Positions 1-64,000 of a DNA stretch of 64,000 nucleotides are shown here, in pieces (the stretch's first letter is position 1; every line of letters begins with the position of its first letter). The translations under genes were made by a program, and so were the position numbers. Under the pieces are notes generated by a model that ran no database searches, had not been told where the DNA came from, and saw only the letters and a list, made by a program, of their open reading frames with translations. The stretch lies in sequence record MT944117.1. One strand, written 5' to 3'. Origin of the DNA: Escherichia phage PNJ1809-36.

Positions 1-2399
1 CATTCTTCAACTTTAGCAAGGCATTCTTTATCAATTTTCTTTTGTTCTTCAGGATCGTCTACTTTCTTCCAACCTAATGATTCAGGTGAAAACCATTTAA
101 ATTCTACAAGGTTACGAGAAACTTCAAGCTGGGCTTCATCGTGATATGCAATCATTTGTTGCACGAAATCTTTATTCTTCCAGTCATCTTTAAAGAAGTC
201 AACACTTAGTCCTTCTTCTTCGATCATGTCGTCATAAATAACCATTGCACGTTTAGCACAGATAACCCCACCACTTTGGAACAGAGAGTTAAGAATCGCG
301 TGAGCAGAACGAGTAGGAACCTTACGACCGTCAATACCCAAAACATATTGTTTACCAGTCTTAACCCAGAAATCGTTTAAACGTTCTTTAAGACGCGCCA
401 ATGGGAATGCAGCTTCCCAGAAAGCATCAAACACCAATTGACCTGTAAACTTATCGCTACCAATTGTTTTAGCAACCTTGTCGGCTTGTGCACCATAGGT
501 AATACCATACTTAACAGATTTAGCAGGACTACGTTCAAATTTACGTCCGATAGTTTCAGTGATACGTTTTGCCATCATTGTGTGAACATCATTAGGTTTC
601 TCTAACAACAGAGCGTTACAATACTCGTGTGGCTCCGGCTCGTACCGCCAACAGTAGTGTGATTCAATTTTTGCTTCCAAAGAGTCGAAGTCGTAGCCGA
701 TCTGGAAGTATTTAGGAACCTCTACACCAAACAAGTTACGCATCTCCCATCCAAACAAAGATGTGACACGAGGAATATTAGCTACAGACCTATGCTTCAT
801 ACGAGAGGTTGCAGCATCACATGTAGCGGCTGGTGTAGGAATACGCCCATCCGCCCTTACTGCGGCTAAGAAACCTTTATCATATTCTTGATCTTCCTCA
901 TCTTCTTCCCAATCAGCACCGCCACCTAAAATAGAGTTCCTACGATGCTTATACGTTAAGTATTCTACAATCTGTGTAGCATAAGGAAACTTCTCACCCA
1001 AAGCTTGCAGGTTAGGACAAATTTCTTTTTCCTGACCTTTGGTAAAACATGGGTTAGTCAATACTTTAAGACCGCGACCTTTACCTTTTGCTATACGCTC
1101 TTGAATCTTCCTTTCCAAGGTTTCCGGTGTGCACTCCAAATGATCACAACGATCCTGACAAAAATTAGAAGATAAAGTTTGCTCAACGTAAGCTCGAATA
1201 CCTTTCTGAAGTTCTTCCTCGCTCTTTTTAATTTTGGTGCCAGATTTAAGCGTCAAGTCTTTATCTTTATATTCAGACGGTACCCAACCTAATCCTACAA
1301 GCCAGTTTTTAATATGGGTTGTATCGTTCAATGTTGCAGGAATGTTAGGATCACATAGAGGCTCATCTGCTGCAACTGGCAGTTTCCACTCTTTCCCCAA
1401 CATAACTAACCACCAATCGCCATCCCTCTCTTCCAAATGACCATCATGTTTCTTAGCAAAATTGATCATATGGTTAGTTGGCTCTAAGTTCTTTTTAATT
1501 TGCAACTTAGGTGGAATAAAAGCTTTAAGATAACCTTTTGTTGCTGGTTTAGGTGGCAAAATAGGCTCAACGAGTAAACGAAGACGCTCCATTTCTGCAT
1601 CCAAAAAAGCAAGGTTCTCTTCTGCTTGTTTCATGTTAAAAGCAAACCCACGGTGTTCCTGGCGTGTAATAATGTCTGCTACACGTTGTTCAAGTTCAAA
1701 TGGACCTTCCCATTTATCATAATCACCCCATTCTTCCATAAGGTAATTATATACGCTCGTATTGGCTTTGTTGTCATAGATACAGTAATAAAGCATATCC
1801 GCAGCAAAAGTCTTAAATCGATCTTCTTCTGGAATCTCTTTACGGAAATCTATTTTTACATCACCACCTGCTTTTCGAGAAAGTGCTGCCAAGCTATGTC
1901 CTGATTTGCCCTCAATCTTTCGATCTGGGTTTAACACTTTACTCAAAATCAAGGAGTCAATAAGTTTTACCTTATTTTTGCCCCACGTATTATATTTAAC
2001 ACTGTAATCTAATCCATAAAACAGTTTTGTAGCCAACCAGTCGTAGTTGATACCGTTGTGAGCCACAGCCATTTCAACCAGATATTCAGGCTTGTCTTTA
2101 AAATAACCTTCATGATTAATAAAATCTGGGAAATCTTTTAGTTGAAAATGTGTGTAATCTTGCGCCACATACTCTTTAAGAACATATGTGTATTTACCAT
2201 CTGACTCTTCATAAGGACGCCCATCAAAGATGTATTTAGGGCCATCGTGGAAAGCTACTATTTCTCCTGTTTCATGGTTCTCTAAGACAATACAGTGCAT
2301 TTGAAATGTGTCTTTGAGACGATAAGGACTAGCTAAATAATCAATAGTGTCATTATTCAACAATCCGTTTGCTTCAATATCCCATGTAAACTTACTCAC
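1..2399 (-). CDS. DNA polymerase, family A (T7 gp5-like), partial: 3' end runs off window
   Basis: Manual minus-strand translation is open from GTG at 2397-2399 (AAGGAGGA SD upstream, start overlaps methyltransferase stop by 1 nt) to position 1. N-terminus VSKFTWDIEANGLLNND resembles the T7 gp5 exonuclease motif (MIVSDIEANALLE). Downstream motifs YDFDSLEAKI, KSVKYGITYGA and IAYHDEAQLEV fit pol A motifs A, B, C. Not in ORF track because no stop lies in the window. Confidence 0.85.
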   Translation of the reverse strand, partial: MSKFTWDIEANGLLNNDTIDYLASPYRLKDTFQMHCIVLENHETGEIVAFHDGPKYIFDGRPYEESDGKYTYVLKEYVAQDYTHFQLKDFPDFINHEGYFKDKPEYLVEMAVAHNGINYDWLATKLFYGLDYSVKYNTWGKNKVKLIDSLILSKVLNPDRKIEGKSGHSLAALSRKAGGDVKIDFRKEIPEEDRFKTFAADMLYYCIYDNKANTSVYNYLMEEWGDYDKWEGPFELEQRVADIITRQEHRGFAFNMKQAEENLAFLDAEMERLRLLVEPILPPKPATKGYLKAFIPPKLQIKKNLEPTNHMINFAKKHDGHLEERDGDWWLVMLGKEWKLPVAADEPLCDPNIPATLNDTTHIKNWLVGLGWVPSEYKDKDLTLKSGTKIKKSEEELQKGIRAYVEQTLSSNFCQDRCDHLECTPETLERKIQERIAKGKGRGLKVLTNPCFTKGQEKEICPNLQALGEKFPYATQIVEYLTYKHRRNSILGGGADWEEDEEDQEYDKGFLAAVRADGRIPTPAATCDAATSRMKHRSVANIPRVTSLFGWEMRNLFGVEVPKYFQIGYDFDSLEAKIESHYCWRYEPEPHEYCNALLLEKPNDVHTMMAKRITETIGRKFERSPAKSVKYGITYGAQADKVAKTIGSDKFTGQLVFDAFWEAAFPLARLKERLNDFWVKTGKQYVLGIDGRKVPTRSAHAILNSLFQSGGVICAKRAMVIYDDMIEEEGLSVDFFKDDWKNKDFVQQMIAYHDEAQLEVSRNLVEFKWFSPESLGWKKVDDPEEQKKIDKECLAKVEE

Positions 2400-3193
2400 T
2401 ATTCCTCCTTTCTAATGTTCTCCAGAACCCACTGAAGTTCTTTTAAACTTAAACTTCTTACTCCCGCAGTTTTACTAGCTTCAGCTTTAAGTAACGGGTA
2501 AGCCTCAATGATACGCGTTTTAAGATCAGAAGTCAAGGCTTTTAAAAAATAGGTAGATGCTTCAGATAAAGAATCCTCTTCTGATAACACTTTACCTGCA
2601 CTTGCTCCCGCTCTCCTAACGGCTATGTCGTAGTCTTTACTGTTGCCTAATACGAATAGTCGATTTTCTCCTAAAACAACAGGAGAACGCTTCTCGTTGC
2701 GTTTAATCCATATCTGGAATACACAAGGAACATCCCAAGGTTCTCCATGAAGAATAAAAGATCCTTTTGGACATTCTTCTTCGTAAAGAAGATGCATGTG
2801 GGGATTTAGTCTGTGTGCAAAAAAGATTTTTTGAAATGTGCGAGGCAAGATAAAACAAATACCACCTTCGTTATCCAACATTTCAGCACAATGGTTAAAG
2901 AACTTAATGGCAAGACTAGCATTTTTTCCAAACGGAGGATTACCGACAAAAGCAGTTACACTACCAACAGACTCAATAGATTGAGCTAAAAAATCTGCCT
3001 CAATACAATCTTCAAACTTAGGGTCAATATCAAAAGAAGTTATGTTTTTAAAACAAGAAGAGAAAGCCCCTTCTCCCGCAGATGGTTCTACGTAGTTAGC
3101 TTCCTCTCCAAAAATTTCTTTGATCTTATCACATAAGAACCCCGCATAAGCGGGGTTAGTGTAATATTGATCAAGTGTGTTCAACTTGCTCAA
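2399..3193 (-). CDS. DNA amino-methyltransferase (N6-adenine/N4-cytosine class)
   Basis: 264 aa; AdoMet motif VEPSAGEGAF and catalytic NPPF (VGNPPFGKN); N-terminal QYYT. TTG start with AAGGAGGA SD. Confidence 0.7.
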   Translation of the reverse strand: MSKLNTLDQYYTNPAYAGFLCDKIKEIFGEEANYVEPSAGEGAFSSCFKNITSFDIDPKFEDCIEADFLAQSIESVGSVTAFVGNPPFGKNASLAIKFFNHCAEMLDNEGGICFILPRTFQKIFFAHRLNPHMHLLYEEECPKGSFILHGEPWDVPCVFQIWIKRNEKRSPVVLGENRLFVLGNSKDYDIAVRRAGASAGKVLSEEDSLSEASTYFLKALTSDLKTRIIEAYPLLKAEASKTAGVRSLSLKELQWVLENIRKEE

Positions 3194-3202
3194 TAGTCCT
3201 CC

Positions 3203-3634
3203 TTAGTTGTTAGCGAACTCAATAGTGAGGTCAACTTTACCATCGTCAGAAATAACCATGTTTTTGGTATTTTTAAAGATGATATCTACTTTACCTTCAC
3301 TTACACGACAGAATGCAACACCATCTGCAACTTTATCGATATAATATTTGTAAGAAAGAATACCCACTTTACTACGACCAGCACCTTTTGTGAAAGAAGG
3401 GCTTACATCGAAACGGAAACCTTTAGAAGAAACAACACGGTAAGAACGTCCAGTTGGAAGATGTTCAATAACAGAGACATTATTCTCAACAACTTTTACA
3501 GCAAACTCTTCAGGATGATCCTCAACAATCATATGTGGGATGGCAAATGCCAACGCTTGTTTGTGTTTAATAACACCAGCACCCAGAGCACCAGCAGCTT
3601 TAACTTTTGCATTCAGATCGATTGTCATACGCAT
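3203..3634 (-). CDS. hypothetical protein (143 aa), own promoter and upstream terminator
   Basis: ORF track; ATG with AAGAGGAGAAG SD; no motif recognised. Confidence 0.6.
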   Translation of the reverse strand: MRMTIDLNAKVKAAGALGAGVIKHKQALAFAIPHMIVEDHPEEFAVKVVENNVSVIEHLPTGRSYRVVSSKGFRFDVSPSFTKGAGRSKVGILSYKYYIDKVADGVAFCRVSEGKVDIIFKNTKNMVISDDGKVDLTIEFANN

Positions 3635-3667
3635 TTTTACTTCTCCTCTTGTTTGGTTGATGAGACA

Positions 3668-3696
3668 AGTATAAGTCTCTTCCGTAAAGTTGTCAA
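3668..3696 (-). promoter_or_regulatory. consensus sigma70 promoter (TTGACA-17-TATACT) for the 143-aa gene
   Basis: Minus-strand read TTGACAactttacggaagagactTATACT. Confidence 0.6.
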
Positions 3697-3705
3697 CAGG
3701 TATTT

Positions 3706-3726
3706 TTAATAAAAGGGCCGAAGCCC
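3706..3726 (-). terminator. intrinsic terminator after primase-helicase
   Basis: Minus-strand gggc-UUCG-gccc followed by UUUUAUU. Confidence 0.5.
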
Positions 3727-5505
3727 TTAATAGTTGCTATCCGTAGGCAAATTAGCAGGATTGTTGAAATACTGCTCTTTGTCATGCAGAGTTGCAGTTC
3801 TAATGTCATAGTAAAACTGCCCTGCCGGACCAGTTTCTGAGAACTCACGGTTTTTTAGGATAAAGCAATGAGTCGTATTGCGTTCTACAGGGTCTTCAGC
3901 GGCTTTATCTCGTTCCAAAGCCAAGGTAATACCAGCACCTTTAGCCAAGAAACTACTACCCATTGCATCGTCCTCTGTTAAGTGTTCATTGCCACCATTA
4001 GCCGATTTCTTAACGTGTGAGATGACAATAATAGTTATAGCATACTCTTTCATGATGCGCTTCAACCATGTTGCTAACTCTTCCTGGGCTTGAACATCCA
4101 TACCAGAAAGCAAATCAGAATAAGGGTCGATAACAAGAATTGTTACTCCAAAATAGATGATCATCTCCAAAACTTTTTCTTTGATAGACTCCACATCTGC
4201 TCCACGATCATCACACACATAAAAACGTGGTGATCCATCTTCTCTTTCGTAAAAATCTAGGATTTTTTCTTTATTCTCTTCCAAGATTTGAAATTTCTCT
4301 TCCGGTGTTTTCCTGTGTAGAGGAATATGCAGGAACGAGGACAACAGGTTACGAGAATATTTCTTATAAGTTGCTTCCAAGGACAGAATACCTAGGGTAT
4401 GTTCTGGGTGCGCAACAATAATATGTTTGGTGATCTCGTTCACCATCAAAGTTTTACCGATACTGGTCTTTGCCAGGATAACTGTAATCTCTTCCTCTAC
4501 TAAACCACCACCCAGCATGTTTGCAGCTACACGCATAAAAGGAGGCAAGGTAATCATCTTGGATTCCAAGCATTCTAATGCAGCTTCATACAAGACATTA
4601 GAAGCATAAACACCTGCTGGGGTGTATAGACGAGCACTCCAAAAAGCTTTTACGAAATCTTTTGCACGGCCTTCTTCCAGATACTGATTGGCATCCTTTA
4701 GATCCATCTGCATACGGTAGACTTTGTTACGAGGCAGCACCTTAACAATATTTTCAAATGCCTCATTACCTGCTTTGTCATTATCCATGCAAACAATAAT
4801 CTTCTTAAATTTTTCAAAGAAAGGATATTGTGCCTGAACTTGTTTATACATACTGGTTTCACCAGTTGTGCCACTAACTACTGCTGGAAGTTCATATTTG
4901 TTGTCCAAGTTTTCAGACAGCATTTGATAAGCTGCCAGAGCATCGTGTTCACCACCTGTAATTACCACAGTGTGAGAACGGTCTGCAAAACGAATTTGTC
5001 CAAAAAGATCTACATCTTTACCTACTTGACCAATAGGTTTACTGAAATCTTTAGGATGAATACGACGCTTAAAACCAACCAATTCTTTACCGATGGTAGT
5101 CGGATATAAACAACTTTCTACTACCATCTGATCTCCTTCCTGACGGTATTCATAACGAACACCATAGAAAGATGAAACTTTTTCTTTAATGCCTCGATAA
5201 CCACGTGGGTTGGTTGATGTTTCTTGAACAATTTTACGATGAATCTGTTTATTAAATTCCGAACCCACAATCTCCTCCTCTTCTTCTAAAACTTCACCAT
5301 TTTCTCGTAACCATTCTACGCTAGGAATAGTGTATTCACACGCAAAGCACTTAGCACCTTTATGCTCTCCATTAGAATCTAATCCATAAACCATCAGGTT
5401 ATTACGAGAGCGATCCTTGCCATTTTTCATGCAGCGCGGACAACCTGTATGCCCTTCCTTGCTAAGATCAACATCAAATCCATATTTAGTTATAATGTGC
5501 GACAC
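3727..5505 (-). CDS. DNA primase-helicase (T7 gp4-like)
   Basis: 592 aa; N-terminal Cys4 zinc ribbon (CPRC...CFAC), TOPRIM-like VVITGGEHDALAA, C-terminal helicase Walker A ILAKTSIGKT and Walker B LVIDPYSDL; GTG start with AGGAG SD. Confidence 0.8.
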   Translation of the reverse strand: MSHIITKYGFDVDLSKEGHTGCPRCMKNGKDRSRNNLMVYGLDSNGEHKGAKCFACEYTIPSVEWLRENGEVLEEEEEIVGSEFNKQIHRKIVQETSTNPRGYRGIKEKVSSFYGVRYEYRQEGDQMVVESCLYPTTIGKELVGFKRRIHPKDFSKPIGQVGKDVDLFGQIRFADRSHTVVITGGEHDALAAYQMLSENLDNKYELPAVVSGTTGETSMYKQVQAQYPFFEKFKKIIVCMDNDKAGNEAFENIVKVLPRNKVYRMQMDLKDANQYLEEGRAKDFVKAFWSARLYTPAGVYASNVLYEAALECLESKMITLPPFMRVAANMLGGGLVEEEITVILAKTSIGKTLMVNEITKHIIVAHPEHTLGILSLEATYKKYSRNLLSSFLHIPLHRKTPEEKFQILEENKEKILDFYEREDGSPRFYVCDDRGADVESIKEKVLEMIIYFGVTILVIDPYSDLLSGMDVQAQEELATWLKRIMKEYAITIIVISHVKKSANGGNEHLTEDDAMGSSFLAKGAGITLALERDKAAEDPVERNTTHCFILKNREFSETGPAGQFYYDIRTATLHDKEQYFNNPANLPTDSNY

Positions 5506-5517
5506 TTTGTTCTCCTG

Positions 5518-5796
5518 TTAAAATGGTTCGTTAGTCTCCATCATATATTCTGCTTCTAGTTCTTCCATGTGCTTTCTAAATTGGAAAGCAATTTCTGCTA
5601 CAGTTACATTTAAATCTTTTTCAAAAACTTCTGTAGAGCCTTCATAAAAACGAATACCGTCGATTAAAAGCCCTCCGTGGTAATCCCAATCACTTTCACG
5701 AGAAAGCGGGTTAGGCTCTTCATAATAGTAATCCACCTCCACGACTAAGGCTTTCCCGTTACGAGTGGTGTATTCAAAATCAAAAGTGTTAATCAT
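5518..5796 (-). CDS. hypothetical protein (92 aa)
   Basis: ORF track; operon context; no motif recognised. Confidence 0.5.
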   Translation of the reverse strand: MINTFDFEYTTRNGKALVVEVDYYYEEPNPLSRESDWDYHGGLLIDGIRFYEGSTEVFEKDLNVTVAEIAFQFRKHMEELEAEYMMETNEPF

Positions 5797-6740
5797 TATA
5801 GCTCCTCAAATAAAAGTCTACGACGCTCATTCAACACATCAATGTGATAATGAGTCCTGACATACTTAGCTAATGCTAATCCTTTCTCCATGCAAACATC
5901 GGGAGCACTTAATAAGTATTCCGTAATATCTTTCCACTCGGAAGGTGTTTCAGCAAAGAATAACAAATCTTTAAACTCTTGTGTATGATAATTCTCACGA
6001 GGAGAACAGATCAAAGGTAAACCCTTAGCACCTGCCTCAAGAATTTTAAGATTGCTTTTTGCATTATTAAACACGTTATCAATCAATGGCGCAAGACTGA
6101 TTTGATGACCATCGTAAGATTCCATGTAGTTAGCATATGGTCTTACACCTTCATAAACACAAGTTGGTGCTACATTTTCTCTGATTACAGACCATTCACG
6201 ACTACTTAAAACTTCAGAATCCCTACGAAAACCACATATTGTAAGATCTTTACCAAAATCGGGCAAGATAGCCAAGTCTTGTTTATGTGTTTCACTTCCA
6301 GCCCAGACTAATGGAGTTTTGGAGTAGCGATCACGGGTCAACACAAATTGACCTTCATCGTAAGGAAGACCATTAGGGATTATGTGCACATTATCATTGT
6401 ATTGTGAAAGTTCAACTTGCAAAGCAGGTGTCGTAGTTGTAACAAGATCGCTGTGCTCTAAAAACCATTTTAAATGTTCACGAATACCTGATTCAAAAAT
6501 ACCTTCTAACATGTGTCCTTTTGGAATAACTAAAGAGTCATCCAAATCCATAACCATTTTAAAGCCTAGGTTTTTAAGGGCTAAAAAGCCCTCTTTACCT
6601 TTTGTTGGCACTCCGTTAAAAACGAAAACGTTGTGTTTAGGTTGTGAAGAGAACTGCCTTGAGTAAGGCAGCACTACCCTATGGAAATCGCAGACACTAT
6701 AATTGATTCCGTTACGATTGTCAAGAATTATTTGTCCCAT
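5796..6740 (-). CDS. glycosyltransferase-like protein, GT-B type, paralog 1
   Basis: 314 aa; paralog of 6748..7695 (shared DYHRIV, VVWAG, SNLKILEAGAKG-P-I-CS); C-terminal E-x-G-x-x-G-x-P-I pattern typical of GT-B sugar-nucleotide domain. Confidence 0.45.
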   Translation of the reverse strand: MGQIILDNRNGINYSVCDFHRVVLPYSRQFSSQPKHNVFVFNGVPTKGKEGFLALKNLGFKMVMDLDDSLVIPKGHMLEGIFESGIREHLKWFLEHSDLVTTTTPALQVELSQYNDNVHIIPNGLPYDEGQFVLTRDRYSKTPLVWAGSETHKQDLAILPDFGKDLTICGFRRDSEVLSSREWSVIRENVAPTCVYEGVRPYANYMESYDGHQISLAPLIDNVFNNAKSNLKILEAGAKGLPLICSPRENYHTQEFKDLLFFAETPSEWKDITEYLLSAPDVCMEKGLALAKYVRTHYHIDVLNERRRLLFEEL

Positions 6741-6747
6741 ACTTCAC

Positions 6748-7695
6748 CTACAAACTTTCAATAACCTGGCGTCGCAACTCGTTTGCATCTGCCAGATTAT
6801 AATGTGTTCGAACATGTTCAGCCAAGAACAAGCCACGATCTTCCCGATAGTTTGGATTGCGAAGAAGCTTAACAATTTCGTAATGCCATTCTGCTTTATT
6901 CTCTGCGTAAGCAACAGCGCGAGCATCTACAGGGTTAAAATAAGGTAATACCTTAGAACAAACAATTGGAATACCTTTTGCTCCAGCTTCCAGGATTTTG
7001 AGATTACTTTTACAATTATTAAAATCATTATCTACCAAAGGAGCTATAGCAATAGCATGACTTTCGTAAACACTCATGTAATTATCTAAATCTTTTACAG
7101 CGGCTTTATATTTGGCATTTGGTAAATTTCTGCGAATCTTAATCCACTCTTGTCCCGTGATGCTTTGTGATGCTTCATATCCCGCAATAGTAAGAAGTTC
7201 ATCATCGAAAGTATTAGAGACTAGTCGTAAGTCTGGTTCGTGACTAGCACCGCCAGCCCATACAACAGGGGTACCGGATGAACGATCATTTGACAAAGTG
7301 AATTGTCCGCTATCAAAAGGAAGTGCATTTCGGATCACAACAACATTCCTATTTAAGTGACGGATCTTATATGCCAAATATTCCGTAGTCACAATAACCA
7401 CATCAGCAAGCTTAACCATAGCTACAATAGCATGAGTGTTTGACTCGTATAGGCTTGCTAAATAATGTTCTGGATTAAGTTGGTAAAAATCATCTAAGTC
7501 TACAACAACCTTAACACCTTGACGTTTCAAAGATAAAACGTATTCTGCACCTTTAGAGTGGATACGGTTAAACACAACAACATCTTTCTTAGGTTGAATA
7601 TTATTGTTGTTAAATGGTATAACAATACGATGATAGTCACAACCGCTGTGAGGTTTTGCATCAATTTTTAGTTTAGACCATTTTTTATTTGACAT
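6748..7695 (-). CDS. glycosyltransferase-like protein, GT-B type, paralog 2
   Basis: 315 aa; tandem paralog of 5796..6740; KSNLKILEAGAKGIPIVCS. Confidence 0.45.
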   Translation of the reverse strand: MSNKKWSKLKIDAKPHSGCDYHRIVIPFNNNNIQPKKDVVVFNRIHSKGAEYVLSLKRQGVKVVVDLDDFYQLNPEHYLASLYESNTHAIVAMVKLADVVIVTTEYLAYKIRHLNRNVVVIRNALPFDSGQFTLSNDRSSGTPVVWAGGASHEPDLRLVSNTFDDELLTIAGYEASQSITGQEWIKIRRNLPNAKYKAAVKDLDNYMSVYESHAIAIAPLVDNDFNNCKSNLKILEAGAKGIPIVCSKVLPYFNPVDARAVAYAENKAEWHYEIVKLLRNPNYREDRGLFLAEHVRTHYNLADANELRRQVIESL

Positions 7696-8368
7696 GTGCT
7701 AGTGCCTCCTCATAGGAAATTCGGATTTTCCCATTTTTAATATCCTCTAAAGATGCTTTATATTCTTCCCAGTTAATCCCAATAGCAGCCTCTTTCTCTT
7801 CTTTTGTCAGGTTAGCAAAAGGCATAGGATTGTTTCCAAAAACATCGTCTGGGTGGATATAAGCCATGATACGAAGTGGACAAGGTGTTGCCTGAATACC
7901 ATGATTCAAACCAGCAGCTTGCAAACGGTGTCCCCATTCAGCATCTTCAAAACCATAACCGTGAGTGTAAGGACGGAAATAACCCATCTTCTCAACAACA
8001 GCACGAGAATACATTGCAAATTGACACATTGCAAGTTCCCAGAGAATAACTTCTCCTTTGCTTCCAACAACTTTATCTTTGAAGTACTCCGGCATACCAA
8101 AGAAATCCCATCCTCCAGAGACAGCTTGATCTACAAAATATGTTTCCCATCCCTCCATGACTGGGTAGCAATCGTCGTCAAAAATAAACCAATAATCATA
8201 ACCTTCTTCATAAAACTGGTGCATAAGTTCATTCCTGGCATAAGCTACACCTTTACGATCTGGATCGTTGAATACTCGAAAATCTGCACGTGGATCTGTT
8301 ACAAGGTAGTCTTTAAGTGGACGGACACCTACAGTGATAACACCCACTCCGATTTTAATATTTTCCAT
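7685..8368 (-). CDS. glycosyltransferase, GT-A (DxD) type
   Basis: 227 aa; DxD motif WFIFDDDCYP and YGFEDAEWGHR resembling the GT2-family (W/Y)G-x-ED-x-E...R motif; AGGAGAG SD. Confidence 0.5.
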   Translation of the reverse strand: MENIKIGVGVITVGVRPLKDYLVTDPRADFRVFNDPDRKGVAYARNELMHQFYEEGYDYWFIFDDDCYPVMEGWETYFVDQAVSGGWDFFGMPEYFKDKVVGSKGEVILWELAMCQFAMYSRAVVEKMGYFRPYTHGYGFEDAEWGHRLQAAGLNHGIQATPCPLRIMAYIHPDDVFGNNPMPFANLTKEEKEAAIGINWEEYKASLEDIKNGKIRISYEEALAHVK

Positions 8369-8376
8369 TTTCTCTC

Positions 8377-8940
8377 CTAAATAGTTTTACTGTGATCATG
8401 ACAGTGCAATAAATGATGTATAGACCATTGAGGATTTATTTGACCTAATCTGTAAATGTGAAACAGATACATTCCCCGCATCAATCCTAACCTCTTTCCT
8501 TTTTCATGTAAAGTGCGAGAGAAAATTAAGTCGAATTGGATAGATTTTTCTTCGAAAGGAATTTCATTCCACAATGATTTTCTAAAAAGCAAAAAGAAAC
8601 CTGCCAGAGGTGTTCCGAAAGGAACTTCTTCAACACTCACTTTATGATATTCTCTTGCAATCTTAGCATATTCTATATGGTTTAGAATATCGGGATCATC
8701 GTTAATTTGGTTAGAGAAAAGCTGATAACCACTACCTAACCTGTTACAAGTTGCACCTATTACATCAAAAGGCGGGTTTGACATAACAAGCTCTTCAAGC
8801 ATAGATGGTTGATCAGGTAGGAGGAACATTGTATCGGTATCTCTTAAACACACCCAACTATCATCTGGAAGAACGGCAATGGCTTCATTGATAGCCTTGC
8901 CGATATTTCCTGTCAGATAGGGAGTAATATAATAAATCAT
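8377..8940 (-). CDS. putative nucleotide-sugar transferase (GT-A-like)
   Basis: 187 aa; candidate DxD (CLRDTDTMFL); GGAGGGG SD. Weak call. Confidence 0.35.
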   Translation of the reverse strand: MIYYITPYLTGNIGKAINEAIAVLPDDSWVCLRDTDTMFLLPDQPSMLEELVMSNPPFDVIGATCNRLGSGYQLFSNQINDDPDILNHIEYAKIAREYHKVSVEEVPFGTPLAGFFLLFRKSLWNEIPFEEKSIQFDLIFSRTLHEKGKRLGLMRGMYLFHIYRLGQINPQWSIHHLLHCHDHSKTI

Positions 8941-8956
8941 TCTCCCCTCCGTTATA

Positions 8957-9148
8957 TTAACTGTCAGCTACAATCCCACGTTTAATCATTTCTTGTTGGA
9001 TCTGAATCACACGATCTCGTGCTTCCATATATTCTTTAAAAGATTCTTGGAGATGGTCACGGGCTACGTCCCGTAGTTTAATCAGTTTGTCGTTTGTCAC
9101 TTCTTGAAGAGAGATCTCGCCAGTTTCATTGGTCCCAAGCGTTTTCAT
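8957..9148 (-). CDS. hypothetical protein (63 aa)
   Basis: ORF track. Confidence 0.4.
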   Translation of the reverse strand: MKTLGTNETGEISLQEVTNDKLIKLRDVARDHLQESFKEYMEARDRVIQIQQEMIKRGIVADS

Positions 9149-9356
9149 TTACAACCTCCTTAATAGCTACTGCACAGTTCTTACAAATACATTGACCTTT
9201 GTTCTTAGAAATTTCAATGTAAGGTTCATTTTCGTTTTCTCCGCGTCGTGAGTCGTATATTACTGTATTGAAGCAGACAACGCAAATGTTTTTAATAACG
9301 ACATATTTTTGCACTTTCTGTTTAGTGCGAAAATTGACTTCAATGACTTCTCCCAT
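9126..9356 (-). CDS. hypothetical Cys-rich small protein (about 76 aa)
   Basis: ORF track 9126..9404 trimmed to internal ATG whose start overlaps the upstream stop (TGATG); CVVC...CICKNC. Confidence 0.4.
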   Translation of the reverse strand: MGEVIEVNFRTKQKVQKYVVIKNICVVCFNTVIYDSRRGENENEPYIEISKNKGQCICKNCAVAIKEVVNENAWDQ

Positions 9357-9640
9357 CAATGAATCTCCCCTAAAATGTTGTTTTGAGACATTACTGCGGA
9401 GCATTCTACAGCATCATGAGTCCTTGCAAAACGCTCCCACAACACAGCATCTACTTTAAGAACCATACAAGGATAAATACTGTCGTTGATCATGTCAATG
9501 CTATATTTATCTACATCCTTTTCATCTTCCATAAACAAAGTAGCGTATGCTTCTAAATGCTTACGGGTGTAGTATACATCCTCTTCAGTAAGACCGACAA
9601 CCAGGTAACTTGCTACAACAACAGTATTATCTTCTTGCAT
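9356..9640 (-). CDS. hypothetical protein (about 94 aa)
   Basis: ORF track 9356..9703 trimmed to ATG at 9638-9640 with AAGGGGAG SD just after the hydrolase stop. Confidence 0.4.
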   Translation of the reverse strand: MQEDNTVVVASYLVVGLTEEDVYYTRKHLEAYATLFMEDEKDVDKYSIDMINDSIYPCMVLKVDAVLWERFARTHDAVECSAVMSQNNILGEIH

Positions 9641-9641
9641 T

Positions 9642-10163
9642 TTAACTCCCCTTTGGTAGATAGAAACCATGCACTTTATCTCGATAAACAAGACGCATAT
9701 CACGTTCCCAGTGTGTTCTTATATTCCGTTTCTTGAAGTATAGAGCACCTTTAGTAACATCTAAAACAGACCGCAATTCAGGAAAATGTTTCTCTAAATA
9801 AAGTAAACGCTCCGCTATTGCTTTTGCTTCCTGCCATTTATCTTTCTCTGTTACGTTAAAAGTTTTCGCATATGAGAATTGCCCTTTCTGGAACAAGACT
9901 CCTCTGACTGTGTTAGGGAAGTAGGTATCATTTCTTCTGTTGATTACCACATTCCCAACGGCATTCATTCCTTTTTTACCCAGACCGCGACCTTCTGCGT
10001 AAATTGCACAAGCTAATAGAATTTTATCATTATATTGCTTTGTACATTTGTGAACTACTTTAGCGGTTTTTACGTTTGCAGCTTCGGCTTTCGCCACAAC
10101 AGGTGTAAATGTAAAAGCAGTTAAGGATAGTAACGCAACTGTTACAAAGTTTTTTATCAGCAA
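9642..10163 (-). CDS. secreted cell-wall hydrolase, SleB/CwlJ-like (candidate endolysin)
   Basis: 173 aa; signal peptide (MLIKNFVTVALLSLTAFTFTPVVAKA); ACAIYAEGRG...AVGNVVINR matches the Hydrolase_2 N-terminal signature; TTG start with AAAAGGAGG SD. Confidence 0.6.
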   Translation of the reverse strand: MLIKNFVTVALLSLTAFTFTPVVAKAEAANVKTAKVVHKCTKQYNDKILLACAIYAEGRGLGKKGMNAVGNVVINRRNDTYFPNTVRGVLFQKGQFSYAKTFNVTEKDKWQEAKAIAERLLYLEKHFPELRSVLDVTKGALYFKKRNIRTHWERDMRLVYRDKVHGFYLPKGS

Positions 10164-10195
10164 ATTTTGCCTCCTTTTTAAGTTAACGAATTTCT

Positions 10196-10224
10196 AGTAT
10201 AACACGATAGAGGCTTTATTGCAA
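10196..10224 (-). promoter_or_regulatory. sigma70-like promoter for hydrolase gene (TTGCAA-17-TATACT)
   Basis: Minus-strand read TTGCAAtaaagcctctatcgtgtTATACT about 30 nt upstream of the TTG start. Confidence 0.5.
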
Positions 10225-10244
10225 GAGGGGGATTTCTCCCCCTC
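10225..10244 (-). other. perfect 8-bp GC hairpin between TerD stop and hydrolase promoter
   Basis: gagggggaTTTCtccccctc; no U-tract on either strand, so not a canonical intrinsic terminator. Confidence 0.4.
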
Positions 10245-10262
10245 AAAATCATTTGTTAATTA

Positions 10263-10865
10263 TTACGGACATTCATACCATTCTTTTTTACCACCAAAGG
10301 CCATCACCACATCACAAATATCCAGACCAGCTTTACCTACACCATATGCTTTCAGCTTCCATTCCCCATCTTCACGAACCAAGGAAGCCACGTGGCAGAT
10401 TGTGTTGCCAGCTACTTCAGGAGCCAGGAAGTCAAAATCCAGAATTTCCACATTGCGCTCGGAGTCGAAGATTTTAAGCATACCTTCAGAAGCATGACCA
10501 AAACGTTTCAGACCTGTATCATCATCAATGGTCAGAACAAAGGCAATCTCTTGTGCATCAGGAGAGATTTTAGCCAGAGTAATATCAATCTGCTCCATGC
10601 TGCCAGTTCCATCACGAACATCGTCACCAGCGAAGGTAGAACGTTCAGGATCAAACTTGTTAGCATAGCAAACCAGATGACGTGCAGACAGCATTTCAGG
10701 ATTGCCAGCGGCATTGTGACGACAAACCAGTGCACTTACATCCAGATCTAGTTTAGAATCAGATTTCCAAGAGAATTCCAGGCGCAGTTCTTTCAGAGCC
10801 GGAGCAACTTTCTTCAGGGAAATTTTTTCGCTAGAGCCTTTTTTCAGGGAAATTTTATCAGTCAT
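10263..10865 (-). CDS. TerD-family protein
   Basis: 200 aa; N-terminal ISLKKG...ISLKK and GDDVRDGTGSMEQI Ca-binding-like motif typical of TerD/TerE/TerZ. Confidence 0.7.
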   Translation of the reverse strand: MTDKISLKKGSSEKISLKKVAPALKELRLEFSWKSDSKLDLDVSALVCRHNAAGNPEMLSARHLVCYANKFDPERSTFAGDDVRDGTGSMEQIDITLAKISPDAQEIAFVLTIDDDTGLKRFGHASEGMLKIFDSERNVEILDFDFLAPEVAGNTICHVASLVREDGEWKLKAYGVGKAGLDICDVVMAFGGKKEWYECP

Positions 10866-10880
10866 TTTTTGTCTCCTCTA

Positions 10881-11150
10881 TTATTTAAGTGTAATACCAG
10901 TTACAGTCAATTCTACTTCCAAAAGCTTAGATGTGTTTTGGATTGATACTAATTGTGCATGATGGTTTAGTTCTACAGCAGAATAATCATTTTCCCCATC
11001 ATCTACTTTTAAATAAACAATGATTTCACTAAGGTCTAAACCATTTTCGTCAAATGCATTTTCATAGACGAAAGTATCTCCTACATCCAAATCTTTAATG
11101 GTAAGGCATCGTTTATTTACTTTTTGCTCATCAATTTCGAAGTTTAACAC
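10881..11150 (-). CDS. small protein, paralog family A (89 aa)
   Basis: GTG start with GGAGGAAGAA SD; paralog of 12172..12450 (shared DLDVG-TF-Y, C-terminal L-x-VT-x-ITLK). Confidence 0.5.
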   Translation of the reverse strand: MLNFEIDEQKVNKRCLTIKDLDVGDTFVYENAFDENGLDLSEIIVYLKVDDGENDYSAVELNHHAQLVSIQNTSKLLEVELTVTGITLK

Positions 11151-11379
11151 TTCTTCCTCCTAATGTTATCTCCGGTTTGTATATACGAAGAATTATAGCA
11201 TTTTCATTTTCTTTGTCAACCCATTCTTCATAATCAGGCCATACATGAATCTCTACTCTACTTACAATATCTTCCATTCGCACAGTCCCAATGAAATACT
11301 CTTTGAGACTGCGTATAATGAAAGCTTCTCTCTCGCGCCAATAATTTTCTATGACTTGAGAGGCAAGCTCGTCGATCAT
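11131..11379 (-). CDS. hypothetical protein (82 aa)
   Basis: ORF track; start overlaps vWA stop. Confidence 0.45.
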   Translation of the reverse strand: MIDELASQVIENYWREREAFIIRSLKEYFIGTVRMEDIVSRVEIHVWPDYEEWVDKENENAIILRIYKPEITLGGRSVKLRN

Positions 11380-12170
11380 TTTTTAGCACCTACTTTAACA
11401 ACCCACTCTCCGAACTCTTCAGATAAGAGTTTGTCATAAAGCTCTGAATCTGTCAAGTCTAAATCTTTAATGCCAATAAAACCAACATTATCATAAGCAT
11501 TTGCCAGTTCTTTCAGGAAGCCAAACTTCTCATTACCAACGCCAACCATGAACCAATAAATAGGTTTATTCTTATTCTCTTCGATAAGACGACGAACAGC
11601 ACTAGGATCACCATTCTCACCATCAGTCTGGAAGAATACAACACCAGGGGTAACGTCAGCACCTGGTTCAGATACAGCTACAACTTTTTCACGCTCTACA
11701 GACACTGTTTCAGTTTTACCAAGCAGACGATTAAAGAAGCCTTTCTTTGGAGCCTCCTCTTGTACCACTTGTTTAGTGGTAATATATTTAGTAACAGTGC
11801 CAAAATACTCATCGTAGATATCTGCCATTACAGGGGCGTAATTTGTTCCACCTCCGATACGAACATTACGCATACATTTACCAACATAATCGTCGTAAAC
11901 ATTTGCTGTTGCTGGAGTAAGCTCTTGGGAACTCGTATTGAAGGCCCACATATCAATTTGTTGATTATCGTCGAACAGCATACCAAAAGGAAGCAGTTTA
12001 CCTACAAAATCACTCACTACCCCACTAGAATATAGACCATGCATACTACCAGAAATATCTAGAGCACATGCTACACGAAGAACAATCTTACCTTCATTCA
12101 GGTTCTTATTCTTTTTCAGAGAGAAAGCAAGGTTTTCTTGACGTTTTTTCAGGCTGATTTTCTCGGACAT
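11376..12170 (-). CDS. von Willebrand factor A domain protein (TerY-like)
   Basis: 264 aa; MIDAS DISGSM, FFQTDGENG; N-terminal ISLKK repeat as in TerD proteins. Confidence 0.6.
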   Translation of the reverse strand: MSEKISLKKRQENLAFSLKKNKNLNEGKIVLRVACALDISGSMHGLYSSGVVSDFVGKLLPFGMLFDDNQQIDMWAFNTSSQELTPATANVYDDYVGKCMRNVRIGGGTNYAPVMADIYDEYFGTVTKYITTKQVVQEEAPKKGFFNRLLGKTETVSVEREKVVAVSEPGADVTPGVVFFQTDGENGDPSAVRRLIEENKNKPIYWFMVGVGNEKFGFLKELANAYDNVGFIGIKDLDLTDSELYDKLLSEEFGEWVVKVGAKK

Positions 12171-12171
12171 A

Positions 12172-12450
12172 TTATTTCTCCTTCTTAAGTGTAATATTGG
12201 TAACTTCTAAATCTACTTCCACCATATTTGTATCTGGTGGGATGCAATGAGTATAGCCTCGTTGTGCTAGTGATCCATTAATACAAATCGCACTGTTTGT
12301 GGAATTTTTAATGAACACCAAGTTACGGTAGGTATCCAACCCTGCGTCTTCATAGGCATCATAATACATGAATGTGGCCCCTACGTCAAGATCTTCGAAA
12401 GCAATAGGTAAATCCTGACTTTTTTCTTCTTGAATATTGAATCTAAACAC
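12172..12450 (-). CDS. small protein, paralog family A (about 92 aa)
   Basis: ORF track 12172..12516 trimmed to GTG with GAGGAGG SD overlapping upstream stop; paralog of 10881..11150. Confidence 0.45.
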   Translation of the reverse strand: MFRFNIQEEKSQDLPIAFEDLDVGATFMYYDAYEDAGLDTYRNLVFIKNSTNSAICINGSLAQRGYTHCIPPDTNMVEVDLEVTNITLKKEK

Positions 12451-13006
12451 ACATACCTCCTCTACCAATTTTGAAGCCCAAATCGTAAGCTTCCTTAGTG
12501 ATCTTTTGTAACTCACTTATAGGAAGTGTTACAAGAGGATCATCTTCTTCAATTTCCATCTTGTCATCTTCTGTTTCAATGAGAGTATTATGCACTTTGT
12601 GATAAGGGTTGTCAACACGTTTAAACTTATTCTTTTCTGTGCTGAAAAAACAATCTGGATCTTCTTCACCATCACCCCAACCTTGGTTAGGATCTCCGTC
12701 AGATTGTTCTGTAGGGATTTCACCTGTAAAGTACTCTTCCAGCACCATAGCGATACCGTCCCTTGGATTTGAGGAATGCATCAAATCACAAACCTTACCC
12801 CAATCCATAGCCCATTCGAACCGTTCACGAACGCCGTTTTCATCCTCCTTTCCAGAGAAAACACAACCATAACTATCATAGTTGCCATACATCTCTTCAA
12901 TAACAACACCGTCCTTCAAAAGAAAGAGATAACAAGGTGATCCGTCGAAAGAAGTAGAAAGGGCAGCTTTGCCCGATTCTTTGCACAAAAAGCTAAAACA
13001 ACCCAT
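12443..13006 (-). CDS. hypothetical acidic protein (187 aa)
   Basis: ORF track; AGGAGG SD. Confidence 0.5.
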   Translation of the reverse strand: MGCFSFLCKESGKAALSTSFDGSPCYLFLLKDGVVIEEMYGNYDSYGCVFSGKEDENGVRERFEWAMDWGKVCDLMHSSNPRDGIAMVLEEYFTGEIPTEQSDGDPNQGWGDGEEDPDCFFSTEKNKFKRVDNPYHKVHNTLIETEDDKMEIEEDDPLVTLPISELQKITKEAYDLGFKIGRGGMCV

Positions 13007-13404
13007 TACAAACCCTCCTTCAGATTATCAAGAGCTACAGTGGTTTCACAAAATTCTCCATAAGCTTTATGATGTTCCAGAAAAGCTTCGGGTCCACCCC
13101 AGTCATTATCTTGTGTATTCCAGCCATCAATAAAAGCATCTTCAATGATTGTGATCAGTTCCTGTCGAGTCAACGTAATGGTATCAGGTTTCTGCGTAGT
13201 TTCCACACGGAACCCTGGTTCTTCATAAAAACCTTTAGTTACAATGGATTCTAACTCTTCTGCATCACAGAGGAAGTAGCCACAAAGATAACACCAACCG
13301 TCACCATCTTTCATTACTTCATAAACTTCACCACTTGCTAACTTGGTGAAAAGAGTAGGGTCTGTTACTGTAAGTTTTAAAAGAATACCTGTTGGATTAT
13401 ACAT
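13006..13404 (-). CDS. hypothetical protein (132 aa)
   Basis: ORF track; AGGAGGAAGAAG SD. Confidence 0.5.
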   Translation of the reverse strand: MYNPTGILLKLTVTDPTLFTKLASGEVYEVMKDGDGWCYLCGYFLCDAEELESIVTKGFYEEPGFRVETTQKPDTITLTRQELITIIEDAFIDGWNTQDNDWGGPEAFLEHHKAYGEFCETTVALDNLKEGL

Positions 13405-13570
13405 CTTCTTCCTCCTCTAAAATATGGAACCCGTAATTACAATAATCCTGAAAGGTTTCGTGTGCAAGATCTTCTATATCTTCTTGAGACATATCATCTT
13501 CAATTTCGATATCTACAACCTCATTGCATCCACACCAAGCAGTTTCAATATTCACTCGTAATATTTTCAT
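13397..13570 (-). CDS. hypothetical small acidic protein (57 aa)
   Basis: Manual translation MKILRVNIETAWCGCNEVVDIEIEDD...; start and stop overlap neighbouring genes; below ORF-track cutoff. Confidence 0.35.
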   Translation of the reverse strand: MKILRVNIETAWCGCNEVVDIEIEDDMSQEDIEDLAHETFQDYCNYGFHILEEEEDV

Positions 13571-13764
13571 TACTCCTCCTCATTGAAGTCAATATCTGCA
13601 AGGAGTTCGAATTTACGGAAGTTACGACAACCTTCATAAATATAACAATCACGACAAACTGCTAGAACACTTGGGGGATATATGCCTCCCATCGGTGCGA
13701 ATCGTTTTTCGTCATCATAACGGACACCAATGTCTTCATCAATTATATAGATACGGATTCTCAT
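13570..13764 (-). CDS. hypothetical protein (64 aa)
   Basis: ORF track; overlaps TelA-like stop. Confidence 0.4.
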   Translation of the reverse strand: MRIRIYIIDEDIGVRYDDEKRFAPMGGIYPPSVLAVCRDCYIYEGCRNFRKFELLADIDFNEEE

Positions 13765-14873
13765 TTACCAAGCCCTCGTTTCACAGCAGCTACCATCCCG
13801 TCTTCCAGAGATTGAACTTCATTAATATAATCAACACGAGCAGCACGGGCTTCCGTATTGATGCGGTTAGTTTCTTCCAACATCTTAACCAAGTTTTCCT
13901 GATCGTGACGCAGAGTTTCAATATCCAACACTTGACGGTTAGCCAGTGCTGCTGCTTCGATCTGATTCTGTGTGGCAAGATCGCTACCCAGTTTAATTGC
14001 CAGGTTAAATTCATCAAGAACGTTATTCTGCGTCTCTGCTGCTTTCATTTGACGTAAGCTCTCGATATACATTGAGAAGTTAGCAGAGTAAGCAGGAATA
14101 ACATTATTTACTATGTTACGCGCAGATCGCATTAAGCTTGCAGAAACTTTTTGCATACCTTGTACACGCGGTCCCATTTGGACACACAGTAGGCGCAATG
14201 CTTTTAAATCTGCAATACGAATCTCCAGAAGATCCAAAGTATCTCGGATCACTTGTCGCTGTTCTACTGCATCTTCTGGAAGAGCAGCCAAAGCTTGTTC
14301 TTCTTTTTCATAGGTTGCTGTTAGAAGCTGCATATCTCGGTTCAAACTTGCAGCATATTGTCCAATAGCTTGATGTAGCTTTTCAAGATATACCAAGGAA
14401 TCTTCTTCTTTGCGAATATCCATTTGAAGGTTCTTTACCAACTCTTCAATACGGTTATTAACATTATCAAACTCCCCAAACAGATCTTCTTTCATACCCA
14501 TAACTTTTTTAATGAGTTTAGTAATACCCTTGCTTTGTTTAATAGAGTTTGGATCAAGTTGTTTTGCCTGTTTAATCAAAGCTGTGAGTCGTTCACTCAT
14601 CTGATCGCCTTGATTACTACGTTGATGTTTTAATACCTCGGCATTCAAGGAACGCAAGGTTGTTCCTGCCTCTGCCCCAATCTCTTCAATCTCTTGTCGG
14701 GTCATAGAAGGCAAAACTGGAACTTCTTGCGGTGCCGCTGGTGCATAAACAGGACTGGCATCTAACACGCTTGGAGCGAATACAGATTTACTTGCATCGG
14801 TTGTTGCAGCAAATACGCTCATTTCAGGCTTCTTCTGACCACCAGTAGCTGCTTTTAAAAATGGACTTGTCAT
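13761..14873 (-). CDS. TelA/KlaA-like toxic-anion-resistance family protein (tentative)
   Basis: 370 aa, mostly predicted coiled-coil, size and position between TerD and TerC fit TelA; no diagnostic motif verified. Confidence 0.45.
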   Translation of the reverse strand: MTSPFLKAATGGQKKPEMSVFAATTDASKSVFAPSVLDASPVYAPAAPQEVPVLPSMTRQEIEEIGAEAGTTLRSLNAEVLKHQRSNQGDQMSERLTALIKQAKQLDPNSIKQSKGITKLIKKVMGMKEDLFGEFDNVNNRIEELVKNLQMDIRKEEDSLVYLEKLHQAIGQYAASLNRDMQLLTATYEKEEQALAALPEDAVEQRQVIRDTLDLLEIRIADLKALRLLCVQMGPRVQGMQKVSASLMRSARNIVNNVIPAYSANFSMYIESLRQMKAAETQNNVLDEFNLAIKLGSDLATQNQIEAAALANRQVLDIETLRHDQENLVKMLEETNRINTEARAARVDYINEVQSLEDGMVAAVKRGLGK

Positions 14874-15460
14874 TCTTCATTCTCCTCTTCTGCATCTCTT
14901 ATATATGGTGAAACACCGTACTCTTTAGCTACTTTAACCCAATCGTCCCATTTATACAACCATAATTTTCCTTCGGTCCCTTCTTTATCTGATTTCAACC
15001 ACATATTAGGTTGCTTACCTGGGTGCATGCGATTAGGTTTACGATTATAACCTCTAACACATCTTGTCGCAAACCTATCTACCAGAACAAGAACATATTT
15101 ATATTCGTGGTTCAACGGCTCTTTGGAAGTGGCTTTAGGATTAGCCCCTAATTCTGCTGCCAGTTTTTGCCAATGAGCACCGTGCCTACTAAACTTACCC
15201 ATACAACCATCAATAGCATGAGCAATTTCGTGCTTCATTGTATCCACGATCATATCTCTTGTGGAGTTCTTATGCAAGTGCCAATTTACAACAACAATTT
15301 TATCTCGGTAGTTGCACCAACCGAAAGAGTTATTCACTTTGTTTCTAACACAAGCTTTATATCCTGCTTCACGTAACATGTTGTAGTAAACAGGAAAATC
15401 TTCTTTTATTTCCTGCATCACTTCCCACCACAAGAGTTGCAAGTCTCTCTCGGTATACAT
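14870..15460 (-). CDS. SprT-like zinc metalloprotease domain protein
   Basis: 196 aa; HEIAHAIDG (HExxH) followed by HGAHW. Confidence 0.55.
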   Translation of the reverse strand: MYTERDLQLLWWEVMQEIKEDFPVYYNMLREAGYKACVRNKVNNSFGWCNYRDKIVVVNWHLHKNSTRDMIVDTMKHEIAHAIDGCMGKFSRHGAHWQKLAAELGANPKATSKEPLNHEYKYVLVLVDRFATRCVRGYNRKPNRMHPGKQPNMWLKSDKEGTEGKLWLYKWDDWVKVAKEYGVSPYIRDAEEENEE

Positions 15461-15463
15461 AAC

Positions 15464-16057
15464 TTACACCTTAAAAGTGAAATGCGTGGTCGTGGCTTCA
15501 AAATCAGGGCCAGATAAACGTGCACTGAAATCTGAAATATTTGTAATTAAAAAGCTTTTATGCATACCTAACACAGCCACGCTTTCAATATCTTCTACTA
15601 ACATTTCAATCATGTTAGAAACATGGCTGAACGTAGAGTTTTGTTTTTTGATGGTGTAGAAAGAAAGATTCCCACCTGCTGTATAAGATACCTCTTCAAA
15701 ATCTTTAATCGTATATTGTGTACCATCAGTAAAGAAAATGGTAGCTTTATTAGTAGCACGTTTCTTGTTTTTTGGTCCTTTTTTACGTTTACTGCGAGTA
15801 GGCAAACCGTTTGGGAACACCGTAGCTACAAATTCTTCAGGGGAAACCTCCTTACCGAAATCATAATCGTAAGAAACAGCGTCTATACACTCGTCGTCTT
15901 CATTTTTAAAATAATGAAAATAGGGCCAATTTGAGAGATTATCGAGCATCTTATGCGCATCCACAACAGAGAACGTATCCCTCAAAGCACGTGTGATTTG
16001 CAAAGCATTAGGCAAACTTTTAACACCTGTAATGGAAGTACGAATAGAAATTGTCAT
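15464..16057 (-). CDS. hypothetical protein (197 aa)
   Basis: ORF track; AAGGAG SD; lysine-rich patch KRKKGPKNKKR. Confidence 0.5.
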   Translation of the reverse strand: MTISIRTSITGVKSLPNALQITRALRDTFSVVDAHKMLDNLSNWPYFHYFKNEDDECIDAVSYDYDFGKEVSPEEFVATVFPNGLPTRSKRKKGPKNKKRATNKATIFFTDGTQYTIKDFEEVSYTAGGNLSFYTIKKQNSTFSHVSNMIEMLVEDIESVAVLGMHKSFLITNISDFSARLSGPDFEATTTHFTFKV

Positions 16058-16071
16058 TGTTTTTCTCCTTA

Positions 16072-16509
16072 TTAACGTCGCTTGCTACGAGATGAACTCT
16101 TTTTACTTAAAGGGCTATTGTAAGATTTACGAGTTGTATAGCTACTATTTGTTTTAAAAGTTTGTCTCGGCTTTTCATAAGTTTTTATCTCTTGTTTAGG
16201 CTTACCATAAAAATTAGTTTTCGGTTTAGGTGTATTATAATGCTTATTAATAATCGTTCTGTTATCGTTATAATCCCCACTGCTACGATTACTACCACCA
16301 CTCATCATATGCCCTAACAACATACCTGTAGCAAACTCACCAACACCGCTACTACTAGAACCGCCACCATTGTTGATAATAGTTGTATCTCCGTCAGATC
16401 CTTGTTGAGCGTATTGTTGAGGAGGTTGTTGGTATTGTGCAGGATTTGTTTCATCCTCGCAAGCTGTTAAAAAGATACAACCAATTAAAATCAGGGCTAG
16501 TTTTTTCAT
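16072..16509 (-). CDS. lipoprotein (Gly/Ser-rich)
   Basis: ORF track trimmed to ATG with GAGGA SD; MKKLALILIGCIFLTAC has a lipobox (LTAC). Confidence 0.5.
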   Translation of the reverse strand: MKKLALILIGCIFLTACEDETNPAQYQQPPQQYAQQGSDGDTTIINNGGGSSSSGVGEFATGMLLGHMMSGGSNRSSGDYNDNRTIINKHYNTPKPKTNFYGKPKQEIKTYEKPRQTFKTNSSYTTRKSYNSPLSKKSSSRSKRR

Positions 16510-16696
16510 ATTTGCTTTCCTCATTTTGACTATTAATACATCTGTGTTTGAAATCTCCAGAGAAGCAATAAAGTTGCTCTCCATCTCGGTATAAACTCAC
16601 TTTACTGCCGTTGATTACGCTTGTCAATACAAAAATTACAACAAACAACCCTATTGCAAAACAAATATTTTCAAACACAACCAACAAGTATTTCAT
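16451..16696 (-). CDS. possible small membrane protein (81 aa)
   Basis: ORF track; hydrophobic N-terminus; 3' part overlaps lipoprotein gene. Confidence 0.25.
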   Translation of the reverse strand: MKYLLVVFENICFAIGLFVVIFVLTSVINGSKVSLYRDGEQLYCFSGDFKHRCINSQNEESKYEKTSPDFNWLYLFNSLRG

Positions 16697-17043
16697 TTTA
16701 AAAATACCTCATCATCAGTCTCATTATCCCAGAAGAACAAATCCCAACCATTCGGATCATTCCATTTGGCTGCTGGAGAAGTCCATATTTGTTCGATATC
16801 AATATTCAAAACTTCACCGTTTCGTTTTGAAACAGCTTTAGTTAATTCCCAACGAGATACAGGCTCTACTTCCCCTGAACCACTCCCACAACAAGCTACC
16901 ACGTTAGGAGGCAAATTAATTGGATCTTTGGTCACGATCATAACGCTTACCCCAGGGTAAACTTTTGAAAGATAATCTAAAACGTAATCCACATCACCAG
17001 ATAAATCCCAAACAAGTTCTTGAATTTCATCAAAATTATTCAT
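16693..17043 (-). CDS. hypothetical protein (116 aa)
   Basis: ORF track; AGGAGAG SD. Confidence 0.5.
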   Translation of the reverse strand: MNNFDEIQELVWDLSGDVDYVLDYLSKVYPGVSVMIVTKDPINLPPNVVACCGSGSGEVEPVSRWELTKAVSKRNGEVLNIDIEQIWTSPAAKWNDPNGWDLFFWDNETDDEVFLK

Positions 17044-17053
17044 AAGTCTCTCC

Positions 17054-17079
17054 TATAAAATAGCCTCCCGAAGGAGGCT
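17054..17079 (-). terminator. intrinsic terminator after TerC
   Basis: Minus-strand gagccTCC-UUCG-GGAggcu followed by AUUUUAU. Confidence 0.5.
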
Positions 17080-17085
17080 CATCTA

Positions 17086-18060
17086 TTAAACAGCAGCTTC
17101 TTCTTTTTCAGGGAAGATAAAGCTTGCAATAACACCAAGAGCTAATGTGCCTAGAACAATCATCAGACTTACGTTAGGGGAAATATCATGCGGGAGGAAT
17201 GACCACTTGGCATGAAGTGTTTCACCGAACGGGTGATACATAAGTTTAGCACCAACAAACACCAGAACCACAGCAACAGCTTTCTCTAAGTGAACCAGAT
17301 ATTTCACAGCTACACTTAACACAAAGAAAAGTGCACGTAAACCAAGAACAGCCATCAGCATTGCAGAATAAACTAGCAGAGGTTCTTGTGTCACACCGAT
17401 CACAGCCGGAACTGAATCAAAAGAGAAGACAATATCTGTAAGCTCAATAACAAACACACAAAGAATAGCAGGAGTTGCATATTTAATACCATTCTTAATG
17501 GTGATGAACTTTTCACCATCCAGTGCATTGTGCACAGGCAGAACTTTACCTACTAAACGAACAGCCCAATGCTTAGAGTAATCAATATCCTCTTCTTCGT
17601 CACCACCTTTGATGATAGCCACGGCAGACCAAGCTACAATCAAACCGAACAACACTTGGACCGACCAATGAAGGTTAAACAAAGCGGTCCCTGCTGCAAC
17701 AAAAATACCTCGGAAGACAATGGCTCCTGCAATCCCCCAAAGTAAAATCTTATGTTGGAGATGTGTGCTCTTAATTCCAAAGCTTGCAAAAATTGCCATG
17801 AACACCATCAGGTTATCTACAGAAAGACTCTTTTCCAACACATAGCCACTTAGGAAAAGCGCGGCAAACTCTTTACCATGTTCTACCCAAATGAATGCGT
17901 AATATCCTAAAGCTAAAGCAATCCAAAAAACAGACCAAAGCAAAGCAGATTTAATTCCAATTTCTTTATTCTCTTTGTGACCAAAGAAATCAATACCAAT
18001 AGACAATGCTAAAATACCAACTAAAACAACTACATCAATAATTGGGAAACCAAGTTGCAT
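17086..18060 (-). CDS. TerC-family integral membrane protein
   Basis: 324 aa, multi-pass hydrophobic; LEKSLSVDN and FSFDSVPAV match the two TerC DN/DS motifs. Confidence 0.7.
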   Translation of the reverse strand: MQLGFPIIDVVVLVGILALSIGIDFFGHKENKEIGIKSALLWSVFWIALALGYYAFIWVEHGKEFAALFLSGYVLEKSLSVDNLMVFMAIFASFGIKSTHLQHKILLWGIAGAIVFRGIFVAAGTALFNLHWSVQVLFGLIVAWSAVAIIKGGDEEEDIDYSKHWAVRLVGKVLPVHNALDGEKFITIKNGIKYATPAILCVFVIELTDIVFSFDSVPAVIGVTQEPLLVYSAMLMAVLGLRALFFVLSVAVKYLVHLEKAVAVVLVFVGAKLMYHPFGETLHAKWSFLPHDISPNVSLMIVLGTLALGVIASFIFPEKEEAAV

Positions 18061-18077
18061 TCTTTTCTCCTCTCTTT

Positions 18078-18136
18078 GCGGGGAACTATTCCCCGCTTCA
18101 TGTGATATATCTTACTCTTTTTAAGAACTATGTCAA
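18078..18136 (-). promoter_or_regulatory. promoter plus leader-hairpin cassette driving TerC (TTGACA-16-TAAGAT, hairpin gcggggaaTAGttccccgc)
   Basis: Same architecture as the rightward cassettes at 40.3-50 kb, on the minus strand. Confidence 0.55.
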
Positions 18137-18139
18137 CAC

Positions 18140-18361
18140 TTATTTTGTTGAATGAGAGGAAAAGATTCCTCGTAATACAGCCAGAATAAACGAAACACAA
18201 ACCACGGTCCAGAAGGTTACTGGGACAGTGATATCTGCATGACCCATAACTTCAGCAACATAGTTGTAAGCCAGCAACAGTAACCAAGCTGGAATCAAAC
18301 TAAGCATAAAAGCAATAACAAAAAAGCTTACCACTGCAACAATACCTGCAAAAACACCCAT
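18140..18361 (-). CDS. small membrane protein (73 aa)
   Basis: ORF track; two hydrophobic segments; GAGGAG SD. Confidence 0.45.
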   Translation of the reverse strand: MGVFAGIVAVVSFFVIAFMLSLIPAWLLLLAYNYVAEVMGHADITVPVTFWTVVCVSFILAVLRGIFSSHSTK

Positions 18362-18373
18362 ACTAATCTCCTC

Positions 18374-18847
18374 TTAAAGTTTATAAATAGTCACATCGTG
18401 ACCTGTTTTTACTAAAGTTTCTTCAATCATCACTTGGATGATAGCCCAATTACCTCCAGCATATCCAGCGCCAATCATAGGTAAGCCGATCTTACATTTT
18501 TGGTCACGGAGAAGCAAATCGTTAGCCATAGCTATTAGTGCATCGTAAAGTGCATCATAGTCCAACTGACGACCTTTAGCATTGTATCCGTAACGGTATT
18601 GCCCGTATAGATTATATACCAAAGGGTCTGATTGTTCGTCTGGCACCCCTAAACTAAAACAACCTAGTTTACTTTGATCACCAGCCATTGTGTCTAAGTC
18701 TGCTGCATATGCGTAAGGAAATGCTTGTTTGATTTGTGGGGCAATACCTGCCCCCATATTACACATACAGTTGCAACAATGAGCAATAACAGTTACTTCA
18801 CCTGCTTTAGCGGCATCAATAAGATTACCTGTTTTCATTTTAAGCAT
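18374..18847 (-). CDS. macro-domain-like protein
   Basis: ORF track trimmed to ATG with AAGGAG SD right after PRTase stop; GNLIDAAKAGEVTVIAHCCNC...GAGIA and KIGLPMIGAGYAGG resemble the macro-domain N- and C-terminal motifs. Confidence 0.5.
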   Translation of the reverse strand: MLKMKTGNLIDAAKAGEVTVIAHCCNCMCNMGAGIAPQIKQAFPYAYAADLDTMAGDQSKLGCFSLGVPDEQSDPLVYNLYGQYRYGYNAKGRQLDYDALYDALIAMANDLLLRDQKCKIGLPMIGAGYAGGNWAIIQVMIEETLVKTGHDVTIYKL

Positions 18848-18860
18848 TTTTAGCTCCTTA

Positions 18861-19688
18861 TTACAGAATGTGTTGTTTTGTGTAACGATCCAAGAATTCA
18901 AAGTTTTCAGCATACTTTGAAATTCGGTTGTAACCTTCTCCCAAGCATCCAAAGAAAAGTTGCTCTACATAGTAATGTGGCAATTGGCTAAGAATGATTT
19001 TGAAGTCTTCATGATTTTGGCCCATAAGATACTTAATAGGACGAACAAGACACTGTGCATCACGTTCTTCATTAATCATTTTAACAAACGCTTCTGGTGT
19101 ATTAATGTAGTTAAAATTCAGTTTAGCTTCGGTATCTGCTTGATTACCTTCGTATTTTGCAAAATACAAGAAGTAAACATCATTTTTAACTTGATTTTCA
19201 TCAAGGATCTCAATCAGTTTGTCTTCATGCGTTCCAGTGATATTTACATCATCAATGAATACAAGCTTCTTATCACCCCAGAATTCTTTGTTACAGTAGA
19301 ATGTATCCCCATCAATAAGTTTCTTACGACTAGCTTTATCCAAGAAACCATAATCGTTGATATAGCTAACTTTACGATGAATAATGTCCAGTTCTGCTGA
19401 ACGACCTTGATCATATTGTGCTTGCAACATATTAAAGTAATTAATAAAATGATCTGTCATCATTGTTGCAGCATTATGCACATGGTTGTAAGGAGAAGGA
19501 ATGATAACAAATTGTTCCCCAATATGTTTCATTGCCACTTGAGCAAAAAACTGAAGTGCCAATTCTTTACCCATACGACGCGCGGCTTGGTTACTACCAA
19601 ATTTCAATTTTGAATAATCTTGGATATCAAAAGTAGCAGTTTCCAGGTCATCAAATTTATTTGCAAAAATTTGAGTTTGATTACGCAT
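18861..19688 (-). CDS. phosphoribosyltransferase (PRTase) domain protein
   Basis: 275 aa; type I PRTase PRPP-binding motif KLVFIDDVNITGTHED. Confidence 0.6.
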   Translation of the reverse strand: MRNQTQIFANKFDDLETATFDIQDYSKLKFGSNQAARRMGKELALQFFAQVAMKHIGEQFVIIPSPYNHVHNAATMMTDHFINYFNMLQAQYDQGRSAELDIIHRKVSYINDYGFLDKASRKKLIDGDTFYCNKEFWGDKKLVFIDDVNITGTHEDKLIEILDENQVKNDVYFLYFAKYEGNQADTEAKLNFNYINTPEAFVKMINEERDAQCLVRPIKYLMGQNHEDFKIILSQLPHYYVEQLFFGCLGEGYNRISKYAENFEFLDRYTKQHIL

Positions 19689-20337
19689 TTACAATTTCTC
19701 CTCTTTTAAGTTTCTCTAGTAAGTCGTTAGGGTTCTTAATATGACAGAAGTTAAATCCTAAGTCAACACATTTTCCATCATATTCTTCACTATCGCCTAC
19801 GTGCAATACTTCGTGCCCTAACAGAGGGATCGGAGAATACGTGAGCGTGCGAGCAAAGAATCGCGGATCTGGTTTACAAAGTAAAGCTTCATCCGAGAAA
19901 TGGGTGAACTCAAAACAATTCCAACTATCAAACTTACAAGCACGACGCAGGATATCCCCTGATATAAAGTTGGTATTGCTCTTAATACTCAAATCATAAC
20001 GTCCCGAAAGATACAGCAAGTACATCGGCAGATCCACGGCTACGTGTGGTGGAAACTTAAGGAACCACTGTTCACACTCGAAACGAAGCTTTGCAGACTT
20101 CCAAGGTGTTATCCCAAGTTCAGAACCAAGTCTTTCCCAGGCGTATGCTGCACACTCGGCTTTGCCTTGAAGTGCTGCATTATCCAGTTCCTTTTTGATC
20201 TTTTTATAAGCTGCTCTTGCTTCAACTTCCGTAATATCTCCATATTTTGCGATAGTCCAGGCTCGCATGTCTGCGTAATTGGAGTTTGCTGTGATCAGTG
20301 TGTTCCATACATCAAAAGAGATATGTTTAATAGTCAT
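19681..20337 (-). CDS. HAD-superfamily hydrolase (variant motif I)
   Basis: 218 aa; ISFDVWNTLI (second Asp replaced by Trp), KPDP, VLHVGDSEEYD. Confidence 0.55.
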   Translation of the reverse strand: MTIKHISFDVWNTLITANSNYADMRAWTIAKYGDITEVEARAAYKKIKKELDNAALQGKAECAAYAWERLGSELGITPWKSAKLRFECEQWFLKFPPHVAVDLPMYLLYLSGRYDLSIKSNTNFISGDILRRACKFDSWNCFEFTHFSDEALLCKPDPRFFARTLTYSPIPLLGHEVLHVGDSEEYDGKCVDLGFNFCHIKNPNDLLEKLKRGEIVNA

Positions 20338-20338
20338 A

Positions 20339-20944
20339 TTAAGCCCACCATGCGTCTAAGTTAAGATTACTGTCCACTACCACTTGTTCTATGTGGTAGC
20401 CTTTTATCTGTATCCCACTGTTCAAGAGCATATCATACGCTTCATTGAAACGCAACTTATCTTCTGCGGAATATAAGCGAGCATTATAAAATCGGTAATC
20501 AACTTCTTCAGCATTAGAAGAAATACGGAAGAAGTTTGTTTCTACTTCGGGATCACTTGCTGAAGTCTTAATGTGAACTTCTCCGTAATTTTCTTTACTT
20601 AGATCCATGAAAAGAACACAGGCAACATGTTTAAACATTCGTTCCAGTTTGTAACGAACAACATTGAAGCCTGCATTCTCAAGTTTTTCTACACACTGCA
20701 ACATTAAAGTAGTGTCGAGATCGCTTTGATACTTTGTTAACATACGATCACGTTGAGACTTTGTATCCCGATGTAAATCAATTGTTGTGCATTTGGCACC
20801 AATAATCTTAGCTGCTTTCATCAACTCTTCAGAACTAACGTTAGATAAAGTAAGATGAAAATGGGCTTTCCACACTTTTTTAGCAGGGACACCAAAAGAT
20901 TTATCCCCACTATTCGGCATGTTGACTACTACACTATGTTGCAT
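20339..20944 (-). CDS. hypothetical protein (201 aa) co-operonic with HAD/PRTase
   Basis: ORF track; GAGGAG SD. Confidence 0.5.
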   Translation of the reverse strand: MQHSVVVNMPNSGDKSFGVPAKKVWKAHFHLTLSNVSSEELMKAAKIIGAKCTTIDLHRDTKSQRDRMLTKYQSDLDTTLMLQCVEKLENAGFNVVRYKLERMFKHVACVLFMDLSKENYGEVHIKTSASDPEVETNFFRISSNAEEVDYRFYNARLYSAEDKLRFNEAYDMLLNSGIQIKGYHIEQVVVDSNLNLDAWWA

Positions 20945-20959
20945 TACTTATCTCCTCAC

Positions 20960-21151
20960 TTAAAATGGAAGTCTTTGAAGTTCATCTCCTCCGATATCAA
21001 GTAATTTAGCAACATCTCGATCAGAAAGCAACTCTTTTCTTTGTAAAATATCCACAAGGGTTGCAAGAATGTCCTTAACGTCCCGATCACTGTTCTTCAA
21101 AAGTTCTCCTGCCGTCCCTACCCTATCTCCTACAGCAAAATATGTAACCAT
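20960..21151 (-). CDS. hypothetical small protein (about 63 aa)
   Basis: ORF track trimmed to ATG with TAGGAGG SD. Confidence 0.35.
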   Translation of the reverse strand: MVTYFAVGDRVGTAGELLKNSDRDVKDILATLVDILQRKELLSDRDVAKLLDIGGDELQRLPF

Positions 21152-21164
21152 AAAACCTCCTAAG

Positions 21165-21635
21165 TTAATCTGATTGCCAACCACTTGCCGTTTTGGTCCA
21201 TAATCTTTGATTATCTGACCCTCTGAAAGGTTTTGTAGTTGGATTGTTTATTTCATACTTTCCGTCTACAATAATGTCAACAAGATTTTTAATATACAAA
21301 GGCACTTCCTCAAAAGTATATCCTGTATACACCATTATATCTTTGCTTGACCCATAAACGTCTCTAACCTTTTCTATAAGGTTTTTAACATTGTAAATAT
21401 TCTGCGGATCTAATGGCTCTCCTCCTAAAATTGTTAAACCTTTTACAAACGGTCTTGACAAATCTTTTAAAACTTGCTCTACATTTTCGTGAGTAAACGG
21501 TTTCCCATAAGAATAAGACCAAGCTTTTTGGTTAAAACAGCCACGACAACCGTGGCTACAACCACTAACCCAGAGGGAGCACCTAACTCCCTCACCATTA
21601 ATAAGATCTACAGGTTCATATCCTGCAAAATTCAA
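21165..21635 (-). CDS. nrdG: anaerobic ribonucleotide reductase activating protein (radical SAM)
   Basis: 156 aa; CSHGCRGC cluster, GGEPL; TTG start overlapping nrdD stop. Confidence 0.8.
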   Translation of the reverse strand: MNFAGYEPVDLINGEGVRCSLWVSGCSHGCRGCFNQKAWSYSYGKPFTHENVEQVLKDLSRPFVKGLTILGGEPLDPQNIYNVKNLIEKVRDVYGSSKDIMVYTGYTFEEVPLYIKNLVDIIVDGKYEINNPTTKPFRGSDNQRLWTKTASGWQSD

Positions 21636-23446
21636 AGATGTTTCTCCCTTTGCAAAACTTCCTGCATTTTACCTTTGTTGTAAGGCCGTGAATTAGGGGC
21701 AGAAAGATACCCTGATACACGTCTAACTACAGAAATAGTTTCTTCTTCATGGTTGCCACAATCAGGACACTCAAACCCTTTAGCCGTTGCCTTAAATTCT
21801 CCATGAAAACCACACTTAAAGCATTGATCCACGGGCTGATTAATACCAAAATAGTGAATATGTTCATAAGCGTAGTCTACTAAAGTCTCCAAAGCTTCTA
21901 AGTTATTCTTTAAGTTTGGTGTTTCGACATAACTTATGTTACCACCATTACTAATCTGTGCAAAACCTGCTTCATAATCCCATTTTTCAAAAGGATTTGT
22001 TACCAACCACACAGGTTGATGAAAAGAGTTAGTAAGATAGTCTCTTTCTACCAAACCTGGGTATTTTTCATTTAAAGCTGTTGCAAACTTATAGCACAAA
22101 GATTCTGCTGGAGTTCCATAGAGACTAAACGCCAACTTAGATCGTTCTTTAAACACAGCACACACATCTTTCATATGTTGCAGAATGTTTTTACCAAGTT
22201 CCTTTTTATCTTTTTCTTCTGGATAAAGGATTTCCAAAGCTTCGGCAAGACCTACATAACCAATACTAATAGAAGCATAACCACCTTCAAACAAAACACC
22301 AATTTCATCATTGGCATTTAAACGCGCTAAAGCCCCTTCCATGAAAAGAATAGGGTTTTCAGATGCTTTGGTATGTCTGATACGGTTTACACGTAGCATG
22401 TGAGCATCGTAGGCTATCTCCATATGTTTATTAAGGAGATCGGTGAAAGATTCTCCTTTACTTCTCGCTTCCGCAGCGATTAGAGGTAAGTTGATAGAAA
22501 CTACCCCAAGGTTGAATCGTCCATCGTATTTTTCTCCTTGTTCGGTGGCATAGTACGACAAAAAGGAACGACAACCCATACTCGTAACAGTACCCTCTGC
22601 TGATCCCGTAACTTCTTTGTTCAAAGGAACAGAAATAAAATCTGGATAAATACGATCAGCACAACATGCCAAAGCTTGTTGCTTAAGATCGTAGTTAGGA
22701 TCACCAGGTTTCATGTTAACACCTTCTTGTAAAAAGAAAATAACTTTAGGGAATACAGGCGTTACATGATCTTTGCCTAGACCGTTACTATGCACTTTAA
22801 GATAGTTAGCTGTGATCATTCTGCCAAAAACAGAGGTATCCAGACCCATACTGATTGTAATAAAAGGAGATTGTCCATTAACACTCATTAAAGTATTAAC
22901 CTGATACAAGAGAGTTTGCATAGCATCGTATACATCTTGTTCGGTCATTTCTAGGGCTTCTTTCCTTGCATAACAACCGTAGCGACGTTTGGTTATCTCC
23001 ATGTTTTTAAGGAAACTAGCTTCAACATAAGGACTAAGACCTTTATCAATGTGCGCACACGTCTGACCTCCATACTGACTGGAGGCAACAGCTTGGATGA
23101 TTTGAGTTAGCACTGTGGTAGCTACTCCAATAGATTTTGGTTTTTCTATCTGTGCAGCACCGATCTTAAAACCATTTTCTAACATATCTTGATAATTAAC
23201 AAGACAACAGTTTGTAAGAGGAGAGAGCAGATAATCCAAGTCGTGAATATGTCCAAAACCTTCTGTATGCCATTCTGACAAGTTTTTTGGCAGTATCTGT
23301 GTCATTGCCATATGTTTGCTTAAAATCCCCGCCAAGAGATCCCTATGCGTGTTAACGAGGTGGGAAGGTTTGTTTGCATTCTCTCTAGTGTATGTTTCTG
23401 AAGTGCGATCTAAAAAAGAAAAAACATCTTGGTACAAATCTTTCAT
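21632..23446 (-). CDS. nrdD: anaerobic ribonucleoside-triphosphate reductase (class III)
   Basis: 604 aa; C-terminal Zn ribbon CFKCGF...CPDCG and glycyl-radical motif RVSGYL. Confidence 0.85.
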   Translation of the reverse strand: MKDLYQDVFSFLDRTSETYTRENANKPSHLVNTHRDLLAGILSKHMAMTQILPKNLSEWHTEGFGHIHDLDYLLSPLTNCCLVNYQDMLENGFKIGAAQIEKPKSIGVATTVLTQIIQAVASSQYGGQTCAHIDKGLSPYVEASFLKNMEITKRRYGCYARKEALEMTEQDVYDAMQTLLYQVNTLMSVNGQSPFITISMGLDTSVFGRMITANYLKVHSNGLGKDHVTPVFPKVIFFLQEGVNMKPGDPNYDLKQQALACCADRIYPDFISVPLNKEVTGSAEGTVTSMGCRSFLSYYATEQGEKYDGRFNLGVVSINLPLIAAEARSKGESFTDLLNKHMEIAYDAHMLRVNRIRHTKASENPILFMEGALARLNANDEIGVLFEGGYASISIGYVGLAEALEILYPEEKDKKELGKNILQHMKDVCAVFKERSKLAFSLYGTPAESLCYKFATALNEKYPGLVERDYLTNSFHQPVWLVTNPFEKWDYEAGFAQISNGGNISYVETPNLKNNLEALETLVDYAYEHIHYFGINQPVDQCFKCGFHGEFKATAKGFECPDCGNHEEETISVVRRVSGYLSAPNSRPYNKGKMQEVLQREKHL

Positions 23447-23512
23447 TATTAATCCTTATTTTGTGAGTAGAACTATTATTCTACCTCTTCTAACCGAAAA
23501 AAGCTTTGAGGA

Positions 23513-23541
23513 AAATCAAAAAAGGCGCAAAGTGCGCCTTT
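23513..23541 (-). terminator. intrinsic terminator downstream of 472-aa gene
   Basis: Minus-strand aaaggcgca-CUU-ugcgccuuu followed by UUUUUUGAUUUU. Confidence 0.6.
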
Positions 23542-23546
23542 AAGTT

Positions 23547-24935
23547 TTATCGTTTGGAGAGGAATTGTCTTCCCATGATCTTACCGTTCTTTACAGCGGT
23601 CCCATCGTGTCCATTATAATCCCAAGTTCCATCAATGTTACGCAAGAAGCTATCACGAACAGTGTAGGCTTTACCGTTCTCTACTTTACTTTCTTCAACA
23701 ATGATTGCCATAACAAGCTTATTTTCAATTTCGGTAGTAACCGATTCTTTAATACCCTCTGTAACTTCACGATCATATTGGATATAAACTCGCTCCTCGG
23801 TCACTTGCACGTCTACCACATTTTTAAATGTGTATGTCTGCTGTGTAGTGTAAAGGACACGAACAACACTCTTCTTACCTACTGGCGGCTTCTTACGAGG
23901 CTTACGGTAACGTGGTTTAGGGTTGTTAGTTGGAAGCCAACCAACAATATCCCGATCATATCCAACATGACCCCAAGTGAAATGCGTAGCCGATCCACTA
24001 TCCGTAGTTCCGTCACGAAAGAGAACTTCTACGTGACCACCACAAGGGCGGTGTCCACCATTATTATAGTTGTATTTTGCCGTGCGCGGGAGAATGAAGT
24101 ATTCTTTAATCGCCCACTCTTCCAGATTGTCGATATTCCAAGTGAATACTGTTCCCTTAGCAACATCTGTTTGACCATTGTTGAAGCGAACCTGCACGAA
24201 ATCTTCTGAAGGCATAACACCTGTGTTCGGCAGATATTCAAATGCAGTATCTTCCGCTACAAACTGTTCTTCCTCTTGCTCCTCAATACTTGGCACAGGC
24301 GCAGCTTCATCGTATTTCGCAGCAAACATATTTTTAAATTCTTGGGCCGTGACTTCTACAAGGCCGCGATCACCAGTAGCAGCAGAGTGTGGGCGTGGTA
24401 AATCCCCAACTTCAATATGCATTGCATCTAAACCTGCTTGACGATCAAAGAAGATAACCTTGCGGAATTGTTTATCTTTATATTGTGGTAGTTCATACAT
24501 ACTTGGGTCGATTGTCTTCAAACGTTCAGCATCTTCTGGCTTCCAGAAGCTTTTACCTGTTGCAAATCTAAAGTCTACCAGTAGTTTAACAACATCTCCT
24601 AATGATAAACTATCTGCATCTACGAAAACGTCTTCGATTCCCAATAACCCTGATTTCTTAAGAATCAGATCTAACATGTAACCTCCTGTGGTTTGTTCTG
24701 CGTCTGGATAACGATCAACACTGGTGCTGGTTACACCGTTTATTTCACCAGTGGAGGCATTGTAGGAAATATATGGGAAGGTCATATCGTTCATTGCAAA
24801 ATCACCTGAACAGGTTGGATCATCTTCTCCCTCCCAGCCATACACCTTCACAATACCTTCACACAATTTGTCATACACACCAGCGCGACGTGCTGCTTCA
24901 GCAACTTCCTGTTTACGGGCAAATTTATTAATCAT
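23547..24935 (-). CDS. hypothetical protein (about 462 aa)
   Basis: ORF track trimmed to ATG with AGGAGGA SD; basic patch PKPRYRKPRKKPPVGKK. Confidence 0.5.
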   Translation of the reverse strand: MINKFARKQEVAEAARRAGVYDKLCEGIVKVYGWEGEDDPTCSGDFAMNDMTFPYISYNASTGEINGVTSTSVDRYPDAEQTTGGYMLDLILKKSGLLGIEDVFVDADSLSLGDVVKLLVDFRFATGKSFWKPEDAERLKTIDPSMYELPQYKDKQFRKVIFFDRQAGLDAMHIEVGDLPRPHSAATGDRGLVEVTAQEFKNMFAAKYDEAAPVPSIEEQEEEQFVAEDTAFEYLPNTGVMPSEDFVQVRFNNGQTDVAKGTVFTWNIDNLEEWAIKEYFILPRTAKYNYNNGGHRPCGGHVEVLFRDGTTDSGSATHFTWGHVGYDRDIVGWLPTNNPKPRYRKPRKKPPVGKKSVVRVLYTTQQTYTFKNVVDVQVTEERVYIQYDREVTEGIKESVTTEIENKLVMAIIVEESKVENGKAYTVRDSFLRNIDGTWDYNGHDGTAVKNGKIMGRQFLSKR

Positions 24936-25485
24936 GATTCCTCCTGTTAATTGCCATAGATGCACGAGGTTCGGCTATGGCTGTTGCATAAATATATGGA
25001 TGACCTTGTGGGGACAATCTTGTTCCGAATGACCCTAATTCTAAACCATTCATGTCTTCCACGTCAAGCCCTATTTCTGTTTCTACAATTCTTGTTTGGA
25101 CTTTGTAGTAGGTCCAGAAGAAGTATCGCATTTCTTCGGCATACTCTTTCACTTCACCAAAGCTGGGATAGAACTCAATCAACTCCAGTTTCAAGAAGAT
25201 GTTGAAGTGAGAATCATCCAACACTTCCTCTGTGCGGTAACATGGTGTCAGGGCCATGTAGGGATGACCAGCGATAAACTCGTAGCCATCCTTTTCCATT
25301 TGCAAGAATGATTGCTCGGCACTGGCAACATAAAACTTCCCATTAGGATGCCCCAAAGGAGCATCTTCTTTGCCAGGTGGCAGTGTGAATGCCAAAATAT
25401 CTGCATCCACTAAATAAGGAACATCTAACATTTCAGCAAAGCGTCCATAACTCTGGATGGCTTCGGCAATCACACCTGTGTTCAT
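24928..25485 (-). CDS. hypothetical protein (185 aa)
   Basis: ORF track; AGGAGGAAGG SD. Confidence 0.5.
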   Translation of the reverse strand: MNTGVIAEAIQSYGRFAEMLDVPYLVDADILAFTLPPGKEDAPLGHPNGKFYVASAEQSFLQMEKDGYEFIAGHPYMALTPCYRTEEVLDDSHFNIFLKLELIEFYPSFGEVKEYAEEMRYFFWTYYKVQTRIVETEIGLDVEDMNGLELGSFGTRLSPQGHPYIYATAIAEPRASMAINRRNHD

Positions 25486-25733
25486 GACCTTCCTCCTGTG
25501 CGAAACGCACGTTTAGTAATGTTTGACATAATGATCAAATCTTGTAAAGTCATATCTGGGAACTGTTGTTCTAAAACTCCCTCGACAGCACCTATAATAT
25601 CTGACAATTCAACAAGTTGCATTATTTTGCAATCCTGCTCAACAGCATCAAAAAGTTCTTCTACTTCCTCTTTAATCTTTTCTATGCTGCCATAAGGTTG
25701 TTTCTTAATGTCTGTTATGTGATACCCCGCCAT
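25482..25733 (-). CDS. hypothetical protein (83 aa)
   Basis: ORF track; ATG directly after helicase stop. Confidence 0.45.
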   Translation of the reverse strand: MAGYHITDIKKQPYGSIEKIKEEVEELFDAVEQDCKIMQLVELSDIIGAVEGVLEQQFPDMTLQDLIIMSNITKRAFRTGGRS

Positions 25734-27326
25734 TTAACGATCCTCTCTGATTTGATTAATCTTACGAGCAAGGGCAGCTATAAGCTTATCTTCTTCGGAT
25801 ACAGGAGCCGTGCTCTTACCTAAACGATGCATGTCTAAAATCTCTTGAACAGTCCGGTTCCATTGCAGACATTTAATACAACGTGTATGTGCAACATACA
25901 GAAGATTTCGTTCTGATTCTTCAAGACCTACCCACTCACCCTTCTTATCATAATTGGAAGGGAAGTCATTTGCAACAATAACCTGATCCCATTCCAAACC
26001 TTTTGATTTGTGGGCTGTAGTTAAAGTAACTTTAGCCGTTGGAGAGTTACGGTGCATACGTAAAGTATATGCAATATTATTAGCTTTACCAGAAACAACA
26101 ATGTTTAAAAGTCGTTTTGCATCAGGATCTGATTCTGCACACTCTACAAATTCTTCCCAAGAAGTGTAAGGGAGAACTGTCTCATGCTTAACTTTGTCCA
26201 AATCACCTCTACGTAAAGCATTAACACTATCAACCATAGAAATGAAATCTTTGGTATCTACGTTAATAATAATCTCTTCTCCGTTAGCGATTCGGTCCAT
26301 AGCTTCGAGCAACAGAGTCAAATTCTTACGGAAAATAATGGTGTAAGGTTTACTATAATCTACCACATCAGAATGAAAACTTCCAGTGACAGTATCATAA
26401 CCTTTGCCTACCAGCGGATGCTTCAGAGGTGAACGATCAGAAAGGATCGCATTAGCAATTTCCGCAACTTTAGGACCAAAGCGAAAACAAGCTGTCAGAG
26501 GCAACTCAACCCCATATGTAGCCGTTTGCTTCATCATGTTCTGGCTTCCACGGAACTGATAAATACTCTGAAATTCATCACCCACAACAACAATACGTTT
26601 AGCCGATTTAGCATTGCGAAGGATAGACAGGAATGCAGGGTTAACATCCTGGAATTCATCTCCGAAAATAATATCATATCCTAAGTCTTCTTTGCTCAAT
26701 TCAAATAGTTTCACATAGGTGTCATGAGTCATAATTGTTTCTGATTTAGGATCAATACGCTCACGCCAAAGTTGCTTCGCATATTTAACAACTTCGTTAA
26801 TAAGTTTTTGTTCGTTGATGTTTTTACGTTTTAGGTCTGACATGTGCACTTTAGGAAAATGTTTATGTCCAATATGTTCATCGTCAGAAAACTCATATTT
26901 AGCTAAAGTTTGTTTGACCATTAACCCGATCATTGCACGAGTCAGTAGCACTTTACCTTTCTTATCGATCAAGTTCTGAATCTTGAATTTCTTGGCAATC
27001 TCACTACCAGTTCCAGCTACGTTAACATATTGACCTTCTGGACGAGATAATTTGTGTCGAAGGTTTTGTGGAAGACGCTGGTAACAGATAGAATGTAGCG
27101 TTCGGCACATAACATTAGGCGGCATTTTACGTCGAGCTTCCTCTGCCATACTTTTGTTAAATGCCAAGTATAGAATACTATCATTTGTGCCATTAGCCAA
27201 CATATACAGTGTTGACGTTTTACCTGATCCAGATTTAGCTTGAATTGTAACGAAACGATTTTCTTTATACCCGCTTTCAATAGCGTATTGTTCCTCGGTA
27301 GGTGTAAAACTCAATTGTGTAGACAC
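25734..27326 (-). CDS. UvrD/Rep-like superfamily 1 DNA helicase
   Basis: 530 aa; Walker A AKSGSGKTS, motif II FGDEFQDVNP, motif III VGDEFQSIYQFRGS, motif V/VI TAHKSKGLEWD; GTG start with AGGAG SD. Confidence 0.85.
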   Translation of the reverse strand: MSTQLSFTPTEEQYAIESGYKENRFVTIQAKSGSGKTSTLYMLANGTNDSILYLAFNKSMAEEARRKMPPNVMCRTLHSICYQRLPQNLRHKLSRPEGQYVNVAGTGSEIAKKFKIQNLIDKKGKVLLTRAMIGLMVKQTLAKYEFSDDEHIGHKHFPKVHMSDLKRKNINEQKLINEVVKYAKQLWRERIDPKSETIMTHDTYVKLFELSKEDLGYDIIFGDEFQDVNPAFLSILRNAKSAKRIVVVGDEFQSIYQFRGSQNMMKQTATYGVELPLTACFRFGPKVAEIANAILSDRSPLKHPLVGKGYDTVTGSFHSDVVDYSKPYTIIFRKNLTLLLEAMDRIANGEEIIINVDTKDFISMVDSVNALRRGDLDKVKHETVLPYTSWEEFVECAESDPDAKRLLNIVVSGKANNIAYTLRMHRNSPTAKVTLTTAHKSKGLEWDQVIVANDFPSNYDKKGEWVGLEESERNLLYVAHTRCIKCLQWNRTVQEILDMHRLGKSTAPVSEEDKLIAALARKINQIREDR

Positions 27327-27340
27327 GTATTTCTCCTCTC

Positions 27341-27850
27341 TTAATAAAAACTCTTGACAATCCTCATCATTTCCTTAGCTCTGCTGGCATAAGGTTCTTT
27401 TAGATTAGGTGGCAAATGTGCATTAATGTACCCCATTTGTTTTTCCCATGTCCACTTATCTTTAAATCTTGGCATGGTGTCTCCTGCTAAACTGTTTTCT
27501 TTTCGTGTTTGAATAATCCAATTGCATGGAAAATGCACACCACCTTTACGGAAGGGAATATAATGTCCCAATGTGAATGCCTTATTGTTCTTTAAACGTC
27601 CAGCTAAATTAAGATTAACAATAAGACTACGAAACACGTAGTATTGATAAAGATTGTCAACAGTATATACAGAGTAGTATGCTCTAAGTGCATTATCTCT
27701 ACTAAGATTACCAACATCCAAACTGCACCAGTTTAAATTACTTGGATCGTAGTTGTGATTATCAATCCATTCTTCTCTTTCCTCAAATTCTGCATTAACA
27801 GCAGACTGCCCTGCTGTAGATACAAAAAGAGAATTTGCATCAAAGAACAT
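27341..27850 (-). CDS. hypothetical protein (about 169 aa)
   Basis: ORF track trimmed to ATG with GGGGGAG SD. Confidence 0.5.
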   Translation of the reverse strand: MFFDANSLFVSTAGQSAVNAEFEEREEWIDNHNYDPSNLNWCSLDVGNLSRDNALRAYYSVYTVDNLYQYYVFRSLIVNLNLAGRLKNNKAFTLGHYIPFRKGGVHFPCNWIIQTRKENSLAGDTMPRFKDKWTWEKQMGYINAHLPPNLKEPYASRAKEMMRIVKSFY

Positions 27851-27869
27851 ACTCACTCCCCCCCTTTTT

Positions 27870-28223
27870 TTAGTTTACATCGTTTAGAGCATTACCAATC
27901 TTTAAGATAATAACATCATTAAGAGCTTCTTCTCCATTAAGGCCAGAGAAAGCAGGAGTAACGAAAGTTACCATATAATAATGGTCTTCTTGTAGGATTG
28001 CGATAACGCCGTCTAGTTTAACATCTCCTGTGAAACGAAAAACTTTCAACTTTTGTTCTAAAGGAAGATCTCCTTCAACATTTAAAACCATATCTCCGAC
28101 ACCAAACCTTTCTGCCCCGATGTAGATGTAAGCTTGGTCCTCTTTTTTATGATAATACAATGTTGCTTGTTTGTCTTGTAGTGTTGTGATACCAAACACA
28201 TCTACATCAATAATATTTTTCAA
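27870..28223 (-). CDS. hypothetical protein (about 117 aa)
   Basis: ORF track 27870..28280 trimmed to TTG with GGAGGAG SD overlapping upstream stop. Confidence 0.4.
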   Translation of the reverse strand: MKNIIDVDVFGITTLQDKQATLYYHKKEDQAYIYIGAERFGVGDMVLNVEGDLPLEQKLKVFRFTGDVKLDGVIAILQEDHYYMVTFVTPAFSGLNGEEALNDVIILKIGNALNDVN

Positions 28224-28588
28224 AAATTCTCCTCCCAAATCCAATAATTGTCTACATAAGTAGGATGCCTTTTGTCCCACTCTTTTCTAGCCCAAGCTAC
28301 GGCTGCTACCAATACATCTCCATGACAAAGTTGAGGTGAGCAGAAGCAAACTAAATCTTTCCCTTCTAACTCTAATAAATCTTCAAGAGGGATCTTACCA
28401 CAACGAATTTGCTCCCACAACCACTCTTTATACCTTTGTATGGTTGATCCTCGTGGTTCATCATCTTTTAACTTAAAAGGATTTGCAAACTTAGAGGCTT
28501 TTAGTCCCATATGTGGCATTGCTCTACCAATATAAACAGCACCCTCTGGGATTGTTTTGCCTAAATGGTAAAAGTTTAATACCTTCAT
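28220..28588 (-). CDS. DUF4326-like protein
   Basis: 122 aa; GAVYIGR...SKFANPF resembles the DUF4326 signature. Confidence 0.45.
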   Translation of the reverse strand: MKVLNFYHLGKTIPEGAVYIGRAMPHMGLKASKFANPFKLKDDEPRGSTIQRYKEWLWEQIRCGKIPLEDLLELEGKDLVCFCSPQLCHGDVLVAAVAWARKEWDKRHPTYVDNYWIWEENF

Positions 28589-28589
28589 A

Positions 28590-28952
28590 TTAACCTAAAC
28601 ACATACGTGCGATCAGACCCTGGATGAGTTTATCTGCTTCTTCACGATCATAGTCGGTATCTTCTATACCACCATCTTCGTCACGATAAACTTTACCTTC
28701 CAGGTACCCAGCATCGATCAAACCAATAATCAAATCGAACTGCCAGCAAGAGTTACCGAAAGGGCGTTTTCCACTGAAACTATCTTCTTCTTCCTAAAGC
28801 GTAGAGAGCAGTCGTCTGAAATATTCACGCACAGTAACAGTGCCAAGATCATCGTCTTCAAAAACAACATCTAAAGCATCTGGTTCAGCTTTCTCTACAA
28901 CAGGCACATAACGTTGACCATTAATAACAACATCTACGATTGTTTCTCTCAT
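28590..28952 (-). pseudogene. 120-codon reading frame interrupted by a single in-frame TAG (28794-28796)
   Basis: ATG at 28950-28952 overlaps upstream stop; 52 codons, then TAG, then 67 further sense codons in the same frame with no start of their own. Confidence 0.4.
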
Positions 28953-29311
28953 TTTTCCTCCTTTTTGTATTCAATGAACATATCTGTATAGTAAGCTTTA
29001 CGTTCTTCAAATTTAGCAGGGTTTACCACAATGAACAACACCTTTCTGTTGTCTTGTGGTTCTTTGACTGTAATATATAAATCTTTTGTGCAATAGAAAC
29101 CTGTGGCTTTGTAAGCGTCACCCCAATTATCCACTCCACGATCTATACGATCAAACTTGCAGTTATACTTTTTATCATCCACCTGGTAGACAGCCTCCCC
29201 ACCATACCAAGTGAAGAATTGGCTACCTTCCACCCCAATCTTGAAACCATCACGGGCGGCTGTAGCATTGGTGGCAATCATCAACATAAGGACACAAAGT
29301 AGCCTTTTCAT
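28949..29311 (-). CDS. secreted protein (120 aa)
   Basis: ORF track; signal peptide MKRLLCVLMLMIATNATAA. Confidence 0.5.
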   Translation of the reverse strand: MKRLLCVLMLMIATNATAARDGFKIGVEGSQFFTWYGGEAVYQVDDKKYNCKFDRIDRGVDNWGDAYKATGFYCTKDLYITVKEPQDNRKVLFIVVNPAKFEERKAYYTDMFIEYKKEEK

Positions 29312-29617
29312 TTAGAATTCCTCTTCAGTCTTCTGTCGGTTTTTGAAGAATACTACGTCATATACCTCTCCGTAACCATCTTTTACACAAAACATAATAA
29401 AACGATCATCTTCTGCTGTTGGTGCACGATGTTCAAGTTCAAAACTTTCAATAAAACCGCGTGAATTTACGTAGTAGATTTCATCCTCACCAGAGAACAT
29501 CCAATCCCTGTCTATCAGATAGAAAGCTAAACTCACAGGCGACAACTCATCCTTCACAGAATCATTGTACAGCATGTGGGCTGCAACTGCCAAACTTAAA
29601 GTCGTATTGTGCCGCAT
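29312..29617 (-). CDS. small protein, paralog family B (101 aa)
   Basis: ORF track; paralog of 29617..29925 (TLSLAV, YELE-RAP, DEDD-YIM-YV). Confidence 0.5.
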   Translation of the reverse strand: MRHNTTLSLAVAAHMLYNDSVKDELSPVSLAFYLIDRDWMFSGEDEIYYVNSRGFIESFELEHRAPTAEDDRFIMFCVKDGYGEVYDVVFFKNRQKTEEEF

Positions 29618-29925
29618 TACATCTCCTCGTCGGACTTCAAGGCTTTAGAGAATACTACATTAAACATTTCACCGCAACCATTATTAACATAATACATGAT
29701 GTAATTATCATCTTCGTCTACAGGCGCACGATACTCCAGTTCATAACTATACAAATTAGAATCACTTGTGCAACCTTGTGGATACCAAAAGTAGAGTTCA
29801 TCCCCAGATTCTACCCATTTAAGACCAGTCCGATCTTCAAACACCAATGTAGAAGGGTTTTCTGAATCTTTCACAGCTTCTTCATACTGTTGATGTACCA
29901 TAACTGCTAATGATAATGTACTCAT
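29617..29925 (-). CDS. small protein, paralog family B (about 102 aa)
   Basis: ORF track trimmed from GTG to adjacent ATG. Confidence 0.5.
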   Translation of the reverse strand: MSTLSLAVMVHQQYEEAVKDSENPSTLVFEDRTGLKWVESGDELYFWYPQGCTSDSNLYSYELEYRAPVDEDDNYIMYYVNNGCGEMFNVVFSKALKSDEEM

Positions 29926-30098
29926 CACGCCTCCAAATAGTGTTTACAAATGACAAAACGCCATGTTTGTTTGTAATAGTCTCTTTTTTCAAGAGCCTCT
30001 TTGTAAGAGGGTATACGTTGCGACAGAAGCATCCATTCACAATCTGCACCCATTCTTCCATAAAGCGCGTAACGGATGTTACTTTGTTTATCTCCCAT
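29925..30098 (-). CDS. hypothetical protein (57 aa)
   Basis: Manual translation MGDKQSNIRYALYGRMGADCEWML...; AAGGAGG SD; stop overlaps next start. Confidence 0.4.
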   Translation of the reverse strand: MGDKQSNIRYALYGRMGADCEWMLLSQRIPSYKEALEKRDYYKQTWRFVICKHYLEA

Positions 30099-30141
30099 AA
30101 ATGCCTCCTTAATCTTGTTTACAAGTATACCCTCTAATTAG

Positions 30142-30339
30142 TTACACTTTTTCCCAAGTACCAAAAGCACAGGAAGGGTAGATTCCAACTTGAGGGTTTC
30201 CGTTATCATCTTTGAAAGTAAAACTGTTGTTGTCTTTATCAAGAACTGTAGAATAAATCTTACCAACAGTAACGCAGTTGGAAGCTTGACCCAGTTCAGT
30301 GAGAGTAAGACATTTCATTTTCTGTTTCTTTGTAGCCAT
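30142..30339 (-). CDS. hypothetical protein (65 aa)
   Basis: ORF track; own promoter upstream. Confidence 0.45.
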   Translation of the reverse strand: MATKKQKMKCLTLTELGQASNCVTVGKIYSTVLDKDNNSFTFKDDNGNPQVGIYPSCAFGTWEKV

Positions 30340-30369
30340 TTATAAAATCTCCTTAGTAAGTGAATCTTT

Positions 30370-30399
30370 ATTCTACACAAAGAGCTTTGCACATGTCAA
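30370..30399 (-). promoter_or_regulatory. sigma70-like promoter (TTGACA-18-TAGAAT) whose -35 is flanked by an 8-bp inverted repeat
   Basis: Minus-strand read acaaagagttacTTGACAtgtgcaaagctctttgtgTAGAAT. Confidence 0.45.
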
Positions 30400-30421
30400 G
30401 TAACTCTTTGTCAGATTAGTC

Positions 30422-30691
30422 TTAATGATTGGTGATGTTGATGACAATCTTAGTTTCAACCTTAGCCCAACAGTAATCTGCTTCATTAAAACGACTAGTC
30501 ACAATGTATTCTCCTGCACGAGAACCTGTTAAGCACACTGCACCTGTATCTGTAGCTAAGTAGTAGTCCCGTTCTTGTTCACTTACTTCTGAATCGTAGT
30601 AGTAGAAAACAGACATAGGTTCAATTTCAGATAAACGGTATAACTTTGGAACAGGGGATTTCTCGATAAACTCAACAGAAGTTTTACTCAT
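30422..30691 (-). CDS. hypothetical protein (89 aa)
   Basis: ORF track; TAGGAGAAAA SD. Confidence 0.45.
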   Translation of the reverse strand: MSKTSVEFIEKSPVPKLYRLSEIEPMSVFYYYDSEVSEQERDYYLATDTGAVCLTGSRAGEYIVTSRFNEADYCWAKVETKIVINITNH

Positions 30692-30885
30692 TTGTTTTCT
30701 CCTAGATCTAAACTAATTAAGAAGTCACGAAGGATGATCATTTGTTCTGTAGACAATGATAATACACCTTCTCCATAAATATCACCAGACCATTCAGCAG
30801 TTAGATCTAGTGTACCAGTACCAGGAAACCAATCAACAGTGATCTGATTACCATTAGAGTCAGGTAGTATTCCACTGACTAACAT
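30688..30885 (-). CDS. hypothetical protein (about 65 aa)
   Basis: ORF track 30688..30924 trimmed to ATG with AGGAGAG SD. Confidence 0.4.
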   Translation of the reverse strand: MLVSGILPDSNGNQITVDWFPGTGTLDLTAEWSGDIYGEGVLSLSTEQMIILRDFLISLDLGENK

Positions 30886-31054
30886 AACACACTCTCCTAT
30901 TATTGTTCTTGATCTTACGATCATCTACCGATAAGAACAAGTACTTAAATCTCTGTTCTTCGAACATCTAACGATAGAGATTAATCTATTACATAATCTA
31001 TACTCGCTATCGCTCGACCCTTCGGGGTTAGGGTAGCATATTTTTTGAAAAAAG

Positions 31055-31378
31055 TCAACACTTATTTTTGGTAAGTAGATAAATCAATTGTTCACCTGCC
31101 TCTGGTGCATATAGTGCTTTAGTATCGAAGTCAAAGAAGTGAGTGACCCCTGTTACTTTGGATGCCTGAATAGATAATCGTGCAAGCTTAAGCAGATTAT
31201 CCATTTCCGCAATCTTTGCACGAAACACTGCACGTGTAGCGTCAAAAGCTGCATGTGGCATGTATTTACGATTTAGACTACTACGTTTAAATTTACGATA
31301 ATCTGCAATGATCCTGTTACGTTCTTTGTTTAAGTGCTTTACCAGTGCAGTATATACATGTGGTTCTTTGTTAGCCAT
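31055..31378 (-). CDS. hypothetical basic protein (about 107 aa)
   Basis: ORF track trimmed to ATG with AGGAGA SD. Confidence 0.45.
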   Translation of the reverse strand: MANKEPHVYTALVKHLNKERNRIIADYRKFKRSSLNRKYMPHAAFDATRAVFRAKIAEMDNLLKLARLSIQASKVTGVTHFFDFDTKALYAPEAGEQLIYLLTKNKC

Positions 31379-31583
31379 TGTTAATCTCCTCTTCATATGT
31401 TGGTAGTGCATGGTATGCGATCACAGGTGCCAAGTCAAAATAAAAATGACCATTGATAACAGCTATCGTGCCATTGCATGTTTTGTTAACTTCACAGAAT
31501 CCCTTCTTGCCGTTTGCCATGATTACAAGCCACTCTCCGATAGGAACATCCTCAGTACCAGATACTTTAATCCATCCACTCAC
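31371..31583 (-). CDS. hypothetical protein (70 aa)
   Basis: ORF track. Confidence 0.45.
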   Translation of the reverse strand: MSGWIKVSGTEDVPIGEWLVIMANGKKGFCEVNKTCNGTIAVINGHFYFDLAPVIAYHALPTYEEEINNG

Positions 31584-31840
31584 TTTACTTCCCCTTTGTA
31601 ATCGGACACTATACCAGGTCTTACTTTTGCCTTAAGATGTTTCAACTCTGCCATAGGAGTTGCCACTTGTATAAGGTTAATAATTTCAACCTCGTAGATA
31701 GTATACTCATAACCCGCATACTTCCCGATGGAATGCAGGTATTTGATAGCATGTTCAGGTGAATCTGCTTCAACATACCCCAAATCTTTTGTAGTGCGGC
31801 CTTCACAGTCGCCTTCTGTAGTTACGTGATAAAGTGTCAT
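31580..31840 (-). CDS. hypothetical protein (86 aa)
   Basis: ORF track. Confidence 0.45.
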   Translation of the reverse strand: MTLYHVTTEGDCEGRTTKDLGYVEADSPEHAIKYLHSIGKYAGYEYTIYEVEIINLIQVATPMAELKHLKAKVRPGIVSDYKGEVK

Positions 31841-32160
31841 AAAACCTCCTTCTTGTTGGCTGCTTCAATCATAGCGTTAAGAGTCTCCATACCGCTTTCA
31901 ACTGCTTGAGCAATCTCTTGGAACACAGACTTCTTAAAGATGTATAAAGACCCTGCCTGTAAGCGTTGCACACAACATAAAATCGCTTGGTGATCCATCA
32001 GGAAGTCGCCGTAGGCTGAATCAATCTTACCTGTAATTGGGTTCTCTCGTGAACGAGGATCGTATTCTAATGTGATATGCGTTACACCAGGTAAAGTAAC
32101 AAACTGACAACGGATGTTGACACGTGGTGCAATTGACACGCTAAACAGGCTGTTTGACAT
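31837..32160 (-). CDS. hypothetical protein (107 aa)
   Basis: ORF track. Confidence 0.45.
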   Translation of the reverse strand: MSNSLFSVSIAPRVNIRCQFVTLPGVTHITLEYDPRSRENPITGKIDSAYGDFLMDHQAILCCVQRLQAGSLYIFKKSVFQEIAQAVESGMETLNAMIEAANKKEVL

Positions 32161-32307
32161 TTAAACCTCCTCGTAGTAAGGCAAAGCTTTAATCAATTGT
32201 TCTGAAGTACCATTCTCTATCCACGTAGCCCCGTTGTCAAGAGAAACATACCCTTTCTTATCGATAAATTTACGGAGACAGCCAGTGAACTTGTTTTTGT
32301 AGATCAT
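32161..32307 (-). CDS. hypothetical small protein (48 aa)
   Basis: Manual translation MIYKNKFTGCLRKFIDKKGYVSLDNG...; start overlaps upstream stop (ATGA). Confidence 0.3.
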   Translation of the reverse strand: MIYKNKFTGCLRKFIDKKGYVSLDNGATWIENGTSEQLIKALPYYEEV

Positions 32308-32747
32308 TTCTTCTTTCCTTTCTTTAATTTGTTGTGACCTTTACCCTTATAAAGCTTGTGATTACGAGCAGACGGGTTATTTTGGTTCTCCAGTCGGCTA
32401 ACAGGTGTATTCCAAAGGTTTCCTGCTACAAAAGATGCTGCCACAAGTTCTTCCAGGTATACAAAATCCAAAGCAGGTATCTTTGTTTCCCTCATCTCGC
32501 GTTCTACATTAGACAACACGCCTTCTTCCTTACTATCTTCTTTTTCAATTACAGACCAACCCTCTTCCTGCCAAGCTTCCCCTCTGAACCAAGTTTCCAT
32601 GTTATAACCTTGTTCGTCGAGAATAACACCATCTCGCATCTCAAACCATTCGCCACCACAAAAATGGCGGTGCTCAACACGTCTACCTTCCTTCATTGCT
32701 TCTTTAGCTTCGAGCCAAGTCAGTTTGATGTTTTGGATGTTTTGCAT
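32304..32747 (-). CDS. hypothetical protein (147 aa), first gene of leftward operon
   Basis: ORF track; GGAGAA SD; lysine-rich C-terminus. Confidence 0.5.
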   Translation of the reverse strand: MQNIQNIKLTWLEAKEAMKEGRRVEHRHFCGGEWFEMRDGVILDEQGYNMETWFRGEAWQEEGWSVIEKEDSKEEGVLSNVEREMRETKIPALDFVYLEELVAASFVAGNLWNTPVSRLENQNNPSARNHKLYKGKGHNKLKKGKKK

Positions 32748-32777
32748 TTGTTTTCTCCTTTTGTTTGGTAGGAGTTG

Positions 32778-32805
32778 ATCTTAACAAGATTAAAAAGTAT
32801 GTCAA
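32778..32805 (-). promoter_or_regulatory. leftward sigma70-like promoter (TTGACA-16-TAAGAT)
   Basis: In the 114-bp divergent intergenic region; minus-strand read. Confidence 0.5.
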
Positions 32806-32808
32806 TAC

Positions 32809-32836
32809 TTGATCTGAAATTATTTTCAGGTATCAT
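32809..32836 (+). promoter_or_regulatory. rightward sigma70-like promoter (TTGATC-16-TATCAT)
   Basis: About 25 nt upstream of the ATG at 32862. Confidence 0.4.
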
Positions 32837-32861
32837 GTATGAACATTAACAAGAGAGGTAG

Positions 32862-33155
32862 ATGATGAACATTACTTTAGCAACTAAGAATATTTCTGAA
32901 ACAATTAACGGTTTTGGTGTTATTGTAGCCTTGCACGGTAACAACGAGAAATGGTTGGCTTCTTTTGAAGAGGATCGTCAACACAATATCATTTTAGACG
33001 CTCCTATAAAAGTTATGCATATCCTTGGTGAAAACAAAGTGCTCACTTCCTCCCGTTCAAAGGAACAAATTACAAACGAATTAGTAAAACTGCTTGACAA
33101 TGTTCTTAACATGTTCGATAATGCACCTATCGACACAAAACGTGTCTTAATGTGA
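32862..33155 (+). CDS. hypothetical protein (97 aa)
   Basis: ORF track; AGAGAGG SD. Confidence 0.5.
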   Translation: MMNITLATKNISETINGFGVIVALHGNNEKWLASFEEDRQHNIILDAPIKVMHILGENKVLTSSRSKEQITNELVKLLDNVLNMFDNAPIDTKRVLM

Positions 33156-33167
33156 AAGGAGAATATA

Positions 33168-33659
33168 ATGGCTTACCCTGATTACATTGACGAACGTGCT
33201 ATGGGTTTCTTCCGTAACTTCTTGGTTGGTCGTTCTCACGGAGACAACGGTTCCAGTTATAAAACAAGCTGGGATAGTCAATGTGGCGCTAAGGCTACCA
33301 AAACTTTGAAAATGCCAGGTCGTCCGTTGTGCGCGTATTGTGGTAATGAAGCCTTAGCTCTTCAACCTGGTATTGAACATGGTGATTATACTATTAAAGG
33401 TTACACTTGTGTCTGCAAAGGTGCAATGGACGAGGCGGATTGGGTAAAAGAAAAAGCAGAGATGGAGGAACGCCATAAACGAGAAGTTTATGAAATGGAA
33501 AAACGTATGCCTGTTCCAGATTTGCAAGTTAAGAAAAATATTGTTGCGAAAATGATGGAAAAAGTCCAGAAAGCAGAGACGGAAGAAGACCTAAACCGTG
33601 CACTGGAAAACTTGCGTAATTTTAAAGAAGAAAAAGAGTTGCGCGAGATTATGTGGTAA
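33168..33659 (+). CDS. hypothetical Cys-containing protein (163 aa)
   Basis: ORF track; CAYCG...CVCKG; AAAGGAGAA SD. Confidence 0.5.
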   Translation: MAYPDYIDERAMGFFRNFLVGRSHGDNGSSYKTSWDSQCGAKATKTLKMPGRPLCAYCGNEALALQPGIEHGDYTIKGYTCVCKGAMDEADWVKEKAEMEERHKREVYEMEKRMPVPDLQVKKNIVAKMMEKVQKAETEEDLNRALENLRNFKEEKELREIMW

Positions 33660-33696
33660 GGTATACTATTTCCATCAATTAAGAGAGGAGAACCAA

Positions 33697-33984
33697 ATGT
33701 ATTATTCACAAGATGAAGTAGCAAACATTAAACTGGCAGTGGGCGATCTTATTGTGTCACCTAACTACTATTGGGATAACACAGATTTGGTTGAAGTAGT
33801 AACCTATGTTGGAGTTGAAGGTATTGTGCTCTACACACTAGGTGGAGGTGTTGTTGGGGAAATGGAACGTTATACGACAACGAAGAAACTGGTAAGCTCT
33901 TATCACATGTTTTTACACCAAGGTTCGGAAGAGTATACAGCTTTCTTGTTGAAATTAGATGCAGATCGGGAGAAGGCACGATGA
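33697..33984 (+). CDS. hypothetical protein (about 95 aa)
   Basis: ORF track 33598..33984 trimmed to ATG with AGAGAGGAGAA SD. Confidence 0.45.
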   Translation: MYYSQDEVANIKLAVGDLIVSPNYYWDNTDLVEVVTYVGVEGIVLYTLGGGVVGEMERYTTTKKLVSSYHMFLHQGSEEYTAFLLKLDADREKAR

Positions 33985-34337
33985 AAATTGTACACGATGA
34001 AATTCAAATAGAAGAAAGTGACCTGATGGATTTGGATGCAGCTTTGGGGAAGGTAATCTATGCAGGAATTAAAGCCTTCCGTGAGAAGGCAAACAATAGC
34101 ACGTTTGTCATGATCCCCACTAAACTGATGCGTGTTTTGTATCCAAATAGAAGTGCGCCGTATACAGATGAAGAAGAGGAGACAGGTAGAAGAGAGTGGT
34201 TAAATATTTTAGAAAAGATGGAGAATGCTTTTATTGATAGTGGTAATCCAGAAATCGTGTATGCTGAAGATCAAAGGAAGGCACGGTTAGAGGGCCGTCT
34301 TTTATTCGCTAGTTATTTTGATAATCTTTGGAGCTAA
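33981..34337 (+). CDS. hypothetical protein (118 aa)
   Basis: ORF track. Confidence 0.45.
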   Translation: MKIVHDEIQIEESDLMDLDAALGKVIYAGIKAFREKANNSTFVMIPTKLMRVLYPNRSAPYTDEEEETGRREWLNILEKMENAFIDSGNPEIVYAEDQRKARLEGRLLFASYFDNLWS

Positions 34338-34339
34338 AT

Positions 34340-34516
34340 ATGTCTGAATTCTTCACAATGGCTTTCTTAGGGATCTATCTGATTATTAGTGCTGTTGGCT
34401 TAATCATGTCTCTAATAGAGGAAATGGGGATTAAGTGGAATTGTGCATTCGGTATAGCTCTTATGCTCACTCCAGTTTGGATTTACATTTGCAAATCGGT
34501 TGAACTAATTGGTTAA
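34340..34516 (+). CDS. small membrane protein (about 58 aa)
   Basis: ORF track trimmed to ATG; two hydrophobic segments. Confidence 0.4.
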   Translation: MSEFFTMAFLGIYLIISAVGLIMSLIEEMGIKWNCAFGIALMLTPVWIYICKSVELIG

Positions 34517-34526
34517 TGGAGGTAAT

Positions 34527-34865
34527 ATGTTTAGTAAAGAAATGAGAGAGGTAATCGCTACTCTGGTAGTTGATCATGGTGTTGAAGTTGAGCGTCACGT
34601 TTGGAAAGACGAGCCTCCTTTCTTTGATTTGGCATCACGGGCTAAAAGTCACATGTATCTCCTTGAAGATGATAAGGATTTTATTCTGCGTATGCGTTAT
34701 GATCGAGAGTTTAGAATTCCTCTTGACACAGATCCTGATGATGTAGTATTGTGGTTGGCAGAGCATTTCGCATTTAACGCTCTACATGGAAGAAGTTTTG
34801 GTAATGAACGTTGGGATACCATTTGTCGTAAACATAATATTGAACCAGAATACGGGAGTATGTAA
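34527..34865 (+). CDS. hypothetical protein (about 112 aa)
   Basis: ORF track trimmed to ATG with GGAGG SD. Confidence 0.45.
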   Translation: MFSKEMREVIATLVVDHGVEVERHVWKDEPPFFDLASRAKSHMYLLEDDKDFILRMRYDREFRIPLDTDPDDVVLWLAEHFAFNALHGRSFGNERWDTICRKHNIEPEYGSM

Positions 34866-35116
34866 TGTTAAGTATCAAACCTAAAATGATTACTGAAGAT
34901 CAAAAAGATTACATTTATAAATGTGGTCGGGTGTGGAAAGAATACACTAAAGGTAATGAAGTTATTGTAGTTACGGAACATGCTATTTCTTTATCAGATC
35001 TTTTTGGTGATTATTTGCAAGTCATTAAAATTGGTATTGACAGAGGTTTGGTGCAGGTGTTAACATTATCCCAAGTTGAAGCAGAACACTTAGACAAAAT
35101 CATTGTCGAGTTCTAA
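34865..35116 (+). CDS. hypothetical protein (83 aa)
   Basis: ORF track. Confidence 0.45.
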   Translation: MLSIKPKMITEDQKDYIYKCGRVWKEYTKGNEVIVVTEHAISLSDLFGDYLQVIKIGIDRGLVQVLTLSQVEAEHLDKIIVEF

Positions 35117-35129
35117 GAGGAGAAAGAAT

Positions 35130-35294
35130 ATGATCTCTTTAGAATCAATAGCTTTTAAGAAAGGGTATACCGCAGGGTTCAAGTTTGGTATGTTTAATAA
35201 AGTAAATCCATATTGTCCAATGACACACAAAAAGGAATTCGAAGAATGGGAAGATGGATTTTCTAAAGGCTATCAGGCAAAAGGTTGGTTGTAA
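35130..35294 (+). CDS. hypothetical protein (about 54 aa)
   Basis: ORF track trimmed to ATG with AAGAGGAGAAAG SD. Confidence 0.4.
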   Translation: MISLESIAFKKGYTAGFKFGMFNKVNPYCPMTHKKEFEEWEDGFSKGYQAKGWL

Positions 35295-35303
35295 GGAGAG
35301 AAT

Positions 35304-35468
35304 ATGATTTTAAACTTCATCATCAACTTGTGTTTGACATTGGGATTACTCTGTGCAATAGTATCCCCTCTGGTTGGTGAATATTGTTCTGAACTGGCGA
35401 TGTTTATAGTTCTTGGTGCGGCTATTGCTAATATGTTTATCGCTGCGATTTGTATGTTGTGGGAATAG
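35304..35468 (+). CDS. small membrane protein (54 aa)
   Basis: Manual translation MILNFIINLCLTLGLLCAIVSPLV...; AAGGAGAG SD. Confidence 0.4.
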   Translation: MILNFIINLCLTLGLLCAIVSPLVGEYCSELAMFIVLGAAIANMFIAAICMLWE

Positions 35469-35479
35469 GAGGGAAGTTT

Positions 35480-35836
35480 ATGAAAAAACTAATCTTAGCC
35501 ACATTGCTGGCTACCGTAAGCTTCACCACTTACGCTCAAAAATTTGTAGCAGTTAAAACGGATATTGGTAAAGATGTTGTGATCACAGGCAACAAATTTT
35601 ACTATACACCTGGGAATGGTGTTCTAGAAGAGTGCCAAGATGTTGAGGCATATACAGGAAAAGAAGATAACACGGAACGTCCTTTTTATTCGATTATAGC
35701 TACTTGCAAAAATGAAATAGTAGCTATTAAACAATACAAAGATGCCCCTGGAGGAGAGTACTTGTTAGTCAAGAATATTAAGAGTGAAAAAACTGCAAAG
35801 TTTACAGTAATTATTTTAAAAGGAGAAACGTTCTAA
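35480..35836 (+). CDS. secreted protein (about 118 aa)
   Basis: ORF track trimmed to ATG with GGAGGGAAG SD; signal peptide MKKLILATLLATVSFTTYAQ. Confidence 0.45.
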   Translation: MKKLILATLLATVSFTTYAQKFVAVKTDIGKDVVITGNKFYYTPGNGVLEECQDVEAYTGKEDNTERPFYSIIATCKNEIVAIKQYKDAPGGEYLLVKNIKSEKTAKFTVIILKGETF

Positions 35837-36975
35837 TGAAATACACTATTTTTGGAGATGTAGCTGTTGTAAATAAGGAATATGGCGTTGAAGCTAATAA
35901 ACTTCCTGCTGGAGTTTGGGTTGTCAACTGCGATCCGCACGGTAACTACTCTTTAGTGCGTGGCGAAAGTTTCTCTCTTCCGAACACTCTTTATGGGGAA
36001 ACTAAAGATCGCGCCGCACATGTTATTAAAACATTTGCTCGTCGTAGTAAAGAAGGTAAAAATACTGGGGTGTTACTGACAGGGACAAAAGGCAGTGGTA
36101 AGACGATGTTAGCTAAACTGATTAGCATGTCTCTAATGTCCACAGAAGGTTTAGGTATTCCAACCATTTTGGTTACACAGCCTTACACAGATGCTGGATT
36201 CTTAGAATTTATGAGTAAAATTACAGATCGTGCTGTTGTTTTATTTGACGAATTTGATAAAGTGTATGCTAAGAAAGAAGATCAGGAAGCACTGTTGACC
36301 TTGTTGGATGGAACAGGAAGTGGGAATAAACTTTACATCCTCACTAAAAATAGTGGTTATATCTCGGAATATTTTGTAAACCGTCCTAGTCGTATCTACT
36401 ACAGTTTCAATTACGATAAACTGTCTAGTGAAACTATGTTAGATTACTTGGATAAGAACTTGGTAAATAAAAAACACGTAGATAACTTCCAACGTTTATG
36501 GGATGTTAGCACAGAGTTGTCTTTCGATGTTATTCAAGGCATTGTAGAAGAATTGAATTTCTATCCAAAAATGACTTTTAAAGAATGTCTTGAAATGATG
36601 GGTATTTCTTTAGGCAATGATGCTAAATGGAATGTGGTTTCTATTGTAGCTAATGGCAAAACCTTGAAGGTGAATTGGATCAATAACTGGCACGACTTTA
36701 CCCCTACTAAGTTTTTGTCGGGTGCTTGTTCCTTGAACATCTATCTACAAAGCTTGAAAGATGATGAAGTGGAAGCAATGGAAACCAATAGTTATGTTAT
36801 CCTAGACGAAGATGGCGACCCACATATTGATCTATGTGCAACTGCTGATGGTCTAACTTGTGATCTGATTGAAGGTGGTAAGATCCTGGTGATGAGCACT
36901 ACACCAGGAAACACTCTGCGAGTGGTGCTGGAGCCTGTAACGCAGCGATCTACCACACTGGGTAGCGTATTCTGA
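35836..36975 (+). CDS. AAA+ ATPase
   Basis: 379 aa; Walker A GTKGSGKT, Walker B VVLFDEFDK. Confidence 0.55.
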   Translation: MKYTIFGDVAVVNKEYGVEANKLPAGVWVVNCDPHGNYSLVRGESFSLPNTLYGETKDRAAHVIKTFARRSKEGKNTGVLLTGTKGSGKTMLAKLISMSLMSTEGLGIPTILVTQPYTDAGFLEFMSKITDRAVVLFDEFDKVYAKKEDQEALLTLLDGTGSGNKLYILTKNSGYISEYFVNRPSRIYYSFNYDKLSSETMLDYLDKNLVNKKHVDNFQRLWDVSTELSFDVIQGIVEELNFYPKMTFKECLEMMGISLGNDAKWNVVSIVANGKTLKVNWINNWHDFTPTKFLSGACSLNIYLQSLKDDEVEAMETNSYVILDEDGDPHIDLCATADGLTCDLIEGGKILVMSTTPGNTLRVVLEPVTQRSTTLGSVF

Positions 36976-36991
36976 TACAGCACAAATAGCT

Positions 36992-37016
36992 AAACCCGCT
37001 TCGGCGGGTTTTGTTA
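36992..37016 (+). terminator. intrinsic terminator after AAA+ ATPase gene
   Basis: aaacccgc-UUCG-gcggguuu followed by U-tract. Confidence 0.65.
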
Positions 37017-37053
37017 TATTGATTTCAGTTTAATAGGAAGAGAATTGTTAGAT

Positions 37054-38052
37054 ATGCCAGTAAAGAAGAGTATTGAAACATATATGGAAGAATGTAAGCC
37101 GATAGCTGAGGCTAAAGGGATTACCATTCTCGGCACGTATGGAGAAGATAAAGGTGTGCATACGAAGATGATCAATCGTTGTGAGCATGGTCATGAATGG
37201 AATACTACAACGTTTCACAGTTTTAAAGATGGTCGAGGTTGTCCTAAGTGCGCCTACAGGGAACGTTCGAAAAAGAGAAGCAAAGCTATCACTATTCCAG
37301 ACCAGCAACACATACAAGATTTTATGAAGGTAGGTAAATTTAAGGAAGGCACTATTTTCACCAATACAGGAGAACGTAAAGGGTGTGATATAGTATGGAT
37401 GGTTGAATGTCCTGTTTGCTCTCATGATGAATATGTGGAAGCTGGGGTGTGTGATGGTAAATTCTATGCTACCGGAAGTCATCTTAAACGTGGGTGTCTC
37501 CCTTGCCGCTGTTCTACAAGTTACAAATACACAGAGGATCAGACCACCTATAGAACAAGAAAGGAAGTAGAAAGGAGAGGATATATATGGGTAGGATGGA
37601 TCGGTAAACCTTCAACAATGGGTAAGTTTAAATATGGATGTAAGGAGCACGGGGAACAGATAGGGCGTGCAGATGGTTTGCTACATAAGGGGAGTGGGTG
37701 TCCGCAGTGCGGGGGCCAAAACCAACAACAATGTTACATTAATCATATTTATGATGAAGATGGTATTCTTTGTGCACTGAAGTTTGGTATTGCCAATAGT
37801 AGTGATCGCCGTATCAAAGAACAGAATAGCCGCAATGTGTTTACTATGAGACAAGTTCAAGTGTGGCAGTTCCCCACTGTGAAGCAGTGCAAAAATTCAG
37901 AAAAGTATTGCAAAAAGGTGTTAGACACAGAAGCAGTGAGCAAATATGCTATGCCAGACGGCTACACAGAAACAGTGGAGCTATCTTGTCTGGCATCAAT
38001 ACAAAACATTTATAAACTTTATGGTGGAATATTACAGGAGGAAACATGTTAG
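37054..38052 (+). CDS. Cys-rich protein with repeated CxxC pairs (about 332 aa)
   Basis: ORF track trimmed to ATG with AGGAAGAG SD; GCPKC, CPVC, CLPCRC, GCPQCGG suggest several zinc ribbons; fold unknown. Confidence 0.5.
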   Translation: MPVKKSIETYMEECKPIAEAKGITILGTYGEDKGVHTKMINRCEHGHEWNTTTFHSFKDGRGCPKCAYRERSKKRSKAITIPDQQHIQDFMKVGKFKEGTIFTNTGERKGCDIVWMVECPVCSHDEYVEAGVCDGKFYATGSHLKRGCLPCRCSTSYKYTEDQTTYRTRKEVERRGYIWVGWIGKPSTMGKFKYGCKEHGEQIGRADGLLHKGSGCPQCGGQNQQQCYINHIYDEDGILCALKFGIANSSDRRIKEQNSRNVFTMRQVQVWQFPTVKQCKNSEKYCKKVLDTEAVSKYAMPDGYTETVELSCLASIQNIYKLYGGILQEETC

Positions 38053-38411
38053 TTGACGTTCAAATTATGCGCAACGAAAGAATGGACTTCTTTGAAGCAG
38101 TAGAGAAACATCTGATCAGATGGGACTATGAATTTGTTCCTGCTGGATGTGGACCAGTAGAGCATTTAGCGGAAGACGATGATGTATACATGATCATTCG
38201 TCAAGTGTACCAGACAGACCAGTGTGAAGAAACTCCCGAACTGATTTTGTTTGAGTGTAAAGATCTTGCAAAATATTTTGACTATGGCGGAAAAGAGGGT
38301 CATAATCTCTCCAGATACAATAAACGTCTACTTATCTTAGACTACATGCGGAACAACAAACACAAACTCATCGACGCAGACGCAGTTTATGGCTACTGGT
38401 GGATGGATTAA
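38046..38411 (+). CDS. hypothetical protein (121 aa)
   Basis: ORF track; GGAGGA SD. Confidence 0.45.
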   Translation: MLVDVQIMRNERMDFFEAVEKHLIRWDYEFVPAGCGPVEHLAEDDDVYMIIRQVYQTDQCEETPELILFECKDLAKYFDYGGKEGHNLSRYNKRLLILDYMRNNKHKLIDADAVYGYWWMD

Positions 38412-38424
38412 CAAAGGAGAAACT

Positions 38425-38613
38425 ATGGCACGTTTAGCAGATAACCCTGTATTCTACCCCGTTCTTGATCTTTATGATGAATTGACATATGTTGTGGAGC
38501 GGTATAATTACAATGAAGACCTCTTGGAGACAAACCTTAAAGTAGTTCTGATGAAAGCCTATCAGCAAGGGCAACGTGAAATTTTGGAGAGTATGAAAAA
38601 TGCGAATAACTGA
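38425..38613 (+). CDS. hypothetical protein (about 62 aa)
   Basis: ORF track trimmed to ATG with AAAGGAGAAA SD. Confidence 0.4.
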   Translation: MARLADNPVFYPVLDLYDELTYVVERYNYNEDLLETNLKVVLMKAYQQGQREILESMKNANN

Positions 38614-39142
38614 TGATTATGTATTCTTCTTTTCACATAAAGATGTTTTTAGTAATTGGTATATTGCACCCTTTACAGAAACCGAACCAAGTTACAATCA
38701 GACATTTAATTGTGTCGAACAATACATGATGTGGCGTAAAGCTTTGCTTTTTAATGATCACAACACTGCACAGGCTATTCTGACTCATAGCTTAAAACGA
38801 GAAGATGAGAAGATACAAGCTTATTACAAACGTATGGGTAGGGCAGTAGCAGGTTTCGATAACAAAATATGGGAAGAGAATCGTGAGCGTATTGTTATGC
38901 GAGGTTTATGCTTGAAGTATGTACAGAATCCAGACTTGTATGCCGATTTACGTCTATATCAATACAAAACATTTGTTGAAGCAAGTCCTTACGATAAGGT
39001 ATACGGAATTGGAATGGGGATGTATGAACCAGGGGTGCTAAACCCTGCCACCTGGAAAGGGCAGAATCTTTTAGGCAAATATCATAACAAACTGATCGAA
39101 ATACTTTTCCCAGACAAAATACCGCAAAGACGATATTTGTGA
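38600..39142 (+). CDS. NADAR (DUF1768, YbiA-like) domain protein
   Basis: 180 aa; FFFSHKDVFSNW, NCVEQYMMWRKALLF and ASPYDKVYGIGMG...GQNLLGKYHNKL parallel the E. coli YbiA/NADAR motifs (FSNF, EHYFQAQKF, DAYWGDG...GKNRLG). Confidence 0.7.
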   Translation: MRITDDYVFFFSHKDVFSNWYIAPFTETEPSYNQTFNCVEQYMMWRKALLFNDHNTAQAILTHSLKREDEKIQAYYKRMGRAVAGFDNKIWEENRERIVMRGLCLKYVQNPDLYADLRLYQYKTFVEASPYDKVYGIGMGMYEPGVLNPATWKGQNLLGKYHNKLIEILFPDKIPQRRYL

Positions 39143-39197
39143 TATTTTAACTTTTTTCATTTTTAGAACAAAGGTGTCACTTTGTAGCACAGAAATA

Positions 39198-39234
39198 AGG
39201 CTCCTACAGCACCGTAGAGAGCCTGTTATTTTGT
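39198..39234 (+). terminator. intrinsic terminator after NADAR gene
   Basis: aggcuccuac-AGCACC-guagagagccu followed by GUUAUUUUGU. Confidence 0.5.
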
Positions 39235-39365
39235 CCTATACAAACCCTTATCTTTTTCAGTTTGCATCACTAGGATTCGATCTAAGTGGGTTCCTGAAGG
39301 TTTACCAATAAGATTAAAGGTTATCTCAAATTCCCACTACCTATTATCTCAAAAATCCCTCAAAT

Positions 39366-39431
39366 TATTTAAACTTTTTAAGAATTTACAAAAGTGAAAG
39401 TTGAAAACCAAAATTTAAAGTTTAGGAAAAT
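39366..39431. repeat. direct repeat copy 1 (about 65 bp, AT-rich)
   Basis: atttaaac...tttacaaaagtgaaagttgaaaaccaaaatttaaagtttaggaaaatt, imperfect copy of 39505..39570. Confidence 0.6.
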
Positions 39432-39504
39432 TATCTTAAAATGTTAGATACAAAACAAAACTCAAAAGTCAAGGAAAATTTTAAAAATTTTGCGCGCCCA
39501 CAGT

Positions 39505-39570
39505 ATTTAAAGTTTTTTTGCTTTTACAAAAATGAAAGTACAAAAGCAAAATTTAAAGTTTACAAAAATT
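39505..39570. repeat. direct repeat copy 2
   Basis: atttaaag...tttacaaaaatgaaagtacaaaagcaaaatttaaagtttacaaaaattt. Confidence 0.6.
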
Positions 39571-39610
39571 TATGCAGATGGGAATGAGAAGAGTTCTCAT
39601 ATGGAAATGC

Positions 39611-39631
39611 AAATGATAATGATTCGCATTT
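39611..39631. promoter_or_regulatory. Fur-box-like operator A
   Basis: aaATGATAATGATTcgCATTt versus E. coli Fur consensus GATAATGATAATCATTATC. Confidence 0.4.
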
Positions 39632-39668
39632 AGGTTTATAAATGAGATTGATTCTTATTTGATAAGGT

Positions 39669-39689
39669 AAATGATAATCATTCTCATTT
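39669..39689. promoter_or_regulatory. Fur-box-like operator B
   Basis: aAATGATAATCATTcTCATTt. Confidence 0.45.
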
Positions 39690-39915
39690 AGAGAATGACG
39701 CGCAGGGGCGGTGTTTGTCTCGCGCTCCCGTGTCCCCTCGCCATGTAATAAGAATAACAGATCCAGCCAGGAAAGCAAGCGATTATTTTATCTTTACATT
39801 TCTTTACAAATATATAGCGCCCAGCCTACCGGCGATCAACCTTCCAACCAGCGCCCTGGTATGTTAGCCCCGCCTTTACGCCGTGGGGTGGCGCTTCCTC
39901 TTCTGTATGTAAAAC

Positions 39916-39944
39916 AGTATAAGCCCGATCCCTGGGCTTGTCAA
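39916..39944 (-). promoter_or_regulatory. consensus sigma70 promoter (TTGACA-17-TATACT) firing leftward into ORF-poor GC-rich DNA
   Basis: Minus-strand read TTGACAagcccagggatcgggctTATACT; spacer holds the palindrome agccc/gggct. Confidence 0.55.
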
Positions 39945-39946
39945 GA

Positions 39947-40213
39947 TTATTTTTTGTTTTCTTGCCAGGAAAGGACACCTAACCAAAAATGCATATCGCC
40001 CCGCGCCCCTGGTGGGATCTTGCTTTCCCCGCCGCCACTGCAAGCCCATAAATAACCATCAGCAAACGGATCAAAATGGTCTATCTCTTCCACCTTATGA
40101 TCGCCCAGGTTGAGAACGGTTTCAACCTTTAAGCCCGTTGCGCTTGCTACCTGGTGCACCGTGCCGCCTTGCCAGCCCAATGAGTGCATAAGGTGTAATG
40201 TAGTATTTGTCAT
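39947..40213 (-). CDS. hypothetical protein (88 aa) in GC-rich island
   Basis: ORF track; coding-like composition; upstream promoter TTGCTA-17-TATCAT at 40261..40289 and a GC leader hairpin. Confidence 0.35.
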   Translation of the reverse strand: MTNTTLHLMHSLGWQGGTVHQVASATGLKVETVLNLGDHKVEEIDHFDPFADGYLWACSGGGESKIPPGARGDMHFWLGVLSWQENKK

Positions 40214-40260
40214 GGTGTCGCCCTTTCTTTGTTGTGCGCCCTGGTTGGCGCGGTAGAAAG

Positions 40261-40289
40261 ATGATAGCCCTTTCTTTTATATATAGCAA
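40261..40289 (-). promoter_or_regulatory. sigma70-like promoter (TTGCTA-17-TATCAT) for the 88-aa gene
   Basis: Minus-strand read; followed by GC hairpin gcgcc-AACCAG-ggcgc. Confidence 0.4.
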
Positions 40290-40322
40290 GCAAAAAGAAA
40301 ATAAAAAAGATTGAAAAAGTGA

Positions 40323-40381
40323 TTGACGTTCGCCAGGTGGCGGCATAATATTTACCACGTAGGGCGGCAATGGTGCCGCTC
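40323..40381 (+). promoter_or_regulatory. promoter-hairpin cassette U1 (TTGACG-17-TAATAT, leader hairpin gggcggcAAUGGUgccgcuc)
   Basis: -35/-10 then a GC hairpin at the predicted transcript 5' end, then SD and ATG at 40401. Confidence 0.6.
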
Positions 40382-40400
40382 ATTATTTGGAGTTAAGATC

Positions 40401-40598
40401 ATGGCAACATTGCACATTGTGGCGAAAGCTGGACAAATCAACGTAATAGTAAACGGTTTTACTGAGTTCAGTCATCCCCAGGATGATCATGAAACGGTTT
40501 TATCTTTCATTGATTCACTGTTAGAAATGGGAGTAATTACAGAAGATCAGCATACTGCAAAATGCAAGCGCGTTAAGCAGATTGCAGGAATAGAATAA
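40401..40598 (+). CDS. hypothetical protein (about 65 aa)
   Basis: ORF track 40323..40598 trimmed to ATG after SD; the track start is the TTG of the -35 box. Confidence 0.45.
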   Translation: MATLHIVAKAGQINVIVNGFTEFSHPQDDHETVLSFIDSLLEMGVITEDQHTAKCKRVKQIAGIE

Positions 40599-40603
40599 AA
40601 GTC

Positions 40604-40666
40604 TTGACAACAAGCCACAACCTGATAAGATGTATCACATAGGGCGGCGGAATGGTCCAGCCGCTC
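40604..40666 (+). promoter_or_regulatory. promoter-hairpin cassette U2 (TTGACA-16-TAAGAT)
   Basis: Hairpin gggcggcggAAUGGUccagccgcuc. Confidence 0.6.
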
Positions 40667-40689
40667 ACAACAGAAGAGAGATTATAATC

Positions 40690-40962
40690 ATGGCATCATA
40701 TAGCGCAACAATGATCGTAGCTGGCACAACTGGTAAACCTATGAGCGGTGGCGGATCTTTCGCTAATATCAATATTGACGGGCGTTTATCCCTGGACGCA
40801 GCGATTGCCATTGCACGGGAAACATTTAAGAAAGAATGTAATTTCAACAAGCAAGATTATCTCGGTTTCGCTATTGAAAAAACCGCGCGCTTTGTTGATT
40901 ATAAAAGCCCGAAAATGGTTGATACTACACTAAAAGCGCAAGATGTAGCGTTTTTGCTTTAA
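40690..40962 (+). CDS. hypothetical protein (about 90 aa)
   Basis: ORF track trimmed to ATG with AGAAGAGAG SD. Confidence 0.45.
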   Translation: MASYSATMIVAGTTGKPMSGGGSFANINIDGRLSLDAAIAIARETFKKECNFNKQDYLGFAIEKTARFVDYKSPKMVDTTLKAQDVAFLL

Positions 40963-40965
40963 GGC

Positions 40966-41020
40966 TTGACATTAACGAATAATTTGTTAATATGTTACAT
41001 AAAGCGGGAATAGTTCCCGC
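40966..41020 (+). promoter_or_regulatory. promoter-hairpin cassette U3 (TTGACA-16-TAATAT)
   Basis: Hairpin gcgggaAUAGUUcccgc. Confidence 0.6.
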
Positions 41021-41038
41021 TATTTGTAAGGTGGTAGA

Positions 41039-41296
41039 ATGTTTTACATCAAATTAAAAGGTCACGTGATCGCGTTCAAAGATAACGCTTTTTACAGATT
41101 AGCAAAATATGCGTTAATACATCCCCACTATGTTTATATAAGGGGGCGTGATGAAATAAATATCTTTGATCAAACAACATGCGAGAACATCGAGATCCGC
41201 AAGGTTGGCGTACGTGATTATCGTACATCTTTCTACCCTTGCAAGGATTCAGCAAGTCTTTTTAAAGTATGCCAATTGTTGAAAAAAGGTGGTTAA
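41039..41296 (+). CDS. hypothetical protein (85 aa)
   Basis: ORF track. Confidence 0.45.
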   Translation: MFYIKLKGHVIAFKDNAFYRLAKYALIHPHYVYIRGRDEINIFDQTTCENIEIRKVGVRDYRTSFYPCKDSASLFKVCQLLKKGG

Positions 41297-41297
41297 T

Positions 41298-41855
41298 ATG
41301 GGCCGCGAATATGTGATCCAGTCTTGGGTAAAACATGAAGCAGATGATCCGCGCATCATTCCCGATCATCTTATCGATGAATCCACGGGATATAGCGGTG
41401 AGCAAATAGGTAACAGATTAGCACGTAGTAACGGCAACGTAAAAGCGCGTTATGTGCGCCCTGGCTGGCTGGCAAATGGTAACGCTGATTTATCCAGTGC
41501 GGAAGATGCGAGCGACGGCGCGAAAGATAATCCTTTGTACAAAGTTGATCCGGCTTTTCGTGTCCTGGATGAATACCCCAGCAAGATAGCGGCGCTTGAT
41601 GAAGCATTAGAAAGTAAGCGCATAACCTGGACCGCTTACAACATGGCAAAAAACGTACTTGATGGTAAATTGATTCAAGCCGAAAGAAAATTAGCCAAAA
41701 TTGCAGCCATAGCCCAGGAGGAAGACGAGGAGACAACGGAAGAGGAAGAGTACGAAGAGATCCCGCCGTTGTTGTGTATTGATGCTTTTCCTGATTATCA
41801 GCCGACAGAGGAAGAAAAAAGGATCGCACTAGAAAACTTTGAAAATAGTCTTTGA
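41298..41855 (+). CDS. hypothetical protein with acidic C-terminus (about 185 aa)
   Basis: ORF track trimmed to ATG; no own promoter. Confidence 0.45.
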   Translation: MGREYVIQSWVKHEADDPRIIPDHLIDESTGYSGEQIGNRLARSNGNVKARYVRPGWLANGNADLSSAEDASDGAKDNPLYKVDPAFRVLDEYPSKIAALDEALESKRITWTAYNMAKNVLDGKLIQAERKLAKIAAIAQEEDEETTEEEEYEEIPPLLCIDAFPDYQPTEEEKRIALENFENSL

Positions 41856-41910
41856 CATATCGCCGCCACTGGTATAATATTTACCACGTAGGGCGGCAAT
41901 GGTGCCGCTC
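41852..41910 (+). promoter_or_regulatory. promoter-hairpin cassette U4 (TTGACA-15-TATAAT)
   Basis: -35 overlaps upstream stop; hairpin identical to U1. Confidence 0.6.
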
Positions 41911-41937
41911 ATAGTGAAATTATGCAAGAGGTTTACA

Positions 41938-42033
41938 ATGATTAATAAAGAAAATAGCTTGACGGTTGGAACGATTAACGCTATCATTTTCGCCGTTCCA
42001 TTTTGGGTTGTAGTAGCGGCTATTATTTTCTAA
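41938..42033 (+). CDS. small hydrophobic peptide (31 aa)
   Basis: Manual translation MINKENSLTVGTINAIIFAVPFWVVVAAIIF; sole ORF behind cassette U4. Confidence 0.3.
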   Translation: MINKENSLTVGTINAIIFAVPFWVVVAAIIF

Positions 42034-42041
42034 AAATATTC

Positions 42042-42102
42042 TTGACAACGTTTTTTAATCTGATAAGATGTATCACATAGGGCGGCGGAATACTTCCCCG
42101 CC
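42042..42102 (+). promoter_or_regulatory. promoter-hairpin cassette U5 (TTGACA-16-TAAGAT)
   Basis: Hairpin gggcggcggaaUACuuccccgcc. Confidence 0.6.
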
Positions 42103-42123
42103 AAAACAAAAAAGGGTAACACA

Positions 42124-42486
42124 ATGAGCAAGCAAATCAATACTATCATGTTTAATCTGGTATCTTTCCGCGATGATATGAAAAATTTACCACGTGAAAC
42201 GGTTGATATTCATGTTTCAGCTTATCGCGCCCTTATTGATATGTTACCGCTAAAACGTGATCAACATGCCGCTAATATGATGCTTAATGCTATGCTTAAA
42301 AAGATGATTCAAACGGATCTTACTCTGGCGTATGAGTATCAAGGGCGCTTATATGCTACTTACAACAAGGCGGTACCTGGTCTGGGAAGTACCGAAGAGT
42401 TGCACGGCTTAAACTTGGATCAGAACACTTGGGATAGTATGCGCCGCGTTATGGTATGGGCCGAAAGCGGTAAAATTTACGAATAA
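42124..42486 (+). CDS. hypothetical protein (120 aa)
   Basis: ORF track. Confidence 0.45.
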   Translation: MSKQINTIMFNLVSFRDDMKNLPRETVDIHVSAYRALIDMLPLKRDQHAANMMLNAMLKKMIQTDLTLAYEYQGRLYATYNKAVPGLGSTEELHGLNLDQNTWDSMRRVMVWAESGKIYE

Positions 42487-42492
42487 AAACGG

Positions 42493-42552
42493 TTGACACT
42501 GTTTAAAATTCCGGTATAGTTTACCACATAGGGCGGGAAGTGGTTTCCCGCC
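42493..42552 (+). promoter_or_regulatory. promoter-hairpin cassette U6 (TTGACA-16-TATAGT)
   Basis: Hairpin gggcgggaaGUGGUuucccgcc. Confidence 0.6.
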
Positions 42553-42574
42553 AACAATGAAAAAGGTTATCATC

Positions 42575-42940
42575 ATGGCTATTAATATTAATGTTTCCTC
42601 TTATGCTACCCTGGCTAACACGGCTAAAATTGAATTATCCAGCATTGAGGCGGTGCATATTAGCGCCCGTCGCTGGTTTCAACAGTCCTACGGTAACACA
42701 TATTTTTCTTTAATGGTTGACGTTGAGATCGGCGGTAAACTGATCGAGGTGGTTAACGTTCCGTTTCAATATGGCTATGGTGATCATTTTGATACCGTCG
42801 CCCTGGAAGAATTTAGCAAGGTTATCAACCTTGAGGGCAAGGAATTTTCACGCGGCGCGTATCTTTCCCGTTTTTGCCGTGACAATGGGATCACTGTATA
42901 CAGTCATGCAAGCGATGTTAAACGTAAAAAAGATCTATAA
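42575..42940 (+). CDS. hypothetical protein (about 121 aa)
   Basis: ORF track 42557..42940 trimmed to second ATG (MAININ) by analogy with 43447. Confidence 0.4.
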   Translation: MAININVSSYATLANTAKIELSSIEAVHISARRWFQQSYGNTYFSLMVDVEIGGKLIEVVNVPFQYGYGDHFDTVALEEFSKVINLEGKEFSRGAYLSRFCRDNGITVYSHASDVKRKKDL

Positions 42941-42946
42941 AAAGCA

Positions 42947-43008
42947 TTGACAGCACGAATAAAAAGAGTAAACTGTATTACATAGAGAGCGGGAACACTT
43001 CCCGCCTC
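42947..43008 (+). promoter_or_regulatory. promoter-hairpin cassette U7 (TTGACA-16-TAAACT)
   Basis: Hairpin gcgggaaCACuucccgc. Confidence 0.6.
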
Positions 43009-43029
43009 ACTGAAAAAGAGAGAAAAATC

Positions 43030-43269
43030 ATGGCTAAATCTAAAATGTACAACGGTCACAAAAACAAAACTCATTGGAATGTAAGCCTGTGGATTAATAA
43101 CGATGAGGGATTGTATCGGTTTGCATTGGGATTGATCAATGAGTGCGGTAATAAAGATCAGGCGGCTGATTTAATGTGCTACCGTTTGAAACAGGATGGA
43201 ATCACTACAACGCCAGACGGCTTTAAGTATAGTAAAACTGCAATCCGCGCCGCTATGGTTGGAATGTAA
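43030..43269 (+). CDS. hypothetical protein (79 aa)
   Basis: ORF track. Confidence 0.45.
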   Translation: MAKSKMYNGHKNKTHWNVSLWINNDEGLYRFALGLINECGNKDQAADLMCYRLKQDGITTTPDGFKYSKTAIRAAMVGM

Positions 43270-43282
43270 AGGAGACATAAAA

Positions 43283-43363
43283 ATGAAACATCGTTCGACC
43301 TATCTCACAAAACGTTTTAGCTTAGATCATAAATTGGGCTATTACGGAAGAAATAGAAAATAA
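43283..43363 (+). CDS. possible 26-aa peptide
   Basis: AAGGAGACATAAAA then ATG; MKHRSTYLTKRFSLDHKLGYYGRNRK; very short. Confidence 0.2.
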   Translation: MKHRSTYLTKRFSLDHKLGYYGRNRK

Positions 43364-43364
43364 T

Positions 43365-43424
43365 TTGACAACGTTTAAAATTAGTGTAAGATGTATCACA
43401 TAGGGCGGGAAGTGGTTTCCCGCC
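43365..43424 (+). promoter_or_regulatory. promoter-hairpin cassette U8 (TTGACA-16-TAAGAT)
   Basis: Hairpin identical to U6. Confidence 0.6.
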
Positions 43425-43446
43425 AACAACAGAGAGATTAAAGATT

Positions 43447-43674
43447 ATGGCTATCAATATTGTTCGTGTATCCGGCACCGTTGGCAGTTCCCAGGTTGTA
43501 GCAGTTGTAACAAACAAAAAGATTAATGATGTATGTGAGATCTTGAATAAGTGGGCTATTGCTAATTTTGGAGAATATGCGAGCGTCGAGTACATCGAAT
43601 CCTACCAGGTGCCAACCATCAGCCTAACCGATCTCAACGTTGATCGCCTGTTATGCCTGGATGAATTAATCTGA
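43447..43674 (+). CDS. hypothetical protein (75 aa)
   Basis: ORF track. Confidence 0.45.
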   Translation: MAINIVRVSGTVGSSQVVAVVTNKKINDVCEILNKWAIANFGEYASVEYIESYQVPTISLTDLNVDRLLCLDELI

Positions 43675-43683
43675 AAAAGATTG

Positions 43684-43741
43684 TTGACACGGGAAAGAAA
43701 AAGAGTAAACTGTATTACGTAGGGCGGCAATGGTGCCGCTC
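43684..43741 (+). promoter_or_regulatory. promoter-hairpin cassette U9 (TTGACA-16-TAAACT)
   Basis: Hairpin identical to U1. Confidence 0.6.
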
Positions 43742-43764
43742 ACAACAGAAGAGAGATTATCACG

Positions 43765-43980
43765 ATGGCTAATATCCGCACACTGTTAAAAAATGCAAGT
43801 CAAGTTTTATTTTCAGATGACGAGTATTTCAATAAAGACATTACGGGCGTAAAAAGTCTTAAAGATGTAAAGGATGTAATAGGTATTCGCGGATCTTTAC
43901 GTAAGGGCGATTACTACGGTAACAAGGTGCAATATAAACTGTCAAAAGATTATGATTTTACTTTGACAATTATCAACTAA
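43765..43980 (+). CDS. hypothetical protein (71 aa)
   Basis: ORF track. Confidence 0.45.
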   Translation: MANIRTLLKNASQVLFSDDEYFNKDITGVKSLKDVKDVIGIRGSLRKGDYYGNKVQYKLSKDYDFTLTIIN

Positions 43981-43991
43981 GGGATCACAAA

Positions 43992-44150
43992 ATGAAAACT
44001 TGCCAATGTGGTAAAAAGTCTATCTCTGGTTTAAAACGTGGCGTTGCTCTTTGTCAATACCACTATAACGCTCAAACGTGGGGTAAGCAGTGGGCGGATC
44101 AGGTGGAAGAGGCAAAGAAAGAAAATATAAAAGTAGTTGCAAAGAAATAA
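43992..44150 (+). CDS. hypothetical small Cys-containing protein (52 aa)
   Basis: Manual translation MKTCQCGKKSISGLKRGVALCQYHYN... Confidence 0.35.
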   Translation: MKTCQCGKKSISGLKRGVALCQYHYNAQTWGKQWADQVEEAKKENIKVVAKK

Positions 44151-44199
44151 AAATAGAGTAAACTGTATTACATCAAGGCGGCGGAATGGTCCACCGCCT
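44137..44199 (+). promoter_or_regulatory. promoter-hairpin cassette U10 (TTGCAA-16-TAAACT)
   Basis: Hairpin ggcggcggAAUGGUccaccgcc. Confidence 0.5.
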
Positions 44200-44222
44200 A
44201 ACAAAGAGAAGAGGAAAATATC

Positions 44223-44390
44223 ATGATCACTTTCGCTACCCGTGAAGCCGCTCGCAACGTTGCACGTAAAGTTAACGCCGCCAACTTGGGCGCTACGCTT
44301 AAAGCCCCTGTAAAAGATGAATCAGGAAAATGGATCTTACCTGGTCTGCGTCATGCTGACAAGTTAGGTACTTTAAGCCTTAAAAAATAA
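44223..44390 (+). CDS. hypothetical basic protein (55 aa)
   Basis: Manual translation MITFATREAARNVARKVNAANLG... Confidence 0.4.
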   Translation: MITFATREAARNVARKVNAANLGATLKAPVKDESGKWILPGLRHADKLGTLSLKK

Positions 44391-44393
44391 TCG

Positions 44394-44431
44394 TTGACTT
44401 TTCGTTATAGCGCCTTATAATGGGCGCTATA
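44394..44431 (+). promoter_or_regulatory. promoter U11 (TTGACT-16-TATAAT) with -10 inside the loop of a 9-bp palindrome
   Basis: tatagcgccTTATAATGggcgctata. Confidence 0.5.
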
Positions 44432-44464
44432 GAGAAGAGAAACCACTATTAACAAGGAAACATC

Positions 44465-44686
44465 ATGATTACTTTTGCTATTGTCGCCGTTGTTGCTGGT
44501 CAGGTTTACGTAAACGAGACATTTACTACAGAAGACAAGGCCGCAGGAGATATAACCGCCGTTTACAATGAGTGCAAGGCAGTAGAAAGGATGTTATCGC
44601 CTTGTATGCTAATGAGTGAACGTCAGGATGGGATAACAGTATTTACTAACATTGAAACAGGGTACCAAATGGTAGTAACAAAATAA
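44465..44686 (+). CDS. hypothetical protein (73 aa)
   Basis: ORF track. Confidence 0.45.
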   Translation: MITFAIVAVVAGQVYVNETFTTEDKAAGDITAVYNECKAVERMLSPCMLMSERQDGITVFTNIETGYQMVVTK

Positions 44687-44689
44687 AGC

Positions 44690-44747
44690 TTGACACGTAT
44701 TTAATTTTCAGTAAACTGTTACACGTAGGGCGGGAATAGTTCCCGCT
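44690..44747 (+). promoter_or_regulatory. promoter-hairpin cassette U12 (TTGACA-16-TAAACT)
   Basis: Hairpin gggcgggaAUAGUUcccgcu. Confidence 0.6.
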
Positions 44748-44764
44748 AAAAAGAGAGAAAGACC

Positions 44765-45118
44765 ATGAAAGCACAAAATGCAATTAAAGAGTACATCCTT
44801 GCCGCTATCGATTTTAATGATTATGGTATTACAACCGAAAAAGAGAAGATCGCGGAATTGATGCGCCGTTTTAATTCCGAGTACTGGTACCCTGATAACC
44901 AATCACGTTTTAATTATAGTATTGTTAAAGCACTTGCATCATGGTTACAAGGTTTGCCATCAGATATTAATATCGCTTTCGAATATTGGGAAATTGATCG
45001 CTTGTTAACATCCTGGGGATACATTAAAGAGAATAGCAGCGATGATAAAATCCAACGAGAAAGGGAAAATTATTGGCTTTATATTGCAGGCGTGATCCTT
45101 GCTTGCTCTTATGAATGA
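44765..45118 (+). CDS. hypothetical protein (117 aa)
   Basis: ORF track. Confidence 0.45.
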   Translation: MKAQNAIKEYILAAIDFNDYGITTEKEKIAELMRRFNSEYWYPDNQSRFNYSIVKALASWLQGLPSDINIAFEYWEIDRLLTSWGYIKENSSDDKIQRERENYWLYIAGVILACSYE

Positions 45119-45124
45119 TAAACC

Positions 45125-45178
45125 TTGACAATTTTACAAAACAGTTTAAATTAATAATATAGCGGCAATGGTGCCGCT
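45125..45178 (+). promoter_or_regulatory. promoter-hairpin cassette U13 (TTGACA, AT-rich -10 region)
   Basis: Hairpin agcggcAAUGGUgccgcu; exact -10 register ambiguous. Confidence 0.5.
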
Positions 45179-45197
45179 CATATAAAGAGGAAACAAA

Positions 45198-45344
45198 ATG
45201 AATACATCTAATCGCGCAGAAAAAATTCAATCTTCCAAGATCCGCAAGGCCTGGAATGAGGAAGTGATCCGCAAAGGCGACAAGCGCAATAAAACAAAGC
45301 GCGGGAAGAGTGACAAATATAATTGGATGGATTTAGAGAATTAA
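45198..45344 (+). CDS. hypothetical basic protein (48 aa)
   Basis: Manual translation MNTSNRAEKIQSSKIRKAWNEEVIRKG... Confidence 0.4.
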   Translation: MNTSNRAEKIQSSKIRKAWNEEVIRKGDKRNKTKRGKSDKYNWMDLEN

Positions 45345-45350
45345 CATAAC

Positions 45351-45378
45351 AAGGGCGCACCAAGCGCCCTTTCTTTTT
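45351..45378 (+). terminator. intrinsic terminator, copy 1 of a duplicated 28-mer
   Basis: aagggcgcACCAAgcgcccuu followed by UCUUUUU; same sequence at 50806..50833. Confidence 0.7.
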
Positions 45379-45399
45379 ACATGTAGAGGATAAACAAAA

Positions 45400-45585
45400 A
45401 TGACTTTAAACGAGCTTAAAACAGCCTATAACGCAACATTAAAAATAGCCGTGCGTTACCGTGACGAATACGGTTTTATTGCGCAGGGCGTGATCCTGGG
45501 CTTTTCTGACGATGGTTTGATCTATGTTGATGCACATCACAACAAGGTTAAACTTGAAAACGTCATTAGCATAAAATATCTTTAA
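45400..45585 (+). CDS. hypothetical protein (61 aa)
   Basis: ORF track. Confidence 0.4.
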   Translation: MTLNELKTAYNATLKIAVRYRDEYGFIAQGVILGFSDDGLIYVDAHHNKVKLENVISIKYL

Positions 45586-45591
45586 AAGTGG

Positions 45592-45651
45592 TTGACACCA
45601 TAACCGGACCTGTTAAACTGTATTACATCAGGCGGGGAATAGTTCCCCACC
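45592..45651 (+). promoter_or_regulatory. promoter-hairpin cassette U14 (TTGACA-16-TAAACT)
   Basis: Hairpin ggcggggaAUAGuuccccacc. Confidence 0.55.
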
Positions 45652-45670
45652 ATACAAAAAGGTAAATATT

Positions 45671-45877
45671 ATGATCACCGCAAAACAAGAAAAAATCATT
45701 ATCGACGTTGCAGCCGTTGCCGCTATTGCTATTATCGGTACCTACTATGACACCGCGCGTCCTTCCTCCTTGCATGAGATCGCCGCCGTTGCATCAGTTG
45801 GCGTGCTGTTTTACGTTGGTAAACGTTATTTATCACCAATGATTAACAAGCTGACACCGTGGAAAAATAAAGGTTGA
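45671..45877 (+). CDS. small membrane protein (68 aa)
   Basis: ORF track; hydrophobic segments. Confidence 0.45.
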   Translation: MITAKQEKIIIDVAAVAAIAIIGTYYDTARPSSLHEIAAVASVGVLFYVGKRYLSPMINKLTPWKNKG

Positions 45878-45932
45878 TCCTGTTTTATATTGTGTTATAG
45901 TTATCGTGTAGGGCGGCAATGGTGCCGCGCCC
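45874..45932 (+). promoter_or_regulatory. promoter-hairpin cassette U15 (TTGATC-16-TATAGT)
   Basis: Hairpin gggcggcAAUGGUgccgcgccc. Confidence 0.5.
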
Positions 45933-45948
45933 CTTTGAGGATGCAATC

Positions 45949-46233
45949 ATGAGTAAAGCTAACACCGTGCTAATGTTTTCCCTGATTAATGATCCCGCTT
46001 ACTTGTCCAACATGACGCAGGAGGGTAACACATTAACGGCAACATTCACCAATAAGCTTGACCGAGTGATCATCATCTCACTGAAAACAGTTAGTAAAGG
46101 CTTTTACTCGTTAGCTTATCATTGGATCACTGATACCGATGAGACAAGCCAGGACTATAGCGCCCCTTTCCCTGAATCAATGGCACGGGAGATCATCGCC
46201 GCCGTTGTAAATGATGGTTTGTTTACTGCATAA
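45949..46233 (+). CDS. hypothetical protein (about 94 aa)
   Basis: ORF track 45919..46233 trimmed; the track start is the AUG inside the hairpin loop. Confidence 0.45.
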   Translation: MSKANTVLMFSLINDPAYLSNMTQEGNTLTATFTNKLDRVIIISLKTVSKGFYSLAYHWITDTDETSQDYSAPFPESMAREIIAAVVNDGLFTA

Positions 46234-46251
46234 AATAATTTAGAAAAAGGC

Positions 46252-46308
46252 TTGCAATCATTTTGAGATAGTGTATATTTAATTCATAGGGCGGCGGGAA
46301 TAGTTCCC
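46252..46308 (+). promoter_or_regulatory. promoter-hairpin cassette U16 (TTGCAA-16-TATATT)
   Basis: Hairpin gggaaUAGuuccc with 5' gggcggc extension. Confidence 0.5.
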
Positions 46309-46331
46309 AAAGCAAACGAGAGGATTACACG

Positions 46332-46451
46332 ATGAGCAAGTACACAGTAGAATACACGGTAGAGAATCCGGTAGTATCCGAAGGTAAAAAGATGACATTT
46401 GCCATCAGTATAATCGCTTTCGTTGTCACTATCTTATCAATCATCTTATAA
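46332..46451 (+). CDS. small membrane-anchored protein (39 aa)
   Basis: Manual translation MSKYTVEYTVENPVVSEGKKMTFAISIIAFVVTILSIIL. Confidence 0.35.
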   Translation: MSKYTVEYTVENPVVSEGKKMTFAISIIAFVVTILSIIL

Positions 46452-46461
46452 GGTGCACACC

Positions 46462-46623
46462 ATGAAAATAACAGACATTATCAAAGAGATCGCCCTTGCC
46501 GCTGGCGTTGAAGTCGAGGAAGTGATCGCGCTCAATCTTACAGAAAACGATCTGCGCAACTATGAAGCGGAAAGCGTGAAAGCAAGCGGCGCGGTCCTGG
46601 TATATGATCCGGCTAACAAGTAA
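46462..46623 (+). CDS. hypothetical protein (about 53 aa)
   Basis: ORF track 46423..46623 trimmed to ATG with AAGGTG SD. Confidence 0.4.
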   Translation: MKITDIIKEIALAAGVEVEEVIALNLTENDLRNYEAESVKASGAVLVYDPANK

Positions 46624-46632
46624 GGGGATAAC

Positions 46633-46743
46633 ATGAATCCGAAAGATATGCAAGCATGGAAAGGGTACGACGATCTAAGCGCCTTGCGCAATAAGTCAAG
46701 CCGTAACCTTAGACGGTTGGAAGCAAAGAAAAAGAAAAAATAG
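46633..46743 (+). CDS. possible basic peptide (36 aa)
   Basis: Manual translation MNPKDMQAWKGYDDLSALRNKSSRNLRRLEAKKKKK. Confidence 0.3.
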   Translation: MNPKDMQAWKGYDDLSALRNKSSRNLRRLEAKKKKK

Positions 46744-46744
46744 T

Positions 46745-46802
46745 TTGACAAGTCCGCGTAGTCTGATAATATGTATCTTGTAGCGCGGCAATGGTGCCGC
46801 TC
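46745..46802 (+). promoter_or_regulatory. promoter-hairpin cassette U17 (TTGACA-16-TAATAT)
   Basis: Hairpin gcgcggcAAUGGUgccgcuc. Confidence 0.6.
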
Positions 46803-46821
46803 ACAAGAAGAGAGAAAAATC

Positions 46822-47106
46822 ATGAAAATTACAAAAAGCCTAACTAATTATGCAGCACGTCGCGGATTATGCTTAACCGTTGAAAACTTAGGGAAAGAAG
46901 ACTTTTTGTGTTTTTGGGAGCTTGAGAATGATTGCGAGTGGATGTTTTCTTATTCTATCTGCGAAGATCAAAACGGTTGTTTGTTAACCTGGCGCGGTAA
47001 TATCTATTTACCGGAAGAAATTAAAGAAGAGTTACCAGGTACGATCATGACAGAGAGACAGCTTAAGGAAGTGATCAATTTTGTAGGGCAAAACATTAAA
47101 AAATAA
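46822..47106 (+). CDS. hypothetical protein (about 94 aa)
   Basis: ORF track 46771..47106 trimmed to ATG. Confidence 0.45.
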   Translation: MKITKSLTNYAARRGLCLTVENLGKEDFLCFWELENDCEWMFSYSICEDQNGCLLTWRGNIYLPEEIKEELPGTIMTERQLKEVINFVGQNIKK

Positions 47107-47107
47107 T

Positions 47108-47170
47108 TTGACAGTAGGCAAACAACGTAGTAAAGTTTATTACATAGAGCGGCGGAATGGTCCACCGCTC
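47108..47170 (+). promoter_or_regulatory. promoter-hairpin cassette U18 (TTGACA-17-TAAAGT)
   Basis: Hairpin gagcggcggAAUGGUccaccgcuc. Confidence 0.6.
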
Positions 47171-47191
47171 ACAACAGAAGAGAAACAAATC

Positions 47192-47362
47192 ATGATCCCG
47201 ACTATGTTTTATGTATCGCGCAAAGGTCACAATATTTTTTGGTCTGAAGATTTAAATGAAGCTATGACGTTTGCCCGTGATCGTGTTGCTATCGGTGGCG
47301 TTAACATCACCGTAACCGATGAAAATGGCATTGAATACTATAACGGCGACGATGAAGAATAA
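47192..47362 (+). CDS. hypothetical protein (about 56 aa)
   Basis: ORF track 47108..47362 trimmed; the track start is the -35 TTG. Confidence 0.4.
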   Translation: MIPTMFYVSRKGHNIFWSEDLNEAMTFARDRVAIGGVNITVTDENGIEYYNGDDEE

Positions 47363-47369
47363 TTAATGA

Positions 47370-47390
47370 GGCGGGGGAGTATTCCCCGCC
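47370..47390 (+). other. intercistronic GC hairpin without promoter
   Basis: ggcggggGAGUAUUccccgcc between the stop at 47362 and the next SD. Confidence 0.45.
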
Positions 47391-47409
47391 GTCAATAAAG
47401 AGGTAAATC

Positions 47410-47679
47410 ATGAAAATATCATTAGACGTTGCAATCAAGGCCATCGAATCTGGTTACATCCTGGTAAAAGATGATAAGGCTAAAATAGTGCATCATGTTA
47501 ACAAGGAAACAGGTGAAAGCATGATCACATATAAAGCCGCCTACTTTCTCCAATCAGTAGCAGATCCGCGCGTACAACGCCAGGTTACGGCGGCTATTGC
47601 TAAAAAATTATGTGCTTTACAGGGTACAAGTTTTAACGAGATCGCCCCGTGTTTTGAGTGGTCAAGCTTGAAAAAATAA
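47410..47679 (+). CDS. hypothetical protein (89 aa)
   Basis: ORF track. Confidence 0.45.
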   Translation: MKISLDVAIKAIESGYILVKDDKAKIVHHVNKETGESMITYKAAYFLQSVADPRVQRQVTAAIAKKLCALQGTSFNEIAPCFEWSSLKK

Positions 47680-47680
47680 T

Positions 47681-47742
47681 TTGACAACAATTATAAATCG
47701 GGTAGAATGTATTTCGTAGGGCGGGGCAATAAGGCAACGCCC
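47681..47742 (+). promoter_or_regulatory. promoter-hairpin cassette U19 (TTGACA-16-TAGAAT)
   Basis: Hairpin gggcg-(14-nt loop)-cgccc. Confidence 0.5.
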
Positions 47743-47760
47743 ATTAATGAGGGTAGAATC

Positions 47761-47865
47761 ATGTTAGAGAAAATTTTCACGGTCGTAGTAGTGGGCCTGG
47801 CGTTATCGGTTGGAGTGGTTGCGACTATGGCTAACATGATCCTATCTTCCCACGGTATCGGCTAA
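47761..47865 (+). CDS. small hydrophobic peptide (34 aa)
   Basis: Manual translation MLEKIFTVVVVGLALSVGVVATMANMILSSHGIG. Confidence 0.3.
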   Translation: MLEKIFTVVVVGLALSVGVVATMANMILSSHGIG

Positions 47866-47879
47866 AAGAGAGACACAAC

Positions 47880-48266
47880 ATGAAAACAGAAATCATTATT
47901 GAAATCATCAACGGCTATAAAGAAGCCTTTATTTTTGCTGAATCAGCAAGGGATCATGAAGGTAATTTTATTGATAACTTAGACGATTATGATTTTTCTC
48001 CTAGCGCGGACGAACGGATCGCCCAGGATGTAACAGCCTTTATTAATGCTAATCTTGCCGCTATCTCTGAGGCAATGAGCGACGGCGCAACAGCCAACCA
48101 GATCGGGAATGATTTACATTTTACCCGTAACAGTCACGGCGTAGGCTTTTGGGATCGCCCTGAAATATACACCACTAACACAGCCAACCGCCTAACCAAT
48201 GCAGCTAAGTTTATGCCGAACGTGTCGGCTTACATTGGTGAAGATAATTTGATTTATATTGAATAA
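47880..48266 (+). CDS. hypothetical acidic protein (128 aa)
   Basis: ORF track. Confidence 0.45.
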   Translation: MKTEIIIEIINGYKEAFIFAESARDHEGNFIDNLDDYDFSPSADERIAQDVTAFINANLAAISEAMSDGATANQIGNDLHFTRNSHGVGFWDRPEIYTTNTANRLTNAAKFMPNVSAYIGEDNLIYIE

Positions 48267-48272
48267 AAAGTA

Positions 48273-48329
48273 TTGACACAGATCGCCAGTGTGCTAATAT
48301 TTACCACGTAGGGCGGCAATGGTGCCGCC
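48273..48329 (+). promoter_or_regulatory. promoter-hairpin cassette U20 (TTGACA-16-TAATAT)
   Basis: Hairpin gggcggcAAUGGUgccgcc (no wobble pair). Confidence 0.6.
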
Positions 48330-48347
48330 GATAATGAGGAAAGTAAA

Positions 48348-48647
48348 ATGGAAACTATCGCTATTGTTACCGTAGAAAAACTGGTTGTTGGTGATGTATT
48401 CGCGTTAATGGTGCCTAACAGCAGCAAGCTGGGCGCTTATGAAGTAATGGATCATAAAAATGAATCATTTGGCGACGGTTGCACAATGGCGGTAAAATCC
48501 TTAAAGGATGGAATCATCCGTCAAGCTAATTGGCACAAAGGGAATCAAGTCGGATTAATATCAGCTAATTTCTTGCCAGAAGAGCAAACGTTAGACCAAC
48601 TATCAGGCGGTAAGACGTTAGCCGAACTACTGGAAACAGCGATCTAA
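48348..48647 (+). CDS. hypothetical protein (99 aa)
   Basis: ORF track. Confidence 0.45.
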   Translation: METIAIVTVEKLVVGDVFALMVPNSSKLGAYEVMDHKNESFGDGCTMAVKSLKDGIIRQANWHKGNQVGLISANFLPEEQTLDQLSGGKTLAELLETAI

Positions 48648-48655
48648 TCAACAAA

Positions 48656-48669
48656 GGGCGGCAACGCCC
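48656..48669 (+). other. intercistronic GNRA-tetraloop hairpin
   Basis: gggcgGCAAcgccc. Confidence 0.45.
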
Positions 48670-48690
48670 CACATCAGAAAGGAAAAGATT

Positions 48691-48927
48691 ATGAGTATTG
48701 CAACAGTATTAACCGCCGTTAAAACCGCTGAATCATCCGGCTTGCATGTTGAGCTTATAGATCAACCAGGTGGCGATCTCCTTGTCCAGGTTTACCCGCC
48801 GAAAGTAGGAGATGATTATTATTGGTGCTATTCTGATACGTTCGAACAAGTAGACACGAAAGCGATCACGGCTTTTATTTTAAAAGCTGTTGAAGAAAAT
48901 AACTTTCATTATAACATCAATCAATAA
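48691..48927 (+). CDS. hypothetical protein (78 aa)
   Basis: ORF track. Confidence 0.45.
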   Translation: MSIATVLTAVKTAESSGLHVELIDQPGGDLLVQVYPPKVGDDYYWCYSDTFEQVDTKAITAFILKAVEENNFHYNINQ

Positions 48928-48937
48928 ACTTTAAGCA

Positions 48938-48951
48938 GGGCGGTAACGCCC
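48938..48951 (+). other. intercistronic GNRA-tetraloop hairpin
   Basis: gggcgGUAAcgccc. Confidence 0.45.
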
Positions 48952-48982
48952 TATTAAACGCAATAGGAAGAGGATAGAAAGC

Positions 48983-49273
48983 ATGAAAAAGATGATCGCA
49001 GTAGTTGCCCTGGTTGTTGGTATTAACGCGCCTGCAATGGCTAATGATTTGCCTGAATCCATCACGTTAACCGATATCAACGCGGTAAACCGGATCGGTG
49101 TTAATTATCGCCTATGCCTTGCCGCTAAAACTTTCCAGGACGGCACGACAGAATACCACGGATTCGAGGGTATCCGCTGCGGTGAGCTTGCACGCGACCT
49201 TAAGGAAGATCCAGACCTTGAGGCCATACCGATGACCGTAAACGGTAAAGCTTACGTAAACCGCCAACAATGA
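48983..49273 (+). CDS. secreted protein (96 aa)
   Basis: ORF track; signal peptide MKKMIAVVALVVGINAPAMA. Confidence 0.45.
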   Translation: MKKMIAVVALVVGINAPAMANDLPESITLTDINAVNRIGVNYRLCLAAKTFQDGTTEYHGFEGIRCGELARDLKEDPDLEAIPMTVNGKAYVNRQQ

Positions 49274-49284
49274 GAAAGGTAATC

Positions 49285-49404
49285 ATGACAATGGGGATCA
49301 TAGTAGCAACGCTGGCGCTGATCCCCTTCCTGGTTGAATATGTGCTGATTAGTGTTGTCCTGGTAGTCAGTGACTTATTGGAAACGGTTGGCACCTGGTT
49401 TTAA
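49285..49404 (+). CDS. small membrane protein (39 aa)
   Basis: Manual translation MTMGIIVATLALIPFLVEYVLISVVLVVSDLLETVGTWF. Confidence 0.35.
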   Translation: MTMGIIVATLALIPFLVEYVLISVVLVVSDLLETVGTWF

Positions 49405-49416
49405 GGAGTAATAAAA

Positions 49417-49608
49417 ATGAATGCAGAACAAGTTAGAAAGGTATTAGCAGCGTTGCGGTATCACAACCATAGCAAGGTAAAGAATGATCCTGATTATGTG
49501 GATTCAAGCCTGGAAGAAGACACATTGCAAGCTATAAGCCATATGCAAGAATTGTTTAAGCGTATGACAGAGAAAAACAGATCTGATTATATAGGTGACG
49601 AGATCTAA
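49417..49608 (+). CDS. hypothetical protein (63 aa)
   Basis: ORF track. Confidence 0.45.
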   Translation: MNAEQVRKVLAALRYHNHSKVKNDPDYVDSSLEEDTLQAISHMQELFKRMTEKNRSDYIGDEI

Positions 49609-49614
49609 TCCTTA

Positions 49615-49647
49615 CAAAAACAGGGCTTGCTTTTGTCCTGTTTTTTG
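49615..49647 (+). terminator. intrinsic terminator
   Basis: aaaacagg-(12-nt loop)-ccuguuuu followed by UUG. Confidence 0.5.
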
Positions 49648-49785
49648 TTATACTTATTGAACGGGCGGCACCTGGTAGCAGGGGAAGATAATCACCGGAC
49701 GACCCCGCTATATATTGATAGCTAACATCTATCAAACAACAAAACATCAAAGAAATAAACTATCAAATCTTTACAATGCTACCTA

Positions 49786-49846
49786 TTGACACCGGATCAC
49801 GCTTACATTATTATTTATCACGTAGGGCGAGCAATACAGCAAGCCC
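49786..49846 (+). promoter_or_regulatory. promoter-hairpin cassette U21 (TTGACA-17-TATTAT)
   Basis: Hairpin gggcgagcAAUACagcaagccc. Confidence 0.5.
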
Positions 49847-49863
49847 ACAAAGAGGAAAATAAA

Positions 49864-50232
49864 ATGAGCAAATCAGCAATTAAAGCACTTGAAAAAGCAC
49901 AAGAAGTGATCGCAACGTCAACCACTGGCGCAAAGGTTAATCTCGTTGGTTATCTGACAGATGAAACTATCCGTAAAAATTGGCGTAATGCTGATTTACT
50001 GGCTTGCTTATTGATTAATAGTGTCGCTAATGCTTTCCAGTGTGAAACAGCCGAGAGCCTGGAGGCAAACTTGTTCGACAGTATGGATCAAGCCATTGAA
50101 ACCTATATTCAATCAAATTTAGATAGCTGGAACAATAAAACATGGCCCGACAACTTACGCGATACAACTGATCAACTGATCCGCCTTGCCGTGATGGTTG
50201 AACGCGATAACGTTCACAACCGCACAAAGTAA
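49864..50232 (+). CDS. hypothetical protein (about 122 aa)
   Basis: ORF track 49786..50232 trimmed to ATG with AAAGAGGAAA SD. Confidence 0.45.
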   Translation: MSKSAIKALEKAQEVIATSTTGAKVNLVGYLTDETIRKNWRNADLLACLLINSVANAFQCETAESLEANLFDSMDQAIETYIQSNLDSWNNKTWPDNLRDTTDQLIRLAVMVERDNVHNRTK

Positions 50233-50241
50233 GATTATACA

Positions 50242-50263
50242 AGGGGCGCACTAAGCGCCCTTT
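50242..50263 (+). other. GC hairpin after gene (weak terminator)
   Basis: aggggcgcACUAAgcgcccuu with only a short U run. Confidence 0.35.
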
Positions 50264-50290
50264 AACGTAAAGAAATGTAAATAATGCGCT

Positions 50291-50327
50291 ATCCCCTATT
50301 GACAGGGGATCGGCGTTATATTATATT
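50291..50327 (+). promoter_or_regulatory. promoter (TTGACA-17-TATATT) with -35 embedded in a perfect 7-bp inverted repeat (operator-like)
   Basis: atcccctATTGACaggggat. Confidence 0.5.
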
Positions 50328-50372
50328 TAACTCACTGGCAGCAAACAACGAAACGAAACAAAGGACAACACC

Positions 50373-50792
50373 ATGAACATTAAATCAAATAATCCAGCTT
50401 ACTCCTTCGATAACGCTTTTTGTCACGGTAGCGCCGCCAAAGGCTTCGAAATCGATGGTAAATTGGTTATCGTGAACGTTGACGGGGAAGAGGTTGCAGT
50501 ATATCCGGTAAACGATGTTAAAAGCCGTTTACAATGCCGCATGGATGTTACCGCATATCAGCTTGATCCGGTCCGTGTAGTTGCCCTGGTATTAGAGGAA
50601 GAGATCAAAGCAATGCATCATAGTAATAAGTTTATTGGTGACGCGCAGGATAATATGAACGTTTGCCGCCATAAAGTTAATGAAGCCTTGAAAGAATGCG
50701 GTTTTAAGGATCTGATGATTAAACGTGATGAAAAATTCCGCTTTCGTAATGACCTGGCAAACCGGATCTACTCAATCTATGAAGCGTTATAA
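50373..50792 (+). CDS. hypothetical protein (139 aa)
   Basis: ORF track. Confidence 0.45.
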   Translation: MNIKSNNPAYSFDNAFCHGSAAKGFEIDGKLVIVNVDGEEVAVYPVNDVKSRLQCRMDVTAYQLDPVRVVALVLEEEIKAMHHSNKFIGDAQDNMNVCRHKVNEALKECGFKDLMIKRDEKFRFRNDLANRIYSIYEAL

Positions 50793-50805
50793 TTGACAAC
50801 AAAAC

Positions 50806-50833
50806 AAGGGCGCACCAAGCGCCCTTTCTTTTT
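50806..50833 (+). terminator. intrinsic terminator, copy 2 of the duplicated 28-mer
   Basis: aagggcgcACCAAgcgcccuu followed by UCUUUUU. Confidence 0.7.
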
Positions 50834-51038
50834 GCCCGAATAATGTTGATAGATTCCGCCTATGAAAAACCGACACAGAACAAAACTGAATAGATCGCGG
50901 TATCGAGCTAATCAACCATTAAACGAATAACCATACCTCCCAGGGTAACAGGTTGTTAGAGAGCCATTTAGAGCGGTTAAAATCGATCAACAACCAACAA
51001 CAAACCATCAAAAACACCCTTTTACCTCCTTTCTAGTG

Positions 51039-51058
51039 CAATGATAACCATTATCATC
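51039..51058. promoter_or_regulatory. Fur-box-like operator C
   Basis: gcAATGATAAcCATTATCatc. Confidence 0.45.
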
Positions 51059-51383
51059 TATCCATGTTTATCTATGCAATATAAGTGCATAACTATAATG
51101 TTGATAATAGTTCGCAACAACTAACTAACCAACAACCTAAAACAATAAGCAAACTAATCATAATCAAAGGAATAATAGCAAGATGATTGATAACGACAAA
51201 CAATCAAACCATGATGAATACTAAGCAAGATAACGATAACACGACAAAACAACCAACTAACGAACAATAACAAACGAAACCATTAAAATAACAACTATTA
51301 GCAAAATAGTGCCTGAATGAAATCATTACAAAACGAATCATTCACAGGATCATCATTAGCACGCTATGCCGGACACATAGCGA

Positions 51384-51511
51384 GCTAATAATAAGCCAAC
51401 TACACCCCAACAATCATAACCATCGGTGATGGTTATTTCTTGTTACTGCGTAGCTTGCAATAATTGCAAGCGTAATGACGCTTACACTTATTGCGCTGGC
51501 TTATTATTAGC
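51384..51511. repeat. nested inverted repeats
   Basis: Outer arms gctaataataagccaac / gctggcttattattagc; inner palindromes aaccatcGGTgatggtt, cttgcaataattgcaag, agcgtaatgacgct. Confidence 0.55.
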
Positions 51512-51826
51512 ATTATATGTAATTACCAAGATCATAACATTAGCGCAATAACAATAATCATTGTGGTAATTACAAGATGAAATAATCGCTATCGCTCAAA
51601 GATTATTAGCAAGATGAATAATTGCACGTAGCAACATGAGCGAATAGCGACAGGTTGCATAGTGTGCACATAGATGTACACGCAGTGTATAAACATACAG
51701 GAAAATAAAGGCTAATCTTTTGGGGGCGAATACTATCGCGTAGCGATATGTTGAGCATCTTCTCTTAAACGTAAATAAAATCAGAAAATTCTTGATTTAT
51801 TTTAATTTTTATGTTAATAAACGTTT

Positions 51827-51845
51827 AAATAATAATCATTCTCAT
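51827..51845. promoter_or_regulatory. Fur-box-like operator D
   Basis: taAATAATAATCATTcTCat. Confidence 0.35.
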
Positions 51846-52006
51846 ATGAATAATAGTCTGCTTGTCATGAGCGGGATTAGTTGACAATGTTCCGTCATAT
51901 GATGAGGTTGCCAAACCATTGATAAATAAGTGTTTGTGTGATTTATAATCAAGCGGCCCACCTTGTCGCTATGTTGGCATGAGCCTTGCATAAGTCATTG
52001 AATACG

Positions 52007-52025
52007 AATGATAATTATTCTCATT
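52007..52025. promoter_or_regulatory. Fur-box-like operator E
   Basis: AATGATAATtATTcTCATT. Confidence 0.4.
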
Positions 52026-52284
52026 CGCATGATATTTGGGAATTGTCGCTGCGTGGACCTGACGGCCCGAAAATTCGCGTTAAGCACTTCTTACGTATGT
52101 GCCATGATTTTTGCCATATGATATTGATTCTACTAGATATTCTTGCCATGATTGCCATGAAACAGGGTGTCCCGAAATAATCTCTCCCTGTAGATATTTT
52201 GGGTTACTTTTTATACAAGAGTGGGGTGTCAAAAATAATTGGTATATATGGGATAATTGATAGGAATCCCCTATGATAATTCGA

Positions 52285-52313
52285 TTGTAATTCCCTAAGA
52301 TTGATCGTATGAT
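52285..52313 (+). promoter_or_regulatory. candidate sigma70-like promoter (TTGTAA-17-TATGAT)
   Basis: About 55 nt upstream of the ATG at 52367. Confidence 0.35.
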
Positions 52314-52366
52314 GTTGGTGATTGATGATTGCCATGAAAGATGGCTAACGATGAGAGGAGATTATC

Positions 52367-52741
52367 ATGCAAGAGAGTAAAAATGTTCCGTTGAGTAGTG
52401 CAACATTGCTTCGCTTCTATAAAGCATGGATTGCCAACTATCCTGCAATGAATCGCACAACGAGTGGCTTATGTGGTTGTCTGGTAGATTATGTAGATGA
52501 TTTTGTTGGTGAGACAACTAGAGAAGAAGATAGAAGATGGCGTGATCATTTGTTGGACCGTTTGAAATATGAAATGAGGAAACAATTTACATGTGCAGGG
52601 CTGGACTACAATCTTCCGTTCAATGCAGATTGCATGGATTACCTTTCAGAGTGTATAAACTTGGCGTGTCATACCAACACGTTACGTCTTCAATGGGTGA
52701 AAGACAGAATCGAAGATGCAAATAATGCTTGCATTGAATAA
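52367..52741 (+). CDS. paralog family C member 1 (124 aa)
   Basis: ORF track; shares FY-x-W...GLC-C-L...EM...AGL...PF...L-x-W-VKDR with 57054, 60283, 61048. Confidence 0.5.
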   Translation: MQESKNVPLSSATLLRFYKAWIANYPAMNRTTSGLCGCLVDYVDDFVGETTREEDRRWRDHLLDRLKYEMRKQFTCAGLDYNLPFNADCMDYLSECINLACHTNTLRLQWVKDRIEDANNACIE

Positions 52742-52812
52742 AAATGTCTGTATGATGGTTTGCATGAGAGGTGCGATATCGCGCATAACAAACAGCTAAT
52801 GAGGAGATTGGA

Positions 52813-53025
52813 ATGCATAGCATGAAACGCATGAAAATTCGTATTGAGAATGATGGTGGTTATAAAGGATTGGCACATGCAAAATTTCCACTTGTGCTGG
52901 AAGCTACGGTGGAATACAGTGGGCTTGCTCATGTGCGATTCTCGAAGATGATGGAAGTGCAGGAGTGGTTTTGGGACGAGATAGATGCACGAGAAGGGGG
53001 AAGATTATGTTTTCTTTCCTCATGA
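52813..53025 (+). CDS. hypothetical protein (70 aa)
   Basis: ORF track. Confidence 0.45.
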   Translation: MHSMKRMKIRIENDGGYKGLAHAKFPLVLEATVEYSGLAHVRFSKMMEVQEWFWDEIDAREGGRLCFLSS

Positions 53026-53056
53026 ATATGAAATCGTTTATTAAAGGTTGTGTGCA

Positions 53057-53296
53057 ATGATCACACCACAACAGAATGAAGCAGCAATGGATCTTCTTGA
53101 TAGTTTGTATTTCGATAATTGGTACTCTGAATGTGAATGGATGAATATGCAAACTCTGAAAGAGAAGACAGAAGCGTTGATTACCGTAGATCAATTTCTT
53201 GCAGAGACGGAAAGAATGAATTATGATATGGCATCTCGCGCACGACGCGTTTCCATTTTCAATAAAATGTTAGCATTATGGGGAGGTAGAAAATGA
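53057..53296 (+). CDS. hypothetical protein (about 79 aa)
   Basis: ORF track trimmed from TTG to ATG. Confidence 0.45.
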   Translation: MITPQQNEAAMDLLDSLYFDNWYSECEWMNMQTLKEKTEALITVDQFLAETERMNYDMASRARRVSIFNKMLALWGGRK

Positions 53297-53754
53297 GACA
53301 ATTCACTATACTGGCAGCTTATGTGCAATGTGTTCACGATTATGTTAGTGCTCATACAGGTTTGCTGGAAGTTAATAGTAAAATTGAAGGCAATATGGGT
53401 ACTGTCTATGTGCAACATACTTTATCTAACGTGCCGTATAAAGTGTTCACTGTTGTAGCTGCCGATTACAATCGTGTAGATGTGCGTTTCTTGGATCATA
53501 ATTTTCGTAACGCACTAGATAATATCGAAGATTATCTTCCCGTGAAACCTTTGTCATTTCCACCGAGTCGTGCAAATAATGTAGTGACAAACCTTAATGA
53601 AAGGAATGTGGCTATGCACAAAAAAGTCCGTCAACTGAAAACGCTGATGGAAATGCAAGAAGAGATTGAAAAAGAACTGAAAGAAGATTTTGGTATGCTT
53701 CCAAAAGACGCTTTGAAATGGTATGATGAACTAGGAGGAGAAAGTTATGAATAA
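53293..53754 (+). CDS. hypothetical protein (153 aa)
   Basis: ORF track. Confidence 0.45.
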   Translation: MRQFTILAAYVQCVHDYVSAHTGLLEVNSKIEGNMGTVYVQHTLSNVPYKVFTVVAADYNRVDVRFLDHNFRNALDNIEDYLPVKPLSFPPSRANNVVTNLNERNVAMHKKVRQLKTLMEMQEEIEKELKEDFGMLPKDALKWYDELGGESYE

Positions 53755-53777
53755 AGAGACTACTGTATATTTAGTGA

Positions 53778-53921
53778 CTAAGAACACCCCAGGTTGGAAT
53801 CAGTGCTCAACACCTCGAAAAAATTCTCTCCAATGATAGCAGCAATACTGTTATCAAAGGTAGAATATAGTCGCATATAATCTTCATCCTGGAAACGGTA
53901 GACATGACCTTCTTTAAACAT
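53778..53921 (-). CDS. antisense-oriented small protein (about 47 aa)
   Basis: ORF track 53778..54002 trimmed to ATG with AAGGAG SD; only leftward gene in this block. Confidence 0.35.
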   Translation of the reverse strand: MFKEGHVYRFQDEDYMRLYSTFDNSIAAIIGENFFEVLSTDSNLGCS

Positions 53922-54005
53922 TGTATGCTCCTTCTTGTTCAAGAGTGAAAGGAATGATTTCACCATAGCTGTATCGCATAGCATCAACTTCTGCTTCTGC
54001 ACGTT

Positions 54006-54389
54006 GTGCTAGTTCTAGTGTTGCACAGATTTTATATGGGGTTGTTGAGCACTGATGCAAATGGTAATATCTTGTCAATTGTTGTGATAGGGAGAGACGG
54101 TATTATCACTGCTAGTGATGGGGATCGTTACATAATCAATTCTGCTCATATAGATTATTTTGTTGACGGTGGTATTCGTGGTGGTCGTGGAAAACCCCAA
54201 GAAGAACCTGTTGATACAACAAAAGAAGAGTGGTATGTTGTAATGACTGATGACACCTGTATTTCTGGATTTGAAAGTTATGAAGAAGCTTTGAAAGAAG
54301 CAGCAGAGCATAAAATGGCTAATCCTACAGAAGAGGTTGAAGTTTATAAACGTTTGGTTGTTGCTACCATCGGCGTATCTTTTGTTTAA
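54006..54389 (+). CDS. hypothetical protein (up to 127 aa, start uncertain)
   Basis: ORF track; no convincing SD at GTG 54006 or ATG 54036. Confidence 0.35.
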   Translation: MLVLVLHRFYMGLLSTDANGNILSIVVIGRDGIITASDGDRYIINSAHIDYFVDGGIRGGRGKPQEEPVDTTKEEWYVVMTDDTCISGFESYEEALKEAAEHKMANPTEEVEVYKRLVVATIGVSFV

Positions 54390-54401
54390 AAGGGGAATGT
54401 T

Positions 54402-54839
54402 ATGTTTAAAGTTAATGCTGTTTACTGTTTCAAAACTAAAGCTGCCCGTGAAGCTTTCTCTATGATCTCTGATGAAAATTTCAAAATGGCAGCTTTGATT
54501 GAAGGGTCTTGTTTCCGCGTCGAAGATGTTAGTGAATCAGGCTCTGTTTGCTCATTGACTTTATTGGACAGCGGGGATATTATTGAAGCTGGACAGTATC
54601 CGTTCAGAAGTTGGGGGATATTGTTAGCTCGCGGAGAGCGTAACTTTTTTATGTGCGTGTCTGCGGGGGAAGTTGTGAAAGAAACTAAGGATGTTTCTGT
54701 TTACAATTCTGAATTTATAAGTTATAGTGAGTATCAACATCTGGAAGGCATTGTTGGTCACTTGTTATCTCTGATTAATATTGAATGTGACTTGCCTGAA
54801 TCATTGAAAGAAGAGTTGAAAGCATTAGATCTGCTATAA
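54402..54839 (+). CDS. hypothetical protein (145 aa)
   Basis: ORF track. Confidence 0.45.
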   Translation: MFKVNAVYCFKTKAAREAFSMISDENFKMAALIEGSCFRVEDVSESGSVCSLTLLDSGDIIEAGQYPFRSWGILLARGERNFFMCVSAGEVVKETKDVSVYNSEFISYSEYQHLEGIVGHLLSLINIECDLPESLKEELKALDLL

Positions 54840-54866
54840 TGTTTCACACAACGAAAGGAGAATAAG

Positions 54867-55166
54867 ATGAATCTGACTGAACAGTTACGCCGTATTGCAA
54901 AAGAAGCTTCCTTCAACTTCCCTGTTGAAGAAGTGATCGAGACATGTTTTGCTGAAGCACGAGCGGGAAACTCTTCAAGAAATTTCACGCCATCTGATTT
55001 TGGTTTGGATAATTCTCCTACTCACCCAGGGGAAATCTACAATCAGGTGAAATGGATGGATGAAGCAGTAGCAATTCTTCGTGAGCGTGGGCTTATTGTT
55101 TATAAAGAAATGGATCTGAACGGGGCATACGAGTGGATCACTATTGATTGGTCGGAGGTGAAATAA
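54867..55166 (+). CDS. hypothetical protein (99 aa)
   Basis: ORF track. Confidence 0.45.
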   Translation: MNLTEQLRRIAKEASFNFPVEEVIETCFAEARAGNSSRNFTPSDFGLDNSPTHPGEIYNQVKWMDEAVAILRERGLIVYKEMDLNGAYEWITIDWSEVK

Positions 55167-55375
55167 TGGTTACTATCACGTTGACAGTTACACAAGAGCA
55201 AGCAGAAGAATTACGTGATGCACTGGCATATATGGGACGCGCTTATTATATGCCTCACAAATCTCAAGATGTTTTTGCTACAGCCGTTGAGAAAGCTTTA
55301 AACAAATACCGAGAAACTCATGCCGTTCCTAAAGTATCAGCGGAAGAGTTTGGCACTTGGCACGAAGTTCACTGA
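55166..55375 (+). CDS. hypothetical protein (about 69 aa)
   Basis: ORF track trimmed to ATG. Confidence 0.4.
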   Translation: MVTITLTVTQEQAEELRDALAYMGRAYYMPHKSQDVFATAVEKALNKYRETHAVPKVSAEEFGTWHEVH

Positions 55376-55385
55376 GGAGGTTTCG

Positions 55386-55619
55386 ATGAAAGGTAACAAG
55401 ATGAAAGTTAATCAAGTGCCGAGCGCATACACTTTGTGGCTTGCGCGAGCGTTACACCAGACGATCAAAAACCCTAAGAAGCCAATGAAGAGCGGGAAGA
55501 AGTTTATGTCTAAGGGCAAAACAACCTTTGGCTTCACTCGTATGTCTGTTAAGATGAAAAGACTGGGGTACAAGCCAAACTACGCTCGTTACCCTTCTGA
55601 ATACAACTGGTTTGACTAA
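55386..55619 (+). CDS. hypothetical basic protein (about 77 aa)
   Basis: ORF track trimmed to ATG with GAGGAGG SD. Confidence 0.45.
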   Translation: MKGNKMKVNQVPSAYTLWLARALHQTIKNPKKPMKSGKKFMSKGKTTFGFTRMSVKMKRLGYKPNYARYPSEYNWFD

Positions 55620-55631
55620 AAGGAGAAAGCA

Positions 55632-56105
55632 ATGGCAGGTTTGAAACTGGAGATGTTGACAAAGCAAGAATTTGTTCCCGAACACGGTGAAACTTACATT
55701 GCTTTCTTGATTAGTGATTTTTATGGGGATTTAGAGTATGTTGAACTGGAGTGTGAGTTTCACTACCAAATGATTGACGCAGAAACTGGTTATTGTTTGG
55801 GTACGTCTGCGGTGTATAATGGTGATAATGGCATTCCTTTTCATACCCCAATGAGGTACGAAGCGAAAAGCCGATTCAAACTTCTCACAGAAGAAGAAAA
55901 AGAGACATATAAATATCACGAAGAGGAGGATCAACGCTTCTGGTGGGAGAAAACTTGGTTCCTGTCTGATCGCCGTAATCTTCAGATTCACCCAGAAGAA
56001 CTGGATGAAATGTCCATCGGGATTATGAAGAAGAAAGACTTCATGTACCAGGTGAGAGAAGCTAATAAGTTCCGTGTTGCAACTAAAGAGGAGAACAAAA
56101 CATGA
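55632..56105 (+). CDS. hypothetical protein (157 aa)
   Basis: ORF track. Confidence 0.45.
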   Translation: MAGLKLEMLTKQEFVPEHGETYIAFLISDFYGDLEYVELECEFHYQMIDAETGYCLGTSAVYNGDNGIPFHTPMRYEAKSRFKLLTEEEKETYKYHEEEDQRFWWEKTWFLSDRRNLQIHPEELDEMSIGIMKKKDFMYQVREANKFRVATKEENKT

Positions 56106-56320
56106 AAACATTTATTCGCGTAAAACATGATCCAAACAGCAGTTACCCATACGCGTATGTTGAACGTCATGAAGGAGCCTATTACACCATAAAACGTAAA
56201 GTCCCAACTGATACAGGGTTTAACTTTGATGTTATTGCGCTGGATGATCAAGGTGTTGATAATCTGGTGAATGCATTACTCGCATTGAAGGAAGTACGAT
56301 ATGAAAATCAGACTAATTGA
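56102..56320 (+). CDS. hypothetical protein (72 aa)
   Basis: ORF track. Confidence 0.45.
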   Translation: MKTFIRVKHDPNSSYPYAYVERHEGAYYTIKRKVPTDTGFNFDVIALDDQGVDNLVNALLALKEVRYENQTN

Positions 56321-56492
56321 AAAGGGTGATACCATCTTCGAAACCCGTAAAGGTGAAATCACAGAGATTCCAGAAGAAAGATCAACAATCCTTGTCGATG
56401 GTGTTTTGAAATATTGCTGTAGTGTCTATAAATCTTACGAGAAGGATCAGTATGGCGATCCAGAAATCTGGTTTGTAGGAGATGTGTATTAA
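56301..56492 (+). CDS. hypothetical protein (63 aa)
   Basis: ORF track. Confidence 0.4.
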   Translation: MKIRLIEKGDTIFETRKGEITEIPEERSTILVDGVLKYCCSVYKSYEKDQYGDPEIWFVGDVY

Positions 56493-56501
56493 GGGGGTAA
56501 A

Positions 56502-56861
56502 ATGAGCGGAGAATTTCGTAAAGTAAAAGATATCTCCTTGTTTGAAGGAGATGTTGTTAGGATGAACGGAAGATTGTTAAAATTTCACCAGTTGATGCAT
56601 CCAAGCACAACACGTAACGTGATGGTCATCTTCCAGGATGCTTTTGCTGCCAGCGATTACACTCCATATTCAGCAGAAACTGAAGTATATTTTGAAGGAT
56701 ATGTTGATCGACCACTTGCAAAAGAGATGTGGGACAAGTATCATATAAACATTACAGATTCACGGGGTGTCTTCTGGAACTACCCTAGTGAAGGTAAAGT
56801 GGCTTTCGATTCTTGTGATCGTTTAGCCGAAGAGATTGCCGAATGGCGCGATACTCACTAA
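56502..56861 (+). CDS. hypothetical protein (119 aa)
   Basis: ORF track. Confidence 0.45.
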   Translation: MSGEFRKVKDISLFEGDVVRMNGRLLKFHQLMHPSTTRNVMVIFQDAFAASDYTPYSAETEVYFEGYVDRPLAKEMWDKYHINITDSRGVFWNYPSEGKVAFDSCDRLAEEIAEWRDTH

Positions 56862-56876
56862 AACAGGAGAAAGATT

Positions 56877-57053
56877 ATGGCTACTTTTCAACAACTGAAA
56901 GATGTTTCACGTTTAGTAAGAAAAATCCGAGAAGCAGACGCTGCTGTGCGGAATGCATTAACGCCAGCAGAGCGTGAAGATCTTGAAGAGGAGGTGAAAA
57001 CAGCCGAGAATGCTTTTGCTGCGTATCTTTCAACACTGTACACAGGAGGTTAA
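56877..57053 (+). CDS. hypothetical protein (58 aa)
   Basis: Manual translation MATFQQLKDVSRLVRKIREADAAVRNALTPAERED... Confidence 0.4.
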   Translation: MATFQQLKDVSRLVRKIREADAAVRNALTPAEREDLEEEVKTAENAFAAYLSTLYTGG

Positions 57054-57368
57054 ATGTCAGAAGAACTAAAAGAATTTTATCAGGCATATCATAACTGGCT
57101 GTTAGCTGGCGCTCCAGATAATAATCCTTTCTGGCACGATAAAGGATTATGTAGTTGCCTCTACCTTTGGACTGGTGGTTACGATGATCTAAATTATGAA
57201 ATGCAAATGCAATTTCGAGAAGCAGGGTTGTCTGAAGAATACCCGTTTGATGACGGAGACTGGTTTAAATATGATTTTGCACAAAGAAACGGGCTATTGC
57301 ATTTGAATGCTGCCCGTATAAAATGGGTAAAAGATCATGCTACACAGGAGGATGTGCAATGCCAATAG
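57054..57368 (+). CDS. paralog family C member 2 (104 aa)
   Basis: ORF track; FYQAYHNWLLAGAP...GLCSCL...PF...IKWVKD. Confidence 0.5.
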   Translation: MSEELKEFYQAYHNWLLAGAPDNNPFWHDKGLCSCLYLWTGGYDDLNYEMQMQFREAGLSEEYPFDDGDWFKYDFAQRNGLLHLNAARIKWVKDHATQEDVQCQ

Positions 57369-57559
57369 TGTTTAGTTTCTTGGTAATTGTTATGGTTGTT
57401 CTTTTCGCGGCATGGCTTTGGGATTTTGACCCAGGAGCAGCGCAGCAAAGAGCTACAGACTGGAAAGAACAGTGTATTGTGCTCAAACATGAACGAAATG
57501 CGGAGAAATTTCTTGACCTGGAGTGTGATCGCCTTGTAAGATACAAGCAAGATAAATAA
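57359..57559 (+). CDS. small membrane-anchored protein (about 66 aa)
   Basis: ORF track trimmed to ATG with AGGAGGA SD. Confidence 0.4.
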   Translation: MPIVFSFLVIVMVVLFAAWLWDFDPGAAQQRATDWKEQCIVLKHERNAEKFLDLECDRLVRYKQDK

Positions 57560-57573
57560 CCTTGAGGTGCAAA

Positions 57574-57762
57574 ATGGTAATTGAGATTAAACTTGAATAT
57601 GCTGGGGCTGTTGCCCTGATCGCACAAATGTTGGGAGCAAAGATTGAAGAAGTGTATATCAATGCCTGGAGTGTAGAGATTGATGTTCCTATGGATAACA
57701 TTGCTAATCGCTTGCTGGTGGCAGAGTGTGAACGCACCAACATAATCTACAAAGGAGCATAA
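57574..57762 (+). CDS. hypothetical protein (about 62 aa)
   Basis: ORF track trimmed to ATG. Confidence 0.4.
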   Translation: MVIEIKLEYAGAVALIAQMLGAKIEEVYINAWSVEIDVPMDNIANRLLVAECERTNIIYKGA

Positions 57763-57763
57763 T

Positions 57764-57985
57764 ATGAAAATCAGAGTTTGTGATGTATTGGGTTATGTTG
57801 GTTTTAAGAATGTTCAGATTCCTTTTGTTGTTGAAGCACATCTTGTTAGCGATGATATGACAACATTCTTTGTTACGATAGAAGAAATGTCCAAAGTTGA
57901 GGGATGGGAGTGGTTTGAAGAAGATGTTTGGGAAGGTTGTGATTACGTATTTTTCTCTGATGAAGTGAATGTTCTTTCGGAGTAG
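57764..57985 (+). CDS. hypothetical protein (73 aa)
   Basis: ORF track. Confidence 0.45.
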   Translation: MKIRVCDVLGYVGFKNVQIPFVVEAHLVSDDMTTFFVTIEEMSKVEGWEWFEEDVWEGCDYVFFSDEVNVLSE

Positions 57986-57987
57986 GT

Positions 57988-58194
57988 ATGTCTTGTTTTA
58001 CAAAAGCAGTATCCATATGTAAGAAACAGTATGAAAGTGATTACGGGATATTTAATATTCCAGCGGATCATACGGAGTATTGTTCATGTGGTGGCAGAAT
58101 GAAGAAAACAGTGATTTATGCGGATAATGAAGATGAACTTGTTCCGGTTATGGTTTGCAAAGCTTGTCATTCTGTTAAAACATTAAAAGCGTAA
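57988..58194 (+). CDS. small zinc-ribbon-like protein (68 aa)
   Basis: ORF track; CSCGG...CKAC. Confidence 0.45.
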   Translation: MSCFTKAVSICKKQYESDYGIFNIPADHTEYCSCGGRMKKTVIYADNEDELVPVMVCKACHSVKTLKA

Positions 58195-58289
58195 GGAGTC
58201 GGGACACCCGACGATTGGAGCTAAAAATTTTGCGTACAACCCTTTCCGCCCAACAGGGGCGCGTCGGGTAAATAAAGAGGAGAGTTTAT

Positions 58290-58688
58290 ATGAAAAAGAT
58301 CATCGTAGGTTTATTGTTACTCATTGCATCACTCGGAACAGCAAATGCGTCTCAAGTTTATGAGTGTGTGTCAGATGTGGTTGTTAAAAATCTGAAAGGT
58401 GAAGTGATTTCTGGTCCTAAGAAAATGGCTTCTGTTGTCATTAATAAAGATAACTCCTTTATCCTTAAAAATTCAGGTGGTGCTTTGATGAGTGGCATTC
58501 TGCAATACACAGGAGAAAAAAGTAAAGATGGTAGTGCTATGTATGGTTCACAACAGTTTATTGGCACTACTGAAGTTGTGATGATGCGCACAGAGTATCG
58601 AGACACTTTAGCTTGGTTTGCATTTCTAAAAAATGATAAAACAATAACGAATGTTCTTACTCTAGAAGCTGATTGTACGCAACGATAA
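58290..58688 (+). CDS. secreted protein (132 aa)
   Basis: ORF track; signal peptide MKKIIVGLLLLIASLGTANA. Confidence 0.5.
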   Translation: MKKIIVGLLLLIASLGTANASQVYECVSDVVVKNLKGEVISGPKKMASVVINKDNSFILKNSGGALMSGILQYTGEKSKDGSAMYGSQQFIGTTEVVMMRTEYRDTLAWFAFLKNDKTITNVLTLEADCTQR

Positions 58689-58697
58689 GGGGGATTT

Positions 58698-59153
58698 ATG
58701 ACTAAAATGAGACATTACGCTGTAAACTGCAACGATGCTTGGCGTTTGTGTCCTGATGATCCGACAGAAGGTACATTTGTAAGATATGAGGATTATAAAG
58801 AGTTATCGGATGCTGTAATCGCATTGTTAACTGATATCCGTTCACGTTATCCAGGACAAGATTTCACTTGCCCTCACATCAAACTTCTTGCTTGCCTGGT
58901 AGAAGGTGAGAAAGAAGTGGAAGATGGCTTCAAGCGTGTAGAGTATCAAGGTGAAACTTTAGATGTTCCTGAATTTGTTAATTATATTGCAACAGATTCA
59001 AGTGGCGAGCGTTATGGTTACACTCATAAACCGGAGATTCCAGATTTCGCTTATGCGTGGCGTATTCCTTATGAAGTTTTTAATGTTGCAGATTGCTGGT
59101 ATTTAGGAGAAGGAAACAACCTTAATTGGCGTGATTCCTTGGTTCAGGTTTAA
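58698..59153 (+). CDS. hypothetical protein (151 aa)
   Basis: ORF track. Confidence 0.45.
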   Translation: MTKMRHYAVNCNDAWRLCPDDPTEGTFVRYEDYKELSDAVIALLTDIRSRYPGQDFTCPHIKLLACLVEGEKEVEDGFKRVEYQGETLDVPEFVNYIATDSSGERYGYTHKPEIPDFAYAWRIPYEVFNVADCWYLGEGNNLNWRDSLVQV

Positions 59154-59157
59154 CAAT

Positions 59158-59421
59158 ATGAAAGAGACATTGCCAGCAGCATACCGTTTGAATGATGAAC
59201 GTATTTGGGAGTGGACCGACGTTTCTTGTTTTTACCCTGAAATAGTTCAATATTGGCGAGCAAAAGGGTGTGTTGTAGTTATCAACCCATGTGGACCAGT
59301 GGATGAAGATTGCTTGTATCTCGATGGAAAGTGGCACAGTTATTGTCGCTGGCCTTTTGAGTGGATGTGTAAAGAAGATCTCCCAGAGGGTTGGGAGTAT
59401 CCAAAAGCAAATAGGAGATAA
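59158..59421 (+). CDS. hypothetical protein (about 87 aa)
   Basis: ORF track trimmed to ATG. Confidence 0.4.
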   Translation: MKETLPAAYRLNDERIWEWTDVSCFYPEIVQYWRAKGCVVVINPCGPVDEDCLYLDGKWHSYCRWPFEWMCKEDLPEGWEYPKANRR

Positions 59422-59422
59422 T

Positions 59423-59785
59423 ATGTCTGAAGATTTTGTTGAAGTGTTTGTCAAAGACGAAGAAACTGGTTTAGGCACAGGTTTCATTTGTGAAGAAACC
59501 TTTAAACGTGAACAAGAAAAAGCTATTCTTATGCGAAACTATGATCACGCATTAGAACAATGGAAAAATGCAGAACAAAAATGCAAAAACCTTTATGCAG
59601 AAAATAGAAAACTACAAGATCAAATGGAGTTGTTAGCTATCAGTTTACGATCTCTCATTTTGGCTGTAGAAGATGGTTTTAAAAATCCAGATGGTTTTCC
59701 TGTGAGCGATATTGAACATGATTTGTATCTTGCTCGTGGTGCTTACTTCTATGTTAAACAGAAGTCTGTAGAAGGAGAGAAGTGA
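59423..59785 (+). CDS. hypothetical coiled-coil protein (about 120 aa)
   Basis: ORF track 59291..59785 trimmed to ATG with AGGAGA SD. Confidence 0.45.
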   Translation: MSEDFVEVFVKDEETGLGTGFICEETFKREQEKAILMRNYDHALEQWKNAEQKCKNLYAENRKLQDQMELLAISLRSLILAVEDGFKNPDGFPVSDIEHDLYLARGAYFYVKQKSVEGEK

Positions 59786-59982
59786 TGGAAGAAAAACTGG
59801 AACGTATTATCGAGTTAGCCATGTCTATTGGCTACGACGATTGTTTTCTCCAAACTATTGGAGAAACAGAGAACGATTACGACTCTTGGGTGAAAGAGTT
59901 GGAAGAACTTAAAACTTCCTTGATTGCTGACTTTGCTGAAGCAGAGGATAAAGCAGATCGTTACAACTATCTGTGTCGATAA
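59785..59982 (+). CDS. hypothetical acidic protein (about 65 aa)
   Basis: ORF track. Confidence 0.4.
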   Translation: MEEKLERIIELAMSIGYDDCFLQTIGETENDYDSWVKELEELKTSLIADFAEAEDKADRYNYLCR

Positions 59983-59985
59983 GCC

Positions 59986-60013
59986 TTGACATTTATTTTA
60001 TGTATGGTATACA
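59986..60013 (+). promoter_or_regulatory. sigma70-like promoter (TTGACA-16-TATACA)
   Basis: Directly after the stop at 59982, about 30 nt upstream of the ATG at 60045. Confidence 0.5.
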
Positions 60014-60044
60014 TACATTATCAACGTGAGCAAGGTGGTGTAAT

Positions 60045-60317
60045 ATGAATAAAGATCGGTTTCTTTCTTTAGTCGCGGAAGCTCCTTTTGATGTTCTTGG
60101 GGTGAGATTATGGAAAGACAGAAACTATGGGTTAGATGTTCAAACATACTCTCTTTGGTTGGTTGGGGAGCACAGTTTAGATGAAAGCTTGTGCATGGGT
60201 AGGGATTCTCGTTCCCTCTGTTTAAAGTTCAGAAGCTTAGAACGCGCAAACAAAGAGCAAGAAAAACTAACGAGGTGGCTAAATGAAAACAAGCGCAAGG
60301 TTGATGGAGTTTTATAA
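60045..60317 (+). CDS. hypothetical protein (90 aa)
   Basis: ORF track. Confidence 0.45.
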   Translation: MNKDRFLSLVAEAPFDVLGVRLWKDRNYGLDVQTYSLWLVGEHSLDESLCMGRDSRSLCLKFRSLERANKEQEKLTRWLNENKRKVDGVL

Positions 60318-60609
60318 AATTTATTTAGCATGGATTGATGTTGGTGCTCCTGATGGTAAACCTTTTCGGCGGGATTGCGGTTTGTGTGCCAACTTATTCG
60401 ACTATGTGCACGCGGATGGCTACAATCCCCTTATAACAACCTTGTCAGATGAAATGCACGCACAGTTTTACCACAAAGGGTTGAGTCAAGAATTACCCTT
60501 CAATGAGAACTACGATGCATATGTCTTAGAATCAGATGCAGAGGTATGTCACCTGAATGTGGACAGGATTAATTGGGTAAGAGATCGTATTGCAGAGGAG
60601 GATGAATAA
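60283..60609 (+). CDS. paralog family C member 3 (108 aa)
   Basis: ORF track; FYKIYLAWIDVGAP...GLCANL...PF...INWVRDR. Confidence 0.5.
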   Translation: MKTSARLMEFYKIYLAWIDVGAPDGKPFRRDCGLCANLFDYVHADGYNPLITTLSDEMHAQFYHKGLSQELPFNENYDAYVLESDAEVCHLNVDRINWVRDRIAEEDE

Positions 60610-60836
60610 TGTCGGATTATAACTGGTATGAACTTGAGGCTGTTTGTCAGTTTTATGACTCAATAGTTCTGCGTGATCCAATCTGTCAAGAATTGAGTCG
60701 CCGTGCAAGTGCATTGGCAATCCGTGTTAAAATAAACGGTTGGAACGCAGATTTGGAAAAAGAGTTGGAATTTCTCTTAGAAAACACGCGGGTCTTCCGC
60801 AAAGTGTTCCCTGAATGGTTTGAGATGGAAGAATGA
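60609..60836 (+). CDS. hypothetical protein (75 aa)
   Basis: ORF track. Confidence 0.45.
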   Translation: MSDYNWYELEAVCQFYDSIVLRDPICQELSRRASALAIRVKINGWNADLEKELEFLLENTRVFRKVFPEWFEMEE

Positions 60837-61051
60837 TCATGTGGATTGTGCGTCTTAAGTATGATGGCAAGTTTCCGTGGGAGAAAGATGTTTGTGCTTG
60901 TGATTCGGCAGCACATGCCAAAGCAGCGGGTCAGGCAGTAGTTGACATGTATAACAACACTTCCGTTGATCCAGAAATGGCAGGTGTTACAATGAGCATG
61001 TTCACTTACTATTCTTTTGAGGTTTACTATCATGAAGGAGAGTGGAAATGA
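60833..61051 (+). CDS. hypothetical protein (72 aa)
   Basis: ORF track. Confidence 0.4.
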   Translation: MIMWIVRLKYDGKFPWEKDVCACDSAAHAKAAGQAVVDMYNNTSVDPEMAGVTMSMFTYYSFEVYYHEGEWK

Positions 61052-61368
61052 GCGAAGAACTATTAACATTTTACCGCACGTATTTGGCATGGTTGGAAGC
61101 TGGTGCTCCTGAAGGCGAACCGTTCACCCGTTGCACAGGTTTGTGCTCGAACCTCTATCATTTTTACGATATGGGTGAAAGCGAACGATACGAACCCGTA
61201 CTGGATGAAATGCATGAGCAGTTCTACCGCAAAGGTTTGGTTATGGTGTTGCCTTTCAACAGTAATTTTGGAAAGTACACCTTAGAAGCGGAAAAAAGCC
61301 GCTGTCACTTGAATGTGGATCGTGTGAACTGGGTAAAAGAACGTGTAGCAGAAGAAATAATTGGTTGA
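61048..61368 (+). CDS. paralog family C member 4 (about 106 aa)
   Basis: ORF track trimmed to ATG with AAGGAGAG SD; FYRTYLAWLEAGAP...GLCSNL...PF...VNWVKER. Confidence 0.5.
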   Translation: MSEELLTFYRTYLAWLEAGAPEGEPFTRCTGLCSNLYHFYDMGESERYEPVLDEMHEQFYRKGLVMVLPFNSNFGKYTLEAEKSRCHLNVDRVNWVKERVAEEIIG

Positions 61369-61393
61369 CAGAGGGATCTGTCTTTGTCATAAT
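61365..61393 (+). promoter_or_regulatory. sigma70-like promoter (TTGACA-17-CATAAT)
   Basis: -35 overlaps the stop at 61368; spacer holds gacag/ctgtc inverted repeat. Confidence 0.45.
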
Positions 61394-61422
61394 CATCTCA
61401 TCGAAACAGAGAGGAGAGAATC

Positions 61423-61836
61423 ATGAAAAAGTTTATTTGCACCCGTTCCACTAACAGTGATATCCTTGTAGGTAAGGTTATCAAAGGAGAACTCTTCCAT
61501 GCAAACGGTAAGAAATATATTCTGCTGAAAGATTCTTTCAACGGGGAATATCCGCGCTGCACTTTCTTCAATTACAACACTCCATTTGCTTTAGAAGGAG
61601 ATGCTTGGGACTGGGCTGAACTCAATCCTTGTTGTGAGGAAGAAGAATCTATGTTCTTAGGTTTAAACGTTTACCGTGTAGATTACACCATGTGCGGAGC
61701 GGAACATTCTGTTCGCGTAGAAGCCGAATCCAAGCTACAAGCACCTTTCAAGGCGGGATTGCCTTTGGGTCATTGTTTGGCAAACATTGAAGATGTTGTG
61801 ATCCAAAGAGTTGTTTTAGAGAAAGGGGCTATTTGA
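61423..61836 (+). CDS. hypothetical protein (137 aa)
   Basis: ORF track. Confidence 0.45.
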   Translation: MKKFICTRSTNSDILVGKVIKGELFHANGKKYILLKDSFNGEYPRCTFFNYNTPFALEGDAWDWAELNPCCEEEESMFLGLNVYRVDYTMCGAEHSVRVEAESKLQAPFKAGLPLGHCLANIEDVVIQRVVLEKGAI

Positions 61837-61889
61837 CAGAAAACGGTACAATATTTAAAATATAAAGATTAACCACAAAAGGAGAGAAA

Positions 61890-62189
61890 ATGCAAGTTGA
61901 AGACCTGATCCAGATTCTGAATAGAGCCAAAGAGAAGGGTGCTATCAAAGACTGGAAACGTGAAACGAGTGAAGACCTATCTCACTGTTGCCGAGAATTT
62001 TACATCGAAGGTATTGCTGACGATCATTATACTATCGAATGGTATATCAACTTAATGACCCTTAAGCACGGTTCATTTGAGATTTGGTTTGATGACATTG
62101 ATGTAAATGGTTTTCATCCTGGCTATAAAATCGCTATGCAGTTATCTTATCGTAGAGAAGTTGTAGCACATTTGGGTTTACATAACTAA
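61890..62189 (+). CDS. hypothetical protein (99 aa)
   Basis: ORF track. Confidence 0.45.
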   Translation: MQVEDLIQILNRAKEKGAIKDWKRETSEDLSHCCREFYIEGIADDHYTIEWYINLMTLKHGSFEIWFDDIDVNGFHPGYKIAMQLSYRREVVAHLGLHN

Positions 62190-62199
62190 GGAGAAAAGA

Positions 62200-62523
62200 A
62201 TGCAAGCAGTTGTTAACGAAGCTATTATGAACTTATCCTTCTTGTTAGCTGGTTTAGGAGGTGTTCTCATAGGTTTGGGTCTTATCTGGTGTATTCGTCG
62301 ATTAATCGGGTACCGACAAAAAGGTGTTTCATGTTTTGTATCTTACAATTTTACAACTGCTTACAGCAATGAAGTTGGATCTGGTAATGCTCAAGCATTT
62401 TTACCAACATATCCTCCTACGGTGGAAGATATTCGAAACTTGGAAGTACAACTTATGGGACTAGGTGATAACTATACATCTCTAGTTATTCAAAATATTT
62501 TTCGACTAAAACAGGGGGCGTGA
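62200..62523 (+). CDS. membrane-anchored protein (107 aa)
   Basis: ORF track; N-terminal transmembrane segment. Confidence 0.45.
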   Translation: MQAVVNEAIMNLSFLLAGLGGVLIGLGLIWCIRRLIGYRQKGVSCFVSYNFTTAYSNEVGSGNAQAFLPTYPPTVEDIRNLEVQLMGLGDNYTSLVIQNIFRLKQGA

Positions 62524-62736
62524 ATGAAGGTACATTACCCTCATCCCTTTGATCCTAAAAACAAAGCCGTAATTCTTCGTCAGTGGCAACGGGTTTGTCG
62601 TACTAAATGTCCAATCAATAGCCCACACAATGTAGACAAGGACTATCTTGGTACATTTGTTGAATACACTTACATAGACAAAAACAAGCGTAAACAACAT
62701 GTCGAGGAATACTGCTTAAGAGTAGAATGGCTGTAA
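62524..62736 (+). CDS. hypothetical protein (70 aa)
   Basis: ORF track. Confidence 0.45.
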   Translation: MKVHYPHPFDPKNKAVILRQWQRVCRTKCPINSPHNVDKDYLGTFVEYTYIDKNKRKQHVEEYCLRVEWL

Positions 62737-62748
62737 ATAATAAATACC

Positions 62749-62777
62749 TTGACAAGTGTTTATTCGTTTTGTAAAGT
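62749..62777 (+). promoter_or_regulatory. sigma70-like promoter (TTGACA-17-TAAAGT) for recombinase gene
   Basis: About 30 nt upstream of the ATG at 62807. Confidence 0.5.
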
Positions 62778-62806
62778 GGGAATACAGCAATGGTTTAGGA
62801 GTGGTT

Positions 62807-63478
62807 ATGAAAAAGTTTGTTGTTTACAGTCGTCTTTCTAAACAGAAAAAAGGTGAGGCACAATATGGTATGGAGAGCCAAGAGAATGATATCCGTTACT
62901 TCTTAGACTCTGTGCCTGATGCGGAAGTTATTGGTCAATTTTCTGAATACTATTCGGGTAAGGGCGATTGGAAGCAACGTAAGGAACTGGTTAAAGCGGT
63001 TGAAATGTGTAAAGCTACCGGAGCAACTTTATTGGTAGCTAAAGTTGACCGCTTGGGTCGTAACAACGCCTCTGTAGCAACTCTTCTAGAGATGATCGAT
63101 GTTAAGATAGCCATCATGCCAGACGCAGATAAAATGGTTATACAGCTTCTGTCTGTTCTGGCTGAACAAGAAGTTAGAGGTATTGCTGATCGTATTAAAA
63201 AGGGTCTTGCTGTAGCAAAAAGCAAAGGTGTTTTATTAGGCAGTGCTAATCCTAAAACTGCCGCTGCACGTAGAAAAGGGAAAATGGAATACAACTCTGT
63301 TAAAGCAGACGCTTTTGCAGAGACATTCCGTGAACGCTTGGAGATCCTTAGAGATTTAAATACACCTTACAAAACTATTGCTGAAAAATTCAATAGTAAG
63401 AAAATAGCAACAGCACGTGGTGGTAAATGGGATGCTAAAACTGTTTCTCGTTTGTGTGCCAGACTGAACATTAAATAG
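62807..63478 (+). CDS. small serine recombinase (resolvase/invertase family)
   Basis: ORF track 62756..63478 trimmed to ATG; N-terminal VVYSRLSKQKKGE resembles the catalytic-Ser motif; VAKVDRLGRN. Confidence 0.6.
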   Translation: MKKFVVYSRLSKQKKGEAQYGMESQENDIRYFLDSVPDAEVIGQFSEYYSGKGDWKQRKELVKAVEMCKATGATLLVAKVDRLGRNNASVATLLEMIDVKIAIMPDADKMVIQLLSVLAEQEVRGIADRIKKGLAVAKSKGVLLGSANPKTAAARRKGKMEYNSVKADAFAETFRERLEILRDLNTPYKTIAEKFNSKKIATARGGKWDAKTVSRLCARLNIK

Positions 63479-63486
63479 GAGAGGAT

Positions 63487-63909
63487 ATGAAACAAGAAAA
63501 TGAATCTGTAGATCACTTAATCATGCTGTCAGCCCTTTTTGCCGGATGGGACGTATTTTTTGAAAATTTGTTCAATTCTTCTACAGATGGTTCCGATTTT
63601 ATGCGCCAGTTTAAACGACGAACTGTTGAGGACTATGCTTTCTATTCAGGTCGGATTGAAAAAGGTTACGAAGATACAAATACAACACTCACCATTAAAG
63701 TTTTAGATGTGATGTTTAGTGTTATAGATGCTATCGACGAAAGTCTTCCGATCCTAGACAATTGTAATACGAAAGCCTATGTTTACAAAATAGCTCGTGC
63801 TTATGTGTCTGCAAACAGTTGTCTTCTTTCCACCCAGATTGCCGTGAACAATCTTGCCAACTTGTTTGATGAAGGAGAAACTTTTTATGACAATCGATTT
63901 GAAGTGTAA
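63487..63909 (+). CDS. hypothetical protein (140 aa)
   Basis: ORF track; AGGAGAGG SD. Confidence 0.45.
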   Translation: MKQENESVDHLIMLSALFAGWDVFFENLFNSSTDGSDFMRQFKRRTVEDYAFYSGRIEKGYEDTNTTLTIKVLDVMFSVIDAIDESLPILDNCNTKAYVYKIARAYVSANSCLLSTQIAVNNLANLFDEGETFYDNRFEV

Positions 63910-64000
63910 GAGGATTCTTTTAGATTTCTATAATAATTGGTTAGAACACCTCCGTCTCTTTCCAAGAGAAAGTGGTTACGCTGATGTTGGCTTATGCCGA

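What the first reader, a model, noticed from the sequence alone, without database searches (positions are those of the whole stretch)
38600..39142. NADAR-domain protein as a candidate reverser of ADP-ribosylation
The 180-aa protein carries the hallmark NADAR/YbiA motifs. NADAR enzymes have been reported to remove ADP-ribose from guanine, and a macro-domain gene sits elsewhere in the window. The pair could counter ADP-ribosylating toxins or defence systems such as DarT-type enzymes.
Basis: partly seen in the sequence, partly recalled or inferred. Interest (0 to 1): 0.55.

Follow-up and report, generated by a model that had tools for sequence, protein, structure and literature searches.

The report
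Phage NADAR enzyme, likely anti-DarTG1 factor
This phage gene encodes a NADAR-type enzyme whose close relative in a sister phage genus has been shown experimentally to strip ADP-ribose from DNA and defeat the bacterial DarTG1 defence, so it is a predictable new member of a recently described counter-defence family.

Summary

The protein is 58% identical to AdfN^Bas60 of the sister genus Justusliebigvirus. The two genes are syntenic and fall in an exclusive clade. AdfN^Bas60 is a published orphan-antitoxin NADAR that neutralises DarT1 and rescues phages from DarTG1, but not from DarTG2.

The catalytic and ADP-ribose-contact residues are conserved: E40, K47, R81, W91, R95, E127 and D132. So is K77, the equivalent of a lysine that the DarG1 antitoxin needs to rescue cells from DarT1.

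It is 36% identical (E=1e-20) to T4 Tk.4/AdfM, a reported anti-DarTG2 macrodomain. T4 carries the same NADAR-plus-macro pair.

The Phapecoctavirus protein itself is untested, so its activity and role here are inferred. The two genes are about 20 kb apart on opposite strands, so they are not a linked module. Verdict: new member of a known kind, low to moderate interest.

The parts
38600..39142 (+). NADAR-domain gene (180 aa), a predicted AdfN-type guanine-ADP-ribosyl DNA glycohydrolase and ortholog of AdfN^Bas60
38586..38589 (+). GGAG Shine-Dalgarno-like motif 10 nt upstream of the ATG. The start codon lies inside the last codons of upstream ORF 38389..38613, a 14-nt overlap that suggests translational coupling.
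   Evidence: Read directly from the sequence and ORF coordinates.
39198..39232 (+). Terminator-like hairpin (10-bp stem with one bulge, 6-nt loop) followed by UUAUUUU, about 56 nt after the stop codon. It ends the co-directional gene block.
   Evidence: RNA fold dG -16.9 kcal/mol, z=-4.5, 0 of 200 shuffles as stable. phAPEC8 annotates a terminator at the equivalent place. The consensus scan missed it because of the bulge.
18374..18847 (-). Macrodomain gene (157 aa) of the DarG/TARG1/SCO6735 class, homolog of T4 Tk.4 (AdfM). Candidate thymidine-ADP-ribosyl DNA hydrolase. It is not linked to the NADAR gene.
   Evidence: Pfam Macro 21.8 bits against cut-off 22. PDB 5e3b 3.5e-12, TARG1 3e-6, DarG 5m31 4.6e-5. 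PADLOC DarG 4.9e-9. T4 Tk.4 36% identity, E=1e-20. Asn26 aligns with catalytic N23 of PhiKZ AdfM.

Best explanation
The gene encodes an AdfN-type 'orphan antitoxin'. This is a stand-alone NADAR ADP-ribosylglycohydrolase made by a lytic Phapecoctavirus. It hydrolyses the N-glycosidic bond between ADP-ribose and the exocyclic amino group of guanine in DNA. During infection of E. coli carrying a DarTG1 toxin-antitoxin defence, DarT1 ADP-ribosylates guanines in phage DNA and blocks replication. The phage enzyme removes these adducts, so replication proceeds. Shown here: the fold, the active-site residues, and orthology and synteny with an experimentally validated AdfN. Inferred: the enzymatic activity of this particular protein, its expression from an early or middle + strand block of small genes, and DarT1-type toxins being its natural target.
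Against: No biochemical or genetic data exist for the Phapecoctavirus protein; no paper links this genus with NADAR, AdfN or DarTG. AdfN^Bas60 was tested only when expressed from a plasmid, not by deletion in its own phage. At 58% identity, substrate or context specificity could differ; NADARs with conserved catalytic residues differ strongly in their ability to rescue from DarT1 in vivo. The protein passes NCBIfam TIGR02464 'riboflavin biosynthesis intermediates N-glycosidase' (113 bits against a cut-off of 73.7). It is the Glu type (NADAR/YbiA families) rather than the Asp type of DarT1-linked antitoxins. Glu-type enzymes also remove cytidine-ADPr, so the natural target may be broader than DarT1, or different from it.
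Confidence: 0.7

Rival explanations
1. The enzyme is a broad or differently targeted nucleic-acid de-ADP-ribosylase. It may remove cytidine- as well as guanine-linked ADP-ribose from DNA or RNA. Its real opponents may be non-DarT ADP-ribosyltransferases, such as pierisin/ScARP-like or YarT-like toxins or the toxin of the PADLOC candidate system PDC-M42, with DarT1 only one substrate source among several.
For: [quoted passage not shown] Those families remove both C-ADPr and G-ADPr from DNA and RNA, whereas DarG1s and T4 gp30.3 remove only G-ADPr. It matches PADLOC candidate-defence component PDC-M42C strongly (E=1.1e-35). YbiA-type NADARs serve as antitoxins for the non-DarT toxin YarT. The AdfN authors themselves suggest activity irrespective of which toxin placed the adduct.
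Against: The ortholog demonstrably counters DarTG1. No C-ADPr-based or PDC-M42-based anti-phage activity was found in the papers read. The nearest bacterial relatives examined have no toxin next door.
Confidence: 0.17
2. It is a housekeeping YbiA-like N-glycosidase that destroys reactive riboflavin-pathway intermediates (5-amino-6-ribosylamino-uracil-type compounds) during infection. Many database records imply this with names such as 'GTP cyclohydrolase II', 'YbiA-like N-glycosidase' or 'riboflavin biosynthesis protein'.
Against: It is only about 27% identical to E. coli YbiA over a partial alignment and lies outside its clade. No riboflavin genes are in the window or next to the bacterial relatives examined. 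The published tree places AdfN^Bas60 with non-YbiA, non-DarG1 bacterial NADARs. The 'GTP cyclohydrolase II' label comes from COG3236 domain fusions, not from any cyclohydrolase domain in this protein; Pfam finds only NADAR. E. coli YbiA itself hydrolyses G-ADPr in vitro, so a TIGR02464 match does not discriminate between the two functions.
Confidence: 0.05
3. It acts on or binds non-DNA ADP-ribose species. It might degrade low-molecular-weight ADPr-derived immune signals, or sequester ADP-ribosylated retron msDNA without catalysis, in the way reported for another phage NADAR that inhibits Retron-Eco1.
For: Iyer, Burroughs and Aravind argue that phage Macro, NADAR, SLOG and DUF4326 domains mainly target diffusible ADPr derivatives (PMC9503650). 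The window also encodes a DUF4326 protein. The AdfN paper notes a phage NADAR that works without enzymatic activity, citing Carabias 2024.
Against: All catalytic residues are retained and invariant in the family, which argues for catalysis. The ortholog's demonstrated phenotype is against a DNA-modifying toxin. The Retron-Eco1 paper itself could not be read here.
Confidence: 0.06

Closest known systems
AdfN^Bas60 (bas60_0111, Escherichia phage PaulScherrer/Bas60; identical or near-identical in Bas61 and Bas62; Justusliebigvirus)
   Same: The two proteins are 58% identical over the full domain. They share the genomic position after the AAA ATPase and 'endonuclease' genes, the Glu-type active site and the K77/K84 lysine. 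Both are stand-alone proteins of about 180 aa with no N-terminal extension, encoded by E. coli myoviruses of the same subfamily (Stephanstirmvirinae).
   Different: The phage genus differs. In Phapecoctavirus two small ORFs (38046-38411 and 38389-38613) lie between the endonuclease and NADAR genes. There is a 7-residue indel in the beta-hairpin after strand 2 and the C-terminal tails differ. The window protein is untested.
AdfN^T4 (gp30.3) and T4-type phage NADARs
   Same: Both are phage orphan NADARs, with the catalytic Glu and Lys conserved (E36/K43 in T4, E40/K47 here). The proposed role against DarTG1 is the same. T4 also carries a macrodomain partner, AdfM/Tk.4.
   Different: There is no detectable pairwise sequence similarity (BLAST E=25). 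T4-type proteins have His in the last strand and lack the K77-equivalent lysine. AdfN^T4 needs the T-even infection context and does not rescue uninfected cells. The published tree places it next to DarG1, whereas the Bas60 type groups with stand-alone bacterial NADARs.
DarG1 (DarT1-associated NADAR antitoxin; E. coli C7, G. lovleyi 8BAT)
   Different: The window protein is not adjacent to a DarT1 gene and has no N-terminal extension. It has Glu rather than the functional Asp in the last strand. The family profile does not reach 8BAT at E<1e-3.
Phytophthora nicotianae NADAR (8BAU) and stand-alone bacterial NADARs
   Different: Those are cellular proteins of unknown physiological role, whereas this one is encoded by a lytic phage.
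E. coli YbiA (riboflavin-intermediate N-glycosidase, 2B3W)
   Different: Identity is about 27%. YbiA lacks the K77 equivalent (it has Ala) and the insertion at residues 138-151 before the WKGxNLLG motif. YbiA sits in a LexA-controlled dinG/ybiB context and does not rescue from DarT1 in vivo.

Membership tests
NADAR superfamily (Pfam PF08719) | Profile match above the curated threshold over most of the domain | tested here: met
   E=4.2e-36, 125.1 bits against 35.1, model positions 3-154 of 163.
NADAR superfamily (Pfam PF08719) | [quoted passage not shown] | tested here: met
NADAR superfamily (Pfam PF08719) | [quoted passage not shown] | tested here: met
   E40, K47 and E127 are present, and all are invariant in 95 homologs.
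AdfN (phage orphan anti-DarT1 NADAR) | Encoded by a phage with no cognate DarT toxin adjacent | tested here: met
   The window is a Phapecoctavirus. The neighbours are an AAA ATPase, a CapR/zinc-finger 'endonuclease' and small hypothetical genes, with no ART domain.
AdfN (phage orphan anti-DarT1 NADAR) | Orthology to an experimentally validated AdfN | tested here: met
   58% identity to AdfN^Bas60, conserved synteny and an exclusive clade.
AdfN (phage orphan anti-DarT1 NADAR) | Removes ADP-ribose from guanine in DNA; rescues cells or phage from DarT1/DarTG1 but not DarTG2 | not testable with these tools
   This needs enzyme and plaque assays. It has been shown only for AdfN^Bas60, AdfN^Bas32 and AdfN^T4.
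DarG1 (DarT1-associated, BC4488-type NADAR antitoxin) | Operon partner of DarT1, N-terminal extension, functional Asp in the last strand | tested here: not met
   There is no DarT nearby. The domain starts at residue 4 of a 180-aa protein. It has Glu127 and no Asp two residues upstream. The profile does not retrieve 8BAT.
K-12 YbiA-type riboflavin-intermediate N-glycosidase | Match to NCBIfam TIGR02464 above cut-off | tested here: met
   113 bits against 73.7. The model is an 'equivalog_domain' that evidently covers Glu-type NADARs broadly.
K-12 YbiA-type riboflavin-intermediate N-glycosidase | Clusters with E. coli/plant YbiA; linked or fused to riboflavin genes (ribA/ribD) or to the dinG-ybiB operon | tested here: not met
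   About 27% identity and outside the clade. No rib genes are in the window or beside the bacterial relatives examined.
T4-type phage NADAR (gp30.3 family) | His replacing the last-strand Glu; sequence similarity to gp30.3 | tested here: not met
   Glu127 is at that position. BLAST against gp30.3 is not significant.
AdfM / DarG-type macrodomain (for the second gene, 18374-18847 -) | Macrodomain of the DarG/TARG1 class with the catalytic Asn; homology to a validated AdfM | tested here: met
   PDB hits 5e3b 3.5e-12, TARG1 3e-6 and DarG 4.6e-5. PADLOC DarG 4.9e-9. T4 Tk.4 36% identity, E=1e-20. Asn26 aligns with PhiKZ AdfM N23. Pfam Macro is borderline at 21.8 against 22 bits. No structure was modelled for this protein, and its activity is untested.

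The most novel reading that the evidence does not exclude
The Phapecoctavirus enzyme is a Glu-type NADAR and so may be a broader eraser than the T4 and DarG1 types. It could remove both guanine- and cytidine-linked ADP-ribose from DNA and RNA. Together with the unlinked AdfM-like macrodomain (thymidine-ADPr) and the DUF4326 phosphatase-like protein, it could give the phage a three-enzyme toolkit spread across the genome. That toolkit would cover every known base-ADP-ribosylation chemistry, including defence toxins not yet described such as the one in PADLOC candidate system PDC-M42.
Probability: 0.2. Interest if true: 0.45.

Novelty: new member of a known kind. Interest (0 to 1): 0.2.

Why it matters
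If confirmed, the result extends the AdfN counter-defence family to the whole Phapecoctavirus genus, which includes many therapeutic-candidate E. coli phages. It predicts that these phages are intrinsically resistant to DarTG1 and, through the AdfM-like macrodomain, possibly to DarTG2. That is useful for choosing phages against DarTG-carrying pathogenic E. coli. It would also correct widespread misannotation of this gene as 'GTP cyclohydrolase II', 'DNA methyltransferase' or 'YbiA-like N-glycosidase'. It does not open a new question, because the concept of a NADAR orphan antitoxin plus a macrodomain partner is already published for T4, Bas32, Bas60 and PhiKZ.

Tried and rejected
1. My first macro-domain checks were false negatives. 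The gene belongs to the TARG1/DarG class, which lacks those motifs. It was found only on reading the translations and running profile and PDB searches.

2. A batch Pfam scan through a pseudo-alignment showed only 25 of 38 families and hid the weak Macro hit.

3. Concatenating ORFs with Gly-Ser linkers produced artefactual 'Serglycin' hits, which I ignored.

4. No supplementary tables of the AdfN paper or its preprint (accessions, alignments) are held as text for the look-up tool. I identified AdfN^Bas60 instead through the BASEL genome records and their locus tags.

5. The consensus terminator scan found nothing directly after the gene. Folding showed a bulged hairpin followed by a T-run.

6. 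Rfam found nothing in 38-41 kb, and there are no tRNAs in the window.

7. I considered a toxin-linked origin through bacterial relatives (YarT-like or PDC-M42). The two contexts inspected showed stand-alone genes, so this is unsupported but also under-sampled.

8. The Retron-Eco1 NADAR inhibitor paper is not in the searchable library, so that rival rests on a single sentence in PMC11825919.

9. The second structure-prediction job, the large representative search and the metagenome and genome scans were not used, because the question was settled without them.

Full report
WHAT IS THERE. The window is 96.7% identical over the tested 4 kb to Escherichia phage Mt1B1_P17 and about 90% identical to phAPEC8. 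It is therefore a Phapecoctavirus (Stephanstirmvirinae), a lytic E. coli myovirus of about 150 kb. A GGAG lies 10 nt upstream of the ATG, and the start overlaps the preceding small ORF by 14 nt. About 56 nt after the stop there is a stable bulged hairpin followed by UUAUUUU (dG -16.9 kcal/mol, z=-4.5). phAPEC8's annotators also placed a terminator at that position. The gene closes a co-directional block: an AAA ATPase (35836-36975), a CapR-domain/zinc-finger 'endonuclease' (37045-38052), two small ORFs, then NADAR. The block lies in the + strand half of the window, which consists mostly of small genes of unknown function. A role in early or host-takeover functions is an inference from this layout.

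IS IT A NADAR? Yes, by four independent lines.
- Sequence profiles: Pfam PF08719 gives E=4.2e-36, well above the gathering score, and PHROG 1017 gives E=9.5e-51.
- Solved structures by sequence: the only significant PDB sequence hit is the Phytophthora nicotianae NADAR:ADP-ribose complex 8BAU. A profile of 95 homologs reaches 8BAU at 2e-35 and E. coli YbiA at 1e-16.
- Predicted structure: an AlphaFold2 model built on that alignment has mean pLDDT 95.2 and pTM 0.89.

ACTIVE SITE. Schuller et al. 2023 (PMC11543638) list the residues that hold ADP-ribose in 8BAU and those needed for guanine de-ADP-ribosylation. In my alignment the correspondences are:
- E43 = E40
- K50 = K47
- K75 = K77
- R79 = R81
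- Y84 = F86
- W89 = W91
- R93 = R95
- E125 = E127
- D130 = D132
- W133 = Y135

E40, K47, W91, E127 and D132 are invariant in 95 homologs. E40 and K47 align with E36 and K43 of T4 AdfN, whose alanine mutants lose most counter-defence activity. The last-strand residue is Glu. This places the protein in the 'NADAR/YbiA' group rather than the Asp-type DarT1-linked group or the His-type T4 group.

One detail is suggestive. K77 corresponds to E. coli C7 DarG1 K115, which is dispensable for catalysis but essential for rescue from DarT1. AdfN^Bas60 has this lysine (K84) and rescues uninfected cells. YbiA (Ala) and T4 gp30.3 (Gln) lack it and do not rescue. This is a correlation, not a test.

WHAT IT MOST LIKELY DOES. 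Johannesman et al. 2025 (PMC11825919) showed that phages carry orphan NADARs, which they named AdfN. These remove DarT1-installed ADP-ribose from guanine in DNA and defeat the DarTG1 defence. Besides T4 gp30.3, they tested AdfN^Bas32 and AdfN^Bas60. AdfN^Bas60 comes from BASEL phages Bas60-62. Both proteins neutralised DarT1 in uninfected E. coli and restored RB69, T5 and Bas25 plaquing on DarTG1 hosts. Neither affected DarTG2.

Bas60-62 are phi92-like phages, now classified as Justusliebigvirus, the sister genus of Phapecoctavirus. I located the gene as bas60_0111 in phage PaulScherrer. It is 58% identical to the window protein over 172 residues. It occupies the same position after the ATPase and 'endonuclease' genes and before a repeat-rich spacer. 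The two proteins fall in an exclusive neighbour-joining clade of 19 sequences that excludes all other homologs, YbiA, PnNADAR and T4 gp30.3. Most members with reported contig lengths come from phage-genome-sized contigs.

The best explanation is therefore an AdfN ortholog: a guanine-ADP-ribosyl DNA glycohydrolase that lets the phage replicate in DarTG1 hosts (confidence about 0.7). The steps that remain inferred are the activity of this particular protein, its timing of expression and its natural target. Even AdfN^Bas60 was tested only by ectopic expression, and no paper addresses the Phapecoctavirus protein.

RIVALS.
(a) Riboflavin-intermediate N-glycosidase. The protein passes NCBIfam TIGR02464 (113 bits against 73.7). 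This explains deposited names such as 'GTP cyclohydrolase II' and 'YbiA-like N-glycosidase'. Against this, it is only about 27% identical to YbiA and lies outside its clade. No riboflavin genes occur in the window or beside the bacterial relatives examined. YbiA itself hydrolyses G-ADPr in vitro, so the model match does not discriminate.

(b) A broader or different ADP-ribosylation target. Glu-type NADARs also remove cytidine-ADPr from DNA and RNA, unlike DarG1 and T4 AdfN (PMC12945103). The protein also matches PADLOC candidate-defence component PDC-M42C at 1e-35. This is the most credible alternative, and it overlaps partly with the main explanation.

(c) Action on diffusible ADPr signals, or non-catalytic ADPr binding, as proposed by Iyer et al. 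2022 and as reported for a Retron-Eco1 inhibitor. The full retention of catalytic residues and the ortholog's DNA phenotype argue against this as the main role.

THE MACRO 'PARTNER'. ORF 18374..18847(-) encodes 157 aa. It is a macrodomain of the DarG/TARG1/SCO6735 class:
- Pfam Macro scores 21.8 bits against a cut-off of 22.
- Solved structures: SCO6735 at 3.5e-12, TARG1 at 3e-6 and T. aquaticus DarG at 4.6e-5.
- DarG antitoxin models: PADLOC DarG at 4.9e-9 and NCBIfam antitoxin_DarG at 2e-8, both over the macrodomain part only.

SCO6735 cleaves thymidine-linked DNA ADP-ribosylation (PMC9411070). The window protein is 36% identical (E=1e-20) to T4 Tk.4. The HIDEN-SEQ preprint names Tk.4 AdfM and shows it is required for T4 growth on DarTG2 hosts. 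A chimallivirus AdfM (PhiKZ gp104) is a more distant relative that shares the catalytic Asn.

In this window the two genes are about 20 kb apart, on opposite strands and in different blocks. The macro gene abuts a ComF-like PRTase within a Ter-like cluster. Co-regulation is therefore unlikely, and a metabolic role for the macro protein is not excluded.

NOVELTY AND SCORE. The concept, the family and a 58%-identical ortholog are all published. What is new is only that the family extends to Phapecoctavirus and that many records are misannotated. I rate this as a new member of a known kind, with interest 0.2. The most novel reading not excluded is a broader G/C eraser acting with the macro and DUF4326 proteins as a dispersed anti-ADP-ribosylation toolkit (probability about 0.2, interest if true about 0.45).

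Noticed in passing
window 18374-18847 (-): A macrodomain gene (157 aa) of the DarG/TARG1/SCO6735 class, 36% identical to T4 Tk.4 (AdfM, anti-DarTG2). Relatives annotate it only as 'hypothetical' or 'phosphatase'. It abuts a ComF-like PRTase gene (18861-19688).
   Followed up: yes
window 28220-28588 (-): A DUF4326 protein (Pfam E=4e-19). Iyer et al. 2022 describe this domain as a rhodanese-phosphatase clade predicted to process terminal phosphates of ADP-ribose derivatives, often fused or co-occurring with Macro, NADAR and SLOG in DNA viruses. It is the third ADPr-related gene in the window. It has no PADLOC or NCBIfam hit.
   Followed up: partly
window 39583-39689; also 51827-51847 and 52007-52026: Four palindromes of about 20 nt (AATGAnAnnnnTTCnCATTT) at a strict 29-nt period just downstream of the NADAR terminator, with two more copies about 12 kb away. 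This gives 10 strand matches against 0.05 expected. One of them (39667-39685) matches the E. coli Fur-box consensus at 16 of 19 positions. They may be Fur or operator sites, or iterons.
   Followed up: partly
window 39143-40320: A stretch of about 1.2 kb that is ORF-poor and AT-rich. It contains two 72-nt direct repeats (39361-39432 and 39499-39570, 82% identical) and 29-nt sub-repeats. It also holds a lone minus-strand 88-aa ORF (39947-40213), which Mt1B1_P17 annotates as hypothetical. Relatives annotate 'repeat_region' here. There is no Rfam hit.
   Followed up: partly
window ~10263-20944 (-): A Ter-like stress-response cluster in a lytic phage. Pfam finds TerD, vWA-TerF-like, TelA, SprT-like, TerC and PRTase_3, with a 'hydrolase' annotated in relatives. 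This resembles the Ter-linked nucleoside-like-metabolite systems described by Anantharaman, Iyer and Aravind (recalled from memory). Not every family was assigned individually to an ORF.
   Followed up: no
window 35836-38613 (+): An upstream block that is conserved next to NADAR in both genera. It contains an AAA ATPase, annotated 'FtsH-like protease' in Bas60. It also contains a CapR-homology/treble-clef zinc-finger protein annotated 'endonuclease', which is 335 aa here, 394 aa in phAPEC8 and 467 aa in Bas60. Two small ORFs (38046-38411 and 38389-38613) are present in Phapecoctavirus but absent in Justusliebigvirus.
   Followed up: partly
window 52367-52741, 57054-57368, 60283-60609, 61042-61368 (+): Four paralogous small proteins (104-124 aa) that share a motif like FY..Y..W...GAP...PF....GLC.NL. 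I saw this when reading the translations. Pfam does not recognise the family.
   Followed up: no
window 62756-63478 (+) (probable): Pfam finds a Resolvase N-terminal domain (E=6.7e-18) somewhere among the ORFs. The sequence of this 240-aa ORF looks like a serine recombinase, which is unexpected in a strictly lytic myovirus. The hit was not mapped to an ORF individually.
   Followed up: no
window ~32750-33170: Divergent transcription point. Essentially all long ORFs are on the minus strand up to about 32.7 kb and on the plus strand from about 33.2 kb. The GC skew changes sign at the same place.
   Followed up: no
public records of the same gene (e.g. NC_052662.1 13858-14391; PQ529420.1; MZ501100.1): The orthologs carry inconsistent and probably wrong product names: 'GTP cyclohydrolase II', 'DNA methyltransferase', 'riboflavin biosynthesis protein', 'swarming motility protein' and 'YbiA-like N-glycosidase'.
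   Followed up: partly

Follow-up and report, generated by a model that had tools for sequence, protein, structure and literature searches.

The DNA analysed here (the window) is a stretch of 64,000 nucleotides from Escherichia phage PNJ1809-36 (sequence record MT944117.1). Over the 1.8 kb around the repeats described below, the window shares 99.2% identity with Escherichia phage vB_EcoM_ASO2A and 94-97% with phAPEC8, ESCO5, ESCO13, tuntematon and numerous other phages; this identity allows us to assign the window to Phapecoctavirus (phAPEC8-like coliphages) in the subfamily Stephanstirmvirinae, that is, to an rV5-related myovirus of ~150 kb. The minus strand from position 1 to ~32.3 kb carries the replication and nucleotide-metabolism module (family-A polymerase, primase/helicase, UvrD helicase and anaerobic ribonucleotide reductase), the replisome being of the kind that combines a T7-type primase-helicase with a family-A polymerase. 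A plus-strand block follows at 32.4-39.1 kb, its last genes encoding an AAA+ ATPase, an HNH/CapR endonuclease and a NADAR protein. The NADAR gene is followed by a gap of 1.2 kb, which holds the terminator of the operon and a single small minus-strand ORF of 88 aa. A 114-aa plus-strand ORF overlapping the 88-aa ORF had no family match in domain and PHROG searches. Some 20 plus-strand early promoters follow from position 40323 on, each with the arrangement TTGACA-N17-TAnnnT, then a hairpin (GGGCGGCAATGGTGCCGC), then a small gene; the strong early-type promoters that the original prediction placed after the repeats are thus present. It had also placed a strand switch at the repeats. The major switch and the turn of the GC skew lie instead at ~32.3-33 kb, and locally only the 88-aa ORF is on the minus strand; at the repeats themselves the GC skew has no inflection beyond the gene-class effect. 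About 7 kb separate the non-coding module described below from the start of the polymerase/primase-helicase module. The positions of the features are collected in Table 1.

Table 1. Features of the locus and of the equivalent of the genome end, in window coordinates.
Feature	Position	Strand	Description or basis
NADAR gene	38600-39142	+	NADAR domain, E=4e-36
Terminator hairpin with T-rich tail, closing the NADAR operon	39199-39234	+	Seen in the sequence; annotated terminator at the equivalent site in phAPEC8 and ASO2A
Three TTATCTYAAA words flanking unit 1	39321, 39344, 39431 (region 39321-39440)	+	Distribution in relatives patchy
Repeat unit 1	39361-39432		Box 1 (ATTATTTAAACTTTTT), TTTACAAAAGTGAAAGT, CAAAATTTAAAGTTTA; 59/72 to unit 3
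Partial third copy, right half only	39449-39481		73% identity to the matching parts of units 1 and 3
Repeat unit 3	39499-39570		Box 1 (GTATTTAAAGTTTTT), TTTACAAAAATGAAAGT, CAAAATTTAAAGTTTA
Four Fur-box-like palindromes, 29-nt phasing, abutting the array	39583-39600, 39612-39630, 39641-39659, 39670-39688 (region 39583-39691)		Repeat search
Promoter-like site P2 (conserved GCTTGC -35 at 39778-39773, then TATTCT) and conserved GC-rich hairpin, loop GAGACAAACACC	39692-39778	-	Alignment over both subfamilies
GC-rich element, ~90-100 nt, GCGCCACCCCACGGCGTAAAGGCGGGGCTAAC...GGAAGGTTGATCGCCGG, then TTTGTAAAGAAATGTAAAG	39800-39905	-	Near-invariant over the subfamilies
Promoter-like site P1, TTGACA-17-TATACT (11/12)	39916-39944	-	Consensus scan; spacer holds the terminator hairpin of the small ORF; points leftward
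88-aa ORF, heading the leftward unit	39947-40213	-	phrog_19316, E=4.5e-59; relatives at 40-99% identity
Equivalent of the Schickermooser 329-bp direct terminal repeat, outside the module	51754-52082		Physical genome end by homology

Within the gap, starting ~130 nt past the terminator hairpin, a repeat search found two direct repeats of 72 nt that align without gaps at 59 of 72 positions (82%) and start 138 bp apart. They had been predicted as 65-bp AT-rich repeats about 140 bp apart (39366-39570) in an ORF-free stretch after a terminator, a description that is essentially right apart from the slightly longer units. The pair is far above what AT-richness alone would give by chance: when 39230-39580 was shuffled 500 times with its dinucleotides preserved, the best 72-nt pair matched at 36.6 +/- 1.6 positions and never at more than 42. 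Common to both units are box 1, TATTTAAA[C/G]TTTTT, and the words TTTACAAAA[G/A]TGAAAGT and CAAAATTTAAAGTTT; the right-hand unit also has an internal inverted repeat of 9-10 bp (TTTGCTTTT...AAAAGCAAA). The right half of a further copy lies between the two units, and no other copies of the unit or its words were found elsewhere in the 64-kb window. No other 200-300 bp of the window are as AT-rich or as unstable as the repeats and the DNA between them, which we call the array; the GC content is 21.5% at 39363-39562. Most of the records of relatives have no gene annotated in this stretch. Three TTATCTYAAA words flank the first unit. BIS47 and contig L019 also have this word (TTTGAGATAA on the strand of the small ORF) distal to the array, with the same relative orientation; its distribution is patchy.

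Between the array and the small ORF is a non-coding module, which we aligned over the two subfamilies Stephanstirmvirinae and Vequintavirinae in the direction from the small ORF to the repeats (the window minus strand). The order of its elements is the 88-aa ORF, P1, a GC-rich element, TTTGTAAAGAAATGTAAAG, P2, a hairpin with the loop GAGACAAACACC, Fur-like boxes, the array and the terminator of the convergent operon. The phages muut, phiWec179, L021 and phiTE keep P1 as TTGAC[AG]-N17-TATACT, and its -10 hexamer varies in CR9 and rV5; P2 is putatively a second promoter. Both sites point leftward over the boxes into the array, with no ORF further downstream; the terminator of the NADAR operon may also halt leftward transcripts arriving through the array. 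The GC-rich element is near-invariant although the flanking proteins of the two subfamilies are only 40-58% identical; it has no Rfam match and is too invariant for a covariation test, with one compensatory pair. Fur-like boxes number ten in the window against 0.07 expected, and outside the module they occur only at 51040 and, twice, inside the equivalent of the terminal repeat. All genera examined keep them, with three to five per module, and they are annotated as a repeat_region in tuntematon and muut.

Conservation within the genus is high, with 95-100% (mostly 97-100%) identity at 39300-39600 over ~64 Phapecoctavirus records, compared with 94-97% for the surrounding 1.8 kb. The footprint of the repeats is best seen against a divergent clade (phiWec179/181/186/188 and 'PsgM04F') of ~79% identity. 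There, identity to the window is 78-82% in unit 1 and 81-85% in unit 3 but falls to 56-60% before the array, 61-64% between the units and 17% in the 12-nt link to the boxes; judged by this contrast between units and flanks, the repeats are under selection. The two copies have also changed in parallel: at four positions the divergent clade has the same new base in both units (for example CAAAATTTAAAG -> CAAATTCTAAAG), where ~0.6 (0.59) would be expected (P about 0.003). This excess argues that the units are kept alike, either because the copies exchange sequence or because they are selected for likeness, and it suggests that they are functionally equivalent.

The original prediction would have been weakened had relatives lacked the repeats; the opposite was found, with repeats carried by relatives in six genera. 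In the sister genus Justusliebigvirus (muut and VEcB), where the NADAR protein is 58% identical, the gene order is the same as in the window (ATPase, endonuclease, NADAR, gap, small minus-strand ORF, early genes), and the gap holds three tandem AT-rich units that share box 1 (ATTATTTAAAGTTTTT) and AAAATGAAA(A)GT with the window units. More distant relatives were reached through the small ORF and the conserved core of the gap, which matches 357 phage records. Three direct repeats of 60-75 nt are found at the same position in at least six other phages of five further genera. The spacings between successive units are 67 and 75 bp in muut, VEcB and GEC_vB_MG, 67 and 74 in BIS47, 74 and 65 in rV5/typing phage 5, and 63 and 78 in CR9 and phiTE; the distance from the first to the third unit is nevertheless 139-142 bp in all of these relatives, against 138 bp in the window. 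Position, unit number, span and total length (208-212 bp) are all conserved. Since the sister genera have a complete middle unit at the equivalent of 39449-39481, the pair in the window is, on this comparison, units 1 and 3 of an ancestral triplet, and the partial copy between them is a decayed unit 2.

The sequence of the units follows lineage, as far as profiles can tell, while their geometry is conserved. Vequintavirinae units read ...GAAAAYGAAA..GATCGAGACCC and have clustered GATC sites; a profile of them matches the L019 and L021 arrays (E=1e-7 to 6e-6) and fails to match the arrays of Stephanstirmvirinae (best E=0.13). Homology or inversion between the units of the two subfamilies was considered, as pairwise scores favoured an inverted orientation for muut; given that non-significant profile result, it is not claimed here. 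Base composition also differs by lineage: the GC content of the array is 21-22% in Stephanstirmvirinae, 32-35% in Vequintavirus, Mydovirus and Seunavirus, and 46-49% in Certrevirus, where it equals the locus average. Extreme AT-richness has thus been lost in Certrevirus, and an unwinding role cannot be a property common to all arrays. Taken over the sequences compared, every rV5-like phage examined in Stephanstirmvirinae and Vequintavirinae has a large non-coding control module that ends, on its far side, with the array. A contig that seemed to represent an array-less lineage (L018) turned out to be a different type of phage that shares the small ORF only. Beyond phages, the module is absent from E. 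coli genomes, and its single plasmid match is a 137.6-kb record that is probably a phage. We found no earlier description of the array or the module: full-text searches gave no account of either, of Fur boxes in these or other lytic phages, or of origins in this phage group, and GenBank records annotate at most the region of the boxes, as 'repeat_region'.

That the repeats could mark a genome end was one of the roles first proposed for them, and the reading can be extended to a packaging (pac) site. An AT-rich repeat after a terminator would suit such a site, and the ETEC-TG record starts at window position 39314; that record is circular, however, so its start is arbitrary, and other records start at many different places. 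Korf et al. linearized their assemblies where the reads end abruptly and reported a 328-bp terminal repeat for the Phapecoctavirus Schickermooser (PMC6563267). In the Schickermooser record, the first 329 bases are exactly the last 329, and they match the window at 96% identity 12.2 kb to the right of the repeats (Table 1). The first 100 nt of that region are the most AT-rich of the window (GC 17%). The repeats themselves correspond to 136.8-137.1 kb of Schickermooser, 14 kb from its right end. With the terminal repeat placed elsewhere from read ends, a genome-end or pac role for the repeats is scarcely credible. Moreover, phiTE has been reported as circularly permuted on the evidence of Bal-31 digestion (PMC3475682), rV5 has likewise been described as permuted (rV5 paper) and PVP-SE1 of Seunavirus, the genus of GEC_vB_MG, has been cited as permuted (PMC3475682). 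Both phiTE and rV5 carry this module, including its three-unit array. Its occurrence in these phages, reported as permuted, as well as in Schickermooser, which has terminal repeats, argues that its role is independent of fixed DNA ends, and on this comparison any function tied to such an end can be excluded for practical purposes.

The same observations bear on a related reading, in which the module would be a pause or boundary signal during DNA entry, of the type of the T5 injection stop signal. The distance between the module and the right genome end is 12.3 kb (about 8%), the intervening DNA consists of small early genes transcribed towards that end, and the T5 iss region is anatomically alike (bioRxiv 10.1101/866236). 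A permuted genome, however, has no fixed distance to an end, and the module is kept in phiTE and rV5, both described as permuted, with PVP-SE1 a further permuted case from the genus of GEC_vB_MG; it also has no DnaA boxes. By analogy with T5 such a signal is conceivable, and we regard it as highly improbable.

The lineage comparison also informs two readings in which the units act through transcription or RNA. Each unit might be a weak rightward sigma-70 promoter with an A/T-rich UP element, the two forming a tandem pair. A consensus scan does find TTTACA-18-CAAAAT (9/12) in both units, and TTTACA does not vary in either unit of the two Phapecoctavirus-like clades. Matches of 9/12 are common in AT-rich DNA, however (15 sites against 7.2 expected in the region), the -10 hexamer has no first T, TTTACA is lost in two of the three muut units and Vequintavirinae units have no such hexamers. 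Nor do the sites resemble the real early promoters of the phage with their TTGACA-N17-TAnnnT hexamers and conserved 5' hairpin, and to the right there is no gene next, only the boxes and the antisense of P1 and P2. Tandem promoters are consequently an improbable explanation of the units.

The second such reading takes the units as modules of a U-rich leftward non-coding RNA from P1 and P2, which would serve as a sponge or decoy for a host RNA-binding protein or for an RNA-based defence, on the model of pseudo-ToxI. Two conserved promoter-like sites do point into an ORF-free region, the units are kept alike, and functional repeat RNA has a precedent in the rV5-like phage phiTE (PMC3475682). The phiTE pseudo-ToxI, however, is at 106.7 kb and the module at 38.9-40.1 kb, a different locus. 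Folding of single units and of the whole array was no better than for shuffles on both strands (z from -1.1 to +1.4), and an Rfam search at E<=10 over 38-42 kb gave chance matches only, none of them over the repeats; no tRNAs were found. A type III antitoxin-like repeat RNA (ToxI or pseudo-ToxI) was specifically rejected, the units being 72 nt long, 138 bp apart with a non-repeat spacer, unstructured and without an Rfam match. The units are not head to tail, are unequal in length and keep a constant total span, and the decay of the middle unit in Phapecoctavirus with its spacing kept suits DNA geometry better. The sole likeness between the subfamilies (muut against Vequintavirinae), which is weak and not significant by profile, is on the strand opposite to that of the promoters. 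A repeat RNA is therefore unlikely.

These results favour a DNA element. Units of unequal length (63-78 nt) that are not multiples of three, together with a constant span, fit a spatial constraint on DNA better than a coding sequence or a processed RNA; the middle unit has decayed in Phapecoctavirus yet the spacing has been retained; and there is no RNA fold signal and no likeness to the real promoters of the phage. We infer that the array acts at the level of DNA. Since its copies are kept alike, its sequence is lineage-specific and its geometry is constant, we consider the chances slightly better than even that it is an iteron-like protein-binding platform acting through a bound factor. Each unit would then present the same short words to one sequence-specific factor, the specificity of which would differ between phage lineages, and the fixed spacing would let the bound units build one nucleoprotein complex beside the phased Fur-like boxes. 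Iterons for a DNA-binding protein had been among the original suggestions; the footprint, the parallel changes, the three-unit geometry, the lineage-specific sequence and the lack of an RNA-structure signal are all consistent with them. No binding protein emerged, however: domain and PHROG searches recognized no initiator or DNA-binding gene beside the module, the nearby gene being that of a generic AAA+ ATPase 2.4 kb upstream.

What such a platform would do is a further question. It might control transcription, providing operator-like sites for a phage or host regulator that, with the Fur-like boxes, would govern the leftward P1/P2 unit or shield the early region from the NADAR operon, perhaps as part of an early-to-middle or iron-dependent switch. 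The footprint, concerted change and conserved geometry would be explained equally by this reading; the array lies between convergent units with the NADAR terminator on one side and P1 and P2 on the other, Fur-like boxes are typical operators, boxes of this kind overlap promoter-like hexamers within the terminal repeat, and the module stands at the head of the ~20 early promoters. On the other hand, there is no gene downstream of P1 and P2 to control, only the array and the terminator. Operators usually overlap promoters and the array is 170-380 nt downstream of P2; again, no regulator was found. We therefore rate a transcription-control platform as rather unlikely.

The other role, and our preferred mechanism, is a transcription-activated replication origin of the iteron-plus-unwinding type. 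The phased boxes lie beside a repeat-bearing, easily melted stretch, and tandem promoter-like sites are directed into it, as in known phage origins. P1 and P2, as early host-type promoter-like sites, would send transcription from the side of the small ORF over the boxes and into the array, which in this subfamily melts more readily than any other DNA of the region and would unwind and start phage DNA replication. Several observations count against this mechanism. The units, at 60-75 bp, are far longer than classical iterons of 17-22 bp, and phages with a T7-type replisome are able to start replication without iterons. No initiator was recognized, AT-richness is not universal, there is no skew inflection, and DnaA boxes are absent from 39.1-40.4 kb (the nearest TTWTNCACA is at 33702). 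In the analysis of rV5 the skew only tracked transcription, and the origin of this phage group was not located (rV5 paper). The suggestion of a replication start thus stands as plausible, argued from anatomy and analogy, and we hold it tentatively, at appreciably less than an even chance.

A more specific version would link the module to iron. An iron-gated switch of replication or control could be common to all rV5-like phages: iron status, through host Fur on the phased boxes, would decide whether transcription reaches the array and activates it as an origin, and, through the Fur-like boxes in the terminal repeat, early transcription at the genome end would be coupled to iron as well. A host-factor screen for a V5-like phage makes no mention of fur, ihf, hfq, dnaA or seqA. 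We regard this elaboration as improbable, and the interest of the locus would be greater if Fur boxes did gate the activity of the array.

The rV5-, phi92- and phAPEC8-like myoviruses are widely used in phage-therapy cocktails. What was an isolated repeat pair is now a defined cis-element conserved over subfamilies, with exact coordinates, a clear footprint and a testable three-unit geometry of ~140 bp. Should the array prove to be an origin, these phages could be engineered through it, for instance as minimal replicons or with conditional replication, and it would exemplify an origin in which long composite units stand beside sites for a host metalloregulator. Even otherwise it ranks with the most strongly constrained non-coding parts of these genomes, and that constraint has to be explained.

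Among known systems, the origin of phage lambda consists of four 19-bp dyad-symmetric O-binding sites beside an AT-rich stretch and is activated by transcription. The module is like ori-lambda in having phased palindromic boxes of ~19-21 bp beside a repeat-bearing AT-rich stretch, promoter-like sites towards that stretch and repeats that differ between related phages. It is unlike ori-lambda in that the palindromes resemble host Fur boxes rather than sites of a known phage initiator, the direct units number three, with 60-75 bp each and a fixed span of ~140 bp, and the module is intergenic instead of lying inside an initiator gene.

The primary origin of T7 has the tandem promoters 1.1A and 1.1B followed by an AT-rich region, and T4 ori(uvsY) and ori(34) each combine a promoter with a downstream unwinding element. 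Similarly, two tandem promoter-like sites are followed here by the least stable DNA of the region, in a phage with a T7-type primase-helicase and a family-A polymerase. Unlike in T7 and T4, the promoters resemble host sigma-70 promoters, promoter and AT-rich part are separated by boxes and a hairpin, and the AT-rich part consists of conserved repeats, the AT-richness of which is lost in Certrevirus. The crr of P4 comprises two direct repeats of ~120 bp that are ~60 bp apart, each with iterons for the alpha primase-helicase. With it the window shares two long direct repeats, a non-repeat spacer of about one unit and a primase-helicase as replication protein; the units are shorter here and were ancestrally three, and there is no second iteron site elsewhere in the window.

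The iss region of T5 (Repeat Region 3) is an untranslated stretch of ~1.2 kb with two 66-bp direct repeats, other repeat arrays and ordered DnaA boxes (bioRxiv 10.1101/866236). The likeness extends to an untranslated region of >1 kb conserved above the neighbouring genes, direct repeats of ~66-72 bp, ordered sites for a host protein, a position ~8% from the genome end and a border of small early genes. It does not extend to DnaA boxes, which the module lacks; the 329-bp terminal repeat excludes the module, and relatives reported as permuted have the module too. Finally, the pseudo-ToxI of phiTE is a head-to-tail series of 36-nt units, which have a pseudoknot fold and a likeness to a known antitoxin (PMC3475682). 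The units described here are at another locus, are 72 nt long, non-contiguous and unstructured, and are unlike any Rfam family; what they have in common with pseudo-ToxI is that both are non-coding direct repeats in an rV5-like phage, with copies that are kept similar.

The Fur-box-like palindrome AATGAKAATCATTCTCATT has ten matches in the window against 0.07 expected. The 29 nt-phased group lies next to the three-unit AT-rich direct-repeat array, and this phased arrangement is kept in all of the rV5-like genera that we examined. Two further boxes fall within window positions 51754-52082, the counterpart of the exact 329 bp direct terminal repeat of the Phapecoctavirus relative Schickermooser, which was set from read ends; the equivalent is present as a single copy in the window, the assembly having collapsed it. 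Its first 100 nt have a GC content of 17% and are the AT-richest of the 64 kb. The 11 nt word ATTATTTAAAC, identical to box 1 in unit 1 of the array, is found here as well (minus strand, about 51821-51831) and adjoins the first of the two boxes, while the second overlaps the -10 region of a promoter-like site (TTGCAT-N18-GATAAT).

Coordinates of the features (window positions unless a contig is named).
Feature	Position	Strand	Remarks
HNH/CapR-domain endonuclease gene	37045-38052		Upstream of the NADAR gene
Fur-box-like palindromes (n = 4)	39583-39691		29 nt phasing; beside the array
GC-rich element (~90-100 nt)	39800-39905	Minus	Downstream of promoter-like site P1
Fur-box-like palindrome (single)	51040-51058		
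Fur-box-like palindromes (n = 2)	51828-51846 and 52007-52025		Within the terminal-repeat equivalent
Tandem array in contig L017 (18 nt period, roughly 600 nt)	3632-4261		About 900 nt downstream of the 88-residue ORF homologue

The GC-rich element is near-invariant between Stephanstirmvirinae and Vequintavirinae, two subfamilies whose proteins next to it share only 40-58% identity. The element matched no Rfam family, and its variation is too small for a test of structure; a DNA site or a phage RNA not described before would both be possible.

L017 (IMGVR_UViG_3300032893_000735), an unrelated viral contig of 106 kb, has a homologue (40% identity) of the 88-residue ORF that heads the module. In the relative L019 (IMGVR_UViG_3300026472_000003), the region 2960-3450 has roughly 470 nt of extra, apparently coding, sequence between the counterpart of the promoter-like site P2 on one side and, on the other, a second copy of a promoter-like site followed by the hairpin. 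Clear Fur-like boxes are not visible in L019, although four GAAAAAGCTATCGAGACCC repeats are kept.

Among close relatives the annotated length of the endonuclease gene ranges from 999 to 1461 nt (1008 nt for the mechanical ORF of the window), which could mean that the gene is a mobile homing endonuclease, or merely that start codons were called differently. The records of Campylobacter phage B15, Acinetobacter phage vB_AbaM_ABPW7 and Klebsiella phage ZCKP1 share 95-99% identity with E. coli Phapecoctavirus in this region, and 'Pseudomonas phage PsgM04F' clusters with the E. coli phiWec phages (about 79% identity); for B15, ABPW7 and PsgM04F the host given in the name seems questionable.

On the plus strand, 40323-50330 holds ∼20 early promoters that follow the pattern TTGACA-N17-TAnnnT, and those checked are followed by a conserved hairpin, GGGCGGCAATGGTGCCGC, at the transcript start. 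The same motif is annotated as a 'PHIRE promoter' in phAPEC8; it is really a 5′ stem-loop and not a promoter.

Follow-up and report, generated by a model that had tools for sequence, protein, structure and literature searches.

What are Fur-box-like palindromes doing in the non-coding DNA of a virulent phage, and which protein, if any, do they serve? The 64,000-nucleotide stretch of Escherichia phage PNJ1809-36 analysed here (the window) comes from a phAPEC8-like virulent myovirus (Phapecoctavirus), and a preliminary description had pointed to five such sites in it. All five are present, within 1 bp of where they had been placed (19-mer cores at 39612, 39670, 51040, 51828 and 52007), but the window contains seven 19-bp palindromes of the form AATGAKAAT-N-ATTMTCATT (Table 1). 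The two that had been missed, weaker copies starting at 39583 and 39641, complete a four-unit array (array A) with an exact 29-bp period. The proposed shared core holds up: allowing at most three mismatches, we found 11 strand-matches where dinucleotide shuffles predict 0.32, and none of 100 shuffles reached 11. It is likewise true that the sites fall in non-coding DNA (39143-39946 and 50793-52366) bracketing an array of cassettes with sigma70-type promoters and small ORFs.

Table 1. Positions of the palindromes and neighbouring features in the window
Feature	Position	Strand	Remarks
A/T-rich direct repeats (72 nt x2, 29 nt x3)	39361..39570	.	inner side of array A; at least 3 copies in PaulScherrer
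Fur-box palindrome A1 (AATGAGAAGAGTTCTCATA)	39583..39601	.	weakest unit of array A; 29-bp repeat family; 10.9 bits at 39580
Fur-box palindrome A2 (AATGATAATGATTCGCATT)	39612..39630	.	overlapping 19-mers at 39609 (16.7 bits) and 39615 (13.5 bits), 6-bp offset
Fur-box palindrome A3 (AATGAGATTGATTCTTATT)	39641..39659	.	weak, 10.9 bits; 29-bp repeat family
Fur-box palindrome A4 (AATGATAATCATTCTCATT) and extra GAGAAT hexamer	39670..39699	.	top site of window; 18.5/12.1 bits at 39667/39673
GC-rich hairpin abutting array A	39697..39734	.	likely terminator of leftward unit
Near-consensus promoter TTGACA-17-TATACT	39916..39944	-	conserved in Justusliebigvirus
88-aa ORF (phrog_19316), real gene here	39947..40213	-	candidate for a phage repressor
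Cassette array, ~25 TTGACA-N16/17-TAnnnT promoters with small ORFs	40604..50792	+	host-RNAP early block
Intrinsic terminator closing cassette array	50806..50826	+	also annotated in phAPEC8
Fur box B (AATGATAACCATTATCATC)	51040..51058	.	14.7 bits; 215 bp beyond cassette-array terminator
Direct terminal repeat (DTR) equivalent of virion DNA	51754..52082	.	exact 329-bp repeat at both NC_048196.1 ends maps here
Sigma70-like promoter TTGATT-N17-TAATAA, TG at -15/-14	51792..51820	+	~40 bp from physical left end, rightward; read from sequence, predicted activity
Fur box C (AATAATAATCATTCTCATA)	51828..51846	.	12.5 bits at 51825; over predicted terminal-promoter start site, within DTR
Fur box D, double site (core AATGATAATTATTCTCATT at 52007-52025)	52004..52028	.	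15.1 and 17.4 bits, 6-bp offset; within DTR

Agreement with Fur operators of the host

The sites were scored with a Fur position weight matrix (PWM) derived from 15 E. coli K-12 Fur-regulated promoter regions, for which the textbook consensus served as seed. The five top matches in the window all belong to the sites described before (39667, 18.5 bits; 52010, 17.4; 39609, 16.7; 52004, 15.1; 51037, 14.7), and they stand well clear of AT-rich background: five matches reach 14 bits and three reach 16 bits, compared with 0.4 and 0.06 in 200 dinucleotide shuffles. Across the genome, nine matches of at least 12 bits are found in 2.4 kb of non-coding DNA and two in the remaining 90 kb, and outside the box regions matches occur at chance level only. 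The window sites (10.9-18.6 bits) lie within the range of the authentic regions (6.3-20.0, median 13.5, leave-one-out), and three of them score above 14 of these 15 regions. Agreement with the consensus GATAATGATAATCATTATC had been overstated at 17-18 of 19 positions; the best site in the window matches at 16/19 and the others at 14-15/19. Authentic E. coli sites match at 11-17/19, and the phage's 16/19 is near the top of that range.

A reciprocal test gave the same picture. When a PWM made from 46 phage sites alone was run on 83 kb of E. coli DNA, the 16 top distinct matches all fell in intergenic regions known to be under Fur control, a 4% share of the sequence searched; ryhB ranked first (26.8 bits), followed by fhuF, fhuE, fecI and fhuA. 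The two sets of sites are also built alike. Overlapping 19-mers are offset by exactly 6 bp in three places (39609/39615, 39667/39673 and 52004/52010), an architecture of 6-bp-phased overlapping hexamers that has been described for Fur clusters (PMC2189734). Each unit takes the layout of a 7-1-7/9-1-9 Fur box with further flanking GATAAT-like hexamers. In sequence specificity, the phage boxes are indistinguishable from E. coli Fur operators of the ryhB, fhuA, fhuF, fecI and iucA type. Unlike these, they are discrete palindromes, 29 bp apart in array A, on a virulent phage; they have no iron gene downstream and mostly no promoter, and two of them lie in a terminal repeat. Both the regions and the Fur consensus are AT-rich, so that chance matches were an obvious suspicion, but the shuffles, the success of the reciprocal test and the occurrence of the boxes at the same positions across genera refute this explanation, to which we attach practically no weight.

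Setting of the boxes and their possible roles

Boxes C and D both lie inside the 329-bp DTR. Its length has been given as 328 bp (PMC6563267), and the annotated DTR of phi92 measures 343 bp. This location in the virion terminal repeat could not be seen in the preliminary description from the sequence given. Box C covers about -3 to +19 of the predicted TTGATT-N17-TAATAA promoter, which is classical operator geometry for a promoter placed as predicted. The -35 element and its spacing to box C are kept across genera, although the promoter is predicted to be weak, its -10 element being TAATAA, TAAGAA or TATAGA, without the final T. In phi92 the homologue of box C, at position 74 of the DTR, reaches 20.0 bits, and box C, ryhB and fhuA have ATAATAATCATTCTC verbatim in common. 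At box D, relatives differ by exactly one whole GATAAT hexamer, and the spacing of a candidate promoter shifts by 6 bp between phages. A conserved promoter was sought at boxes A, B and D, where candidate hexamers were poor or not conserved.

Array A occupies a convergent intergenic region, about 12.45 kb (8.2% of genome length) inward of the right end, with no convincing promoter of its own. The promoter at 39916..39944 points into the array across 200 nt of conserved non-coding DNA, and the rV5-like phage AlexBoehm has a hairpin at the place of the GC-rich one in the window, with a different sequence. An ORF on the + strand (39711-40055), annotated in phAPEC8, was considered as a target gene of array A and rejected for its lack of family support. 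No significant RNA fold was found in the conserved segment 39660-39915 on either strand (z = -1.5, -0.3), Rfam gave nothing relevant for 38.5-53.5 kb, and there are no tRNAs in the window.

On balance, we think that the palindromes are probably host-Fur binding sites, maintained by selection and acting as operators or roadblocks, rather than operators of a phage repressor. With its flanking hexamers, each unit would be the kind of site that binds at least two Fur dimers. Fe2+-Fur, abundant in iron-replete cells, may occupy the boxes as the DNA enters. At box C, it would cover the transcription start of the chromosome's first promoter, that of the terminal repeat, and repress this promoter, so that transcription into the left early block would be tied to the iron state of the host. 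The boxes that have no promoter of their own (B, D and array A) may instead let Fur act as a roadblock or insulator on the borders of the block that host RNAP transcribes: array A would keep the leftward unit from entering late genes in antisense direction, and boxes B and D would prevent transcripts of the strong cassette promoters from reading on across the terminal repeat. We infer this roadblocking by Fur and can cite no precedent for it.

At the level of sequence, the identification of the palindromes as Fur boxes is strongly supported by the PWM, the reciprocal test, the 6-bp phasing and cross-genus conservation. The wider claim that all of them are operators of early genes is borne out only in part, since operator geometry is predicted at box C only, which counts against reading the boxes as Fur operators; so does the position of array A between convergent units, which is unusual for such an operator.

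The many boxes without a promoter could also serve as a sink. By this account, the boxes bind host Fur to titrate it, which derepresses the iron-uptake regulon and provides the phage's class Ia ribonucleotide reductase, a di-iron enzyme, with iron. The quality of the sites would be the same as under the Fur-operator reading, the phage does encode NrdA/NrdB and a glutaredoxin, and the dose would be seven boxes per genome and nine in virion DNA, multiplied by replication. Multicopy Fur boxes indeed titrate Fur in the FURTA assay. On the other hand, with several thousand molecules per cell Fur is plentiful, so titration would be effective only late in infection, whereas the boxes are found at early-region boundaries and in the DTR; moreover, a sink could sit anywhere and needs neither the precise synteny nor the geometry of box C. 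We thus regard a sink as unlikely.

We also considered a phage-encoded DNA-binding protein with Fur-like specificity as the owner of the operators, in line with the earlier suggestion of a phage repressor with a Fur-like half-site. In having several palindromes on the flanks of early transcription units, the window does recall phage repressor operator arrays; most genes of the region have no assigned function, and the 88-aa ORF that abuts array A includes a stretch resembling a helix-turn-helix and shows 95-99% conservation between two genera. This ORF has no match in Pfam or PDB, and its single-sequence structure model (pLDDT 40) is unusable. However, its family occurs in about 151 records, essentially from Stephanstirmvirinae-sized genomes, as opposed to 320 records for the box region, and is absent from the examined flanks of five box-bearing phages. 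Neither tblastn nor phmmer detected a Fur homologue in the genome, and no other phage-encoded DNA-binding protein was found to co-occur with the operators, the comparison with T5 covering its first 12 kb. The boxes also occur in unrelated T5-like phages, and the terminal-repeat proteins of T5 have no homologue here. Finally, in contrast to the operators of phage repressors, the motif equals that of a host regulator and cannot be distinguished from the host's own operators. The suggested phage repressor is therefore not supported, and we consider an owner encoded by the phage, whether the 88-aa ORF or another early protein, quite improbable.

Conservation and parallels with phage T5

The boxes are kept at syntenic positions while their flanks diverge in Phapecoctavirus, Justusliebigvirus, Vequintavirus, Seunavirus and a Klebsiella phage. 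Box A4 is conserved in rV5-like, SSE121, KP13-16 and Erwinia phages, and box B is syntenic in phiWec181, an IMGVR contig, PaulScherrer and phi92. By simple identity, box columns (0.66-0.81) exceed flanks (0.49-0.69) only modestly. A search of viral contigs gave 5 + 1 loci, and the annotated phage collection was used for comparison; the 320 records that match the box region include Vequintavirus and T5-like phages, and the latter carry the same boxes with no pre-early protein in common with this phage.

In T5, Fur-PWM matches (14.6-19.4 bits, 9473-9640) coincide with the annotated copies of direct repeat C and with palindromes E, G and I. They bracket the shear point calculated for first-step transfer (9618), adjoin the 7.9% nick and are followed by the DRD repeats. 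Array A resembles this homologous-looking array of the same palindromes in its setting, as it too lies next to direct repeats in repeat-rich, non-coding DNA, where a terminal block of about 8% has its inner edge; the distance of this edge from the terminus is 8.2% here, 7.8% (11.6 kb) in phi92 and 7.8-7.9% in T5. In both groups, the enclosed block consists of small genes with host-type promoters that read toward the terminus. How the T5 injection stop works is a question of decades' standing, and the descriptions of T5 that we consulted make no mention of Fur.

These parallels raise the possibility that the box arrays and adjoining direct repeats are a nucleoprotein or structural mark at the inner edge of a terminal segment of about 8% that is the first to enter or to be expressed, as at the T5 stop, whether or not Fur binds there. 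However, two-step injection has no support in these myoviruses, boxes B, C and D would be left unexplained, and the 8% match is based on three genomes. T5 also differs: its terminal repeat is 10 kb long, and it has nicks, inverted repeats with DnaA boxes and the genes A1 and A2. None of these was found here: DnaA boxes are at chance level (22 versus 20.9 expected) and absent from region A, and a comparison with the first 12 kb of T5 yielded no homologue of A1, A2, dmp or any other pre-early or terminal-repeat protein. We therefore doubt that the arrays are such a mark.

The clusters and their shared layout in several unrelated large phages, including T5, suggest that host Fur may have an undescribed role in early infection. 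In the most far-reaching version of this idea, which we put forward as a long shot, large virulent phages of Enterobacterales (Stephanstirmvirinae, Vequintavirinae and T5-like Demerecviridae) would have host Fur-box arrays in common as a cis-element that marks the genome ends and, on the inner side, the limit of a terminal early segment of about 8%. The phages would then have recruited host Fur, in a structural or regulatory capacity, for the first steps of infection; it might be the host component that the T5 injection stop signal has lacked so far, and DNA entry or first-wave transcription would be iron-sensitive.

Fur boxes are textbook elements, and to our knowledge they are known on phage DNA only from the cargo genes of temperate phages, such as stx1 on Shiga-toxin phages. 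A second case is sitABCD on lambdoid prophages (PMC6969025). These resemble the present boxes in being host Fur boxes on phage DNA, but they serve a single accessory or virulence operon of the lysogen, whereas the present boxes are found in control regions and termini of a lytic early programme. We searched the literature for Fur boxes in lytic phages, for phAPEC8 together with Fur, and for phage infection of fur mutants, and found nothing relevant. If Fur binds the boxes, the iron status of the host would have a direct influence on infection in its first minutes, and since iron is scarce in gut, blood and urine, the efficacy of phages in vivo could be affected. For the injection-stop palindromes of T5, Fur is a concrete and testable candidate. 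What sets the present case apart is that conserved Fur-box clusters occur in the terminal repeat and at early-region boundaries of lytic phages that belong to three lineages or more, among them the model phage T5 and therapy phages (the phAPEC8, phi92 and rV5 groups).

Fur-type palindromes on either side of the cassette array

Both box-bearing regions show 97-100% identity with Escherichia phage vB_EcoM_ASO2A and about 96-98% with phAPEC8. The window accordingly comes from a virulent myovirus of the genus Phapecoctavirus (Stephanstirmvirinae) with a genome of about 150 kb. The preliminary description had proposed five Fur-box-like operators here. When we searched for the core AATGATAATNATTCTCATT, allowing up to 3 mismatches, boxes A2-A4, B, C and D were found, with 11 strand-matches in the window versus 0.32 expected. 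Repeat analysis added a fourth unit, A1, and region A therefore consists of four 19-bp palindromes with an exact 29-bp period. The original observation is upheld and extended, now to seven palindromes.

Boxes and neighbouring features of the window
Feature	Position	Direction	Remarks
Boxes A1, A2, A3, A4 (array A)	39583, 39612, 39641, 39670		non-coding region 39143-39946
Box B	51040		non-coding region 50793-52366
Box C	51828		non-coding region 50793-52366
Box D	52007		non-coding region 50793-52366
A/T-rich direct repeats	39361-39570		72 nt x2, 29 nt x3; adjoin box array
Near-consensus promoter	39944-39916	leftward	directly downstream of 88-aa ORF
88-aa ORF (phrog_19316)	39947-40213	leftward	real gene of region A
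Cassette array	about 40600-50800		roughly 25 near-consensus sigma70-type promoters, TTGACA-N16/17-TAnnnT, small ORF after each
Intrinsic terminator	50806-50826		end of cassette array

For scoring, a symmetric 19-column Fur matrix was derived by consensus-seeded iteration from 15 classical Fur-regulated promoter regions of E. coli K-12 (fepA-fes, fepD-entS, fepB-entC, fhuA, fur, fiu, tonB, cirA, exbB, ryhB, sodA, fecA, fecI, fhuF and fhuE). It gives back the canonical logo, and authentic E. coli sites match 11-17 of the 19 textbook consensus positions. The five highest scores in the window (18.5, 17.4, 16.7, 15.1 and 14.7 bits) fall on the five sites first proposed, although the best consensus match is 16 of 19 rather than the 17-18 claimed. 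These scores are above background, with five matches of at least 14 bits versus 0.4 in dinucleotide shuffles, and three of at least 16 bits versus 0.06; together with the excess of core matches, this excludes chance matches. When calibrated by leaving one region out at a time, the matrix scores the authentic regions at 6.3-20.0 bits, with a median of 13.5, and three phage sites outscore 14 of the 15. The strong matches are paired at an offset of exactly 6 bp, the hallmark of the clustered Fur sites described by Chen et al. (PMC2189734). Nine of the 15 window matches of at least 12 bits lie inside the two non-coding regions, which together span 2.4 kb. In the genome of the closest relative, the other 90 kb holds only two matches, approximately the chance level.

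The reciprocal scan used a phage-only matrix, built from 46 distinct palindromes of nine phages. In 83 kb of E. coli DNA, from loci picked for containing Fur operators, all of the top 16 distinct matches fall inside Fur-regulated intergenic regions, which make up 4% of this DNA. ryhB ranks first (26.8 bits), followed by fhuF, fhuE, fecI, fhuA, fepB-entC, cirA, exbB, fepA-fes, fecA, sodA and fiu. Judged by sequence, the motif in the phages is the Fur box, and we consider it likely that host Fur binds these sites.

Conservation and the probable binding protein

Sensitive BLAST searches with region A reached 320 phage records; its last-box segment matches rV5-like, Seunavirus, Klebsiella and Erwinia phages, and its A2-A3 segment matches T5-like phages. 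Matrix scans of selected loci found syntenic box clusters in divergent Phapecoctavirus (phiWec181 and an IMG/VR contig), in the Justusliebigvirus phages PaulScherrer and phi92 (up to 22.4 bits), in Vequintavirus (AlexBoehm), in Seunavirus (SSE121) and in Klebsiella phage KP13-16. In cross-genus alignments the boxes form conserved islands that vary in number and spacing, and box D differs between phages by gain or loss of exactly one GATAAT hexamer. The plain identity of box columns is only modestly higher than that of the flanks; the stronger argument for conservation is that high-scoring sites are kept while the DNA around them turns over. Several records of ~146-150 kb named 'Campylobacter phage' are near-identical to these coliphages, and the host given for them seems questionable.

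Such arrays may be widespread in phages. Scanning viral contigs for the exact pattern gave at least 120 loci with the palindrome, and 22 of the 120 loci listed have at least three separate boxes within 300 bp. These 22 arrays contain 3-5 separate Fur-type boxes (for example, contigs L089, 5783-5885, and L114, 980-1106), some have a regular period of 28-29 or 40 bp, and some of the contigs exceed 340 kb. We found no earlier description of such boxes in the searchable literature; because coverage of that literature is incomplete, the novelty of the Fur box clusters is provisional.

The boxes could instead be bound by some phage-encoded protein. The 88-aa protein encoded beside array A includes an HTH-like stretch, and its conservation between genera is 95-99%. 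However, only about 151 records, from essentially one subfamily, contain it, and it was not found in the examined flanks of five box-bearing phages. Moreover, tblastn and phmmer searches of the whole genome detected no Fur homologue, and this phage encodes no homologue of the T5 terminal-repeat proteins. A factor common to the hosts of all these phages is the simpler explanation.

Boxes at the genome end and the parallel with T5

The terminal repeat of phage Schickermooser is 328 bp long (Korf et al., PMC6563267). In its record, an exact 329-bp repeat is common to both ends and maps to window positions 51754-52082, and the phi92 record has an annotated 343-bp direct terminal repeat (DTR) at the homologous position. 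On this evidence, boxes C and D lie inside the DTR. Box C lies 72-93 bp in from the physical left end, and packaged DNA carries C and D at each of its ends. phi92 has the same layout in its DTR (20.0 and 18.9 bits). A conserved TTGATT lies about 40 bp from the end, with TAATAA, preceded by TG, 17 bp further; box C follows at a conserved distance and spans about -3 to +19 of the predicted start, which would be classical Fur-operator geometry.

On balance, we favour the view that the boxes are selectively maintained host-Fur sites. At box C, Fur would serve as operator protein on the terminal promoter, and the remaining boxes would be roadblocks or insulators at the early-block edges. We hold this model as a whole with moderate confidence. 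A different, less likely role would be that of a Fur sink, with the boxes serving iron supply for the class Ia ribonucleotide reductase that the phage encodes.

A T5-like boundary or stop element is another, likewise less likely, candidate function. In T5 (AY587007.1), Fur-matrix matches of 14.6-19.4 bits coincide with the annotated direct repeat C copies and with palindromes E, G and I (9473-9640). On one side of them is the DnaA-box inverted repeat and on the other are the DRD repeats, and they are located at the calculated shear point of first-step transfer (9618), beside the 7.9% nick. The descriptions of T5 that we consulted, including a preprint dissecting its injection-stop region, do not mention Fur. 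Array A (39583-39699) is 12.45 kb, or 8.2%, from the right physical end (52082), and the phi92 array (136988-137082) is 11.6 kb, or 7.8%, from its right end (148612); numerically, both resemble the 7.9% first-step-transfer block of T5. Again as in T5, array A forms the boundary of a terminal block whose small genes have host-type promoters reading toward the terminus. Here, however, DnaA boxes occur only at the chance level, with none in region A, A1/A2 homologues are absent, and the likeness could be coincidence. T5 has a further Fur-matrix match (16.7 bits) at 228-252, inside dmp and 228 bp from the left terminus.

Layout of region A and neighbouring elements

Read leftward, region A comprises the 88-aa ORF, the promoter, a non-coding segment of 200 nt with almost no differences between two genera, a GC-rich hairpin (replaced in rV5-like phages by a different hairpin-forming sequence), the four boxes and the A/T-rich direct repeats. 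This order places array A between convergent transcription units, without a convincing promoter of its own. The phAPEC8_00257 ORF (39711-40055, + strand) is without Pfam or PHROG support, overlaps the supported opposite-strand gene and is probably a mis-annotation.

Between Phapecoctavirus and Justusliebigvirus, identity is 95-99% for the GC-rich non-coding segment 39700-39945 (250 nt) and the 88-aa ORF but only about 59% for the neighbouring NADAR gene. The segment, into which the leftward promoter points, has no Rfam match, and its folds are not significant; it may represent a leftward ncRNA or a module that was exchanged recently. Each copy of the A/T-rich repeat contains TTTACA-N18-CAAAAT, and the unit is present in three or more copies in Justusliebigvirus; these repeats are possibly iteron-like or promoter-like.

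Just right of box B, a palindrome TATGCA-N7-TGCATA (51073-51091), conserved in Justusliebigvirus as TATGCA-N6-TGCATA, is a possible site for another factor. An A/C-rich stretch of ~600 bp (51100-51700) without an ORF lies between box B and the terminal repeat; it contains ATTAGCA-type repeats as well as long inverted repeats (51375-51398 / 51497-51520) and is kept in phiWec181. Just upstream of the first left-early-block gene, the interval 52098-52340, especially 52191-52282, contains five copies of TTGCCATGA and a 90-bp element, GGGGTGTCAAAAATAATTGGTATATATGGGATAATTGATAGG, whose conservation extends to phi92-like phages; these may be a phage-specific promoter or operator. The 21-nt hairpin of the terminator that ends the cassette array, AAGGGCGCACCAAGCGCCCTT, has an identical copy inside the array (45351-45371), 5.4 kb away.
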